Assembly (NCBI RefSeq): GCF_000143415.4
Contig: NW_003314386.1
Coordinates: forward strand, 274,791-338,790
Reading direction: 5' to 3'
From: Selaginella moellendorffii
Lineage: Eukaryota; Plantae; Lycopodiophyta
Length of the DNA: 64,000 bases
In this document: positions 1 through 64,000 of the stretch, piece after piece
How the letters are laid out: each line of letters begins with the position of its first letter
Position numbering within the stretch: the first letter of the stretch is position 1
Notes under the pieces: generated by a model
The model's input: only the letters and a program-made list of their open reading frames with translations
What the model was told of the DNA's origin: nothing
Databases searched by the model: none
Made by a program: the position numbers and the translations under genes

Positions 1-3000
1 AGAACAAATCAAGTGTCGGAGTAACACTTGCAAAGATGGTCCTTGTGAGTAGGACATGAATACAAAGAGTTGTATTCCAATGAGCTAGCACCTCAAAAGT
101 AGGACTTCATGAGTCGTCAGATTAACAAAGTCCAAAAAGTTAAATGACTCCAATAGAGTCAAGGAATAATCCTAAGGGATGGTGTAGTGCCCCACGAAGG
201 ATGGGGAGGATCTTGAGATCCAAGCATGAAAACAATGTATATCTTATTGATGGCAGAAGGTGCCATGCTAAAGTCGTGGGAAAGAGTTTTCCGGAAGAAA
301 ACAACTTTAACACAAAGTTGTGCATAAACTCTATAGTGCAATGCTAATGGATAATTGGCATAAGAGACAACCATATTGGTCTTGGCAAAAATACCTAGAC
401 ACAAGTAAAAAGTGTTATAAAAGTAGGCTTGTGGAGCTGATGGTGTGGAGACACCGAAGGTGCCAAGGCATGCTGCCTTAAGATCAAGTTGGCAGGTTCA
501 TGAGAACCCCGTCCAAAGGAATCCCAATGGAAATGGGAATGGCATAGCCTAAGCTAGAAGGCATGCGGTTAAAGTGTGGTGACCTAGATAATGATGGAGG
601 TGTGGAAGCACCAGTAATGAGTTGTAGGACTTGACAACTATGAGGCAACTAAGCAAAAGGTGCAAAATAATTTGTTAAACTGTTAAACTTAAGATTTATT
701 ATTGGGATAAAAAAGTTAGATATACCCTTATGGGGGATAAATTACTTATGTTGCGATATAAAAAGTCAATGTCGAAAGGGGAATGCTCATTGTCAGAAAG
801 ACCATCATTAGGACACCCAAACACTCTAGAACACCAGAAGGTGGTGTTTGGTGTCATGAGGGTAATGAATAATGCCCAAGGGACAAAATCCCTAGCAAAT
901 GATGGATAGGAGGTGCTATCCAAATGTCCAAGGTTGTGGAGACGAGAAAAGTCCATCTACCCAAATTGGACAAAGCCAAAAAGGGGATTTTGGCAAGGCT
1001 AGTGATGAGCATATGAAGGCCCATAAGTAGCAATGATAATCCTAGTGTGTGGGATTATGAGGTGAGCAAACCCGGATTGAGGAACCACTTCCTAGGCTGT
1101 CGGGTAGGTTCATCCCTATGAATACTTGCCAAGGCATGGTAGAAAGTGCAAAGCTATCTTCCTAGTCTAGAGAAGAATAACCGAAGGAAATGTATGAAGC
1201 CAAAAGGCAAGTAGTAAAGGGATAAAATCGAACCATAGAAATTGACAGGCATTACCAAGGGTGGTTATAGAAGTTGGGAGTGGAGAATCAAGTGGGTGCT
1301 CAAGCATATTGTTACTAGCAATCGGGATGCCTTGGAGAGTCTAAAACATGGGATTGTCCATGTTAGACTATATGGTAATTGGAAAGTTTGCGAATTGAGA
1401 GACTTTAGCAAGCTAAGGAACAGAGTTCCTTGAACGTTCCCCTAGGTAGATAAGTACCTAGACATCCAAGTGTAAATGGTTTATAGAGCGCGCGAAATCA
1501 GAGTGGCGCAGCAGAAGCGTGGTCTTGAAGCTTGCCAAAAGGCAAGGCTATCAAGGTTAGGGAAGTAGTTCCCGAGTGTTCAAAGAGAGGGCTTTGAACG
1601 AAAGTTGATGATTAAGGACTTTCACGCTTATGCATGAACCATGTTACAGTGGTCGGATGACTTGCTAAGTGAGATTGGCAAGTCAGAGGAACGAATACCC
1701 TAGTTGAAGGAGCCAACTTCAAAGGGGTGGCCTATGGGGCCAAGCATGGAGGAGTCCATGCATGATCACAGACTAGTCAAGTGAAAAGATTTGGCAGTGC
1801 AGAGGAACTAGGTTTCTAAGCGGTGATCTATAGTGCGCTTTAAATATAAGTTAGTGCACCGACGTGGGGAGTCATGCCAAACATCCGATGTGATGCCGTC
1901 CGTAGATGCATATACGGAGGTTGGGTTCGAGTCCCGACCCTCTAGTGCTTGGGTTCGAGTCCTAAATCACTAGGGCGTGGTGATGGTTTGGAAAATGAGG
2001 ATACTCATTTTTCGGTGGTCATGGACTCTCAGTGAGGAGACTGATTTGGGCACACCGCTAAATGAGGGATGCCTTAGAGTCATGATGCACGGTTAAATTG
2101 CTTAGTGTGGCTCGGCATATCTAACTTGAATACTTGGTGCGAGTGGCACCAAGAACGGGGTGAATGAGATGGGGACACCCAGTCTCAGTTGCTATGGACC
2201 CTTGGCCGGATGGGCTGGCTTGGGTGCACCGCCAAGTGTGGGGGATGCCCCCGGGGTCATGGTTAACAATTTAAAAGTCTAGAAGACCTAGTACCTATTG
2301 GCAAACTTGTTAAGGTGCCAAGGTTAGATCACTAAGTAATCTTCAAAATAAGGACAAGGTCCTTGTGAGGTTAAGGGATAAAGTTCCAAGTTCAAAGTGT
2401 TGATTGGAACTATTGATGATGGTGTGGTTTGGTCAAGATGACCAAGTGAGAAAAACACTTTAGGGAAATGAGATATGTCAATGCGATGGCATAGTGAGTC
2501 CGAGGAAAGTAGTCTCTATAAGAGACCCATGGGAGGGCCACAAAATTGGGCCGTGGATAGAGCCTACAGTAGAAAATGCTAAAGAGACGTACTAGGGGTA
2601 AACACCCTCCGGACTTGGCAAAGGAGAGTCTTTGCTATGGAACCGAAAGGATACCTTGAAAATGGAGGTAGCGATCCTATGTTGCTGGGTGCAACAATCA
2701 AGGATATGAGCAAAAGACTAGTGGCTAAGTAAAGAGCCATGGGAATCATGGGAAAGAATCCAAATGGCAAAGTTAGGCTAAGAATACTAAAGTGTTGGGT
2801 GCTAACGGATTGTGGGAAAGGCAATGTATTCCCAAGGATGGATTCCCAATTGCTCCAATGTGGCGAAAGTGGAAGCTCCAAGGGTGGGAGCGATAAGGTA
2901 GCCAAATGATAGGGATGTGGACAGCCCTAGCACAAAATATGATAATTGGAACTTAGTGCCAAAGGTGGCACGAAATCGAAGAGAGGATGATAGTGCCCTC

Positions 3001-5100
3001 AAGTAGAGAACTTTCTAGGATGGGGAAGTGGAGTTGCACAATATGTGCAATGCAAGGTGTTGGAGACACCCAGGAAATTGACTTCGAAAAATCAGAATTA
3101 AAAGTTCCAAAGTGCAAGGGTTATATCAATAGAAAGTGAGACTACTCGAGAATGAGTAATGGGATTGAGTTAGAGAAGGTGTCTCTAACAGGTTTAGTGA
3201 GAACTAAACCAATAAAAGGAGAGAACCATCACAAGTGGTCGAATGAGCCTTTAAGTTGGAGAGGCTATGCTCTTTAGAGGGTGGACAAGGCATGGTGAGC
3301 CTTTGGTGTCAAACCATAGACAAATATTGGTTGGGTGCCAAGGATGGAAATGGTAAAACATGCGGGTGTTACTTTACGAAAAGGGTTTACCATTCGATGA
3401 GGACATCAAACTTCGTCTATGGGTGGCGGAGTTGTGAGACACAAAATCCCTAGGCCCCAAAGTGGAGCCGAAAGGGTGCCACGTGGTAGTGGCCAAAGCA
3501 AAAGCCAAACGAGTGTAACATGTTTGGACTAAAAACTTCGACTTGAAAAGGTCGAGAGTGGGAGTGGAACTCCCAACGAAGTGCTCAAGGAACAAGCACG
3601 AAGTGAAAGATAAGTGAGTCTCTAGAAAAGGGACACAAGAGGACCGACACATGAAACGTCGAAGTGTCCAAGATGGACCTAAGATGGAGTCCGAGATGAA
3701 CCTAAGATAGAGTCCGAAATGGAGTCCGAGATGGATCCGAGATGGACCCAAGATGGAGCCCGAGATGGACCCGAGATGGAGTCTGAGATGGAGCCCGAGA
3801 TGGAGTCTGAGATGGAGCCCGAGATGGAGTCCGAGATGGACCCGAGATGGAGTCTGAAGTCGAGACCGAGACCAGGACCAAGACCGGGACCGAGACCGAG
3901 ACCGGGACCGAGACCAGGACCGAGACCGGGACCGAGGCCGGGACCGAGGCCGAGGCCGGGACTGAGGCCGAGGCCGAGACCGAGCCTGAGCCCGAGCCCG
4001 AGCCCGAGCCAGAGCCCGAGCCCGAGCCAGAGCCCGAGCCCGAGCCTGAGTCTGAGTCCGAGTCCAAGTTTGAGTCCAAGTCCGAGTTCAAGTCTAAGAG
4101 GGTGAAAGCCCAAAGCGTTCGTCTCCCAGACCCTAGGGGGTTTGGTGAGCTCCAAAAGTATAGTGAGGGGGAGAACTGCAGTGGAGCCAATTTGGCCAGG
4201 AAAGGCCAGTTTGGCCCAGGAAGGCTGTACCTAGTGTTGGGTGATGAGCTGCCCATTGGGAAGTCCAAGACTAGAGTGAACACGGACCAACAAGCAGGGT
4301 AGCTTGGTGAAGTGTTCAAGAGCCAGTTCTAATTCCCCTAGGAGATCGACTGGCCGATGCTCCCAGTTCAAGTGTGGGTGGCACTACCTACTTGGATACC
4401 TGGCGTGGCTCAATGGAACCTCGCTCTAAGCCCATGGCTAGAGCACATAAAGGCGAAAGGCGGGGAGAGTACCCATGAAGCTTGCATAAGGCCACAATGT
4501 TCCGAAATGTTGTCCCAAAGTCCCAAATGGTGAAAAGAAAGAGGAGCAATCCTCTAGTGCTGTGACCAAGGATACGGTCACATGGTGAGGAAATCCCAAA
4601 GGATAATGGGATGTAGAGGTTGGGCCTTGAGCTAGTGGTAGTGTTGGCGAACAAGGCCATGGACAAAAAGGGACTTGATGGGGACTGGAAAAGAGTTGTC
4701 GAGGAAGGCTATTCCCCATGTTTGCAGGCATCCTAAGGATGCTAAGGAGTAGATTTGGGATGATCACTCATGGATGGATGGTCAATCTTTGAGAGACGGG
4801 ACTATGATGCAAGTGGCGTTAGACCACCGGTGTGACCAAGGTGAATGGCCATAGCCTTAGTGTAACAGGCCAATATGTCGGTGGTACCTTGGGGTGTTGG
4901 TCATGGGATTGGACACGTGGAGCACTTGGACCAAGTGCAAAGGTTGAGTGGCATGGATGCCATTCTCAGAGCTAACAAGCCCTAAATCCTAACTGGGACT
5001 TATGGAGGTTGTGAATGAGAGTCCTCCAAGTGGTCAAAGGTGTAGTTAAGTGACTAAAGTAAAATGGAAAAATTAATCACTTACATGTTTTTGTCCCATT
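1..5100 (+). mobile_element. Highly degenerate retroelement-like region (probably Ty3/gypsy gag-protease part)
   Basis: Purine-rich + strand with stops in all frames. Near 4810-4970 a frameshifted ALD(h)TGVT followed by LSGMDAIL resembles a retropepsin DTG...DAILG motif pair. Boundaries approximate. Confidence 0.35.
3670..4095 (+). repeat. Compound minisatellite: 11-12 bp GAGTCCGAGATG units grading into 6 bp GAGACC/GGGACC/GAGGCC/GAGCCC/GAGTCT units
   Basis: Directly visible. It explains the overlapping low-complexity ORFs (ESEM, ETGT, EPEP, GLGL). Confidence 0.95.
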
Positions 5101-5821
5101 TGTACACGGCCCAGGTGTTTGGTAGATTCTACTTGGACAAGTGGAAGAATGTTTATTAAATACTAATCCCAAAACTTAGCATCGGCAACTTATGGCAATT
5201 GTGAAGGTAAACTCAACTTTGTTAGTAGTATTGGATCATGACTATTAAAGAATTTATATAGTAAAGCACAAACAGAACTTTACAACCCTATGACATATGC
5301 ATACCGAAAAGACAGTAAATAATCATCCCAATCCAAATGTTGAAAATTCATATGCTTTATAATCATCCCTTTGAAACATCAGTCATAAATGCAAGACCAT
5401 TATCTAAAAGAACTCGCTCCGGATAGGAATACTGAAACATCACTCGATAAAGGAGGAAGTATCTAACAACAGTTATAGATACATTAGTAAATATAATTAT
5501 GAACATGAACATAGAACACAAACACAAGCTTTAAGTTTCAGAAACCCAACCACAAAACACAATCATGGCTCATGATGGCTCACAAATATTCTAGTGAATA
5601 TTCTAAAAATATTTTATTTTTAATTCTAGTAATGTAGTACTTTTTATTATATATAAACTACTCAAACATCCTACAAATCATCATTATCTTCAACCTCACA
5701 ATCTTTAACATTGTTTCCATCTTCCTCTTCCTCTTCCTCTCCTAACTTAAGCTTGTCTTTTGGATGAGAAATTGTCTCTAGTATTTTGTAGCTCACAAAC
5801 TTGTTGTAGTCACGGTCATTT

Positions 5822-6290
5822 TTGCAGGTTAACAACCTGCTATTGCAAGCCACAAAAACCAAATTTGTTGTCCTGTCCACAGTAAGTCTATTCTATCTAG
5901 CCAATGCCTGGAATGCTATGATGTCTGCATTTGCCTTGCACAGGCATCTTCTAGTCGCCTTAGATTTGTTCCACAACATGCTGCATCGGACGGTCGTGTC
6001 ATGGAACACCATCATCGCCGTGCTCATCCAAGCCGCCCATTTTGAAGCCGCAATAAATGCATATGAAAGGATGCCGGAGCACAATGCAATGTTGGGCACT
6101 ACAGTGCTCGCGGCGTACGAGCATGACAGGTACGTTGGCAGTGCGGAGGACGCCAAGGCCATCTTTGATGGCCTTCAAGAGTGCGATATCATGGCATAGA
6201 CGGCCATAATGAGGGCGTACAGATTACACGGCATGCTCGATGAAGCAAGGGTAGCATTCAACAAGATGCCTGCGTGGAGCATTGTGATGT
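5822..6290 (+). pseudogene. PLS-type PPR gene fragment
   Basis: AWNAMMSAFA, MLHRTVVSWNTIIA, AKAIFDGLQECDIMA*; after the stop the frame continues HGMLDEARVAFNKMP. No proper N-terminus. Confidence 0.85.
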
Positions 6291-6339
6291 GTACATCTTT
6301 GGACAATATTGAAATCATATATTTAAAGTTTCAAAACCC

Positions 6340-8900
6340 ACCGAGCAGTATGACTAACCAAGTTCTTCCACTTCAATAACGAAGTAACTACAACATGATC
6401 ACCTTCTAGCAACATTTGAGAACTATATAGATATGCATGAAGTTTCTCAAAACCTCAAACTACTGCTAAACACTCCTTTGTCATAGAGTAATTCACCTCC
6501 ACCAATTGTAATGTACAAGTAATATTTATAATGGGATGACATTGACTAAATAGACTTAGGCTCTTTTGCATCAACACACCTCTAAAACCAATATCAAAAG
6601 TATTCATGCACAAAATGAAAAATTGAGTGTAGTCAAGATATGCCAAAATTGGAGGAGTCATCAATAGGTTTTTTGAGATCTATAAATACTTGCTCACAAT
6701 CCACAAACTAGATGAAAGATGACATTGATGATTTTACCAACTTTCGCAACAGTGTAATGTGATAAGAAAAATGTTTAATAAACAACTGAGATACTATATC
6801 TTGCCTAGAAATAGTTGCCTATCATTCACATAATTCAAAGTAAGGACCTTACAAACATCACGGATGTGTTCTTCCCACATCCCCTCTGGATCAAGACATT
6901 ATTGATGAAGTCAACAATCACTTTTGGCATATTTCAAAGAATCTCGTCTATCATCCATTAGAAAATTGTTAGAGTATTGTTCAAACCAAACAGCATCACC
7001 AAGAACTCGTATAAATCAAATAATATACGAAAAACAATCTTAAGAATATTTTCCTTGGCCATTAGCAGTTGTCAGTACCCAAAAGCAAGATCTAACTTGG
7101 TGAACTAACGACTTCTCTCTAGACAATCTAAAAGATCAACAGTGTGAAGAAGAGGGTACATATTCAAGATCATCACTTCGTTTAATAAGCAATAGTTGAT
7201 ACAAAAATAAATACTCCTATCAGGCTTTGTTACAAAATGAGGTTAACATCCCTAAAAACTCTGTGACTTTTGAATAACACCCTTTTCCAACATCTTTTTA
7301 ATGTTTCTATATAAAATCTTGAACTCTTTTTATAATTGATAATGAATAGAAACCTTGATTAGACAAGCATCCTTAGTTGGAATAGGATGATGTATTGCAA
7401 TCTTGGCCTAAAATAATTAATCAAATTCAAAGAGATCAATACTCTTTCATAAAATAATCAACAACTACAATACAAAGACTATCTAAAGGATTTAAAGAGA
7501 GAATAAAGGAACAAAATAGAAATATAGAAAGAAGTAATAAAGGGAAAAAAATGATGGAAGCAAAGGTAGAAGTAAAGGGATGAAAAGAAATAGAAGTGAG
7601 AGGAACAAAAGAAATATAAGGAAATATAAAACAAGGGGGAAAAGCCTCAAAATCACACTTGGTATATTTGCACCACAACCAATCCATACCTAGGATGAGG
7701 TCAAAAGCTTGACTCGACACCACTTGCAATAATTGTAACTCAAGCTTGAGGTCGCCTATATGCACAATTAGGTCTACCTCATTCTATGCATATTTATGTG
7801 TATAGCCTTTGCCATAAAGAATGAAAACTAGTTCTACCAGACAATACAAATATAGCTGATAACATATGGTAACAGGTTAAACAATAGAAAATAAATTAGA
7901 GCCTATATCAACTAACATAGAAAGAATAATAGAAAACTTTTTGTTATAAAAATGAGCTTGGAAAGTAAACACTAGATGAACTAATGCTGAGTGAACTCTT
8001 TGATGATACTCCTAAAAGAAAGATGGAAAAGTCATTGACTTATTCGTGTAAAGGCCCTCCACTATTCGCATGACTCTTCATTTCCCAAAAGTATTTTATT
8101 GTCTAGACCTTCCACTGCAATAGCACCAACAAGATATAATAGATGCCAAAGTCTCCACCTAAGAAATGAAAGTTGCCAATCTAGAAAATGTTAACAATGC
8201 CGATAATTATGACTAGCTTCATCACACACCCAACAGTGGATATTACAACCATAACCACGTCCTCTCCCTTGTCTTTGAACTTGGGCAGCAGTAGCATTAA
8301 CCTCCATTAAAACAAAATTATCACCCACCGAAAGTGGAGCTGAAGGATTTATAGCAAGAAGTGGAAAAAGCAATGTTTCATAATGTTGTGATAGGTAAAA
8401 AGCATTATCAAGAGTGGTTGGAGCAAGTGCATGCATACAGCCTTGACAAAGTGTTAGCCACAACATTCCTAACTTGATCTGCTTTGACATATTTAGCTTT
8501 ACATGAAGCAATAGGTTTAAAAAATGAATGCTAAATTGCATCACTAACTCAGATGGCCCTTGACGAAGATGATGCAATTATTGAAAGGCATCATCACAAT
8601 CATTAATATGTCTAAATGTGCATTTGAAAATGTCCATGAGAAAACTCCAATCCGCACAAGTGGCTGTGCTCAAACCATTATACCATTATAATGTTGTTCT
8701 TTGGAGACATGAGGGAAACTCACATAAACAACAAGTGGCTAAAGTTCTTCTATAAGAATCTTGGGGATGATATGTATCATTGGTTTGATCACTTTACAGG
8801 GGATGATGAACGTAAGAGCAAGAGGAGTTATATCACACACCATAAATGCCACTATTATTGGGTTTAATTATTCAATTATAACCACATAGCATCAAATAAC
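6340..8900 (-). mobile_element. Degenerate Ty3/gypsy LTR-retrotransposon internal region (gag-PR-RT-RNaseH)
   Basis: Minus-strand order: gag with zinc knuckle CWVCDEASHNYRHC (8191-8577), protease FDLILGMDWL (7436-7765), RT remnants (YPL..., FTKLDLAFGY), RNase H PILAYLDYTQFFILCMNTFDIGFRGVLMQ...NYSMTKECLAVV (6455-6664). Many stops. Confidence 0.9.
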
Positions 8901-9419
8901 TGCAACAATTATTGCTCTAAAGTCAAAGGAAGAGGAGGCTACTGCTCCACCATGAAGATGAACAAAAAGGAAAAAAGCAAAAGAGAAAAAATTAAAAAAA
9001 ATCATAAAGAAAGGAATATTAAATGATGCAAAAGCTAGATCTAAATTAAAAACCAAAATCTTAAATTTAAGCACTTATCAAGGACAATCAAAATTGCTCC
9101 TCTCCTCCACCAATGTGAGTGCATAGAATATAGAATGTGGAACACAGAAATGTCTATATCAATAGCCCAAAAACCCTAATTTATATACAAAATTGATTAG
9201 TCCAAATTGAAATCAATTTGATAGCTATCAAAATCCCACTATGCTAATATTAATATCACACGTGGACCTCACACATTTAAAATAAATATAGATATTTTTT
9301 ATATAGATTTTTTAACATATAAATATATGTCATTTCAATCATTTAGTGAATATTTGCCACTCCCATGTTATAAAGTGACCCACAGGAGGAGCCGAATAAT
9401 GACAACATTGCCTTTATGT

Positions 9420-10345
9420 CTAATCTTGCATTGTGATGGTCAGCAAGAGCTTGGAAGCCAACACAAAAAATGCCACATAACACTATCAAGACACAACTAT
9501 CTCAGAAAATTAAGAATGATTGATCTCGGTAAGATTTTATTTGGCCTTGGCTTACAAATCTTGCATGATAGGGACCACAAAGTACTACAGGCACATCAAT
9601 ATAAGTATATCTCCAATGTTCAATTTTCTGAAGGAGTACTGACATTTTCTCACTCAGTGCATTGCACCTATTGCTGCTCTGGAACTCTCAAAGACAGATG
9701 CTCAACGTTTTGAGGAGGAGAAACAGAAGATGGCAACTCTGCCATACCAGAACGTGGTAGGAGCTTCGATGTATCTGGCCTCTACAAGCCATCCCAACAT
9801 AGCAGTCGCGGTCTCTCGTGTATGTCAATTCATGCAAGATCCAGGAAAGTGTCACTGGTATATGGTGGAACGAATCTTTAACTAAGTACAGCATTCTATA
9901 TCACATACAAGAGCACAGTGTCAGGTGACATTGGATCAAGAGCTATAATACTATATGAAATGGTTGATGCAAACTTAACAGGAGATCTCAATGACAGATG
10001 ATCTACAAGTGGGTACGTTTTCAAGGTTTGTTATGCTGTTATGTCGTGGCACAGTCAGAAGCAGCAAATGGTTACATTATCCACTTGCAAAGCAGAATAT
10101 AATGCAGTAACAGAAGCAGTAAAAGAGGCTCTTTGGATTCGAACGTTTTTGTTGGACCCAAGCATGCTAACAAGCCCCTCACAGCAAGGCATTTTCAGCT
10201 CTCCTTTCATTCCTGGTGGCTGTGCCCCATCTCCCTGTTAGACAGATCCCTTCATCGTCCATGACTTCTCCACATAAAAAATTGCTACATACACAGTGCT
10301 AGACGAGTTGAGCTAGAAATTCATTGCCCTCGTGACAGAACAAGG
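9420..10345 (+). mobile_element. Degenerate Ty1/copia RT-RNase H fragment
   Basis: MIDLGKILFGLGLQI, YQNVVGASMYLA, DANLTGDLNDR*STSGYVF, SWHSQKQQMVTLSTCKAEYNAVTEAVKEALW are copia RT/RNase H motifs. Confidence 0.9.
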
Positions 10346-11548
10346 GACACTCGAATTGCATTAAGCTTAAGGTGCCTCTCTGGCTGTATACATCTTTATG
10401 CTCCTCTGATCAGATCTTGAAGATTTGATTGCAAATGTGTCCCTTACTACGTTTGTGTCTTTCCCAAGCTTGTCAAGATGAGTGAGGATTCTGAGTGGTG
10501 TGCTCGTCGGTGCCACTCTTGGTGGATCGATCATGGATTCCAGTGGAAACGAGCTCCTCCAGCTCAAGAGAATGAGCAATGTGTTTATGAAGTTACTTAG
10601 TCAAAGTTTTATGAATTGCTGAATAGAAAGAGTTATCTTCATGAGTAGATCAGCGACTATGTTGATTGTTGACAGATGCTTCAGCTAATTTGTTCTCGGA
10701 CGAAGCATATCAAAATGCTTATTCCTCCCATGATGGACTCGGTTCAGGATTGATTGTAGACATGTGTTGTTGTTCATGAAGGATAATTTGCAGCCTATTC
10801 AAGGAAAGTGGGATCATGGAACAATCTCTTGAGGTAGCTTACGTGGTTTGCTTTGTTCCTTGCTTGTTGAGCTTAGTGCAACTTCCTTGATTTGTTACCT
10901 CATTAGGTTCGGGGGGCGGGGGGCGGGGGGGCCTGGAGGTAAATTCAATTTCAACACATGATAGCTTTCAAACAACCAATTATGGAAACCAATGGGAACT
11001 AAGTTGAATTATTAATGTGGCATAGCTCAGTCTCACAATAGTTTATACCCAACTCTATTGGTGGATGAACAATCCAATTCTCTTCACAATGATAGATCAC
11101 AATGATAGAAAGAGCTGACGTTGAAAGATAAAAAAAGCAATGGCATGTAGCTCCTACAAGCCAATTATCCCTTTACACCTCGAACTTCAAACACGAAACT
11201 GAGCGCCAAAGTTATCCAGCACCACTATGTTCATGCTAGAACCACTAGAAGATTAAAAAACTGCATTCTCCCACTCCCTTCTTGCGGACACTTAGATTCC
11301 AAGATTCCTGCTGAAGTGAATCAGACGAGAATGATATTGATGGGATCTCTGAGCTGCTCATGTATCTATAATGGTGACAAGGTTATGCTAGACTTACGTT
11401 TATGGTGATATCAACAGCGAAAGAATCGAATGGAAGCTTTTCATCAGTCCAAACAGTCCTTCTGGGAGAGATTCATCACTATAAGGTGTGTTTCCAATTT
11501 CGTTTTCCTTTGTTTCTCGACATTTCTTCAAGGATTTATGGAGTGAAT

Positions 11549-11723
11549 TTTAGAGAGGGAGAGAGGCAGGAGAGATACACCATCAAGTTGGAAAGGAAGC
11601 GCAGACAAGGAGGGGCACGCTAGAATGCGTTGTCGCTACAAGCAGAAGTTTCTGGGCCGCTATGTGAAGCCACCACTGGAAGAGACGGAGCAAGATCAAG
11701 TTGTCAATACTGCTGCTGGGTGA
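11549..11723 (+). pseudogene. 3'-terminal fragment of the BUP/At5g04480-like gene (copy 0)
   Basis: Diverged copy of ~21207-21381 (ERERQERYTIKLERKR...RYVKPPLEETEQDQVVNTAAG*) with a frameshift, followed by the same 3' flank. Confidence 0.85.
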
Positions 11724-12006
11724 ACAGATTCTTGGGTGATTGTTTTGAGAGCCAGGAGAGCTCTTTCGACGCGAATTGTATACGGCAAGTGGACGACTGA
11801 CAAAAGGTAGAATTTTACCGGTCATATCCTACTGATGAGATTTTCCAGCGTGATGATGGTTCTTGGAAACTCTAGCTCAGTGCACGTTCGCCGCAAAGAA
11901 CGACCAAGCTTTTGTATAGCGCTGAAGAATCCGATCAAAACACACTCGAGTAAAGAACACAGGCAGGCAAATCGCGCGAGCAAAACTAGAACGGGGGGAT
12001 TGATCT

Positions 12007-13902
12007 ATGGGTGCTGTGTTGCTCGCAACTCTGGAGCAGTTCACCACGAACTTGGGAAAGTTGACATTCCTGTGGGCGACTGTGGTTCTCCTGGGGGGAT
12101 TCGTGACCGCTATGGACAAAAACGACTTCTACTTCATCACAGTCCTGCTCGTCAGCTATGGTATCCGGAGCTTCCGCTTCCTCAACCTGACCAAAGGCTT
12201 CAAGAAACCAAAGGTGGTCTCCCGCATCCAGGCACTCTTCATCGTTCTCTTCGTACTCACCACCATCGTCCTGGTAATCCTCTGGGACGTCGGCCTCACC
12301 ATCTTCGTGATCCTCCTGCTGGTGCTCAGCCTTCTCGCATTCGGGTACAGTGCTGGTTCCGAGCGCTCGTTCGTCCTCATCTACAACACGGCCCTGTACA
12401 ACGCTGAGATCTTTCTGGCTCTCCTCAACCTGGGAGCCTCGATCCACTGGCTACGACCACCGCACTACAAGTATCCAAAGTCGAACGAGTTCGTGGCAAT
12501 GCTCTGCTTCTTCTCGATCGTTATCGCCGAATCGAGCTTGTTCTTGTGCAACCGAAGCTGCTGGCAGATCATATCAGTGAGGTACAAGCTGCGAAAGAAG
12601 AACAACAGGAACCGACCGAGATTTATTCTGGAAACAAAGTTCAAATTCTTCGTTGCCGTGTACGAGACGACGCTGAGAGATGGAGCCATCAAGGGGCTGA
12701 GGATGAACTTGGTCGACTACGTCGCGAACGAGTTCTTGGAATCGAGAGGCAACCGGGAGCTGAGGAAGAGCTTGCTGATGCTGGATGCGGTGTGCCACTC
12801 GGAAGAAGAAAATCAGAGAAAGCAAAGTGGGAAGCTCCTCTTGGCATTTAAGCGTGAAGTTGTGGAGCGGCTGTTCGAGTGCATGGGCCACAAGTACTAT
12901 CTCACGTATAGGCGAACGGCGATTTCCCTAGTGGCCGAGATCTGCAAGGACGAGAACGCGTTCTTCGCTGTGGCACAAGTTGTCCAGGCCAGCGACACAG
13001 GCATCTCGCTTCTGGTGAAAGCGCTAGAGCCGGATACCAACAAGTCAGTGCTGGCGCTGCTAGGAAAGCTTGCGGCATTTGGAAAGATTGCCAATCCGAG
13101 TGTGATCCCGGACTTTGATTTTGCTCTAGGGGATACGCAAAAGAAGTGGAAGGATTCTCTCCGCCATACCTTCAATGGCGATGGAGATGATCCAGCCAGG
13201 GTCGATGTCGAGCCAGAGATCCAGAGCTCCAGGCAGAAGATCGCAAAGAATTTGAGGACGCTACTAAGAAAGAATCACGACTTGACAAGGTACCTGGCGA
13301 ATGCTCTCTTTTGTTCCTCCCAGGAGCTCCAGGAGCTAGCTCTAGACGCTCTCGCGGCATTGGTAGCCTATGATCCCAGCGATGGTGATCTTCTCCCTGG
13401 TTACAAGAGCGCCATCCATGGATTGTTCCATCTCGTCCGTGCCTGCGAAGCTGATCTGCGAGGAAGAAAATCGGCAGGGGTGCTGGATCTTCTCTGCCGC
13501 AAGAATCGCCAGTACCTTGAAACGCTGCTCGATGGAAGCGGCAGTAGCAGTGACGATGTTATAGCAGTTCTCATGAGCGCGCTCTCCTTTGGTTTGGACC
13601 ATCACGATGGCGAGAGGAGCAAGCATGCAATGTCGATTCTGTGCAGCCTCCACGATCAGAAGCTATTGAGCGAGGAGCAGGAGAAAGCGCTGGACATTGC
13701 AAAGATCGTGGACATGGTGACCACTATGACGAGCTCAAGACCAAGTGGCCATGGCTTGACTGGGGAGAGCTCGATCACCCAACCCATGGAAGGGATTGGT
13801 CTGGCATTAGAAGTAGCCGAGCTTTGGGTTTTAGCTGCTTGGCCATCACAATGCTCATCAGCTGTTCCGACGGCATCACGGATTCACAATCAACCAAGGT
13901 AA
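12007..13902 (+). CDS. BLE2-like / ARM-repeat-superfamily multi-TM protein, copy A (631 aa, intact)
   Basis: LEQFTTNLGKLTFLWATVVLLGGFV...DFYFITVLLV, FFSIVIAESSLFL, FF..YETTLRDGAIKGLRMNLVDY match the plant family of rice BLE2 / Arabidopsis At3g06210, At5g18980 (WATVVLLGGF signature). N-terminal TM helices, then helical repeats. Confidence 0.85.
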   Translation: MGAVLLATLEQFTTNLGKLTFLWATVVLLGGFVTAMDKNDFYFITVLLVSYGIRSFRFLNLTKGFKKPKVVSRIQALFIVLFVLTTIVLVILWDVGLTIFVILLLVLSLLAFGYSAGSERSFVLIYNTALYNAEIFLALLNLGASIHWLRPPHYKYPKSNEFVAMLCFFSIVIAESSLFLCNRSCWQIISVRYKLRKKNNRNRPRFILETKFKFFVAVYETTLRDGAIKGLRMNLVDYVANEFLESRGNRELRKSLLMLDAVCHSEEENQRKQSGKLLLAFKREVVERLFECMGHKYYLTYRRTAISLVAEICKDENAFFAVAQVVQASDTGISLLVKALEPDTNKSVLALLGKLAAFGKIANPSVIPDFDFALGDTQKKWKDSLRHTFNGDGDDPARVDVEPEIQSSRQKIAKNLRTLLRKNHDLTRYLANALFCSSQELQELALDALAALVAYDPSDGDLLPGYKSAIHGLFHLVRACEADLRGRKSAGVLDLLCRKNRQYLETLLDGSGSSSDDVIAVLMSALSFGLDHHDGERSKHAMSILCSLHDQKLLSEEQEKALDIAKIVDMVTTMTSSRPSGHGLTGESSITQPMEGIGLALEVAELWVLAAWPSQCSSAVPTASRIHNQPR

Positions 13903-14176
13903 CGTACCCCTCTTTTCAACTCAGAATTTGGGCTCCTCAAGATCCCGCACTTACCATGGTAAGAAACAAAGAACCATAGAAAACTTACTTTCTCGCAATC
14001 TCGTGCATTGCTTCAGAAGAGACCCACTAGTGCTCATAGTGGTGGAGGAATGAGAGTAAATCCCATTGGCATGATCTAGAAACATTCTTCGTTAGATGTT
14101 AAGACACCTTAGTCTTTCCAATTGTCCGATTATTCTTGTGGTGTTCTGTGTGAGAGCTGCTTCTTCCTCCTTTCTT

Positions 14177-16507
14177 TCAATCGTCCAAGCTATCCATCAG
14201 CTCCGCCACTTCCGATTTGAGGTGAGTGTACTTTTGCTCGTGGGGAGCGAGGCGTGAATCGATCTCCTTGCTGCTCATCTTCCTCTCGTACAAATCCACC
14301 GTGAGATTCAGCTTCTGGAGAAGCCTCTCGTGCTTCTCTTTCTCTTTCGTGATCAAGGCCTCCACCTGTAATGATCCTCAATTAGCAAACAAACGAATGG
14401 AAAGAAAAAAAACGTACCTTTGAGTTGACACTTGACGAGCGTGAAGTTGCTTGCAACGCTTCGTGAATGGCTTTCACTTCCTTGGACAGCGTTGCATCTA
14501 CTAGTTTTTTGCTGGCTTTGCAAGGAGCAACGTCGCCGGTACGGGCGAGGTCACGCAATGCTGCCTCGAGCTTCTCAGCCTCGAAGAGCCGTCGTTTCAT
14601 GAGCTTTTGGAAGCGTTGCAGAAGATCAAGGACCTAGTCACAGCAGATATTTATCGGTCAGAAAAAGAAAAGAAAAGAGAGGACTCTTAGATATATGCTC
14701 ACCTCCTCTTGCTGGAGACGAGCTTGGTAAGCGGCAGAGGACTTCGATATTGGAAAATCGAAGTGCAAGTACGCCATGCAAGCTAAGAAGAAGCAGAAGA
14801 AGCCGAAAATGAGCATCAGTGGTTCCGCAAGCATGGCCAGAGGATTAAATTTGTATTTGACCTGCAGGGATGATATCATTTTCTCAAGTTTTTCCGTCTG
14901 TGAAGACCTCATACCTGAAACGGTACATTGTGCTCGGCGACAACATTTTTCTTCGTGAGGACGACGACTTTACGACCAACTGTATCTAAGTAGCTATGTT
15001 TCACCTGGAAAAAACAGCCACCCTGTTAAACATCAACTAAACTGGAGCAAGTTATATACCTCCTGATGTTGCTCATCCAAAGCTAATGGTGCTTCCACAC
15101 TGGGATCTCTTGATCCCTCGGGCAGAACAACCTGAAACCATTGCGTTAGCAGCTCAACATGAACAAAATAGTAAGTTTAAGTACCTTTGTTGTAATCTTC
15201 TCCACAACTACGTCGACAAGAGGACTACCGAAGGTAAAGTTAAGGTAGCGGCTTCCATCAGGAGCCAAAAACACAAAATCTTGGAGAGGGACACTGTATC
15301 CCAAAGTAAACTTCACTTGCCAGCCTCCAAAAAGCGGATATCTTGGCTCAAACTCAACTATCGTCTGCCAAGATCAAACAATCATACACTCGAAAACACG
15401 AGAGGAAAGAATTCGAAATACTTACTCTTTTAGGCTCGTTCCTGACATGAGAAGTAGAAATGTTTCCAATCTCATCACGATAGTAGATCGAGTGTGCCCG
15501 TGGGGGCAAGATCGCGGCAAGATAGCGAAAGGCAGAAACACCATTTCCTTTAGCCTGATAATCTAGCCTGCAAAAGTTCAGTTAGTCCAATAATCACTGA
15601 GGAAAATGAATAATTTACAGACTAACCTGGAAAATCCACCTTTCAGACGCGCTCCAGTATGCTTGAGGTGATAGTTCTCGGTAGCATACACGTTCCCCCA
15701 GTGCGAGATCTCGATCTCCTGCTCAAGTGTTTCCACTACTGCAAACGGCCGATTGTTCTCAAACTGGAGCGTCACAGGTGCTTGGCTGAGGGGCGAAACG
15801 TTCTCGTAAGGTCCATACTTGATCTCCTTGTCTCCCAACTTGGTCGGCTCCACTTTGGTATAGGACTCCACACGGCTGCCTGGAAGCTTGAAGAAAGTTG
15901 TCTGGAACTTCACCAGATATGGAGAAAGCACGTATGCCGAGTCGTGGTATAGCACGAGCTGTGTCTCGGACTGACGAATCTCTCGTGGGAAGGGCGTCAG
16001 CGTATGTGTAAGCGCGTACTGGACATCGATGGTCGCTGCCTGGCCTTGCTCTAGAGATTTCTCTAGAGAGATTTCGAAGTAGACAGCATCGGAGCTCGGA
16101 TCTTCCTTCTTCTCGACTTCTTTCACGGTTAGAGGCGCGGATTGTGTCCTCGACTTGCCTTTCACTGACACAGACGCGGCCGAGATATATGCGAGATGGT
16201 CGAATTGATCCTTGGAAAGCGCAAACAAGAACTTGGTCGCTGGATCGGATCCGGAATTTTCGATCTGGAAATGGAAGCGAGATTTACCAGGGATGACTGA
16301 GAATGAAATTACCTTGAAAGAAACGAGGGTTCTTGCCACTTGCGATGTCAGATCGACCTGCGAAACTCCCGATCAAAAGATTTCGAGAGAAATGCGGCAA
16401 CATACCCGACGATCAAGCTTGGCGACCACTAAATCTTCAGCCAAGGCAGCGCCGGTGAGGATCCACAGTGCCAGGCAGCCGATCAGGCACAGCGACGAAG
16501 CCGCCAT
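14177..16507 (-). CDS. OST1: Ribophorin I / oligosaccharyltransferase subunit 1 (multi-exon)
   Basis: Signal peptide MAASSLCLIGCLALWILTGAALA; PFPREIRQSETQLV, KYGPYEN, EIEISHWGN, YYRDEIGNISTS, SYLDTVGR, TM EPLMLIFGFFCFF, coiled-coil tail ending LMDSLDD*; short GT-AG introns. Confidence 0.95.
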
Positions 16508-16509
16508 CA

Positions 16510-16541
16510 AAACCCTAGTGACCTAAGCCCAAGAACCCTAA
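16510..16541. promoter_or_regulatory. Telo-box-like motifs (AAACCCTAG, GAACCCTAA) immediately upstream of OST1
   Basis: Two A(A/G)ACCCTA motifs 3-34 bp before the ATG. Similar motifs at ~17391-17398 and ~17451-17459 between the divergent LBD and PPR genes. Confidence 0.5.
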
Positions 16542-16587
16542 TTTCATTCACTGTAAGATATGTAAAAAATGGAACAATTCTCTAGCC

Positions 16588-17150
16588 CTAATTTTCGAGC
16601 AGCGATCCCGCCGAGAAGCCATCATGCGCTGCCGCTGATCCGATCGGTGGCCTGTAGTTCTGGTGATTGATTTCTGGCGACGATGGCGCTGGGGGCGATA
16701 GATGCGAGGGGGATTTGCAGTGCTGCCCTAGGGCGATCGTCGTGGAGGCGTGCTGCATTCGCATACACACGATCTCGGCCTGGGATACCGCGAGCTGTGC
16801 CTGGAGCTGGGCAACTTGTTGCTGGAGCGCCGAGATTGCGCCTACGCAGCCATAGACAGGGTCCCGGATCCGCGAATTCGCCTCGTATACCATGCTGTTC
16901 ACAGCGTCTGCCCGCTGGTACACTGGAAGATCCTGGAGAGAGAGAAGGAGGAGCTCGATTGATCGATTCAAAGGGGCTTTCTTACCTGGAGCATCTTGTT
17001 CACATTGCTGGCGCCAAAGACTTTGTGGACGTAGGCGAATTTCTGGGGCTCGTCCGGCGGGAAGAATGGGGCGAAGATGCAATCCTTGGCGCAGCGCCTC
17101 CTCAGAAGCTTGCAAGCGGCGCACGGCGACATCCCTCCAGCTCCTGGCAT
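16588..17150 (-). CDS. LBD: LOB-domain (AS2/LBD) transcription factor, class I; 2 exons (17150-16986, 16932-16588)
   Basis: CAACKLLRRRCAKDC C-motif, FAYVHKVFGASNV GAS block, RIRDPVYGCVG, leucine zipper LQQQVAQLQAQL; 53-nt GT-AG intron at the conserved KMLQ|D position. Confidence 0.95.
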
Positions 17151-17459
17151 GATCAAACCCGGATCGATGACCGACTGGAGGGATTTCTTCTTTTCTTTGG
17201 CGAGATCAAGCAAAGGAGAGATCTTCTCCGCGAGAATTCGTTGCTTGTTTGCGCTGTCTGGGAGCGAATGAATGAAGGGGGCATTAGGTATGTGATCTTC
17301 CCCATCACCGCGTGGACTTAATTTGTAACCACCGATCGTGGCGGTCTCCGGAATTGGAAACTTGCGAGTAAATTTGCTCGTTATCGCAAGAACCCTAAAA
17401 AGCAGAGCCCGCTCTTTTTCAAAATATGGCGGGAAATTTAAAAGTTTCTTTTAGGGTTT

Positions 17460-18974
17460 ATGGGCGAGGGCCTCAAGGCGAGGCTGTTCGATGTCGTCAA
17501 GGCGTGTGGAATCTCCGGCAATCTCTTCAAATGCCGCGAGGCGCATCGCGAGCTGCTGGCCACGGATTACTGCCGCGATCGATTCTTCGCGAATTTGCTT
17601 GTGGAGATGTATGGCAAGTGTGGATCCGTGGGCGAGGCGGCGGCGGTCTTCTCCACGATCGATCGCCCCAATGTCTTCTCCTGGAACATCCTCCTCTCGG
17701 CATTTGCCCGGAATGGTCATCTGGAAGGGGCGCGGCGGACATTCGATGGCGCCACCGCCAGGAACGTGATCACCTGGAGCGAGATGATCACAGCCTACTG
17801 CTCCCATTCCAAGATCCACGAGGCGCTGGGGATGTTCCACCGGATCCCCCAGCGAAACATCGTCGCCTGGACAGCGATCCTCCAGGGATGTGCCAAAGCC
17901 GGGCGATTGGCCGATTCCGAGCGCGTCTTCTACTCGATCCCCCACAGCGAGTGCGATGTCATCACTCTCACGGCGATGTTCACGGCTTACGCGAGCGGCG
18001 GCCAGATCGATCGAGCGCGCGCCATGTTTGACGCGATCCCGATTCCGGAGAGGGATATCACGGCCTGGAACGCGATGATCCACGCTTACGTTCAGAATGG
18101 CATGGCGATGGAGGGCCAGGATCTCTTCCACGCCATGCCCAAAAGGGATAGATTCTCTTGGAGCCTCATTGTGTCGGGATGCTCGCAATTAGATACCGTT
18201 AGGGCAACCGAATACTATGCCAAAATGCCACATCGTGACATAGTCTCTGGAAACGCGATACTTACCGCAAATGCCGAGTTAGGGCATGTGTTACTCGCAA
18301 GAGATACCTTTAACTCCATGCCCGCTAGAGACGATGTAACGTGGAATAGCATAATTACCACGTATGCCAAGTCTCGCCAAAGTCACACAGCAAAGTTACT
18401 GTTTAACAAAATGCCCTGTTGGCATGTTGTGTCGTGGAACTCGCTAATAACAGGATATACCCTGGAAGGGCATTTGCTGGACGCTCGCGAGCTCTTCGAT
18501 ATTCTGCCCGTCAAGGACGTGGCGGCGTGGTCGAATATCCTTCAAGGATACGCCCACGCCGGGCGATTCACCGAGGTTTTAGGGCTCTTCCGGGGGATGG
18601 ATCTCGAGGGCACCGCGTCGGACGAGATCAGCTTCCTTGTAGTGCTCAGCGCTTGCGCCCACGCCGGCCTGATTGACGAGTGCTGGCGCTACTTCACATC
18701 GGTGGAGGAGGATCGGGGATTGCGCCACACGCTGGAGCATTTCGGGTGTATGATCGATGTGCTTGGCAGAATGGGGCATCTGGACGACGCCGCGGAGCTC
18801 ATCGCCGCCATGCCCTTCGTTCCTGGGGACATCGAGTGGACATCGCTGCTCAGCGCTTGCCGCGTCCACGGCGATGTTGATCTGGGAGCGCGATGTGCGG
18901 TCCAATCCTCGGATTGCGATCCCGAGCAAGCGACGCCTTACGTGCTCCTCTCCAACGCCTTCTGCCCGGAGTGA
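17460..18974 (+). CDS. PLS-class pentatricopeptide repeat protein with E domain, no DYW (504 aa)
   Basis: NLLVEMYGKCG, repeated ~31-aa (S)W(N/T)A motifs, DEISFLVVLSACAHAG, HFGCMIDVLGRMGHL, WTSLLSACRVHGD, ending PYVLLSNAFCPE*; single exon. Confidence 0.93.
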   Translation: MGEGLKARLFDVVKACGISGNLFKCREAHRELLATDYCRDRFFANLLVEMYGKCGSVGEAAAVFSTIDRPNVFSWNILLSAFARNGHLEGARRTFDGATARNVITWSEMITAYCSHSKIHEALGMFHRIPQRNIVAWTAILQGCAKAGRLADSERVFYSIPHSECDVITLTAMFTAYASGGQIDRARAMFDAIPIPERDITAWNAMIHAYVQNGMAMEGQDLFHAMPKRDRFSWSLIVSGCSQLDTVRATEYYAKMPHRDIVSGNAILTANAELGHVLLARDTFNSMPARDDVTWNSIITTYAKSRQSHTAKLLFNKMPCWHVVSWNSLITGYTLEGHLLDARELFDILPVKDVAAWSNILQGYAHAGRFTEVLGLFRGMDLEGTASDEISFLVVLSACAHAGLIDECWRYFTSVEEDRGLRHTLEHFGCMIDVLGRMGHLDDAAELIAAMPFVPGDIEWTSLLSACRVHGDVDLGARCAVQSSDCDPEQATPYVLLSNAFCPE

Positions 18975-19241
18975 TCCATCTATCCATCGATCGATCCCGG
19001 GAATATTCTCTGGAAGGGATTGATCACGAGTGGGTTCTTGCTGGCAAGCCAAGAAAGGACGCACAGGAGAGAGAAAGAGGTCTAGGGTTTTTAGGTGTCT
19101 CTCTCTCGCGGCAGCTGGATCCGGTGGCGCTAGGCGGCGATGCGGGGCTACATTGCGAGATCTCGGCATTGTGACGGGCGCTGGAGCGGGATTTCGCGAA
19201 ATGCGAGCCGGATTCGTGAAATGTGAGTCCAGGGAAGGGAA

Positions 19242-21381
19242 ATGGGAGGGAGCTCCCCGCACTGTGGAGCGCCTGGCAGGGAAGGGACGGCCTTCACCGG
19301 GCCATCGGGGAATTCTAGAGCAGGGAATGCGTCCAAGCGGTGGCTGCCCCAGAATGGAGGCGCTAGGAATGGCAATGCGTTCCAGCTCCAGCCTTCCCAG
19401 GTGGTCGTGAATGTTCGCGGTGGCGGCGCCGCTCATGGATTTTCCAAGGCGAGCAAGAGGGAGTGTGGGGAATGTTTTCCAGTGAAAGGCAAAGTTTTGG
19501 CTTCCAGGATTGTCATCACTGCGGTAGTGTTATGGCTGGTTTTCCAGTCGGTGCTGCTGTTAGAAGGGATCGTCACCAAGCGTTCCGAGATGAATCTTCC
19601 CGGTGGAGCTGACGATTTACAGCAGAATTTTCTCAATGGTTCTAGAGTTGCCCGAACGCGTCCATCTGGCTTGGAGCAAAGAACTTTAGCTAATGACGAG
19701 CAAGGAGCCTCCGCAAAAATTAACAGTTCTATTGCCAACTTTGAAGACTACGAAGAAAATCTGGAAGGAGAAGTGGCTGTGGAGCGAGATCTGCATGCGA
19801 TTGAAGACGTGGAGAGAATAGAAGAGGAGGAGGTATACCATCAGTGTGATGCTCCTTTCATTGTTCTCATTCCTTCTTTCTCCTTTTTCATCAGCTGGAT
19901 GAGAGAAAAGAACAAGCCCAAGCGACTTTTGAGGATGTGAACCGAGGCGTGAAAAGAGCCGAAAGGGAGAAGTTTGAGAATCACGAACGTGACGATGGGG
20001 AGCTTGAGCGCACTGGGCAGCCGCTATGCATTTACGAAACTTACGACGGAAACAGCGGCTGGGCTTCCCTCCATCAGAATTATCCTCTGTACCGTGGTCT
20101 TAGTCTGGTAAGCTCGTGTTGTGCTTGAAGTTCTCATCACCTCCACTTTGATGCAGTCACCGAGGGGAAGGAGACCAAGGGTCGACGACATTGATGCTGC
20201 ATCACGCCTTGTGCTTTTAAACGACACTTTCTACCGCGATAGCTTTTGCGATTTTGGTGGATTTCTCGCAATCGCTAACAGGATTGATCGAGTGCATAAG
20301 AACTCGTGGATTGGATTTCAACCCTCGCTAGCTGCTACCGAAAGAGTAAGAAATTGCGGATTGACGGTGGATACGATCTTAAATTTTTCTTTCCTCAGGT
20401 TGCTCTGTCGCCAAAAGCTGAAAACTCTTTAGCCGATGCTGTGAGGGTCGGTATTCATGGCGATGCCGTTTATTTCTGGGCTGGCAAGTCGGAAGATTTC
20501 TGGACTTCTTGCGATGCAAGCAATGCTGGAAACTGCAGGTATGTGTCGAGACAAAGTTTGTCAAGGCCAACGGTGTTCATTCCAGGCGGATTTTCATGGA
20601 GACATTCAAGACAATGTTCGGCTTAAACAAAGACCAACTGGAGCTTCCAACGATGCCATCTGGTGTCTGGTCTAGCAAGCATTGCTGGGCTATGTCTACC
20701 TCATCTTTCGTGGAGTTCGTCATGTTTTCCCGGTCTGTTGCAGTTTGTTGCACATACTCCAACGAAATATCTTCTTAACTGGTTATCTTGTCTTAGGATG
20801 TTCGTGGACGCTCTCGATTCTCGGCTCTACATTGAACATCACGACCATGGAAACTGTCCTCTTGCAACCACACAACTGGAGGTATGGTACAACCTCGAAT
20901 TCTTTTGGCTGTGAGTTCTAAATACTAAATCTCTTAGGCTCAACACTGCTACTGCCGTCTACTTGAGGTCCTGGTGAACGTTTGGGCGTATCACAGTGCC
21001 AGGAGACTCATCTACGTGGATCCTGAGACGGGTATAATGATGGAGCAGAACGCTCTCGAGAGCCGACGCGGGCAGATGAAAGTCAAGTGGTTCAGCTTTA
21101 GCGTGCTCAAGGGAATGGACGAAGACATGGCCGAGAAAGTTGACGACGAGCATCCTACGTACCGGTGGCTCTGGCCACACACGGGAGAAGTGTTCTGGCA
21201 GGGAATCTTGGAGAGGGAGAGGCAGGAGAGATACAACATGAAGTTGGAAAGGAAGCGCAGGAACAAGGAGAGGCTGGCTAGAATGCGCAGCCGCTACAAG
21301 CAGAAGTCTCTGGGCCGCTATGTGAAGCCACCACCGGAAGAGACGGAGCAAGATCAAGCTGTGAATACTGCTGCTCGGTGA
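19242..21381 (+). CDS. BUP/At5g04480/At4g01210-like Golgi glycosyltransferase-family protein lacking the central GT domain; 7 exons
   Basis: Exon 1 has a type II TM (IVITAVVLWLVFQSVLLL). An in-frame intron 19833-19894 joins it to ELERTGQPLCIYE, LYRGLSL, DDIDAASRL, IANRIDRVHKNSWIGFQ, FWTSCD, FVEFVMFSRMFVDALD, HCYCRLLEVLVNVWAYHSARR, RWLWPHTGEVFWQG, the conserved C-terminal region of that family. Start codon is tentative. Confidence 0.8.
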
Positions 21382-21618
21382 ACAGATTCTTGGGTGATTG
21401 TTTTGAGAGCCAGGAGAGCTCTTTCGACGCGAATTGTAGTATCAAGAGGTAAACTTTTTAGTGTACATATTCAGTGTCATTGCTACTAATGAGATTTTCC
21501 AGCGTGATGATTCTTGGAAGCTGCAAATGGCCAAAGTTTTTACTAGCGCTGAAGAATCCGATCAAAACTCGCTTGAGTGAAGAACAGGCAGGAGCAAAAC
21601 AGGGGAAATTGATTTATT

Positions 21619-23640
21619 ATGGGTGCTGTGTTGCTCGCAACTCTGGAGCAGTTCACCAGGAACTTGGGAAAGTTTATGTTCCTGTGGGCGACTGTGGTTC
21701 TCCTGGGGGGATTCGTGAACGATCTGAGAAACTATGACTTCTACTACGTCACTCTCCTGCTCGTTAGCTATGGCATCAGGAGCTTCCGGTTTCTCAACTT
21801 AGCCGAAGGCTTAAGGAAACCAAAGGTGAATTCCCGCCTGATCCTACTCGTCATCGCCCTCCTTCGCCTCCTCGTCCTCTTTCCCTTCGGCGCCTATATA
21901 GAAACCTTGCTGCTGCCTCTCTGGCTGCTGCTTCTCTTGCTGCTGCTTCTCTGGCTGCTGTACAATGCTCGCTCCGGGCGCTCATTCGTCATCGTCTACA
22001 ACATGGCCTACAATACTGAGATCCTTCTGGCTCTCGTCAGCCTCAGAGCCACCATCCGCTGGCTACTACTACTGCACCCCAAGTATCCAAAGTTCAACGA
22101 GTTCGTCGCAATGATCAGCTTCTTCTCGATCGTCATCGCCGAGTCGAGCTTGTTCCTGTGCATCCGCGGCTGCTGGGAGATCATATCAGTGAGGTACAAG
22201 AAGGCGAAGAAGAACAGGGGCCGACCGAGATTTCTCCTGGAAACTAAGTCCAAGTTCTTCGTTGCCGTGTACGAGACGACGCTGAGAGATGGAGCCATCA
22301 AGGGGCTAAGGATGAACTTGGTCGACTACGTCGCGAACGAGTTCTTGCAATCGAGAGGCAACCGGGAGCTGAGGAAGAGCTTGCTGATGCTGGATGCGGT
22401 GTGCCACTGGGAAGAAGAAGATCAGAGAAAGCAAAGTGGGAAGCTCCTCTTGGCATCTAAGCGTCAAGTTGTGGAGCGGCTGTTCGAGTGCATGGGCCAC
22501 AAGTACTATCTCATCTACCGGCGAGCGGCGATTTCTCTAGTGGCCGAGATCTGCGAAGATGAAAACGCCTTCTTAGCTGTGGCACACCTCGTCCAGGCCA
22601 GTGATGAAGGCGTCTCGCTTCTGGTGAAAGCGCTGGAGCCGGATACCAACAAGTCGGTGCTGGAGCTGCTAGGAAAGCTTGCGGCATTTGGAGGGATTGC
22701 CAATGCCGAGCCGGGTGTGATCGCGAATTTTGATTTTGCTAGAGGGGATACGCACAAGGAGTGGAAGGATTCCCTGCGCTATACCTTCAATGGCGATGGA
22801 GATGATCCAGCCAGGGTCGATGTAGAGCCAGAGACCCAGAGCTCCAGGCAGAAGATCGCAGCGAATTTGAGGACGCTACTCAGGAAGAATCACGACTTGA
22901 CAAGGTACCTCGCGAATGCTCTCTTTTGTTCCTCCCAGGAGCTCCAGGAGCTAGCTCTAGACGCTCTCGCGGCATTGCTAGCCTATGATCCCAGCCATGG
23001 TGGTCTTCTCCCTGGTTACAAGAGCGTCATCTATGGATTGTTCCAACTCCTCCGTACCTGCCAAGCTGATCCACTAGGAAGCAAAGTGGCAGTAGTGCTG
23101 GATCTTATCTGCCGCAAGAATCACCAGTACCTGGAAACGCTACTCGATGGAAGCGGCAGTAGCAGTGACGACGTTATAGCAGTTCTCATGAGCGCGCTCT
23201 CCTTTGGTTTGGACCATCACGATGGCGAGAGGAGCAGGCATGCAATGTCGATTCTGTGCAGCCTCCACGACCAGAAGCTGTTGAGCGAGGAGCAGGAGAA
23301 AGCGCTGGACATCGCAAAGATCGTGGACATGGTGACCACTATGACGAGCTCAAGACCAAGTGACCATGGCTTGACTGGGGAGAGCTCGACCACCCAACCC
23401 ATGGAAGGGATTGATGTGGCATTAGAAGTAGCCGAGCTTTGGGGTTTAGCTGCGCGGCCATCACACTCCTCATCAGCTGTTCCGACGGCATCACGGATTC
23501 ACAATCAACCAAGGTCGGATTTGGCAGATGATCTCTTGGAGAAGAGCACGCTTCATTGGCAAGACCCCCCAAATTCCCCACAGAGGGAAACTAAACAGAT
23601 CAGGATTCCAGAGATGCCGCAGCACAGCATTTCATTCTAA
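21619..23640 (+). CDS. BLE2-like TM+ARM protein, copy B (673 aa, intact, extended C-terminus)
   Basis: Paralog of 12007-13902. The codon after HNQPR is TCG here but a stop in copies A, C and D, giving a longer tail. Confidence 0.85.
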   Translation: MGAVLLATLEQFTRNLGKFMFLWATVVLLGGFVNDLRNYDFYYVTLLLVSYGIRSFRFLNLAEGLRKPKVNSRLILLVIALLRLLVLFPFGAYIETLLLPLWLLLLLLLLLWLLYNARSGRSFVIVYNMAYNTEILLALVSLRATIRWLLLLHPKYPKFNEFVAMISFFSIVIAESSLFLCIRGCWEIISVRYKKAKKNRGRPRFLLETKSKFFVAVYETTLRDGAIKGLRMNLVDYVANEFLQSRGNRELRKSLLMLDAVCHWEEEDQRKQSGKLLLASKRQVVERLFECMGHKYYLIYRRAAISLVAEICEDENAFLAVAHLVQASDEGVSLLVKALEPDTNKSVLELLGKLAAFGGIANAEPGVIANFDFARGDTHKEWKDSLRYTFNGDGDDPARVDVEPETQSSRQKIAANLRTLLRKNHDLTRYLANALFCSSQELQELALDALAALLAYDPSHGGLLPGYKSVIYGLFQLLRTCQADPLGSKVAVVLDLICRKNHQYLETLLDGSGSSSDDVIAVLMSALSFGLDHHDGERSRHAMSILCSLHDQKLLSEEQEKALDIAKIVDMVTTMTSSRPSDHGLTGESSTTQPMEGIDVALEVAELWGLAARPSHSSSAVPTASRIHNQPRSDLADDLLEKSTLHWQDPPNSPQRETKQIRIPEMPQHSISF

Positions 23641-23859
23641 ATCTTGCTAAATCAAAACTAATATATTCCCAATTGTTTGAAGCTTTGGCACGACTACAAG
23701 TCCAGTCAAACACACAAGTCTAAGAGAAACGTCAATGCAGCTTTAGAAAATTCTCTCATTCGGATTCTCTTTTCTGATTGCCACGCCACTGACTATTCCT
23801 GCTCGAACTGGAGCTTTTATGTTGACGTACTAAAGACCCCGCTCTACGCGGGAATGGCG

Positions 23860-24518
23860 CAAGCAAGGAGGACGGATCCGGGAACTCGGAGTTTGAACAG
23901 TCGCAGGACGATCATCTTCCGCTGTCTGCCAGGAAGAAAGGTGATCAATATACCTGAAAGATTTTCTAGCAAATCGTTTTGTGTTTGCTTGAAGTTTTCC
24001 ATTGAGAGTCAGGCCCCAGAAAAGTTGAAGAATGTACCGCTGTGAAAGTTATGGATGGATTCAGCAGGTACGCATGGGTCTGTTTCTCTTGGCTCAACGG
24101 CCACTAGCCGTTCCAGAGCGTCTTTGGCTGATCATTACATTGCCAGCAATGAGCTTTTTCTAATCTATCATTCTCTCTGGCTGTTACTTAACGAAGATGT
24201 TGCAGGCTCGCGCTTTCGGCAGCGATGCTTGGTAAGCTTTCATCTTTCGAGGCGTCGAGTATTGTATTCCAGGCATGTCCTCAAAGACGTTGTCGAGATG
24301 CCCGTTCTGGCATACGCGGAGAGCATCACCGCCTGCAAAGTGGCATCCGGGGCCGAGTTGAAAGTTTCCATGACTCCGAGCATATCTCCATTCGTTGCCG
24401 CCAAGCCAAGCCAGGACATTCCAGGTGGGAATTCTTCGAAACAAAGCTCTTGCTTGATCGCCATCTTCTGGGCGTTCGCTTCCATCAGAGCTGTCCATGA
24501 CACCTTTTGCGGCACCAT
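23860..24518 (-). pseudogene. PPR gene relic
   Basis: VSWTALMEANAQ, ARALFRRIPTWNVLAW, VMLSAYARTG, NGHLDNVFEDMP spread over shifting frames. Lower boundary approximate. Confidence 0.75.
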
Positions 24519-27216
24519 AAAACCCTAGTAAATTTATAAGGCTGATAAACCCTTTTATATTGATCTCTTTTAAGCTCCTTGAGAATATTCCTATTTAATT
24601 GGGCCACAACACACTTCAGCCCCACACCTTTATTCTATATACTGAGAAGAGTGTTGTTCAAGTCACAAAACTTACCTGCATGATTCAATATTCCCGCTTC
24701 GATGGTGTGCAAAACGCTCTACTTACCACCTGACACGAGCCATCAGGCCCGCTGCCGACATTATCCGGCAGGAGAAGGAGCGCTCTGAGAAAGATACCAC
24801 TCTAAGCTACCAGCCCTAGGCAGCAGATTGCCGGCGACATCAACCGCTCGGCTGCAGAGTCAGTCCTGCCTCAGACTGGGTGTTGCTGAGCTAGAGAGTG
24901 GACGATGTGCCTGGACGTGGTTGAATTGGTGATAAGCTTGACTTGACTGCCACCAGACCCGTTGTCCCTGCCTCGAGCTCCTTGAGCTTGAGAGCTTTGT
25001 ACTTCATGCAAGTGCGGCAACCATGCGTCGAATGATGCTCTCGCCTTTCCTGGTTGCGGACACCACTCGCGTAAATTCCTGCGACCTGCCAGCTTGTTCA
25101 CCGGGCCCCCGGTGGAAGTGGCAGCCGTGCACGGCCACACAACCCTTGTCTCGCCAGCTTCGGAATGCGGCAAGTAGTCGATCTAGCTTTCACGAGAGAT
25201 CAGTTAGCAATTGCGTGAGAACAAAACGAACTATCCCACTCTACCTGAACGATTTGCATCTCCTTGGTGCTAGATGTTTTTCTCGGAGATTAAGTAGCTG
25301 GGATCGGCAGTTTCAACTCCCTGTCAATTCAAACTTTGCAGTTAACAAGACAAGAGAAAGCGTTCAAAGGAGTCTTATCCATGACGACGCGTGCCAACCG
25401 CGGTGAGGCCCAGTGGCACCGTCCATGATGCTGGCTTCCATCTAGTTGTCAACACCGATCATCTCGTTGTCCTCCATTGCACGCACCTGTAGAAAGGTGG
25501 CGTGGCGATCGATTTTCACGTAAAAAAAGCCTCGGCCAAGGGAAGGATCGCAATGGACTTCAACACAACCGGCATGTTTCGAGCCAGTGCGGATCACACA
25601 GGGCACCTCGAGGTCGGGGTGAAAGAAACTACATCCTAGGAGACTATGGCAGTAGCACGAATAAAAGATGACCACTCAAGAAGAAGAAGAGGAAGATCTC
25701 ACGGTCTTCTCAAGCAATGCCAAGAGGTAGACTTCGTGGTTCTTGAGCCGTTGAACTTGGTGTATCCCGGCCCTCCGGCATACAGGGTGTGGAGCTGGTC
25801 ACATATGGGATGCGATTTTGCAGAGGGAAGTTGAGAATGCGTGATCTCCTCAACCGGATGGCTTGCCAGCGCACTTAGTTTTGATTCATGGGAAGAACTC
25901 CACACGTAAAATGGAGAGATGATCCACGATAAAAGAAAGAGGCCAGTCCAAGCATGTAAGTGTCACCATAAGGCTACTGCCTTGCCTCCTCAATGCAAGC
26001 TGATGCAGCGAACAGCCAAAATCGTTCGCATAAATAGCTGCAAGCACTCAAATAAAAAGATTAAAGCAGAAGGCAAATTAGCTGCTAGCTCTTGTTTGCT
26101 TCCAGAAAATCCTGGAGCCTTGAAAGGGACCGGAAGGCCTCGTGATCATGAAGAATAGATAATGATTACACTCAATATGTTAAAAAGAAATGGCAATTTG
26201 AGAGTAAAAGAGCATATTTGGGCGGGAAAGCAGTCAAGTGCGATGGCGGAGAAGGAGAAGGCGATGAACAAGAAGGCTGCACATCACATTCATGAAGGAG
26301 AAGCAGTTGGATCACAACCTCAAAATCTACAGAGAAGTACAAAAATCTCTTTCTTTGCTTTGAATGAATTCTTTTGTTGCACAGAAGAATTCCCTTGCTC
26401 CTCCACCTCCACCTCCTCCTCAGGAGCATGACGATCCAAAGCCAGAGGCGGAGACGAAGCCTGAGGCAGAAGAAGAGGCAGAGGCAGAATAGAAGCCCAT
26501 TGCCACGATTCATGTGTAGTTATGTATGATTCTTTGAAATGTCTGGACTTCAATTGTTCTAATTCAGGCAATCGTTATGTTCTTTGTTTTAGGGTTTGTC
26601 TCAATCTCAATCATTTCACGATGCAACCTTGTTCTGTTATTGTTCTAAGGTGGAGTTTGATAATGGCTAATCCAAGATCAGCTATGGCATATTGATATGG
26701 TAGTGTAGTTGTGGTCCACTTGCTCATGATCTTGCAATATTTTGGTGTTTCAGACGAGGCAAATGATCGAATCAATCTCACACTAGCCACGTGGAGGCAT
26801 CATCTTGCCTAGCTAGAGCTGCGATCGGTTGCTCAATGTGAGTGACTGATGGCAACCAGGCTCCTTGTGACAAGCTCTCCTGATGATAATTCAAGCCCAA
26901 TCTAAACAGCAAGATCTAGAGAAGGTGGCGAAAGTCGAGGAGGGCAACTGGACGGTGCTCGATCGGTGCAACAGCTACTGGTGAGAGCTCTCCAACGCAA
27001 GAGCTCGTCTGGAGTAGAGAAAAGCCTCGATCCAGGAAGGAAGGAGAAGCTTGAAGAGATGAACGCTAGGCACAGCATCGACTCGTGTGGGACTTGTGGA
27101 AGCCCAGATTTCCCTGCAAAGCTGAACGCACGGAGCCTTAGTATGGATGATGTGATCAACAGCTACGAACTTGTGGCAAACATCTCTTAACTGGAAAGCC
27201 ATCGAGAGCTGTCTCT

Positions 27217-27433
27217 NNNNNNNNNNNNNNNNNNNNNNNNNNNNNNNNNNNNNNNNNNNNNNNNNNNNNNNNNNNNNNNNNNNNNNNNNNNNNNNNNNNN
27301 NNNNNNNNNNNNNNNNNNNNNNNNNNNNNNNNNNNNNNNNNNNNNNNNNNNNNNNNNNNNNNNNNNNNNNNNNNNNNNNNNNNNNNNNNNNNNNNNNNNN
27401 NNNNNNNNNNNNNNNNNNNNNNNNNNNNNNNNN
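27217..27433. other. Assembly gap (N run)
   Basis: Run of n between units 1 and 2. Confidence 1.
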
Positions 27434-27500
27434 NGAGATATCCATTGGAGTAAAGGATATAGTACCTCGTGACACCTCGATAGATCGAGCTTCTCCTCTG

Positions 27501-29571
27501 CTGTGGAGCGCCTGGCAGGGAAGGGACTGCCTTCACCGGGCCATCGGGGAATTCTAGAGCAGGGAATGCGTCCAAGCGGTGGCTGCCCCAGAATGGAGGC
27601 GCTAGGAATGGCAATGCGTTCCAGCTCAGGTGGTCGTGAATGTTCGCGGTGGCGGCGCCGCTCATGGATTTTCCAAGGCGAGCAAGAGGGAGTGTGGGGA
27701 ATGTTTTCCAGTGAAAGGCAAAGTTTTGGCTTCCAGGATTGTCATCACTGCAGTAGTGGTATGGCTGGTTTTCCAGTCGGTGCTGCTGTTAGAAGGGATC
27801 GTCACCAAGCGGTGGACCTGACGATTTACAGCAGAATTTTCTCAATGGTTCTAGAGTTGGCCGAACGCGTCCATCTGGCTTGGAGCAAAGAACTTTAGTT
27901 CATGAAGAGCAAGGAAGCCTCCGCAAAGATTAACAGTTCTAGTGCCAACTTTGAAGACTACGAAGAAAATCTGGAAGGAGAAGTGGCTGTGGAGCGAGAT
28001 CTGCATGCGATTGAAGACGTGGAGAGAATAGAAGAGGAGGTATACCATCAGTTGGATGCTCCTTTCATTGTTCTCATTCCTTTTTTCTCCTTTTTCATCA
28101 GCTGGATGAGAAAAAAGAACAAGCCCGTGAACCGAGGCGTGAAAAGAGTCGAAAGGGAGAAGTTTGAGAATCACGAACGTGACGATGGGGAGCTTGAGCG
28201 CACTGGGCAGCCGCTATGCATTTACGAAACTTACGACGGAAACAGCGGCTGGGCTTCCCTCCATCAGAATTATCCTCTGTACCGTGGTCTTAGTCTGGTA
28301 AGCTCGTGTTGTACTTGAAGTTCTCATCACCTCAACTTTGATGCAGTCACCGAGGGGAAGGAGACCAAGGGTCGACGACATTGATGCTGCATCACGCCTT
28401 GTGCTTTTAAACGACACTTTCTACCGCGATAGCTTTTGCGATTTTGGTGGATTTCTCGCAATCGCTAACAGGATTGATCGAGTGCATAAGAACTCGTGGA
28501 TTGGATTTCAACCCTCGCTAGCTGCTACCGAAAGAGTAAGAAATTGCGGATTGACGGTGGATACGATCTTAAATTTTTCTTTCCTCAGGTTGCTCTGTCG
28601 CCAAAAGCTGAAAACTCTCTAGCCGAGGCTGTGAAGGTCGGTATTCATGGCGATGCCGTTTATTTCTGGGCTGGCAAGTCGGAAGATTTCTGGACTTCTT
28701 GCGATGCAAGCAATGCTGGAAACTGCAGGTATGTGTCGAGACAAAGTTTGTCAAGGCCAACGGTGTTCATTCCAGGCGGATTTTCATGGAGACATTCAAG
28801 ACAATGTTTGGCTTAAACAAAGACCAACTGGACCTTCCAACGATGCCATCTGGTGTCTGGTCTAGCAAGCATTGCTGGGCTATGTCTACCTCATCTTTCG
28901 TGAAGTTCGTCATGTTTTCCCGGTCTGTTGCAGTTTGTTGCACGTACTGCAACGAAATATCTTCTTAACTGGTTATCTTGTCCTAGGATGTTCGTGGACG
29001 CTCTCGATTCTCGGCTCTACATTGAACATCACGACCATGGAAACTGTCCTCTTGCAACCACACAACTGGAGGTATGGTACAACCTCGAATTCTTTTGGCT
29101 GTGAGTTCTAAATACTAAATCTCTTAGGCTCAACACTGCTACTGCCGTCTACTTGAGGTCCTGGTGAACGTTTGGGCGTATCACAGTGCCAGGAGACTCA
29201 TCTACGTGGATCCTGAGACGGGTATAATGATGGAGCAGAACGCTCTCGAGAGCCGACGCGGGCAGATGAAAGTCAAGTGGTTCAGCTTTAGCGTGCTCAA
29301 GGGAATGGACGAAGACATGGCCGAGAAAGTTGACGACGAGCATCCTACGTACCGGTGGCTCTGGCCACACACGGGAGAAGTGTTCTGGCAGGGAATCTTG
29401 GAGAGGGAGAGGCAGGAGAGATACAACATGAAGTTGGAAAGGAAGCGCAGGAACAAGGAGAGGCTGGCTAGAATGCGCAGCCGCTACAAGCAGAAGTCTC
29501 TGGGCCGCTATGTGAAGCCACCACCGGAAGAGACGGAGCAAGATCAAGCTGTGAATACTGCTGCTCGGTGA
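27501..29571 (+). pseudogene. BUP-like gene copy 2 (5'-truncated, frameshifted)
   Basis: Lacks the ATG region; small deletions near 27628, 27812 and 28126 (loss of AAGCGACTTTTGAGGAT, 17 nt) break the frame. Last exon matches copy 1. Confidence 0.85.
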
Positions 29572-29833
29572 ACAGATTCTTGGGTGATTGTTTTGAGAGC
29601 CAGGAGAGCTCTTTCGACGCGAATTGTAGTGTACGACTATCAAGAGGTAAACTTTTTAGTGTACATATTCAGTGTCATTGCTACTAATGAGATTTTCCAG
29701 CGTGATGATTCTTGGAAGCTGCAAATGACCAAAGTTTTGTCTAGCGCTGAAGAATCCGATCAAAACACGCTTGAGTGAAGAACAGGCAAGAATATAGCTC
29801 CAGCAAAACCAGGACAGGGGGAATTGATCTATA

Positions 29834-31867
29834 ATGGGTGTTGCTCGCAACTCTGGAGCAGTTCACCAGGAACTTGGGAAAGTTTTTGTTCCTGTGCGCG
29901 ACTGTGGTTCTCCTGGGGGGATTCGTGAACGATCTGAGAAACTATGACTTCTACTACGTCACTCTCCTGCTCGTTAGCTATGGCATCAGGAGCTTCCGGT
30001 TTCTCAACTTAGCCGAAGGCTTAAGGAAACCAAAGGTGAATTCCCGCGTGGTTCTACTCGTCATCGCCCTCCTTCGCCTCCTCGTCCTCTTTCCCTTCGG
30101 CGTCTATATAGAAACCTTGCTGCTGCCTCTCTGGCTGCTGCTTCTCTTGCTGCTGCCTCTCTGGCTGCTGNNNNNNNNNNNNNNNNNNNNNNNNNNNNNN
30201 NNNNNNNNNNNNNNNNNNNNNNNNNNNNNNNNNNNNNNNNNNNNNNNNNNNNNNNNNNNNNNNNNNNNNNTCTCTTGCTGCTGCTTCTCTTGCTGCTGTA
30301 CAATGCTCGCTCCGGGCGCTCATTCGTCATCGTCTACAACATGGCCTACAATACTGAGATCCTTCTGGCTCTCGTCAGCCTCAGAGTCACGATCCGCTGG
30401 CTACTACTACTGCACCCCAAGTATCCAAAGTCCAACGAGTTCGTCGCAATGATCAGCTTCTCCTCGATCGTCATCGCCGAGTCGAGCTTGTTCCTGTGCA
30501 TCCGCGGCTGCTGGGAGATCATATCAGTGAGGTACAAGAAGGCGAAGAAGAACAGGGACCGACCGAGATTTCTCCTGGAAACTAAGTCCAAGTTCTTCGT
30601 TGCCGTGTACGAGACGACGTTGAGAGATGGAGCCATCAAGGGGCTAAGGATGAACTTGGTCGACTACGTCGCGAACGAGTTCTTGGAATCGAGAGGCAAC
30701 CGGGAGCTGAGGAAAAGCTTGTTGATGCTGGATGCAGTGTGCCACTGGGAAGAAGAAGATCAGAGAAAGCGAAGTGGGAAGCTCCTCTTGGCATCTAAGC
30801 GTCAAGTTGTGGAGCGGCTGTTCGAGTGCATGGGCGACAAGTACTATCTCATCTACCGGCGAGCGGCGATTTCTCTAGTGGCCGAGATCTGCGAAGATGA
30901 AAACGCCTTCTTCGCTGTGGCACACGTCGTCCAGGCCAGTGATGAAGGCGTCTCGCTTCTGGTGAAAGCGCTGGAGCCGGATACCAACAAGTCGGTGCTG
31001 GAGCTGCTAGGAAAGCTTGCGGCATTTGGAGGGATTGCCAATGCCGAGCCGGGTGTGATCGCGAACTTTGATTTTGCGCAAGGGGATATGGACAAGAAGT
31101 GGAAGGATTCTCTCAGGAATGGCGAATGGATCATCTCCATCGATGCAGGAGATGATCCAGCCCGGGTTGATGACGAGCCAGAGATCCAGAGCTCCAAGCA
31201 GAAGATCGCAGCGAATTTGAGGACGCTACTCAGGAAGAATCACGACTTGACAAGGTACCTCGCGAATGCTCTCTTTTGTTCCTCCCAGGAGCTCCAGGAG
31301 CTAGCTCTAGACGCTCTCGCGGCATTGCTAGCCTATGATCCCAGCCATGGTGATCTTCTCCCTGGCTACAAGAGCGTCATCTATGGATTGTTCCAACTCC
31401 TCCGTACCTGCCAAGCTGATCCACTAGGAAGCAAAGTGGCAGTAGTGCTGGATCTTCTCTGCCGCAAGAATCGCCAGTACCTTGAAACGCTACTCGATGG
31501 AAGCGGCAGTAGCAGTGACGACGTTATAGCAGTTCTCATGAGCGCGCTCTCCTTTGGTTTGGATAATCACGATGGCGAGAGGAGCAAGCATGCAATGTCG
31601 ATTCTGTGCAGCCTCCACGACCAGAAGCTGTTGAGCGAGGAGCAGGAGAAAGCGCTGGACATCGCAAAGATCGTGGACATGGTGACCACTATGACGAACT
31701 CAACACCAAGTGACCATGGCTTGACTGGGGAGAGCTCGACCACCCAACCCATGGAAGGGATTGATGTGGCATTAGAAGTAGCCGAGCTTTGGGGTTTAGC
31801 TGCGCGGCCATCACAATCCTCATCAGCTGTTCCGACGGCATCACGGATTCACAATCAACCAAGGTAG
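29834..31867 (+). pseudogene. BLE2-like TM+ARM copy C (start codon out of frame; gap in Leu repeat)
   Basis: ATGGGTG|TTGCTC lacks 5 nt relative to the other copies, so the ATG at 29834 is out of frame. The rest is open across the gap to HNQPR*. Confidence 0.75.
30171..30270. other. Assembly gap inside the 15-bp Leu-codon repeat of copy C
   Basis: N run flanked by CTGCTG repeats on both sides. Confidence 1.
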
Positions 31868-32199
31868 GATTTGGCAGATGATCTCTTGGAGAAGAGCACG
31901 CCAGTGCTGCATTGGCAAGATCCCCCAAATTCCCCGCAGAGGGAAACTAAACAGATCAGGATTCCAGAGATGCCGCAGCACAGCATTCAATTCTAAATCT
32001 TGCTAAATCAAAACTAATATATTCCCAATTGTTTGAAGCTTTGGCACGACTACAAGTCCAGTCAAACACACAAGTCTAAGAGAAACGTCAATGCAGCTTT
32101 AGAAAATTCTCTCATTCGGATTCTCTTTTCTGATTGCCACGCCACTGACTATTCCTGCTCGAACTGGAGCTTTTCTGTTGACGTACTAAAGATCCCGCT

Positions 32200-32960
32200 C
32201 TACGCGGGAATGGCGCAAGCAAGGAGGACGGATCCCGGAACTCGGAGTTTGAATAGTCGCAGGACGATCATCTTCCTCTGTCTGCCAGGAAGAAAGGTGA
32301 TCAATGTACCTGAAAGATTTTCTAGCAAATCGTTTTGTGTTCGCTTGAAATGTTTTCCATTGAGAGTCAGGCCCCAGAAAAGTTGAAGAATGTACTGCTG
32401 TGAAAGTTATGGATGGATTCAGCAGGTACGCATGGGTCTGTTTTCTTGGCTCAACGGCCACTAGCCGTTCCAGAGCGTCTTTGGCTGATCATTACATTGC
32501 CAGCAATGAGCTTTTTCTAATCTATCATTCTCTCTGGCTGTTACTTAACGAAGATGTTGCAGGCTCGCGCTTTCGGCAGCGATGCTTGGTAAGCTTTCAT
32601 CTTTCGAGGCGTCGAGTATTGTATTCCAGGCATGTCCTCAAAGACGTTGTCGAGATGCCCGACGNNNNNNNNNNNNNNNNNNNNNNNNNNNNNNNNNNNN
32701 NNNNNNNNNNNNNNNNNNNNNNNNNNNNNNNNNNNNNNNNNNNNNNNNNNNNNNNNNNNNNNNNGGCCAGCATGAGCTTTTTCTAATCTATCATTCTCGC
32801 TGGCTGCTACTTAACGAAGATGTTGCAGGCTCGCGCTTGTGGCAGCGATGCTCGGTAAGCTTTCATCTTTTGAGGCGCCAAGTATTGTATTCCAGGCATG
32901 TCCTCAAAGACGTGGTCGAGATGCCCGTTCTGGCATACGTGGAGAGCATCATGACACCAT
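32200..32960 (-). pseudogene. PPR relic (unit 2), partly repeated across a gap
   Basis: Homologous to 23860-24518. Sequence 32764-32950 repeats 32500-32660 after the N run at 32665-32763. Confidence 0.7.
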
Positions 32961-35324
32961 AAAACCCTATGCAATTTATAAAGCTGATAAACCCTTTTAT
33001 ATTGATCTCTTTTAAGCTCCTTGAGAATATTCCTATTTAATTGGGTTCAGCCCCACACCTTTATTCTATATACTGAGAAGAGTGTTGTTCAATTCACAAA
33101 ACTTACCTGCAGCTTTAAGTGATTCAATATTCCCGCTTCGATGGTGTGCAAAACGCTCTACTTACCACCTGACACGAGCCATCAGGCCCGCTGCCGACAT
33201 TATCCGGCAGGAGAAGGAGCGCTCTGAGAAAGATGCAGCACCACTCTAAGCTACCAGCCCTAGGCAGCAGGTTGCCGGCGACATCAAGCGCTCGGCTGCA
33301 GAGTCAGTCCTGCCTCAGACTGGGTGTTGCTGAGCTAGAGAGTGGACGATGTGCCTGGACGTGGTTGAATTGGTGATAAGCTTGACTTGACTGCCACCAG
33401 ACCCGTTGTCCCTGCCTTGAGCTCCTTGAGCTTGAGAGCTTTGTACTTCATGCAAGTGCGGCAACCATGCGTCGAATGATGCTCTCGCCTTTCCTGGTTG
33501 CGGACACCACTCGCGTAAATTCCTGCGACCTGCCAGCTTGTTCACCGGGCCCCCGGTGGAAGTGGCAGCCGTGCACGGCCACACAACCCTTGTCTCGCCA
33601 GCTTCGGAATGCGGCAAGTAGTCGATCTAGCTTTCACGAGAGATCAGTTAGCAATTGCGTGAGAACAAAACGAACTATCCCACTCTACCTGAACGATTTG
33701 CATCTCCTTGGTGCTAGATGTTTTTCTCGGAGATTAAGTAGCTGGGATCGGCAGTTTCAACTCCCTGTCAATTCAAACTTTGCAGTTAACAAGACAAGAG
33801 AAAGCGTTCAAAGGAGTCTTATCCATGACGACGCGTGCCAACCGCGGTGAGGCCCAGTGGCACCGTCCATGATGCTGGCTTCCATCTAGTTGTCAACACC
33901 GATCATCTCGTTGTCCTCCATTGCACGCACCTGTAGAAAGGTGGCGTGGCGATCGATTTTCACGTAAAAAAAGCCTCGGCCAAGGGAAGGATCGCAATGA
34001 ACTTCAACACAACCGGCATGTTTTGAGCCAGTGCGGATCACACAGGGCACCTCGAGGTCGGGGTGAAAGAAACTACATCCTAGGAGACTATGGCAGTGGC
34101 ACGAATAAAAGATGACCACTCAGGAAGAAGAAGAGGAAGATCTCACGGTCTTCTCAAGCAATGCCAAGAGGTAGACTTCGTGGTTCTTGAGCCGTTGAAC
34201 TTGGTGTATCCCGGCCCTCCGGCATACAGGGTGTGGAGCTGGTCACATATGGGATGCGTTTTTGCAGAGGGAAGTTGAGAATGCGTGATCTCCTCAACCG
34301 GATGGCTTGCCAGCACACTTAGTTTTGATTCATGGGAAGAACTCCACACGTAAAATGGAGAGATGATCCACGATAAAAGAAAGAGGCCAGTCCAAGCATG
34401 TAAGTGTCACCATAAGGCTACTGCCTTGCCTCCTCAATGCAAGCTGATGCAGCGAACAGCCAAAATCGTTCGCATAAATAGCTGCAAGCACTCAAATAAA
34501 AAGATTAAAGCAGAAGGCAAATTAGCTGCTAGCTCTTGTTTGCTTCCAGAAAATCCTGGAGCCTTGAAAAGGACCGGAAGGCCTCGTGATCATGAAGAAT
34601 AGATAATGATTACACTCAATGCGTTAAAAGGAAATGGCAATTTGAGAATAAAAGAGCATATTTGGGCGGGAAAGCAGCCAAGTGCGATGGCGGAGAAGGA
34701 GAAGGCGATGAACAAAAAGGCTACACATCACGTTCATGAAGGAGAAGCAGTTGGATCATAACCTTAAGATCTACAGGGAGGTACAAAAATCTGTTTCTTT
34801 GCTTTGAATGAATTCTTTTGTTGCACAGAAGAATTCCCTTGCTCCTCCACCTCCTCCTCCTCCTCAGGAGCATGACTATCCAAAGCCAGAGGCGGAGACG
34901 AAGCCCGAGGCAGAGGAAGAGGCAGAGGCAGAATAGAAGCCCATTGCCACGATTCATATCTTGCTCACAAGTATATTATATTTTAAGTAGCCACTATTCA
35001 ATGTGAATTGAACCCATACTATTTGCTCCAATACCATATATACCACACTTATTTTATCCTCATTTACCCTTTAAAGTTCTAAGGATCCATAGTGACAATA
35101 TATTTAAATATCATCCCATAATCACATGTGTTATATAATTTAAAACCTTTTCAATACTACTTGAAGTTGAACTTTTTGAGAAGTCACCTAGCCTAGTACT
35201 ATTTAGTCAAATATATATGTGAAGATCAATTTTTCAACTAGTTTAGGCAAAGACTGATAAAGGATCTAGCAATACCAACCTTTTGTTGTAGTGCACCCTA
35301 TCTCTTCCCCCTTAAACCAATTGG

Positions 35325-36360
35325 ATAGGAAGGATTGTTAAAACTAAGTTACTATAAAGACTAGCATCCAAGAAAGTTCAAGTTTGCATATGCATATTAT
35401 GGGGTGATGGATCCCAACAAAGTGAACCTAGTGAAGGAATTGAAGCGTATTTAAGTATTGTGATATATTACATTGACATCTTCTTGTCCCCAACTCGAAG
35501 GCTATATCAAAGCTGTTGCAGAAACATCTTTCTTCTTCAAGTTTACTTTGTTTATACTTAGAGACTAATTTCAATTCTTTTTTGCGTATAGGCTGTGACA
35601 ACTTTGGATATTGCAAGACAAGGCTTGCAATCTGAAGGACAACTTCATTTCAAATGAGATTTTTCCGGATATTTAGATTAGTTGCCACTACAACGTTCTC
35701 CTTATCAAGTTATTCAGAGATAAGTATTGAAAACACCCCATTCCTATAGATTGAGACAAGATTAGACCATTGTGAGTCACTTTTTAGCAAAATTGGTGGT
35801 ATGGTGAGAAATGAGTGAATTTATGACTCATTTGATTTGCTGGATAGTGCTGGTTCCATAAACCAAATTGCTGAGATGAAGGCTATATCAATTTTAAAGT
35901 TTCCAGCTTCACATAAGAAACAAGAATCTATATGGGAATATTTAACAAAGACTTGAGAAGCAACATGGAGGAACAGTTGCATTAAAGCTGACTGACTATA
36001 CAGGTATGTCTTTGTTAAATATTCTTTAATCTTACTCTCTTTCTCAAGTATAGAAACAGATTTGAAAAATATACAAGCTCTTCAAGCTGGCTTGCTTGAG
36101 GCGAAAGGTTTACTCTAAGTGGAGCAAACTTTGGAAATATAAGGATTTTTTTCACAAAAAGGCAGCAAAAGCGTTAGAAGCTATGAATTGAACAAGTGGT
36201 GAGGGAGATGTTTCAAAAGAGGTGGAAAGCAGTATCACTTATGATGATGAAGAGCTAGCAGCATTGTTGGAACTACAACATACTTTTGATAGTATGATTG
36301 ATGAAGAAGAAACACTACCTCAACCACAAATGCCACAGCAGGAAAGCTTCAAGCTGTTTG
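35325..36360 (+). mobile_element. Degenerate DDE transposase fragment, P-element-like (3' part)
   Basis: Homologous to ~48340-49400; NFISNEIFPDI*ISCHY (35641-) and HCESLFSKIGGMVRNE (~35768-35817); many stops. Confidence 0.65.
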
Positions 36361-37347
36361 TGGATTGATGGTGGATACAATCTTAAATTTTTCTTTCCTT
36401 GGGTTGCTCTGTTGCCAAAAGCTGAAAACTCTCTAGCCGAGGTTGTGAGGGTCGGTATTCATGGCGATGCCGTTTATGGCAAGTTGGAAGATTTCTGGAC
36501 TTCTTGCAATGCAAGCAATGCTGGAAACTGCAGGTATGTGTCAAGACAAAGTTTGTCAAGGCCAACAGTGTCCATTCCAGGCGGATTTTCATGGAGACAT
36601 TCAAGACAATGTATGGCTTAAACAAAGACCAACTGGAGCTTCCAACGATGCCATTTGGCGTCTGGTCTGGTAAGCATTGCTGGGCTATGTCTACCTCATC
36701 TTTCGTGGAGTTCGTCATGTTTTCCTGGTCTGTTGCAGTTTGTTGCACATACTCCAACTTAACTGGGTATCTTGTCCTAGGATGTTCGTGGACGCTCTCG
36801 ATTCTCAGCTCTACGTTGACAATCACGATCATGGAAACTGTCCTCTTGCAACCACACATGGTACAACCTCGAATTCTTGTGGCTGTGAGTTCTAAATACT
36901 AAATCTCTTAGGCTCAACACTGCTATTGCTGTCTACTTGAGGTCCTGGTGAACGTTTGGGCGTATCACAGTGCCAGGAGACTCATCTACGTGGATCCTGA
37001 GACGGGTATAATGATGGAGCAGAATGCTCTCGAGAGCCGACGCAGGCAGATGAAAGTGAAGTGGTTCAGCTTTAGCGTGCTCAAGGGAATGGATGGCCGA
37101 GAAAGTTGACGACGAGCATCCTACGTACCGGTGGCTCTGGCCACACACGGGAGAAGTGTTCTGGCAGGGAATTCTGGAGAGGGAGAGGCAGGAGAGATAC
37201 AACATGAAGTTGGAAAGGAAGCGCAGGAACAAGGAGAGGCTGGCTAGAATGCGTAGCCGTTACAAGCAGAAGTCTCTGGGCCGCTATGTGAAGTCACCAC
37301 CGGAAGAGACGGAGTAAGATCAAGCTGTGAATACTGCTGCTCGGTGA
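36360..37347 (+). pseudogene. BUP-like gene copy 3 (3' exons only)
   Basis: Begins in the intron before VALxPKAENSLA; internal deletions, a frameshift near 37090 and a premature stop at 37315-37317. Confidence 0.85.
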
Positions 37348-37591
37348 ACAGATTCTTGGGTGATTGTTTTCAGAGCCAGGAGAGTTCTTTCGACGCGAAT
37401 TGTAGTGTACGACTATCAAGAGGTAAACTTTTTAGTGTACATATTCAGTGTCATTGCTACTAATGAGATTTTCCAGCGTGATGATTCTTGGAAGCTGCAA
37501 ATGACCTAGCGCTGAAGGATCCGATCAAAACACGTTTGAGTGAAGAACAGGCAGGAAGCTAGCTCCAGCAAAACAGGAAAATTGATCTATT

Positions 37592-39375
37592 ATGGGTGCT
37601 GTGTTGCTCGCAACTCTGGAGCAGTTCACCACGAACTTGGGAAAGTTTATGTTCCTGTGGGCGACTGTGGTTCTCCTGGGGGGATTCGTGAACGATCTGA
37701 AAACCTTGGACTTCTACTACGTCATTCTCCTGCTCGTTAGCTATGGCATCAGGGGCTTCCGATTTCTCAACTTGTCCCAAGGCTTAAAGAAACGAAAGGT
37801 GAATTCCCGCCTGATCCTACTCGTCATCGCCCTCTTTCCCCTCATCGCCCTCTTTGGCCCCTTGGGCGGCCCAGTATTGTTCTTGCAATGCCGCTGCTTC
37901 TCTTGCTGCTGCCTCTCAGATTTTTGTACAATGCTCGCTCCGGGCGCTCATTCGTCATCGTCTACAACATGGCCTACAATACTGAGATCGTTCTGGCTCT
38001 CGTCAGCCTCAGAGCCACGATCGTCTGGCTACCACAGCACCACAATTATCCAAAGTTCAACGAGCTCGTCGCAATGATCAGCTTCTCCTCGATCGTCATC
38101 GCCGAGTCGAGCTTGTTCCTGTGCATCCACGGCTGCTGGGAGATCATATCAGTGAGGTACAAGAAGGCGAAGAAGAACAGGGACCGACCGAGATTTCTCC
38201 TGGAAACTAAGTCCAAGTTCTTCGTTGCCGTGTACGAGACGACGTTGAGAGATGGAGCCATCAAGGGGCTAAGGATGAACTTGGTCGACTACGTCGCGAA
38301 CGAGTTCTTGGAATCGAGAGGCAACCGGGAGCTGAGGAAGAGCTTGCTGATGCTGGATGCGGTGTGCCACTGGGAAGAAGAAGATCAGAGAAAGCAAAGT
38401 GGGAAGCTCCTCTTGGCATCTAAGCGTCAAGTTGTGGAGCGGCTGTTCGAGTGCATGAGCCACAAGTACTATCTCATCTACCGGCGAGCGGCGATTTCTC
38501 TAGCGGCCGAGATCTGCGAAGATGAAAACGCCTTCTTAGCTGTGGCACACCTCGTCCAGGCCAGTGGTGAAGGCGTCTCGCTTCTGGTGAAAGCGCTGGA
38601 GCCGGATACCAACAAGTCGGTGCTGGAGCTGCTAGGAAAGGTTGCGGCATTTGGAGGGATTGCCAATGCCGAGCCGGGTGTGATCGCGAACTTTGATTTT
38701 GCTCGAGGGGATACGCACAAGGAGTGGAAGGATTCCCTGCGCTATACCTTCAATGGCGATGGAGATGATCCAGCCAGGGTCGATGTAGAGCCAGAGATCC
38801 AGATCTCCAGGCAGAAGATCGCAGCGAATTTGAGGACGCTACTCAGGAAGAATCACGACTTGACAAGGTACCTCGCGAATGCTCTCTTTTGTTCCTCCCA
38901 GGAGCTCCAGGAGCTAGCTCTAGACGCTCATGGTGATCTTCTCCCTGGCTACAAGAGCGTCATCTATGGATTGTTCCACCTCCTCCGTACCTGCCAAGCT
39001 GATCCACTAGGAAGCAAAGTGGCAGTAGTGCTGGATCTTCTCTGCTGCAAGAATCGCCAGTACCTGGAAACGCTACTCGATGGAAGCGGCAGTAGCAGTG
39101 ACGATGTTATAGCAGTTCTCATGAGCGCGCTCTCCTTTGGTTTGGATAATCACGATGGCGAGAGGAGCAAGCATGCAATGTCGATTCTGTGCAGCCTCCA
39201 CGACCAGAAGCTGTTGAGCATGGAGCAGGAGAAAGCGCTGGACATCGCAAAGATCGTGGACATGGTGACCACTATGACGAGCTCAAGACCAAGTGACCAT
39301 GGCTTGACTGGGGAGAGCTCGACCACCCAACCCATGGAAGGGATCGATCTGGCATTAGAAGTAGCCGAGCTTTGA
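37592..39375 (+). pseudogene. BLE2-like TM+ARM copy D
   Basis: Frameshift in the variable TM segment (~37870-37890), in-frame loss of LAALLAYDPS, and TGG->TGA stop at 39373-39375. Confidence 0.85.
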
Positions 39376-39779
39376 GGTTTAGCTGCGCGGCCATCACAAT
39401 CCTCATCAGCTGTTCCGACGGCATCACGGATTCACAATCAACCAAGGTAGGATTTGGCAGATGATCTCTTGGAGAAGAGCACGCCAGCGCTGCATTGGCA
39501 AGACCCCCCAAATTCCCCACAGAGGGAAACTAAACAGATCAGGATTCCAGAGATGCCGCAACACAGCATTTCATTCTAAATCTTGCTAATTCAAAACCAA
39601 TATATTCCCAATTGTTTGAATCTTTGGCACGACTACAACTCCAGTCAAACACACAAGTCTAAGAGAAACGTCAATGCAGATTTAGAAAATTCTCTCATTC
39701 GGATTCTCTTTTCTGATTGCCACGCCACTGACTATTCCTGCTCGAACTGGAGCTTTTCTGTTGACGTACTAAAGATCCC

Positions 39780-40729
39780 GCTCTACGCGGGAATGGCGCA
39801 AGCAAGGAGGACGGATCCCGGAACTCGGAGTTTGAATAGTCGCAGGACGATCATCTTCCTCTGTCTGCCAGGAAGAAAGGTGATCAATGTACCTGAAAGA
39901 TTTTCTAGCAAATCGTTTTGTGTTTGCTTGAAGTTTTCCATTGACAGTCAGGCCCCAGAAAAGTTGAAGAATGTACCGCTGTGAAAGTTATGGATGGATT
40001 CAGCAGGTACGCATGGGTCTGTTCCTCTTGGCTCAACGGCCACTAGCCGTTCCAGAGCGTCTTTGGCTTATCATTACATTGCCAGCAATGAGCTTTTTCT
40101 AATCTATCATTCTCTCTGGCTGTTACTTCACGAAGATGTTGCAGGCTTGCGCTTGTGGCAGCGATGCTCGGTAAGCTTTCATCTTTCGAGGCGTCGAGTA
40201 TTGTATTCCAGGCATGTCCTCAAAGACGTTGTCGAGATGCCCGTTCTGGCATACGCGGAGAGCATCACCGCCTGCAAAGTGGCATCCGGGGCCGAGTTGA
40301 AAGTTTCCATGACTTCGAGCATATCTCCATTTGCCGCCAAGCCAAGCCAGGACATTCCAGCTGGGAATTCTTCGAAACAAAGCTCTTGCTTGATCGCCAT
40401 CTTCTGGACGTTCGCTTCCATCAGAGCCGTCCATGACACCTTTTGCGGCATGGATAAAGAAGGCCTTGGGCCGGTCAACGCAACCGCTGCCGGCGATCAC
40501 GGTCAACCCCAACTCCGGCATTCTGCCAGTCAAGGTCAGCAACTGGTCCACGTGCACGTTTGTCGCGACCATGGAATTCCACGTTGACTCGGTCCCTTCG
40601 TGGCATTTCGCCAAAGACCTTGGAAGCGTCCGCTAAGAAGCCGCGTTGACTGTAAGAGACGAGAAGGGTGTTCCACGCAGTCATGTTCCACTGCGGCATG
40701 AGATGAAAGCAAATGGCCAGCATAGGCAT
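39780..40729 (-). pseudogene. PPR relic (longest copy, unit 3)
   Basis: FHLMPQWNMTAWNTLLVSYSQRGFLADASKVFGEMPRRD, TWNSMVA, VSWTALMEAN; multiple frameshifts. Confidence 0.85.
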
Positions 40730-41794
40730 TTGTAAATTCCTTTTGAGAACGGGAGAACTAGGGTTTTTCCTTTTTTCTTTTTGTACACTCTAAAAGGGCA
40801 ATGAAATACACCTTTCTAGATTGGCACGACATAATCTTGTTAGATTGGTCTCAAGTGTTGAGCAACTCTCCTGTGTCTGCTATAATCTGAAACGATGTGT
40901 TACAAGGTATGGGTACGTTTCGGGCTTCAAACAACTAGGTGGGATGGCTTAGGGATCAGATCAGCTCCACTGCATGTTTCCGAAATGTAACGAACTGCCC
41001 TGGGACGTTGAGGGGGAGGGCATGGCTTTCTTGGACTGGCGTCATCTAAAGTTCACACTCGTCAACCATTGCCAGACAACTCCGCTGTGGGATCAGTCCT
41101 TCCACAGAGCCCTCGTCGTCGTCTTCAACCACAATTCATCATGGTCAGGTTCGTGAGTCTCCTAGCTTGATTGAACTAGATCTGTATTGGCAAGCGTCCA
41201 TAACAAAGGTTATTAGATAGTATGAAGGCATGAGGTTGGGGAAGTATCAGCAAGGTGCTAAGAAAACGCTCTCAACACTTGATGGCACCATGCTTAACCT
41301 GTCCTTCGATCAAAGACACCTGACCCTAGTAAGTCTCATGCTAAGTTCGTGGAAGGATATGCTAGTAGATGAATAAATTTCATTGATTGATTTGTTCAAT
41401 GAAGGAGAAGAAGAAGTTGTTTCACCTGTATCAGATGTGCTCATAGCAAAGAGAACACAACGGTTGAATGACAACAAATAGTTTCAACAGTTGCAGCCAT
41501 CAAGAAAAGTTGCAGTGCAGTTGCAGGTTCCAACTATGACATCAGTAACAGGAGTCAGTCCGGAACCAGTACAATCCCACTGATTGCTTTACTTCACCGA
41601 AACACACTAACGGCCTGGTTGTTGTCTCAAACACAACAGTTGCACTGTTCTTGGTGAAGAGAGGTAGAGATTGGCTAGAGTCTAGATCATGTATATAGTC
41701 CTACTGCTCAAGCGTGGTGATGGCATCTCAAATTAGGGCAGCTGGCAGTGGACAACAACCAACTCATGGCCAACACTCTTTTGTATATAATTTT

Positions 41795-44466
41795 TGCTCA
41801 GTTACATATTTATATAATTTGCTATTTGTCTATTGATGTTTGGCTGATGTGGCTCTCAGCCTAGATCACTGATGTGGTGTTCGTGTCTTTTCCCACACTC
41901 CCCTCAAGGAAAGCATCATTAACTAGTCAACACTGCTTCTGGAAGATGATGAGAGGAAGAGGTTTTGTTAGGATGTCAGCCACCATTGAGACTATTAAGA
42001 AGAATTCCAGAAGTGCTTAGACAAAGCTATAGCAGACATATTGTCACACCACAGTTTGATAGATTTTGTCGTCACTCTCAAGTCCTGAAGGACTATTTGG
42101 AGCCAAATAGCCTCCTTCGCAGCAGCAGCAGCAAACACATACTCTGCCTTTGTCCTGGACATGGCTTTGAGAGATTGTCTTTTGCTACACCAGCTAATCA
42201 TGTTGCCAGGAGGAAAATGTAACCAGATGTAGGGCACTGGTCATCACTGTTTCCTCCCCAATTCGCATCAGTAAACTCAACCAGTTTCGAGCTTGTCGAG
42301 CTCTTGCCTTTGCAAGGTTATATTTCTAGTTCTAGAAACATACCACATGATCCATTTAGTCACTGCCCAATGAGTTATGGTCCAGGTACTTTGCCACACA
42401 GCCCATTGAATAGGCAGGGTCTGGTTTTCTTGACCAGATAGCTGATTATGGATTGATAAAGCCTCTCATTCTCCTCCTTGGGAATTGGATTAGCAGAAGT
42501 AGCTTTGGAGAGCTTGGAACCAGCCTCCGTTGGTGTAGCAACGAGCATGAATCATAGAGTACCTCTTGAGGATATTTGTGATATACTTAGCCAGAGAAAG
42601 TTCCAGAATCCCTCATTGCCTGTTCTGGTGAACCAAGATGCCTAAGCTCAAATTGTGAGAAACATGATTGCTTGATCTGGTTGAGAAGACAAAGTTGGTT
42701 AGAGGCCAAGTATGCTATCATCTATATAGAGCAAGTGGAAGCCTCGACTTTGTCTAAAGATGTAGAGATTAGTGTTTGTTGTACTGCGCATATAACCAAG
42801 AGAAATGTTGTACCACATTCTCCGTGATTGTTTAAGGCCGTAGAAACAAGGTGCTCTTCATCAACATGCACAACGCCAAGAGGTTGAGCTATGTAGACCT
42901 GAGCTCATTGTTCAGAAAAACTATACACAAGTCTAACTGATGAGGGTTAAAAGCAAATTAATCATTGTGAGCTTTACAGGCTGTAAGTTGCAGAGTAATC
43001 CAACCCTAGAACTTGAGAATTTGCAAGCTACAAAGTGAGCTTTGACCGTGCCATCAGCTTTGTACTTGTGTTTAAACAGCCACTTGGCTAATACAAGATT
43101 GCAACCTAAGTTTGGTTGGCACACTCTGTTAAGCAACAGAGTACTGGTGGAGAATGCCAACTTCCTGAAGAAACTAATGGAATTCATTGGAAACAAATTC
43201 CCCTCCACCATCTGTCATCTTATAAGCTTTGAAGTGTACAAACAGTTCAGTATCATTAATAAAAGATACGAAGTACCTTTTATGGCTCAAGGAAATAGTA
43301 GACTATCCTTGAAGCACCATCGTCTTGGGATCATAGAGGGAAGGGAGTTGTGGCTGCTTCCCTATTGGCATGCTCCACAAATCCCGAGCTGCCTAGAGGG
43401 AAGTGTGAAGCCTTCAACCAAATTGCAATGAGCAATGAGGTGGATGTGCCCAAGACGAGGTGCCAATGGCAAATAGGAGATGGGTCATAATAGGCAAGCA
43501 GCTGCCTCTTGGATTCTGAGGGAAATAGTAATTTTGTATTAAGATGGTAGAGAGTATCATACATCAGCCACTATCACCATCTGGTCCAAAGATAGTACAG
43601 CCAGTAGTGCAGAAGAACGTGGAGAAGCCTTTGGTTAGATGCTACACTAACTGAAAGAACTGTTTGATCCCTGGAATATAGAACATCCTCTTGAGATGTT
43701 TGTGTGAGCTATTAGGAAGTTTGATGACCACCATTCCATGCCCAGTGATTGTGAGTGCTCTCATGTCTCCCACGTACACCTGTTTCAAGGTCTCCAACTC
43801 AATGTAAGTATGGAAGGCAGATCTGAGAAGTGTGATATGCATTGAAGCCCCAGAATCCATCCGAAGGGTTTCAGCTTCTGATCCCTGAGATGAGCAAACG
43901 TCATCATGAGAAGGGTGTCAGGTTGAGAATAATAGCATGGGTTCTTTTCAGCAGCTTTCTTGAGGTCGGACTCCTGCTCCACATGTTCTATCTTGCCATA
44001 GTAGGCCTTTGCATTTCTTGATAGTGTTGATGCCAGATTGGGAAGAAGAGTCGTTGGACTTCTGCATGAAAGCCCCTTTCTTCTTGTCTCCAGAAGGTTT
44101 GCTACCGATATACGAGGCCTGCTCATGAAGAGCATCCCGAGAGGCCTTATTGTGTTCCTCATCTTGCACTCTTCTTCCAAGACTAAAGAGTCTCAAGCAT
44201 TTGATCTGGAATGAACAAGAGCATAGACGAGAACTACTGTAACTCTGGGTAATAGAGCAAAGGATGAGCACCTTGGTTGAGACCGGAGACCCAGCCTCTT
44301 TGAGTTTAGCCATGAGTCCACGAAGCTTGCTGATGTAGGGCGATTGGCTCGTATTCAACTTGATACTAACTTCATAACATGTCGGTTAAATATTGTGTCT
44401 CTTGACGTTTGCCTGATGTGGCTCTCAACCTGGATCGCTGACATGGCGTTCTTGTGTTTTCCCACA
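41795..44466 (-). mobile_element. Degenerate Ty1/copia LTR retrotransposon with short (~100 bp) LTRs
   Basis: Minus-strand LTR starts TGTGGGAAAA at 44466 and 41897; PPT GAGGGGAG at 41905-41898; gag remnants, protease WMDSGASMHIT, RT KWLFKHKYKADG...KAHFVA and YGLKQSRRMW, RNase H ISWCSKRQ...AEYV...LWCDNMSAI. Confidence 0.9.
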
Positions 44467-44979
44467 TTTTGGACGGCAGCGTCTACAATGTCTTTAGCTG
44501 CGCTTCTAATCCTGGCTTTATAATTCTTTAGGTAATACTCTTTGGATTCAATCCTAGAATGAGGTGCCAGCCACTAGTGCATCCATCTAAACAATGAAGG
44601 TGGTTTTCATTTGGGGCAGTGTGTGCATAAGAGCTGCCTCCCTTCTTGGAGACGCACACAATGACGATTTAAATTGCAAGAATTATAACACATATCTCAT
44701 GGTAGGAGTTTGGAAGTGACTTATGCACATTATAACTACACACGCCCACTCAAATCTGGACTCTAAACTTGATCTTGGTAAACTTGGTTGCTCAAAAAAA
44801 GAAAAAAACGTGCCTAAAAGAATAATCCATGGAGTTGATAGTGCTCATGGCTCACATGGCACATCCATCTCCACAATCTATGGTGCGAGTTCCAGTCTGG
44901 CCCATGACTCTGATCTTCTTCTTGCCTCCGGGAAATACACAGCTTAAGCTATGCTGTGCAACACCAGCTATGAGTTGAA

Positions 44980-45695
44980 ATTATAACGGACCTTTGTTGC
45001 TAAGTCCTAAAGCCATTATAGAAGTTAAGAATTTCTGGCTTCCCCAGCTCAACGTTTCCTGAAGGCTTGGTGCAAGGTAACGAGCTAAAAAGTATACGTA
45101 AACAGTTTCCTTTATCTATGCTTAAATTTTTTTACAAATAATGTTCTCAAGTGAGTGAATAGTAATGAGGCCTACCTTGTTGTCCACGTGAATTCTTGAA
45201 GAAATAGACAAGATCTCTAGCTCATTCGAGGGAGATATCCTCTTTGGCTTGTGCATGCCCCATCATGCACTTTCGTATGAGAAATCAATCTCACTTTGAT
45301 CTTGTCAAACTATGAAGAAACACCGGCTGCCAAACTCGGGTTGAACATCCACCTGGTATGAAACGAAAAAGAATGCAAAAACTTGGGAGAAAAATAGAGC
45401 ATATGCTTTCAAAGCTTGATGTAAGTAATACCACATCCAACCTTGATTTCACACTCCCGATGGTATTGTGTCGCTTCCTCTAGCAAGATGAGTTTGTCTT
45501 CATTTCCTAGACTCTCACCAATGTTGTATCTTAGACACATTGAGAAAAACAAGAGTTTTAGAACGAAACTATTCTTTTTTCCGCTGACCTCAAGTGTAGG
45601 ATGTGTTAAATCGTGAACACCAAATGCTCAAACATGTCAAACTCAATGTCCTCTTTGCTCTTGTCTTCGTCTGGATCTGGCAGCTGGAAAGACAA
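44980..45695 (-). pseudogene. DCL (DUF3223) pseudogene, 5'-truncated duplicate
   Basis: Copy of ~54300-55010 (LPDPDEDKSKEDIEFDMFEHL..., GCGI, SRCFFIV) with a TGA stop in FIV*QD; exon 1 missing. Confidence 0.85.
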
Positions 45696-45699
45696 AAAT

Positions 45700-48600
45700 C
45701 CATTTACCTCCCTGGCAATAGCCACAAGCCATTCCCTTTTAGGGGTAGGATAGGTGTAGTGCACTGTAGGATAAATTTTAGGTACATGCAAAGGAATTTT
45801 TTATTTTAAAATAAAGTAGATTTATCAATAGTAGCATCTAAATTGATGTGGCTGATTATATCCAAGAAACAAGGTGGGTTATCTTTCAGGCATCATTATG
45901 CACCTTTTAAATTAGAAATTCAAAATGATCTTTGTGAAGTGATCCTAAGAGAATGGCTTTGAAAATGGAAAAGTTGTAAATATTACATTCTCTCAAGAAA
46001 GTAAGTGGGTAGTAAATGGCAATAGGGTTTTGATTAGAGATTTTAATGTGGCATATGTTCAAGTTGAGTTAAATCAATAACAAAGCTTCATTGATAATGT
46101 AATTGAAGTGACACAAGTTTGCTTTATTCATGTTTTTGTTCACATTATATAACATTCACACTTGTTATTTTTACATTAGCAGGTTGCTGATTGTATTTGG
46201 AATCTAATACATGGAGTGGAACAAGAATTTCAAAGGTGGGGTAAAATTAGATATCTTAAAGAATTTGATCTCATCTCACTTGAAGATTGAGGGATATAAA
46301 CTTGCTATAAAAACCACTTTTTTAGTTGGTAGTGACTTAAGTTCCTCCTTGGTTTCATCAGCCTCTATGAACTAATAACTCATGGATAAAACAATGGAGA
46401 AAGTTGCTAAGACTTGCAAAGAGTTAAGCTACAAATTTATTCTTTAGCCAAATTGTTAATTTCAGCAATTTAGAGAGCATAAAAATTCATTGCACAATGT
46501 GCAACTATATGGTTTAACTCTTTCTATAATGGGGTAAATACTTTATCATTGTGTTCATTTCAAATTTAATTCATTCTTTAGGCTCTTATACTCACAACAT
46601 AAAGCAACATTTTGTCTTCAAATGTTATGTCAAAACAATCATGCAAAGCACTATAGATCGCAAAGCAAAGTGAAAAATTAATAATCTGGATGTTGATGGC
46701 CGCCCCTGCAAGTTTCTTGTTACTGATCCACAACAGCCAAGTATCACTAAATTCTTTCCAACAACAAGTAAATTTACTTCTTTGATTAGTTTTTTAAAAT
46801 ATAGCAATACAAAATGGAGTAGGGACATTCTCAAGTAGTAAGTGATGAGAATGTTATAAAATCATGTTATAATTTGAATATCTTTTATTTGTGTTGAAAT
46901 GGTGTCATAATTATTAGGGATATCATTTTCCAACATATATGTATCACAAAAAGCCATTTTTATAAGATAAACCAGGATTGGTTCGCTAAGTTGGAAACTC
47001 GACAAATTATGATTTATCTTGGAATAAAAGTTAATATTGAAAGTACTTTTCGTCATAAATCATGCCTTTGAGTTGATTATGAAGGTTTTTCAAATCTAAT
47101 ATGCCTGAAGTGTGCTTTAGTTCCTATGGAAAATGGCTTTAGAATGCAAGTTGCTCACTAAATCAAGTTAAATGATAGAGGTGGTGTTGCTAGAGGTTCA
47201 AGAGTGGTTGCATATGCTAATTATCGACTGTATACTTTATCATCAAAAAAGCTTTTTGCTAATGCACGATCAAAGCATCAATTTATAGATAGCTTGAGAC
47301 TCAAGTTATGAAGCAACACCAGAGAATAACTGTCTTGTCAATGAAAGTTCAAGGTCTTAGTGAGCATTGTTTAGAGGATTTAACTCGCATGGATACTAGA
47401 AAATTTTGCAAGGACATTTGTGATGCAACAAGGCATGGCAAATTTGAAAGGAAGACAGGGTTTTAGAATTTTCTCATGGATATATCTAGAAACTTGTCTT
47501 GGGTAACAAGTGGACAATGATAGAATACAAGCTCGAAGTAGATTTTTGAGGCTAATTGAATCCATAAAAGAGCACGAATGTATGATTTTATATCCTTAAA
47601 CTTTGTTGGGCCAAGTACTTTTATGACTAGATGAGATATGAGAATGATGCTTCACTACAATGTTGGAGTGTAGGTATTTTTCTATAGTTTTTTGAAATTT
47701 TTATACACAAACTAAGCATTGAGTTTATAATTTTACATATTAGAAATTTTTTGTTAAAGTAAGGGTAAGAGAGGAAGGATACAATAACATTACAGTAGTT
47801 TTTGACAATTTCCAACAAGTTCATTATGGTTGTGTGCCTATGATGAACCCGCTATGCTACAATCTGCTAAAGTTAGTTTTTGTTATCCAACTTACTTGCA
47901 ATAGGTATTTAGAAATCTTAGTTGTGATTATAATAACTTTAATTTTACGGGTTTGATAACATGGATATTTAGCATCAATGGGAGTGAGTACACGATGCTT
48001 GGGACAAAAGTTTGCGGCAAGTTCTCGGCCCGATAATTGGCCATGCATCTGATAGTGATTCAAGGCATCAAAAATTAATGCTACAAGACTACACAACTAA
48101 AGATGGTGGTTGTTTTAAAATTGATTGGGATGGCTGTGTTTACAACATTACAGAAAGAGGATGGATCTATTTATGGACTACATGATCAAGACTTTATCCA
48201 CAATGGCAAAAAAACTTGTCAATCCACTAGATTCTTCAAGAAATCTTATCCTTGGGAAGTTATTAACAACACTAAATCATGTTAAAGAGGTCTTTGTTGC
48301 TCTTCCAAGACATGAACATAGCTTGAATTAAGATGATGTGGATAGGAAGGACTATCAAAATTGAGCTGCTGCATAGAGACTAGCATTTAAGAAAGTTCAA
48401 GCTTGCATATGCATGCTACGGGGTGGTGGATCCCAACCAAGTGAACTTAGTGAAGGAATTAAAGTGTACTTAAGTATTGTGGCAGATTACATTGACATTT
48501 TCTTGTCTCTAACTAGAAGGCTGTATCAAAGTTGCTACAAAAACATCTTTCTTCTTCAAGTTTGCTTTGTTTATACTTAGAGATTAATTTCAGTTCTTTT

Positions 48601-49400
48601 TTGTGTATAGGCTGTGATGACTTTAGATATTGCAAGACAAAGCTTAGAACAACTTCATTTCAAATGAGATTTTTTTGGATATTCAAATTAGTTGCCACTA
48701 CAATGTTCTTCTTATCAAGTTATTCATAGATAAATATTGAAAACACCACATTCCTCTAGATGAGACAGAATCAAACTGTTGTGAGTCATTTTTCAACAAG
48801 ATTGATGGTATGGTGAGAAACTAGTGAACTTATGACTCATTTGATTTGTTGGATAGTGCTGGTTCTATAAACCAAATTGTTGAGATAAAGGTTACATCAA
48901 TTTTAAAGTTTCCAGCTTCACATGAGAAACAAAAATCTATATGGGAATATTTAACAAAGACTTGAGAAGTAACAAGGAGGAATAGTTGCATTGAAGCTGA
49001 CTGATTATATAGGTATGTCTTTGTTAAATATTTTTTAATCTTACTCTCTTTATCAAGTATAGAAATAGATTTGAAAATTATGCAAGCTCTTCAAGCCGGC
49101 TTGCTTGAGGCAAAAGGTTTACTCTGTTTTTTAAGTATATCTCTACCAGATTCCAAGTGGAGCAAACCTTGGAAATATGAAGATTTTTTTCACAAAAAGG
49201 TAGCAAAAGCGCTAGAAGCTGTGAATGGAACAGATGATAAGGGAGATGTTCTAGAAGAGGTGGAAAGCAATATCACTTATGATGATGAAGAGCTAGCAGC
49301 ATCATTGGAATTACAGCATACTTTTGATAGTATGATTGATGAAGAGGCACTGCCTCAACCACAAATGCCACAGCAGGAAAAGTTCAAGCTGTTTGTGGAT
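45700..49400 (+). mobile_element. Degenerate DNA transposon, P-element/THAP9-like DDE transposase
   Basis: Across frameshifts: HYGCVPMMNPL..LKLVFVIQLTCNR (~47822-47905), IIGHASDSDSRHQKLM (48033-48080), GLHDQDFIHNGKK/LVNPLDS (~48175-48235), DRKDYQN*AAA*RL (~48340), NFISNEIFLDIQISCH (48651-), NCCESFFNKIDGMVRN (~48774-48821). AT-rich, many stops; ends undefined. Confidence 0.65.
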
Positions 49401-50409
49401 TGATGGTGGATACGATCTTAAATTTTTCTGTCCTCAGGTTGCTCTGTTGCCAAAAGCTGAAAACTCTCTAGCCGAGGTTGTGAGGGTCGGTATTCATAGC
49501 AATGCCGTTTATGGCAAGTTGGAAGATTTCTGGACTTCTTGCGATGCACGCAATGCTGGAAACTGCAGGTATGTGTCGAGACAAAGTTTGTCAAGGCCAA
49601 CGGTGTCCATTCCAGGCGGATTTTCATGGAGACATTCAAGACAATGTATGGCTTAAACAAAGACCAACTGGAGCTTCCAACGATGTCATCTGGTGTCTGG
49701 TCTAGCAAGCATTGCTGGGCTATGTCTACCTCATCTTTTGTGGAGTTCGTCATGTTTTCCTGGTCTATTGCAGTTTGTGGCACATACTCCAACGAAATAT
49801 CTTCTTAACTGGTTATCTTGTCCTAGGATGTTCGTGGACGCTCTCGATTCTCAGCTCGACGTTGAATATCACGATCATGGAAACTGTCCTCTTGCAACCA
49901 CTCAACTGGAGGTATGGTACAACCTCGAATTCTTGTGGCTGTGAGTTCTAAATACTAAATATCTTAGGCTCAACACTGCTACTGCCGTTTACTTGAGGTC
50001 CTGGTGAACGTTTGGGCGTATCACAGTGCCAGGAGACTCATCTACGTGGATTCTGAGACGGGTATAATGATGGAGCAGAACGCTCTCGAGAGCCGACGCG
50101 GGCATGAAAGTCAAGTGGTTCAGCTTTAACGTGCTCAAGGGAATGGACGAAGACATGGCCGAGAAAGTTGACGACGAGCATCCTACGTACCGGTGGCTCT
50201 GGCCACACACGGGAGAAGTGTTCTGGCAGGGAATTTTGGAGAGGGAGAGGCAGGAGAGATACAACATGAAGTTGGAAAGGAAGCGCAGGAACAAGGAGAG
50301 GCTGGCTAGAATGTGTAGCCGTTACAAGCAGAAGTCTCTGGGCCGCTATGTGAAGTCACCACCGGAAGAGATGGAGCAAGATCAAGCTGTGAATACTGCT
50401 GCTCGGTGA
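49396..50409 (+). pseudogene. BUP-like gene copy 4 (3' exons only)
   Basis: Same 5' breakpoint as copy 3 (GTGGATTGATGGTGGATAC); frameshift near 50103. Confidence 0.85.
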
Positions 50410-50679
50410 ACAGATTTTTGGGTGATTGTTTGAGAGCCAGGAGAGCTCTTTCGACGCAAATTGTATACGGCAAGTAAACTTTTTAGTGTACATATTCAGT
50501 GTCATTGCTATTAATGAGATTTTCCAGCGTGATTCTTGGAAACTCTAGCTCACTGGACGTTTCCCTCCAAACGACCAAAGTTTTGTCTAGCGCTGAAGAA
50601 TCCGATCAAAACACGCTTGAGTGAAGAACAGGCAAGAATATAGCTCCAGCAAAACCAGGACAGGGGGAATTGATCTATA

Positions 50680-52330
50680 ATGGGTGCTGTGTTGCTCGCA
50701 ACTCTGGAGCAGTTCACCATGAACTTGGGAAAGTTTATGTTCCTGTGCGCGACTGTGGTTCTCCTGGGGGGATTCGTGAACGATCTGAAAGTCTGTGACT
50801 TCTACTACGTCACTTTCCTGCTCGTTAGCTATGGCATCAGGAGCTTCCGGTTTCTCAACTTAGCCGAAGGCTTAAGGAAACCAAAGGTGAACAGCCGCCT
50901 GGTCCTACTCTTCATCGTCCTCTTTGTCCTCATCCCCGTCCTGGTATTCTTCGTGATGGTCGTGCTTCTCTTGCTGCTGCTTCTCAGATTCTTGTATAGT
51001 GCTCGCTCCCAGAGCTCATTCGTCATCATCTACAACATGGCCCTGGAGATCGTTCTGGCTCTCGTCAGCCTTGGAACCACGATCCTCTGGCTACCACAGC
51101 ACCACAAGTATCCAAAGTCCAACGAGTTCGTCGCAATGATCAGCTTCTTCTCGATCGTCATTGCCGAGTCGAGCTTGTTCCTGTGCATCCGCGGCTGCTG
51201 GGAGATCATATCAGTGAGGTACAAGCAGGCGAAGAAGAACAGGGACCGACCGAGATTTCTCCTGGAAACTAAGTCCAAGTTCTTCGTTGCCGTGTACGAG
51301 ACGACGTTGAGAGATGGAGCCATCAAGGGGCTAAGGATGAACTTGGTCGACTACGTCGCGAACGAGTTCTTGGAATCGAGAGGCAACCGGGAGCTGAGGA
51401 AGAGCTTGCTGATGCTGGATGCGGTGTGTCACTGGGAAGAAGAAGATCAGAGAAAGCGAAGTGGGAAGCTTCTCTTGGCATCCAAGCGTGAAGTTGTGGA
51501 GCGGCTGTTCGAGTGCATGAGCCACAAGTACTATCTCATCTACCGGCGAGCGGCGATTTCTCTAGTGGCCGAGATCTGCGAAGATGAAAACGCCTTCTTC
51601 GCTGTGGCACACGTCGTCCAGGCCAGTGATGGAGGCGTCTCGCTTCTGGTGAAAGCGCTGGAGCCGGATACCAACAAGTCGGTGCTGGAGCTGCTAGGAA
51701 AGCTTGCGGCATTTGGAGGGATTACCAATGCCGAGCCGGGTGTGATCGCAAACTTTGATTTTTCTCAAGGGGATATGCACAAGAAGTGGAAGGATTCTCT
51801 CAGGAATGGAGAATGGATCATCTCCATCGATGCAGGAGATGATCCTGCCAGGGTGCCAGAGATCCAGAGCTCCAAGCAGAAGATCGCAAAGAATTACTCA
51901 GAAAGAATCACGACTTGACAAGGTACCTCGCGAATGCTCTCTTTTGTTCCTCCCAGGAGCTCCAGGAGCTAGCTCTAGACGCTCTCGCGGCATTGCTAGC
52001 CTATGATCCCAGCGATGGTGATCTTCTCCCTGGCTACAAGAGCGTCATCTGTGGATTGTTCCAGCTCCTCCGTGCCTGCCAAGCTGATCCACTAGGAAGC
52101 AAAGTGGCAGTAGTGCTGGATCTTCTCTGCCGCAAGAATCGCCAGTACCTGGAAACGCTGCTCGATGGATGTTATAGCAGTTCTCATGAGCGCGCTCTCC
52201 TTTGGTTTGGATCATCACGATGGCGAGAGGAGCAAACATACAATGTCGATTCTGTGCAGCCTCCACGACCAGAAGCTGTTGAGCGTGGAGCAGGAGAAAG
52301 CGTGGGACATTGCAAAGATCGTGGACATGG
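50680..52330 (+). pseudogene. BLE2-like TM+ARM copy E
   Basis: Open to ~51890, then frameshifting deletions (~51893, ~52168). Homology to the other copies stops at KIVDMV. Confidence 0.85.
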
Positions 52331-52549
52331 TGAGCTTTGGAGGTCATGACTTGGTGTTTTCACAACTTCAACTCCATAATCCTCAGTAGAATTTGAGGTC
52401 ACACACTTTAACATTACTGATCTTGTTCTCTCTAGATTCTTCTTTTTTTCTTTCTTAATCTTCCCAATTTAAAATGACATGCTGATAATCTAATAAAATT
52501 CACACTGATAATTTTTACTGCTACTGTGAGATTCTACTCCTCATGGCTA

Positions 52550-54127
52550 GTGCTCTTTTGGCACAATGCCTGGTTTAATTATGCTTCCAATCAGGCCGAT
52601 CTCGTTATGCATTCCTACCATTTTTGCCAAACAAAGCAAAAAATGTGGTAAATGGCCATGCATACCAATATATATATATGCTTTAAGAAAAAGTCGCATA
52701 AAGATTATTTTGTGCATCAATTTTGCAAAGATGGTAGAGAGTATCATACTAGATGCCATCAGCCACTGGATAACCATCTAGTGCAAATATAGTAGTCAAT
52801 AAAAAGAAGGTGGAAAAACCTTTGGTTGGATGCTATGCCAACAGAAAAAATTATTTGACTAGCACCTGGAACATGGAACATCTTCTTGAGGCATTTATGT
52901 GAGCCATTAGGAAGTTTGATGACCAGCCTTCCATGCCCAACAACTGTGAGTGTTCTCATGTACACTGCAGAATATGCATTGAAGCCTCGGAATCCATCAA
53001 AAAGGTTTCAGCTTTTGATCCCTAAAATGAGCATCATGAGAAGGGTATTCATGCATGGGTTCTTCTTAGAAACTCTCTTGAGGCAGCGTGATTTTGCCAC
53101 CGTAAGAACAAGGGTCTTTGTGTTTTTTTGGTAGTGTTGGTGCCAGATTGGGAAGAAGAGTTGTTGCGCCTCCCACCTGTAAACTTGCAAGATCAACAAA
53201 GAACACAAGAACAACACTTGTAGCATACTTGCGATGCTTCCGCTATTGCAAGAAAGCCCATTTCTTTTTGTCTCCAGAGGGCTTGCTACTGATATACAGA
53301 GCCTGCTCACAAGCAGCATCCCTAGAGACCTTACTGTGTTCCCTCATCTTGCGCTCTTCTTCAACAAAGCCGAGTAAACTGTCTCAAGCGTTTGACCTGG
53401 AATGAACAAGAGCATAGACGAGAACTGCTGTAACTCTGGGGCAACAGAGCAAAGGATGAGCGCCTTTGCTTGTTCTTCTGAGACCGGACCTCTTTGAGTT
53501 CAGCCATGAGTCCACGGGCTAGGTTGCAGATCCATGTGCATGTTCAGGAACTTCTGGATAAGCATGACTTTGGCATTCTCAACCTTGGCTGAGAAGACAG
53601 CGAGTACTTCCCAGTTTGCATGTGCATTTCTTTGCGAAATCGAGCAAGTGCACGTATTTGTCACAGATAGCGCCTTGCAATTGTGACTCTCCCATGCGGG
53701 TCGAAGCGCGAGGTCCACAGGTTTAAGCTCTGTTCCCCAGCAATCGAACTCTCATACGCCATATTGCGAAACTTGTTCCCATAAATTTATTAAGCATCTT
53801 TTCCCAACCATCCCAGGTTCCAGAATAAGATCCTGGATTTGCAGGAGGTGGGGGAGGAGGAGGAGGAGAGCCATTGTTTAGAGACTAGAGACAAATCATT
53901 GCATTTGTTCCCTCCTCTTGTGCTCCTGGATTTGGCGTTCCACTCTCACAAGTATTGCGAGCGCTCACGTCCTCTCTTCTTCATCGGTCGGTATTCTCTT
54001 GCACCAGTCCATTGGATTATAGTCAACCTGATACCATTCTCAGTTAACTTCATAAATACCTCGCTATGTGTCTGTTAACGTTTGGCTGAGGTGGATCGCT
54101 GATGTGGTGTTCTTGTGTTTTCCCACA
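52550..54127 (-). mobile_element. Ty1/copia 5' fragment (LTR, PBS, gag-protease), duplicate of the element at 41795-44466
   Basis: LTR start TGTGGGAAAA at 54127; tRNA-iMet-type PBS TGGTATCAG at 54036-54028; GHGRLVIKLPNGSH; same outer flank as at 44467. Confidence 0.85.
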
Positions 54128-54298
54128 TTTTGGCGGGCCGTGCCTACGATGTCTTAAGCTGCGCTTCTAATCCTAGTTTTACAATTCTTTATCAACTCTA
54201 TAAATTGCAAGAATTATAATATCATATCTGTAGGTTCATGCACATTAGAACTACAACCCACTCAAATCTGGACTCGAAACTTGATCTTGGTAAACTTG

Positions 54299-55467
54299 TT
54301 ATAACGGACCTTTGTTGCTAAAGCCATTATAGAAGTTTAGAATTTTCCCCAGCTCAACGTTTCCTGAAGGCTTGGCGCAAGGTAACGAAATTGAAGATGA
54401 GGTAAAAAGTATACGTAAACAGTTTTCTTTATCTATGCTTAAAAAATTTTACAATGTTCTCAAGTGAGTGAATAGTAGTGAGGCCTACCTTGTTGTCCAC
54501 GTGAATTCTTGAAGAAATAGACAAGATCTCTAGCTCGTTCGACGGAGATATCCTCTTTGGCTTGTGCATGCCCCATCATGCACTTTCGATACGAGAAATC
54601 AATCTCACTTTGATCTTGTCGAACTATGAAGAAACACCGGCTGCCAAACTCGGGATGAACATCCACCTGGTATGAAACGAAAGAGAATGCAAAAACTTGG
54701 GGAGAAAAATAGAGCATATGCTTGCAAACCTTGATGTAAGAAATACCACATCCAACCTTGATTTCACGCTCCGGATGGTATGGTATCGCTTCCTCTAGCA
54801 AGATGAGCTCGTCTTCATTTCCTAGCCTCTCACCAATGTTGTATCTTAGACACACCAAGAAAAACAAGAGTTTTAGAACAAAACTATTCTTTTTTCCACT
54901 GACCTCAAGTGTAGGATGTGTCGAATCGTGAGCACCAAATGCTCAAACATGTCAAACTCAATGTCCTCTTCGCTCCTGTCTTCGTCTGGATCTGGCAGCT
55001 GGAAAGACAAACATTTAGAAGGAAAACGATTAAAACTCAAGAAGAACGAGGACACGTAGTTTTCTTACGGGAGGTGGCTCGCTGTAGAGGAGCCTCCTAC
55101 GCATCTCATCTCGAAAGTTGTCACTGGAAGGATCGGGCACTTGATCTGAGGAGCCTGGCCGAGTATCGGGCTTGTCGGGAAAGTTCTCCAGGAAGCTCAA
55201 GATCCTGCTTTGATCCACCTCCTCCTGCTGCTGCTGGTGCTTGCCTTCTGGAACTGGAATCGGCTTTGGCTTGGGGCTGAGCTGTGGAAATCTCTCCTCG
55301 TCAAAGAATCCAAAGCTCTCTTGATCCGCGGGGAGGCATCTAGCCGGAGGGAGAAGGAAGAATTGGCGAGTTACACTTCGCTTCTGGGTCCTAGCTCTCC
55401 CGCAAAGCCTGGGCTGCGCTTCAATGGCATGGAAGCTCGAGGAGCACGTAAGAACACAATGCTCCAT
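54299..55467 (-). CDS. DCL: DCL (Defective Chloroplasts and Leaves, DUF3223/DeCL domain) protein, probably plastid-targeted; multi-exon
   Basis: Transit-peptide-like N-terminus; IRHILH..YNIGERLGNEDE..YHPEREIKVGCGISYIK|VDVHPEFGSRCFFIVRQD..DFSYRKC is the DUF3223 signature. Last exon and stop are tentative. Confidence 0.85.
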
Positions 55468-55706
55468 TTCCTGAATTCTATCGATCCCTCGCTAGCTAAG
55501 GTGATTTTAGCTTACGCCAGAGCGACCCAAATTCGCTGCTGCATCGCCCACCAGTCCGATCGATGCCGCGGCGCCATTGCCCGTGGAGAATGCGCGAGAG
55601 AAGTGAGAGAAAGCCCTAAGTCGAGAGATCGTCTTATCTTTTTGGCGCGCTAATCTAAGCCGTTGGATTGAGACATAGCCCTACTTCCCCTGTTTCTTAT
55701 CTTTCC

Positions 55707-56367
55707 ATGGCTGCAATCCAGCTCGTCGCGAATCGCGCTCCATGCCCGCCGGCGACGATCGGCACTTCCAGGTTCGTGGGCAGCGAGAGATTCACGAAGA
55801 AATCTAGCAGCAGCAGCAGCAATGGAGGATTGGGAGTGCTTCGAATCAAGAAAAGAGTCGCGGCGACGACAGCCATGGCCGGGGAGCTCGCCTCCAATGC
55901 AGCATCTGTCTCGAGCAGCGCAATGTCGGATTTCGCAGACATGGTCAGTGCTTAGAACTGATAGAACTCTTTGGATCTGGTTATGAGATCTTCATTCTTG
56001 CTCCCAAATCCACAGCAAGAGCGCCGGTTCCGGGATGATATGATGGTCATCATGGATCGCGATGGATTCCCAGCCGAGATCAGGCCCAAGATCGCCGACC
56101 TTTGCACGCCGGTGTGGATCTCGCTCCATTTTCTTTGGACGTTCTTCTAGAGGCTGGATTGAATCGCGATGGTTTTCCTTCCAGGTGTTTAGGAGGTACT
56201 GCGCGGCTTACAAGGGCACTGTTCCTCCGGAGCCATTCGTAGAGATGAGGCGGTCGCTGGAAGAGGCGGAGATTGAGCGCTACGTCGACGTTTTGTGCGC
56301 AGCGATTGGATGGGCGCGGTGGAACATGGCCAAAGATTTCCGGGCCTGGTATGCAACTCTCAAGTAG
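55707..56367 (+). CDS. Small unknown protein (~170 aa), probable plastid transit peptide; 3 exons
   Basis: MAAIQLVANRAP...SSSSSS transit-like start. In-frame GT-AG introns 55944-56015 and ~56112-56184 give QERRFRDDMMVIMDRDGFP...VFRRYCAAYKG...WARWNMAKDFRAWYATLK*. Confidence 0.7.
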
Positions 56368-56768
56368 AGCGTGTGGGATCAAAGTTTTATACGAGAGACT
56401 TTTTACTTTCTCCGAGACAAGATGGATCTCTTCTTCGCCCACAGGCCTTAGAGATCCAAAACGAAAATCTAAAGTAAAAGCTGCATTTATCAAGGGCTTG
56501 GTAATTGCCATGCCATGGTAAGCGTCTTTCTCCTGATTCCCTCGGCAAATAACCTGCTTATGATACTAGAAAAGAAAATCAAAATCTTTGAAGTAGTTTA
56601 CTCACCGCTGCACCATGATTTCTGGTTTGCAAAATAAAATGATAATAACAAAATCAAAGTCAGCTAACACAAATACTGCAAATATCCAGACCGGGCAAAA
56701 TAAATATAAGAGTTTTAGATGGCATTTAAAGGAAGATTTCTTAGAGCGCTGACATAGCAATTGCCATT

Positions 56769-58434
56769 CTATGGAGCCTTAAGAATTTCGACTCCAACGT
56801 ATCTGCAAAAGCTCCACGAAAGTTAGATAGACAGTGATCCACTTGAAAACAATATAGAGTACCTTCCAAGCATCATCACTGTTGCTTGAGGATTGGTTCC
56901 CGGTGTTGATAAAAACGTAGATCCATCCACGACTCGCAATCCTTTCAATACCTTAACCCGGAAGCTCCAGTCGACCACCTCTCCAAGCGGGCATCCTCCA
57001 TGGTAGTGGTAATTAGTCGAAACATTCCGCCGGCAAAACTCGCTGATGGTTCTATTCACAGATCCACTCGCAACAAGCGTTGCATTTCTTCGATCCGGGG
57101 AAGAGACCGTGCCTCCAGATGGAAGGGACTGATTGCCAAACACCAGCGCCGCCATGGATCGAGAGAGCACCATCTCCTCCAAAGTGTTGACTCCAGCAAT
57201 GCAGCGTTGTAGATCCACCGGGTTCTGGAAATAGTTGAATTTCACTCGGGGAGTTTCACTCGCGTTTGTGCTCTTGAGGAAGAGCTCGCCTGTTGATAGA
57301 GGGCCGTTTACCTCCCCGGCAATAGCCCCCGAGTCTTGACTCAAAACGTATCCTCCAGCGCTAAAGTTTGACGTGCTCACTCCCACCACTTGCTCAATCA
57401 GGCTTCCAACAGGAATGCGAGAGCGTAGCAGGATGGTGTTTGTAGGATTATCACCCATCCCCTTCCCTACCATAGGCAGATCCAAGATCACTGGAATTCC
57501 TATCTCCTCAAGGTGAGCTTTCGGACCAACACCGCTTAGCATAAGTAGCTGTGGACTTCCCAGAGCACCCGCAGAGATTATAACTTCACTTCTTTTAGAG
57601 CTGAGAAGAGCTGTGTGAGAGCGGCCAAGATTGTCAGTGTATAGAACTCCACGACTGCGTCCTCCTGTGAAAAGGATCAAGATCGATCGCAAAGAAACGT
57701 TGCTGTCACGAGAACTTACCTTGTAGCAAGACTTTATAGACACTGGCATGGAGCAGCACATCGATGTTCTTGCGATTTGCATAAGCGAGAAGAAGATCCG
57801 AAGATGGATGACGCCGTCCGTGGCTATCAAATGTGTTTCCAGTCGTTTTTGTTCCAACAACGTACTTGTAGGTGAAACCAAAATCTGGCGTCACACCGAC
57901 TTCGAGCAGTGCTCCACGGATGGAATTCTGGAAAGCACTGAAGTTTCTTGGCCTGGATGCCACCACTTTCTCCACCCAAGCGTATGAGCTCTCGACCAAG
58001 TTCTTGTCGAGCTTGGCATCGCTGATAAACTCGTCTGGAGCACGATTGTAGACGGCTCCATTGATGCTGCTGCCTCCTCCCAAAACATTTGGCCTGATGC
58101 TTGCCACGCCATCCTCGGATGTGAATGCCTGATTGGGAGCCTCCAATCCACCCGGGTTGGCGAAGTTGGTCCCAGAGTTCTCGATCCGCAAGAGCAGCGG
58201 ATTTCCATACGGGGAGCCGCCTCGCTCGAGAACAAGAACTTTGTAGCGCTGAGATAGGGTTGCAGCGATCGCACAGCCAGCAGTTCCTCCTCCAACAACG
58301 ATATAGTCATACTTCTGCTTTAGAGTTGTGCTGTTTGCTTCCCTGATAAATGAAACAGTGCCATCATCGTTGGCCTCGATTATCCTGAGCATGCAATAGA
58401 TCACTACAATGAAGGACACGTAAAACTTCAACAT
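56769..58434 (-). CDS. GMC oxidoreductase, HOTHEAD / mandelonitrile-lyase-like; 3 exons
   Basis: Signal peptide; YDYIVVGGGTAGC, VLGGGSSING, VIISAGALGSPQLLMLSGVGP, YHYHGGC, GLRVVDGSTF..PGTNPQATVMMLGR|YVG. Confidence 0.95.
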
Positions 58435-59499
58435 GGCGATCAAGATCACAACAGCAATACAAAACAAGATGATTGTATATCAGGAAATTACGTATATATA
58501 TATATACATACATAGGAGCGTTGGCCTTTCGCATGACGTTGCTCCAGTACTAGGAAACAGCCATGATGGACTAAAATGTGGCGATTGACTCGAGACTAAG
58601 TCTTAGGCGAGATTTGCAAATCTTGTGTATAAAATCATGTTGAAATTTGGAGCACAGACTTGACTGTTTGAGCAAACATTAGGAGCCTGGCCGGACTAGG
58701 AAGATTCATCACACTTCTCGCAGAAGTTCAGAAAAATCCGAGCAAAGTTTATAATTCTGTATCAAGTATTCCAAGGATTCCAAAATTCACTGAGATTTCA
58801 CTAATCAAATCAGTGCTATGGAATTGAAATCATTCTATCCAACTATGTATTTATATGGGGGGGGGGGAGATCCACCAAGATATGTAAAATCTTTGCTACG
58901 AGACAAAGGGCAAGGAAGATTTGTGATCCGAGGAGATATGGAAGAAGGACGTGACAGCGAAGTCTTACAGTGATTAATAATGTTTAAAAGTGTTCTTGGA
59001 GCGTGTTGAATGTTTCAGTGTGTGAGCTTGAGAGATTTTAGTGTAGCTCATGTTAGATCATACTTTCCACTCTTATTTCTTTCTAGATTCTTGCTGGTGG
59101 CAGCAATGATGGTTCCTCCATTTCCACATTAGAAGCAGCAATCCTCATTAGTGGCCTACCCAATTAACCTAATAAACATTATTCTAGGTCGTGGTATTAG
59201 TAGAGCTGGATCTTGCGGTATGGTGAGAGCAGCTTCCCACCAGATGGAGGTAACAAAGCCGTTTGTCTTTAGTGGAAAAGACTATAGCCTTTGAAAGCGG
59301 CTTATAGAAACGTGGCTGCTTTTCTAGAGCATGTATGGCATTGTGAATCTCTTTGATCCAAAGCCAGTGGTTGGATCTGGGCTGGAAGCCTGGCAAAGGG
59401 AGGTGAGGACACTTTCAAAAAAAGAGTGGTCATCAGGATTCACTTGCAATTGGAGGCATGTGTCTTTAAAGATGGAGGTGACATGTTGGAGCACACGGA

Positions 59500-60609
59500 G
59501 TGTCTAAGCTATATGTTCATATAGCTAGCCGCAGAAGGGAAGGAACATGACTTGATGTAAAAGGTTAAACTTTACAAGAATTATAAGAGAGATAATGGGG
59601 CTTTTAGTTGATTAGTTGTATCTAGGGTTTGAATTATCCATGATGTTATTTATGAATTACAAGCCCTCAATAAGAATCAACAAGAGATGTAACTGAAGAT
59701 GTATAACATGATTGCTATGATGTGTGGACATGTTAAATATGGTGTATGTAGTTTTCACTTTATATTTTACAGTGATTTACTATAAAATAACTACGAAGCA
59801 AAAATCTCCTTTAGACATATGTGCCAAGGGCAATAGTGTGGGATTTGGCCTATTAATGAACAAAAAGATACTTAAACATATAATTTAGGAAAGAAGGAAT
59901 AAGAGTATGGAGTATAAATTAAACAATTTTAAAACATCGAACATACCAACACCAAAACTAATATATAAAATGAAGTTAAATTAAATCTAATGCTATTTTA
60001 GCATATTGGTGGTTTAACATGTACTATACTAGTTAGCATAGTATGGAATTTGGGCTTATACTTAAGCTAGAAAAAAAACAAAGATAAAGACACCCAATAA
60101 AGAACTTAAAAATGCCTAAAGTTGGTAGGACTATATATTTGGAACAAACCCCCTCCTTTAAGCTTTCACCCTAGTTACAAAAGATAACTTGTTAAAAACT
60201 TACTGATTATGAATTTGAATGTAGGAATAACATCATCTTGTTTAGAACAATCTCTATATTATATAAAGATGCCTAACAACCAAATTTACACACTTTCTAT
60301 AAATAATTAATTGGACCAAAATGGGATCAATAAATAATGAATGATAGTGAGAGTGTCTAATAGATATAGTAAACTATCACTTAGCAGATATTAAGGGATT
60401 ATTCTCAATATGACAAGGGTTCCTAAATGCAAAGTAATAACACAAGTTTCTTATCACTATATCAAGTAAATGATAATTTAAGATTTCCTTCCTTATTGCC
60501 CTTTCAATCTAAGTGCACACTTATTAATAATTTCTCAACTAGTTTGAGTGGAGATTGATAAAGGATTTAGCAATATTAGTCTTCCATTGTCATGGTATCA
60601 AAAAAAATA

Positions 60610-60675
<66 letters not shown>

Positions 60676-63600
60676 ATTTGTGAGAGTACTTTTATACTTA
60701 TAGTCACATTCATGACACACTCCATCCTTTGAGAAGATCGATATTTTTGTTAATGCATATTCTAATTTAAACCACCACCAAGGAAACAACTCTAGAAAAA
60801 ATTCATAATGTTCACACTTTGTGAGAAATAAAAGTTCACAATGTTTATACTTTATGAGAAATGCATTAACTTAAATGAGTTATAACATAATTCACTAACA
60901 CTATACTACTTAAGTATGTTAGGCATGGTTGACCAATTTAAGGCATAATCTAACTTCCCATTTGCATGTTTATTCTTGTTTAAAATTCAACTTAAGTTTA
61001 AACCTAATCTCTATACCATACTAATTGGTGGAGTATCTACATCCTTATGTTAGGCCATTTCTATGTTAAAATAGTGTACTTCATTTAGCTCTATTTTGCA
61101 TGTTGGTTTTAGTGTTGGGAGCTAGATACTCTAAGACTATTCCAATATCACTTAATGTTCCTATATTTTTACTCCTTAAATTGTATATTAGGAAGTTGTT
61201 TGACTATAAGTTTGGGAGTTTAGCTCTATCCCTTCATTCACCCTGAAATTACCATCACAGAAATTACAAAAGTGAAGCTTAGCTTTGATGTTAATTTTGT
61301 TTAATTTCTTTATTAGAATTCATCAATTTTGTTTCTCTAGGATGCAACTAGAGGAGGTTTCTAATCCACTACCTTTGGTCCATCCAAGGGATTATGTTAA
61401 AGGGTGAAAATCACATATACAGAATAAGGATAAACATGCAAATAGGGAACTAAATTATACTCTAGGTTGGTTGGTAAGAATATATAGTAATGTAGAAAGC
61501 TAAAAGTTATTAAGATAATAATTAACTATCATGAAAGATTGTCAATCATCCCATTAATAGAAATGTATAATTACTGTTATAACAATCAACCATCCTAAAA
61601 AATAGCAAATCATCAAACATTAACAATAATCAAGCAAGACCTTTAACAAAGATAATTAACTACCTTATATGAAAGTCAATTAAATGTGTACCCACTTAAT
61701 TCATCATTTTCATCTTTACATATGTAACTAAGTTAATTGCCCAATCTTATTGAATAATACTTGCTAAGACTCATCCTTTGATACCAAATATAACACACAT
61801 GATTTTCATTATTTACTCTATAATAATTTACCATGGATAACTACAAAACCTTAATCCTATGTGAGTGTAGCATATGTGATTATGAGATGAGATTTAGATA
61901 TATTGTGACTATAAATCTTTGAAACTTTAGGGGATAAATAAGGATAAAATAGCCACTAACTAAACCAAGCATATTTGGTTAAATAAACATTTAAGAATTC
62001 CTTCTTTATACTCATTTGGCTAAGTATCCCTATTAAGTCTAATTTACTAGCACTTGAATAACAGGGATTATCAAATAAAACCACCAATACTGATATTCTA
62101 TTATTGTGGCAGTAAGAGAAGAACATTTAAAAGGACTATCTTTGCCTTTAGTTAGCTTACTTGTTAAATAGCTTTGAGTGGTTACCATGAATGTGATTAC
62201 CGATATTGAAAGTACCTGTTATATATTTAGTATCCAATATTAATCCTTCAACAATACATTCACTCACTTTATTTGTGAGTGATCACTTCATCAAGAAGTG
62301 AATCGCTATATTAAAGACTCAATGTAATCCAACATTATAGATTAAATATAACCAAATAATACTGACAGAGGTGGAATCAACCTACTAATATAGAAAAATC
62401 TATCCTTTGCAATACCATTTGATAAGTAAGCTTTAGATAAAGCTAGATCACTCACATTATTTGATAAATATCTAATAACTTAATGCTAAAGACAAGGCAA
62501 TTAAAAGCCCTAATGTGAAGAGGTTTTGTATATAGCACCATGCTTGAATTAGGATTTGTGCTAGTCAAGATAGACCATTGTTTCCACATAGAATAAGGAC
62601 AAACACATTAAATAGACAATATCTAAAGTTTTTCAACCATATCTGATCCTTACTATTAGAACCCCCTTATTTAAAAACACATTTCAAGCTTTGAAAGTGT
62701 TAGTCTCTATAAAATACTTAAAAAATTATTAAATATGGAATGATGTTAGTTTGTAAATTTGGATATGGAAACAATACCATCATATTTAGGATATTCTCTA
62801 CATTTTATAAATATGACACTTTTAATATATAGGTAATAGGACTGGTAACATATAGGATATAATAGTGAGGGTGTCTGGTAAATAATAAATTATCACATAG
62901 AGATATTGAGGGACCAGTGTTTAATACATGAGGGTTTTTGTCACTAGTCAATGCAAGATACAATTTAGAGGAAACTCCTTACTAAGCTAAGTATGATTAG
63001 CTAATAACATATAAGAATTTCATCTTTATGCTTATTTAGTTTAAGTACAGTCAAAATGCTTAATTAACTCAACTAATATAAGAGGGACTCATAAAGGATT
63101 TAGCAGTACTAATTTTTGGTTTGTTTAAGCAAACTTGTAGAGGGACTGAGATCGTAGTGAATATACTTAGAATATGCTTGAATATTCTAGGAATTCTATA
63201 TCATGTTATTTATTTAGATTAATTTTGTATTTATAATTTATAAATATGTTGATAATTTATAAAAATTCTTAAATACATTCTAGTATATTCTACCATTTAA
63301 TGTTTGATATGTAATAAGATTAATCTTGTGTTTATAAATCATAAACATGTTTATTATTATAAACTTTTATTTGATCAATTGAATTAATAAATAAGAATAA
63401 CACTACTATTAAGCAAACCAAGTATTGCTACATGCAACATGTAGAAAATTATTTACCATTATGGCAGTAAAAGAAGAATATCTAAAAGAACTTGTTAATA
63501 GATAAATTTCAATACCCATAATTATATTTGTAATAATGTGTTAAATGCCATATTAGGGGTATATTATCACCACACCTACTTCTTGACATGGTAGATGATA

Positions 63601-64000
63601 TATAGCACCTAATCTAACCCCCAAACTCCTGAACCAATAATCACTTATTGATTACCATAGTCACTTGCATTGGTTTATTTTATATATTGAAAATGTATTG
63701 ATTGGTTGGATTTTGTATAATCTAATATGTCAGGGTAGAAATCATAGCTAGTCTAGATATTAGTGCAGAGTTGGCACATGACAGGTGGCTGTTGATGCCA
63801 TAAAATCCCATAAAACATTCAATTACTACATAATAAATATTATTCATTCATTCATTCATTCATATATTATTTATGATTCCCATAACACTCACCCTGAAGC
63901 ATCAAACTAAAAGATTTAGAAGTGCTATTTAAACAAAGCCATTTTGGCATGTTAATATATTAATACTTATCACTAAATGTTAATCACTTTGTAATGAAAA
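59500..64000. mobile_element. AT-rich decayed repeat/transposon debris
   Basis: Almost no ORFs. ~61865-61950 is an inverted homolog of ~35050-35135, and ~60527-60595 a direct homolog of ~35225-35290. Confidence 0.5.
60612..60672. repeat. (TA)n microsatellite
   Basis: About 30 TA units visible. Confidence 0.98.

Follow-up and report, generated by a model that had tools for sequence, protein, structure and literature searches.

A young Selaginella moellendorffii gene array, probably a fast-evolving offshoot of a land-plant membrane ARM-repeat family

Is the array of related membrane-protein genes on Selaginella moellendorffii scaffold GL377690.1 a cluster of diversifying defence genes, or does it reflect ordinary gene birth and death within a known plant family? 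A preliminary description of the window (the whole stretch of 64,000 nucleotides analysed here) had reported five paralogs, starting at 12007, 21619, 29834, 37592 and 50680, two of them intact and three broken by independent lesions, and had compared them to clusters of NLR or ankyrin-TM defence genes. Copies were located by tblastn across the window, with the protein of copy B as query, and exactly five paralogs were recovered, all on the forward strand and with the same starts; copies A and B are intact, while C, D and E carry lesions. A sixth copy (Z), intact and inverted, lies 4.3 kb to the left of the window, and the array is thus composed of six copies, five in tandem in the window and Z just outside it, with three intact (A, B and Z) and three decaying (C, D and E). 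The features of the array are the following:

11542-13901, homologous unit of copy A
12007..13902, + strand, copy A, intact single-exon ORF of 631 aa (SELMODRAFT_430167)
14177..18974, unrelated genes between A and unit B: ribophorin I (- strand), a LOB-domain gene (- strand) and a PPR gene (17460-18974, + strand)
19262..26513, + strand, repeat unit B: upstream 602-aa gene, copy B and downstream ORF 24055-24528
19242-21381, annotated upstream gene of unit B, 602 aa, stop codon 21379-21381
21619..23640, + strand, copy B, intact ORF of 673 aa
29834..31867 (listed extent to 31993), + strand, copy C (SELMODRAFT_430172)
37592..39450 (listed extent to 39576), + strand, copy D, pseudogene
50680..52335, + strand, copy E, pseudogene (SELMODRAFT_430176)

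The array evidently arose by segmental duplication of units of 4-8 kb, each carrying the upstream gene and the downstream ORF. Unit B shares 93-97% identity with units C and D, and the upstream gene is absent beside copy A. Mosaic blocks were observed among the copies (each with permutation p<=0.003), which gives statistical support to mosaicism by gene conversion; the mosaics were evidently generated when copies underwent gene conversion or unequal exchange. Tandem expansion, pseudogenisation and mosaicism, all proposed beforehand, are thus borne out.

Copies C, D and E are decaying independently. Copy C has lost its in-frame ATG to a 5-nt deletion in codon 2, and shares with copy E a W23C replacement of a residue that is invariant family-wide; apart from the codon-2 deletion, W23C and an N gap, its ORF is open to the family stop (31865-31867). 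Copy D has a 7-nt deletion at around aa 100 (37889), and the resulting frameshift splits it into two ORFs (37592-38077 and 37888-39375); further on, 30 nt are deleted in frame at 38929 and a TGA stands at aa 608 (39373). The D frameshift is not a read error, since the allele of D on scaffold GL377608, 99% identical, has the same 7-nt deletion. Copy E has deletions of 10 nt at 51894 and of 20 nt at 52167, and its homology is lost past 52335 (3' truncation). The normal family end is a stop after aa 632, as in A, C and D; copy B has 41 extra C-terminal amino acid residues, gained by a TAG-to-TCG change at 23515-23517, a position polymorphic in RNA, where one run reads TAG. All 11 family-invariant residues are retained in A, B and Z, and full retention is seen only in these copies and in D.

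The reference annotation has to be corrected accordingly for several copies. Copy B, though intact, is missing from the GenBank annotation; D is annotated fused to its upstream gene (801 aa), C only from Met129 (an N-truncated protein), and the model of E steps over the lesions. The annotated model of copy A appends a tiny 3' exon.

Three assembly gaps flank or break unit C:

27217..27434, assembly gap between units B and C
30171-30270, assembly gap within the copy C coding sequence, inside a 15-nt Leu-codon repeat
32499..32927, assembly gap 32665-32764 with its flanks, downstream of copy C

These gaps raise the question of whether some of the copies, C above all, are haplotigs or wrongly joined contigs that a Sanger scaffold rich in gaps has placed in tandem. 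This assembly is known to contain both haplotypes, as the D allele on another scaffold illustrates, and gap 32665-32764, which has the same 163 nt on either side (93.9% identical), is an unmerged contig overlap. Copy C is built from three contigs and its state is uncertain: at gap 30171-30270 the left contig ends at a codon boundary and the right one begins one base out of phase, but the 100 N are a placeholder, and so the frame and continuity of C cannot be judged across it. Nevertheless, we consider an artefactual array extremely improbable. Divergence between the copies is 3-15%, whereas D and H, a true allelic pair, differ by ~1%, and the copies do not collapse into haplotypes; private lesions and mosaic blocks mark each of them; A, B, D and E sit in gap-free sequence; and the B-to-C-type junction is spanned collinearly by an independent contig from another scaffold (L002, 1-2737), which has 219 nt where the window has 218 N. 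A haplotype difference in copy number was also considered for L002, and was rejected because its contigs are parted by N gaps of unknown size.

Sequence comparisons indicate that the window copies are divergent, species-restricted relatives of a land-plant family of proteins with several transmembrane helices (TM) and ARM repeats, and the homology to plant ARM-repeat proteins with a WATVVLLGGF motif, suggested by the preliminary description, is recovered in agreement by profile search, BLASTP and hhalign. Hhalign aligned residues 3-577 with columns 79-716 of the 860 columns of the family profile (99.8%, E 4e-30), the last ~145 columns having no counterpart in the window copies, and BLASTP against the canonical Selaginella member gave 27% identity over 335 aa (E 6e-20). 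We considered whether the ORFs lying downstream (23677-24528, with their copies) could be the missing C-terminal ARM exons and rejected this, since they are unlike canonical C-termini and RNA coverage ends at 23682. A word-index search with B yielded no more than five Selaginella proteins, its candidate list being swamped by low-complexity Leu words, and an exhaustive profile search was therefore needed; it identified close kin in S. moellendorffii only, and ~120 distant matches, plant proteins of 700-1000 aa. Among the sequences searched, the array is found in S. moellendorffii alone and the subfamily has no member beyond this single locus, so the expected clustering elsewhere did not materialise.

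The N-terminal motif LE(K/Q)..G..F.WATVVLLGGF, followed by DF(W/Y) and a conserved arginine, is exact in A, B and Z, and residues E10, F21, W23, A24, L29, G31, D40 and R54 are invariant in 33 of 33 sequences. The second TM pair and the following FFY.VY...L.G..F.GL.MDLV block are also present in the window copies (conserved residues N160, F168, F179, L180, W186, F213, F214, Y218, G229, L230 and M232). In the tree, the window copies are placed on a very long branch, beside lycophyte members. Coding sequences are single-exon in the canonical genes and in the window copies alike, and a retrogene origin of the array was rejected, the canonical genes being equally intronless.

The preliminary description equated this family with that of Arabidopsis At5g18980/At3g06210 and rice OsBLE2, a putative label. 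None of the 120 listed relatives of a monocot member bears the name 'BLE2'; the name given to relatives is the TAIR-style 'ARM repeat superfamily protein'. A review gives OsBLE2 a length of 761 aa and nine possible TM regions (PMC5172446), and At3g06210 and At5g18980 were listed as a duplicate pair of the ARM family (PMC4060948). In the literature searched, we found no tested function for parent-family or array members, in line with the poor functional characterisation already remarked upon, and a literature search for transmembrane ARM proteins yielded nothing.

The AF2 model predicts six N-terminal helices followed by helical repeats, and the Foldseek matches of residues ~204-577 (E 1e-4 to 1e-3, TM-score by target up to 0.69) were ARM solenoids, those of designed ARM proteins, importin-alpha and beta-catenin. 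These predictions point to an ARM-type fold of the C-terminal part, as anticipated from its helical-repeat character. A Pfam scan of A and B gave no domain above threshold, Arm (PF00514) included, and the ARM similarity is therefore visible at the fold level only. A disordered insert at residues 360-403 breaks the modelled solenoid. For the membrane domain, the fold search returned generic helix bundles only (Z 10-12) and no specific fold. The protein would have both termini inside, with four conserved TM helices and a lineage-specific hydrophobic hairpin replacing a cytosolic loop, and the membrane bundle would anchor a cytosolic ARM solenoid of ~370 residues, which, judging from fold and topology alone, is most likely a membrane-tethered protein-binding scaffold.

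The hairpin, located at the position of the canonical TM2-TM3 loop, is the divergent membrane segment of the preliminary description, and its divergence was readily confirmed: in aa 61-120 the DNA identity between B and A is 0.48-0.61, against 0.8-0.97 elsewhere.

21799..21990, + strand, variable hydrophobic hairpin of B, aa 61-124

This hydrophobic stretch of ~55 aa is modelled as two helices (73-87 and 98-116 in B, at a low pLDDT of 51-68), and in B it contains a 15-nt repeat of Leu codons (GCTGCTGCTTCTCTG, x3.5, at 21909-21960). With a topology based on hydropathy, the positive-inside rule and the AF2 model (hairpin pLDDT 51-68), only about six residues of this hairpin would be exposed on the non-cytosolic side.

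Does this variability reflect selection? Domain-wise NG86 estimates with bootstrap gave omega values of 0.55 [0.39-0.82] for A-B, 0.49 [0.36-0.67] for Z-B and 0.61 [0.42-0.89] for A-Z, so the intact copies experience weak purifying selection (all three intervals lie below 1, with omega at 0.5-0.6), whereas the frameshifted copy D evolves neutrally (omega B-D ~1.1, 1.08). Values of 0.5-0.6 are high for a functional gene and represent an average over a history with gene conversion. ARM blocks have omega values of 0.24-0.46, with the exception of aa 196-360 in A-Z (0.86, interval spanning 1), and the ARM domain surface is the best-conserved part of the protein. In the variable segment, dN is 0.60 and dS 0.69 between A and B, and omega is 0.8-0.9 with dS saturated. 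Uniform purifying selection, which would have counted against the preliminary description, is not seen, but selection is nowhere positive: between intact copies omega is never robustly above 1, three copies giving low power for the domain-wise comparison and none for positive selection at single sites. As dS is as high as dN, and as the 15-nt repeat is prone to slippage, we attribute the variability to mutation and not to diversifying selection. Only the hydrophobicity of the hairpin seems to be constrained and the Leu-codon repeat would make it indel-prone, which argues for mutation and relaxed constraint as the source of its divergence. The locally hypervariable segment is therefore real as divergence, but the defence-type diversification read into it is not supported.

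These results bear directly on the proposal of a diversifying family of membrane receptors, channels or cell-death executors, like NLR clusters or ACD6, with the hypervariable segment as specificity determinant. Such a proposal would fit a cluster with pseudogenes, gene conversion and a locally divergent segment, paralogs whose expression seems to differ between samples (many runs for B, chiefly those of one study for A), and a repeat domain joined to a membrane bundle, which would formally resemble ACD6. We nonetheless regard it as very unlikely, since the divergence of the putatively membrane-buried hairpin seems mutational, the ARM domain, where a binding surface would be expected, varies least, no NB-ARC, LRR, ankyrin, PGG or other Pfam domain was found in A or B, the membrane domain matches generic bundles only, and the subfamily occupies a single locus. 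No evidence for a link to defence was found in the copies, and the NLR- or ankyrin-TM-like interpretation is not supported.

At least copy B is transcribed. RNA contigs at least 99% identical to it cover 21501 to ~23610 in four runs from four studies, and speak to presence, strand and level being outside contig data; a 3' intron at 23514 was rejected, since the contigs run straight through. Sequence words of copy A are held at 0.60-0.72 in four RNA-like runs from one study. An array devoid of expression, which would have counted against the preliminary description, is thus not what we found. Upstream of B, the contigs contain the joints of three introns:

20732-20795, 20880-20935 and 21447-21500, + strand, three GT..AG introns, joints present in RNA contigs in 4 of 4 runs

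These joints connect the last exons of the upstream gene to the B ORF, with 237 nt from the upstream stop to the B ATG, and B could therefore ride on read-through transcripts and never be translated. In its widest form, this reasoning would make the whole array functionless, a set of decaying duplicates whose open frames have merely not been hit yet, the B RNA being read-through from the 602-aa gene. Half of the copies are already broken, the omega values are high, a very long branch separates the array from the parent family and the stop codon of B is polymorphic, all of which would agree with it. We hold it to be unlikely, since the confidence interval of omega excludes 1 for each pair of intact copies, as opposed to an omega of ~1 for the frameshifted D, the family-invariant residues persist in A, B and Z, chance alone would hardly have kept three ORFs of 1.8-2.0 kb open at dS 0.1-0.27, and copy A, which has no upstream gene, nevertheless has its words in RNA-like runs.

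Altogether, we consider it probable that this is a young S. moellendorffii array, a fast-evolving offshoot of the land-plant membrane ARM family that undergoes ordinary birth and death, and that its intact copies are likely membrane-tethered scaffolds. There is a slim chance that A, B and Z are Selaginella-specific, conditionally expressed membrane-tethered ARM proteins whose copy number and extra hairpin were selected, for example as an ACD6-like stress or immune module, in which case they would be the first functionally distinct offshoot of an uncharacterised pan-land-plant family. Otherwise, the array is ordinary tandem gene birth and death, a variant of a known but uncharacterised family. 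As the parent family is land-plant-wide and usually low-copy, the array constitutes a natural experiment on it: the disordered insert, the TM2-TM3 loop and the C-terminal tail have proved free to change, in contrast to the first ARM repeats, TM3/TM4 and the WATVVLLGGF hairpin. Copy B, the only intact copy broadly expressed, is also the unannotated one.

Compared with known systems, the array shares with NLR/ACD6-type clusters tandem copies, pseudogenes, gene conversion and a repeat domain combined with membrane helices, but its copies have neither their domains nor a positive-selection signal, nor an expansion past one locus. The predicted fold of residues ~204-577 resembles importin-alpha, beta-catenin and designed ARM proteins, at 10-16% identity, but the window protein is predicted to be membrane-anchored and its solenoid is interrupted. 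Unlike the canonical Selaginella gene, which is at a single locus, the window copies are clustered and partly pseudogenised. With the parent family (proteins of ~830 aa, such as SELMODRAFT_233590/132805, Diphasiastrum O6H91_14G030300 and Zingiber LOC122002988), they have in common the N-terminal motif, the TM3/TM4 block with the next block, and what appears to be an ARM-like solenoid, over residues 3-577, whereas they share only 20-27% identity with it, lack its N-terminal extension and have a Leu-rich hydrophobic hairpin where the family has a long hydrophilic TM2-TM3 loop, a replacement on account of which we regard them as a variant subfamily.

A tblastn search with the 673-aa ORF at 21619-23637 as query returned exactly five copies of the multi-pass TM and ARM-repeat gene on Selaginella moellendorffii scaffold GL377690.1 (GCA_000143415.2; record position minus 274790 gives the window position), all on the + strand and with the starts listed in the preliminary description. 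By self-comparison, they fall within larger repeat units.

Copies (tblastn) and repeat units (self-comparison)
12007-13899, + strand, copy A
21619-23637, + strand, copy B (673-aa ORF)
29834-31993, + strand, copy C
37592-39576, + strand, copy D
50680-52335, + strand, copy E
11542-13901, homologous unit of A, ~84-86% identity to the others
19262-26513, unit B
27501-34957, unit C, 95.5-97% identity to unit B
from 35322/36358 to 40450, unit D, 93.5% identity to unit B
48339-52333, unit E, ~88-90% identity to units B and D

A sixth copy, Z (SELMODRAFT_430166), intact, 588 aa long and 93% identical to A, lies inverted 4.3-6.1 kb past the window's left edge. Z and a second block (87.9% identity to window 3433-5085) are mirrored past this edge in a large inverted duplication (L001, the stretch left of the window, 10001-11767 and 6279-7908), so that A and Z are head-to-head arms ~15 kb apart. 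The interval between A and unit B (14177-18974) holds ribophorin I (-), a LOB-domain gene (16588-17150, -) and a 504-aa PPR gene (+). An ORF without family match lies 3' of each of B, C and D (24055-24528, 32400-32962 and 39994-40587), and the annotation splices that of C onto C's model. Dispersed duplicates (43530-45699 vs 52719-55014, 77-91% identity) border the D-E interval and the sequence past E, which suggests that the D-E spacing came from a larger duplication. Elsewhere, a GMC oxidoreductase (56823-58467, -) consists of two overlapping ORFs, split by an intron or a frameshift, and the + strand of 1-4000 is strongly purine-rich (GC skew ~0.25, AT skew ~0.2).

The sequence around A, B, D and E is gap-free. 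The gap between units B and C (27217-27434) has its equivalent junction crossed collinearly by an independent contig of scaffold GL377608 (L002 1-2737; 219 nt vs the window's 218 N), which supports order and orientation. Downstream of C, at 32665-32764, 163 nt are repeated on both flanks with 93.9% identity, a duplication that indicates an unmerged overlap. A third gap (30171-30270) lies inside the C coding sequence, in a 15-nt Leu-codon repeat, where the left contig stops at a codon boundary and the right one starts one base out of phase; since its 100 N are a placeholder, C's continuity and frame across it cannot be judged. With this caveat, the count of two intact copies and three disrupted by independent lesions holds. 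Both A and B have uninterrupted ORFs. C has a 5-nt deletion at codon 2 that puts its ATG out of frame, carries W23C at a position invariant in all 33 family members aligned, and is otherwise open on either side of the gap. In D, the ORF is broken near aa 100 by a 7-nt deletion, and a TGA stands at aa 608; the frameshift is real, because the allele on GL377608 (99% identity) has the identical deletion. E has 10-nt and 20-nt deletions and W23C, and shows no homology beyond 52335. The usual family stop comes after aa 632 and is kept in A, C and D; B has TCG there (23515-23517), adding 41 codons up to a stop at 23638, and RNA run X2 has TAG at this codon, so that the 41-aa tail of B is a polymorphic stop-loss.

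Contigs from four runs of four studies match the window from 20600 to ~23610 with at least 99% identity, and their three GT..AG joints (54-64 nt) upstream of B's ATG identify the four runs as RNA. They span the ORF, including the variable segment, without indels inside, and end near 23605-23610, short of the extended stop; no RNA contig covered sequence past 23682, the ORF downstream of B included. B is missing from the GenBank annotation. The contigs extend into an annotated gene of 602 aa (19242-21381) that lies upstream, with 237 nt between its stop and the ATG of B, and are compatible both with transcription of B from its own start and with read-through from that gene. An 11-nt insertion at 21592, 27 nt upstream of the ATG, occurs in two of the four RNA runs, either as a polymorphism of the 5' leader or as an allele. 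In four runs, all from one study, words of A reached 0.60-0.72, against only ~0.12 in B-rich runs, which hints at narrower expression of A. The 602-aa gene itself is hypothetical, without Pfam match, spliced and expressed, and is wholly or partly duplicated with each unit (27902-29571 and in units D and E); its C-terminal exons may be similar to the C-terminal end of At4g01210-like putative glycosyltransferases.

A Pfam scan of A and B found nothing, and a word-index protein search returned only five proteins, all from Selaginella. An exhaustive profile search recovered close kin in S. moellendorffii only, together with ~120 distant matches, mostly plant proteins of 700-1000 aa, labelled 'ARM repeat superfamily protein' or uncharacterised (Selaginella, Diphasiastrum, Pinus, Tasmannia and Zingiber among those named). 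B is 27% identical to a canonical Selaginella member over 335 aligned aa (E 6e-20), with WATVVLLGGFV identical, and profile-profile comparison with the canonical family gave 99.8% probability (E 4e-30, residues 3-577), bearing out the proposed assignment as far as the WATVVLLGGF/ARM family is concerned. Canonical genes and window copies alike have a single coding exon; in the tree, the window copies form a very long branch adjoining lycophyte members. The candidate members named in the preliminary description are At5g18980 and At3g06210 of Arabidopsis, listed in the literature as duplicates within the ARM family (PMC4060948), and OsBLE2, which a review describes as a brassinolide-induced protein of 761 aa with several TM regions (PMC5172446). 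Two canonical members of Zingiber officinale, LOC122002988 and LOC122002987 (consecutive locus numbers, one contig, 66% identity), may represent an angiosperm tandem pair.

The AlphaFold2 model of B (mean pLDDT 71.8) comprises six N-terminal helices (2-31, 38-64, 73-87, 98-116, 122-150 and 159-199), a helical-repeat domain (204-577) and disorder at 360-403 and 578-673. In a Foldseek search, the repeat domain matched designed armadillo proteins as well as importin-alpha and beta-catenin (E 1e-4 to 1e-3), in agreement with the helical-repeat part described from sequence. The membrane domain modelled alone gave generic helix-bundle matches only (Z-scores 10-12), which the tool rates uninformative for helical proteins, and an Atlas search with this domain added nothing further. 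From hydropathy and Lys/Arg distribution we infer that both termini (N-in, C-in) and the ARM domain are cytosolic; just ~6 residues, between two extra helices, would be exposed on the non-cytosolic side.

The membrane segment proved as divergent as first described, B-A DNA identity falling to 0.48-0.61 at aa 61-124 vs 0.8-0.97 elsewhere. This 'hypervariable' segment is a Leu-rich hydrophobic hairpin that holds most of the indels and, in B, C and D, a 15-nt repeat. Between A and B its dN is 0.60 and its dS 0.69; with synonymous divergence as high as non-synonymous, the pattern is mutational. The variability is one of slippage, indels and poor alignability under hydrophobicity as the sole constraint, not of diversifying selection. 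Over aa 126-632 (NG86, codon bootstrap), omega was 0.55 [0.39-0.82] for A-B, 0.49 [0.36-0.67] for Z-B, 0.61 [0.42-0.89] for A-Z and 1.08 for B-D, pointing to weak purifying selection on the intact copies and drift of the frameshifted D. ARM blocks mostly gave 0.24-0.46, the exception being A-Z at aa 196-360 (0.86, CI spanning 1). Nowhere across the copies compared was omega robustly >1, at low single-site power.

The suspected mosaicism was confirmed as exchange between copies by informative-site runs and a maximum chi-square test (permutation p<=0.003 for each block). A sides with Z (174:29), but with B in aa 525-633 (61:5); C sides with B (88:17), but with E in aa 375-410 (19:1), where C and E have a 12-nt insertion in common; B sides with D throughout except for aa 37-183, where it joins C (52:5).

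The preliminary description had likened the array to NLR or ankyrin-TM clusters and proposed a membrane receptor, channel or executor family. This defence-related reading is not supported, given the selection estimates, the mutational nature of the variable segment and the generic helix bundles of the membrane domain. The array is best read as an ordinary case of birth and death of tandem genes, accompanied by gene conversion, in a divergent subfamily, restricted to this species, of a conserved, uncharacterised membrane-anchored ARM protein. Three copies of this subfamily probably remain functional. The main value of the array lies in guiding attention to the constrained parts of the parent family and in correcting the annotation. 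In the profile-profile comparison, the canonical family has a hydrophilic TM2-TM3 loop, whereas the window copies have the Leu-rich hydrophobic hairpin in its place.
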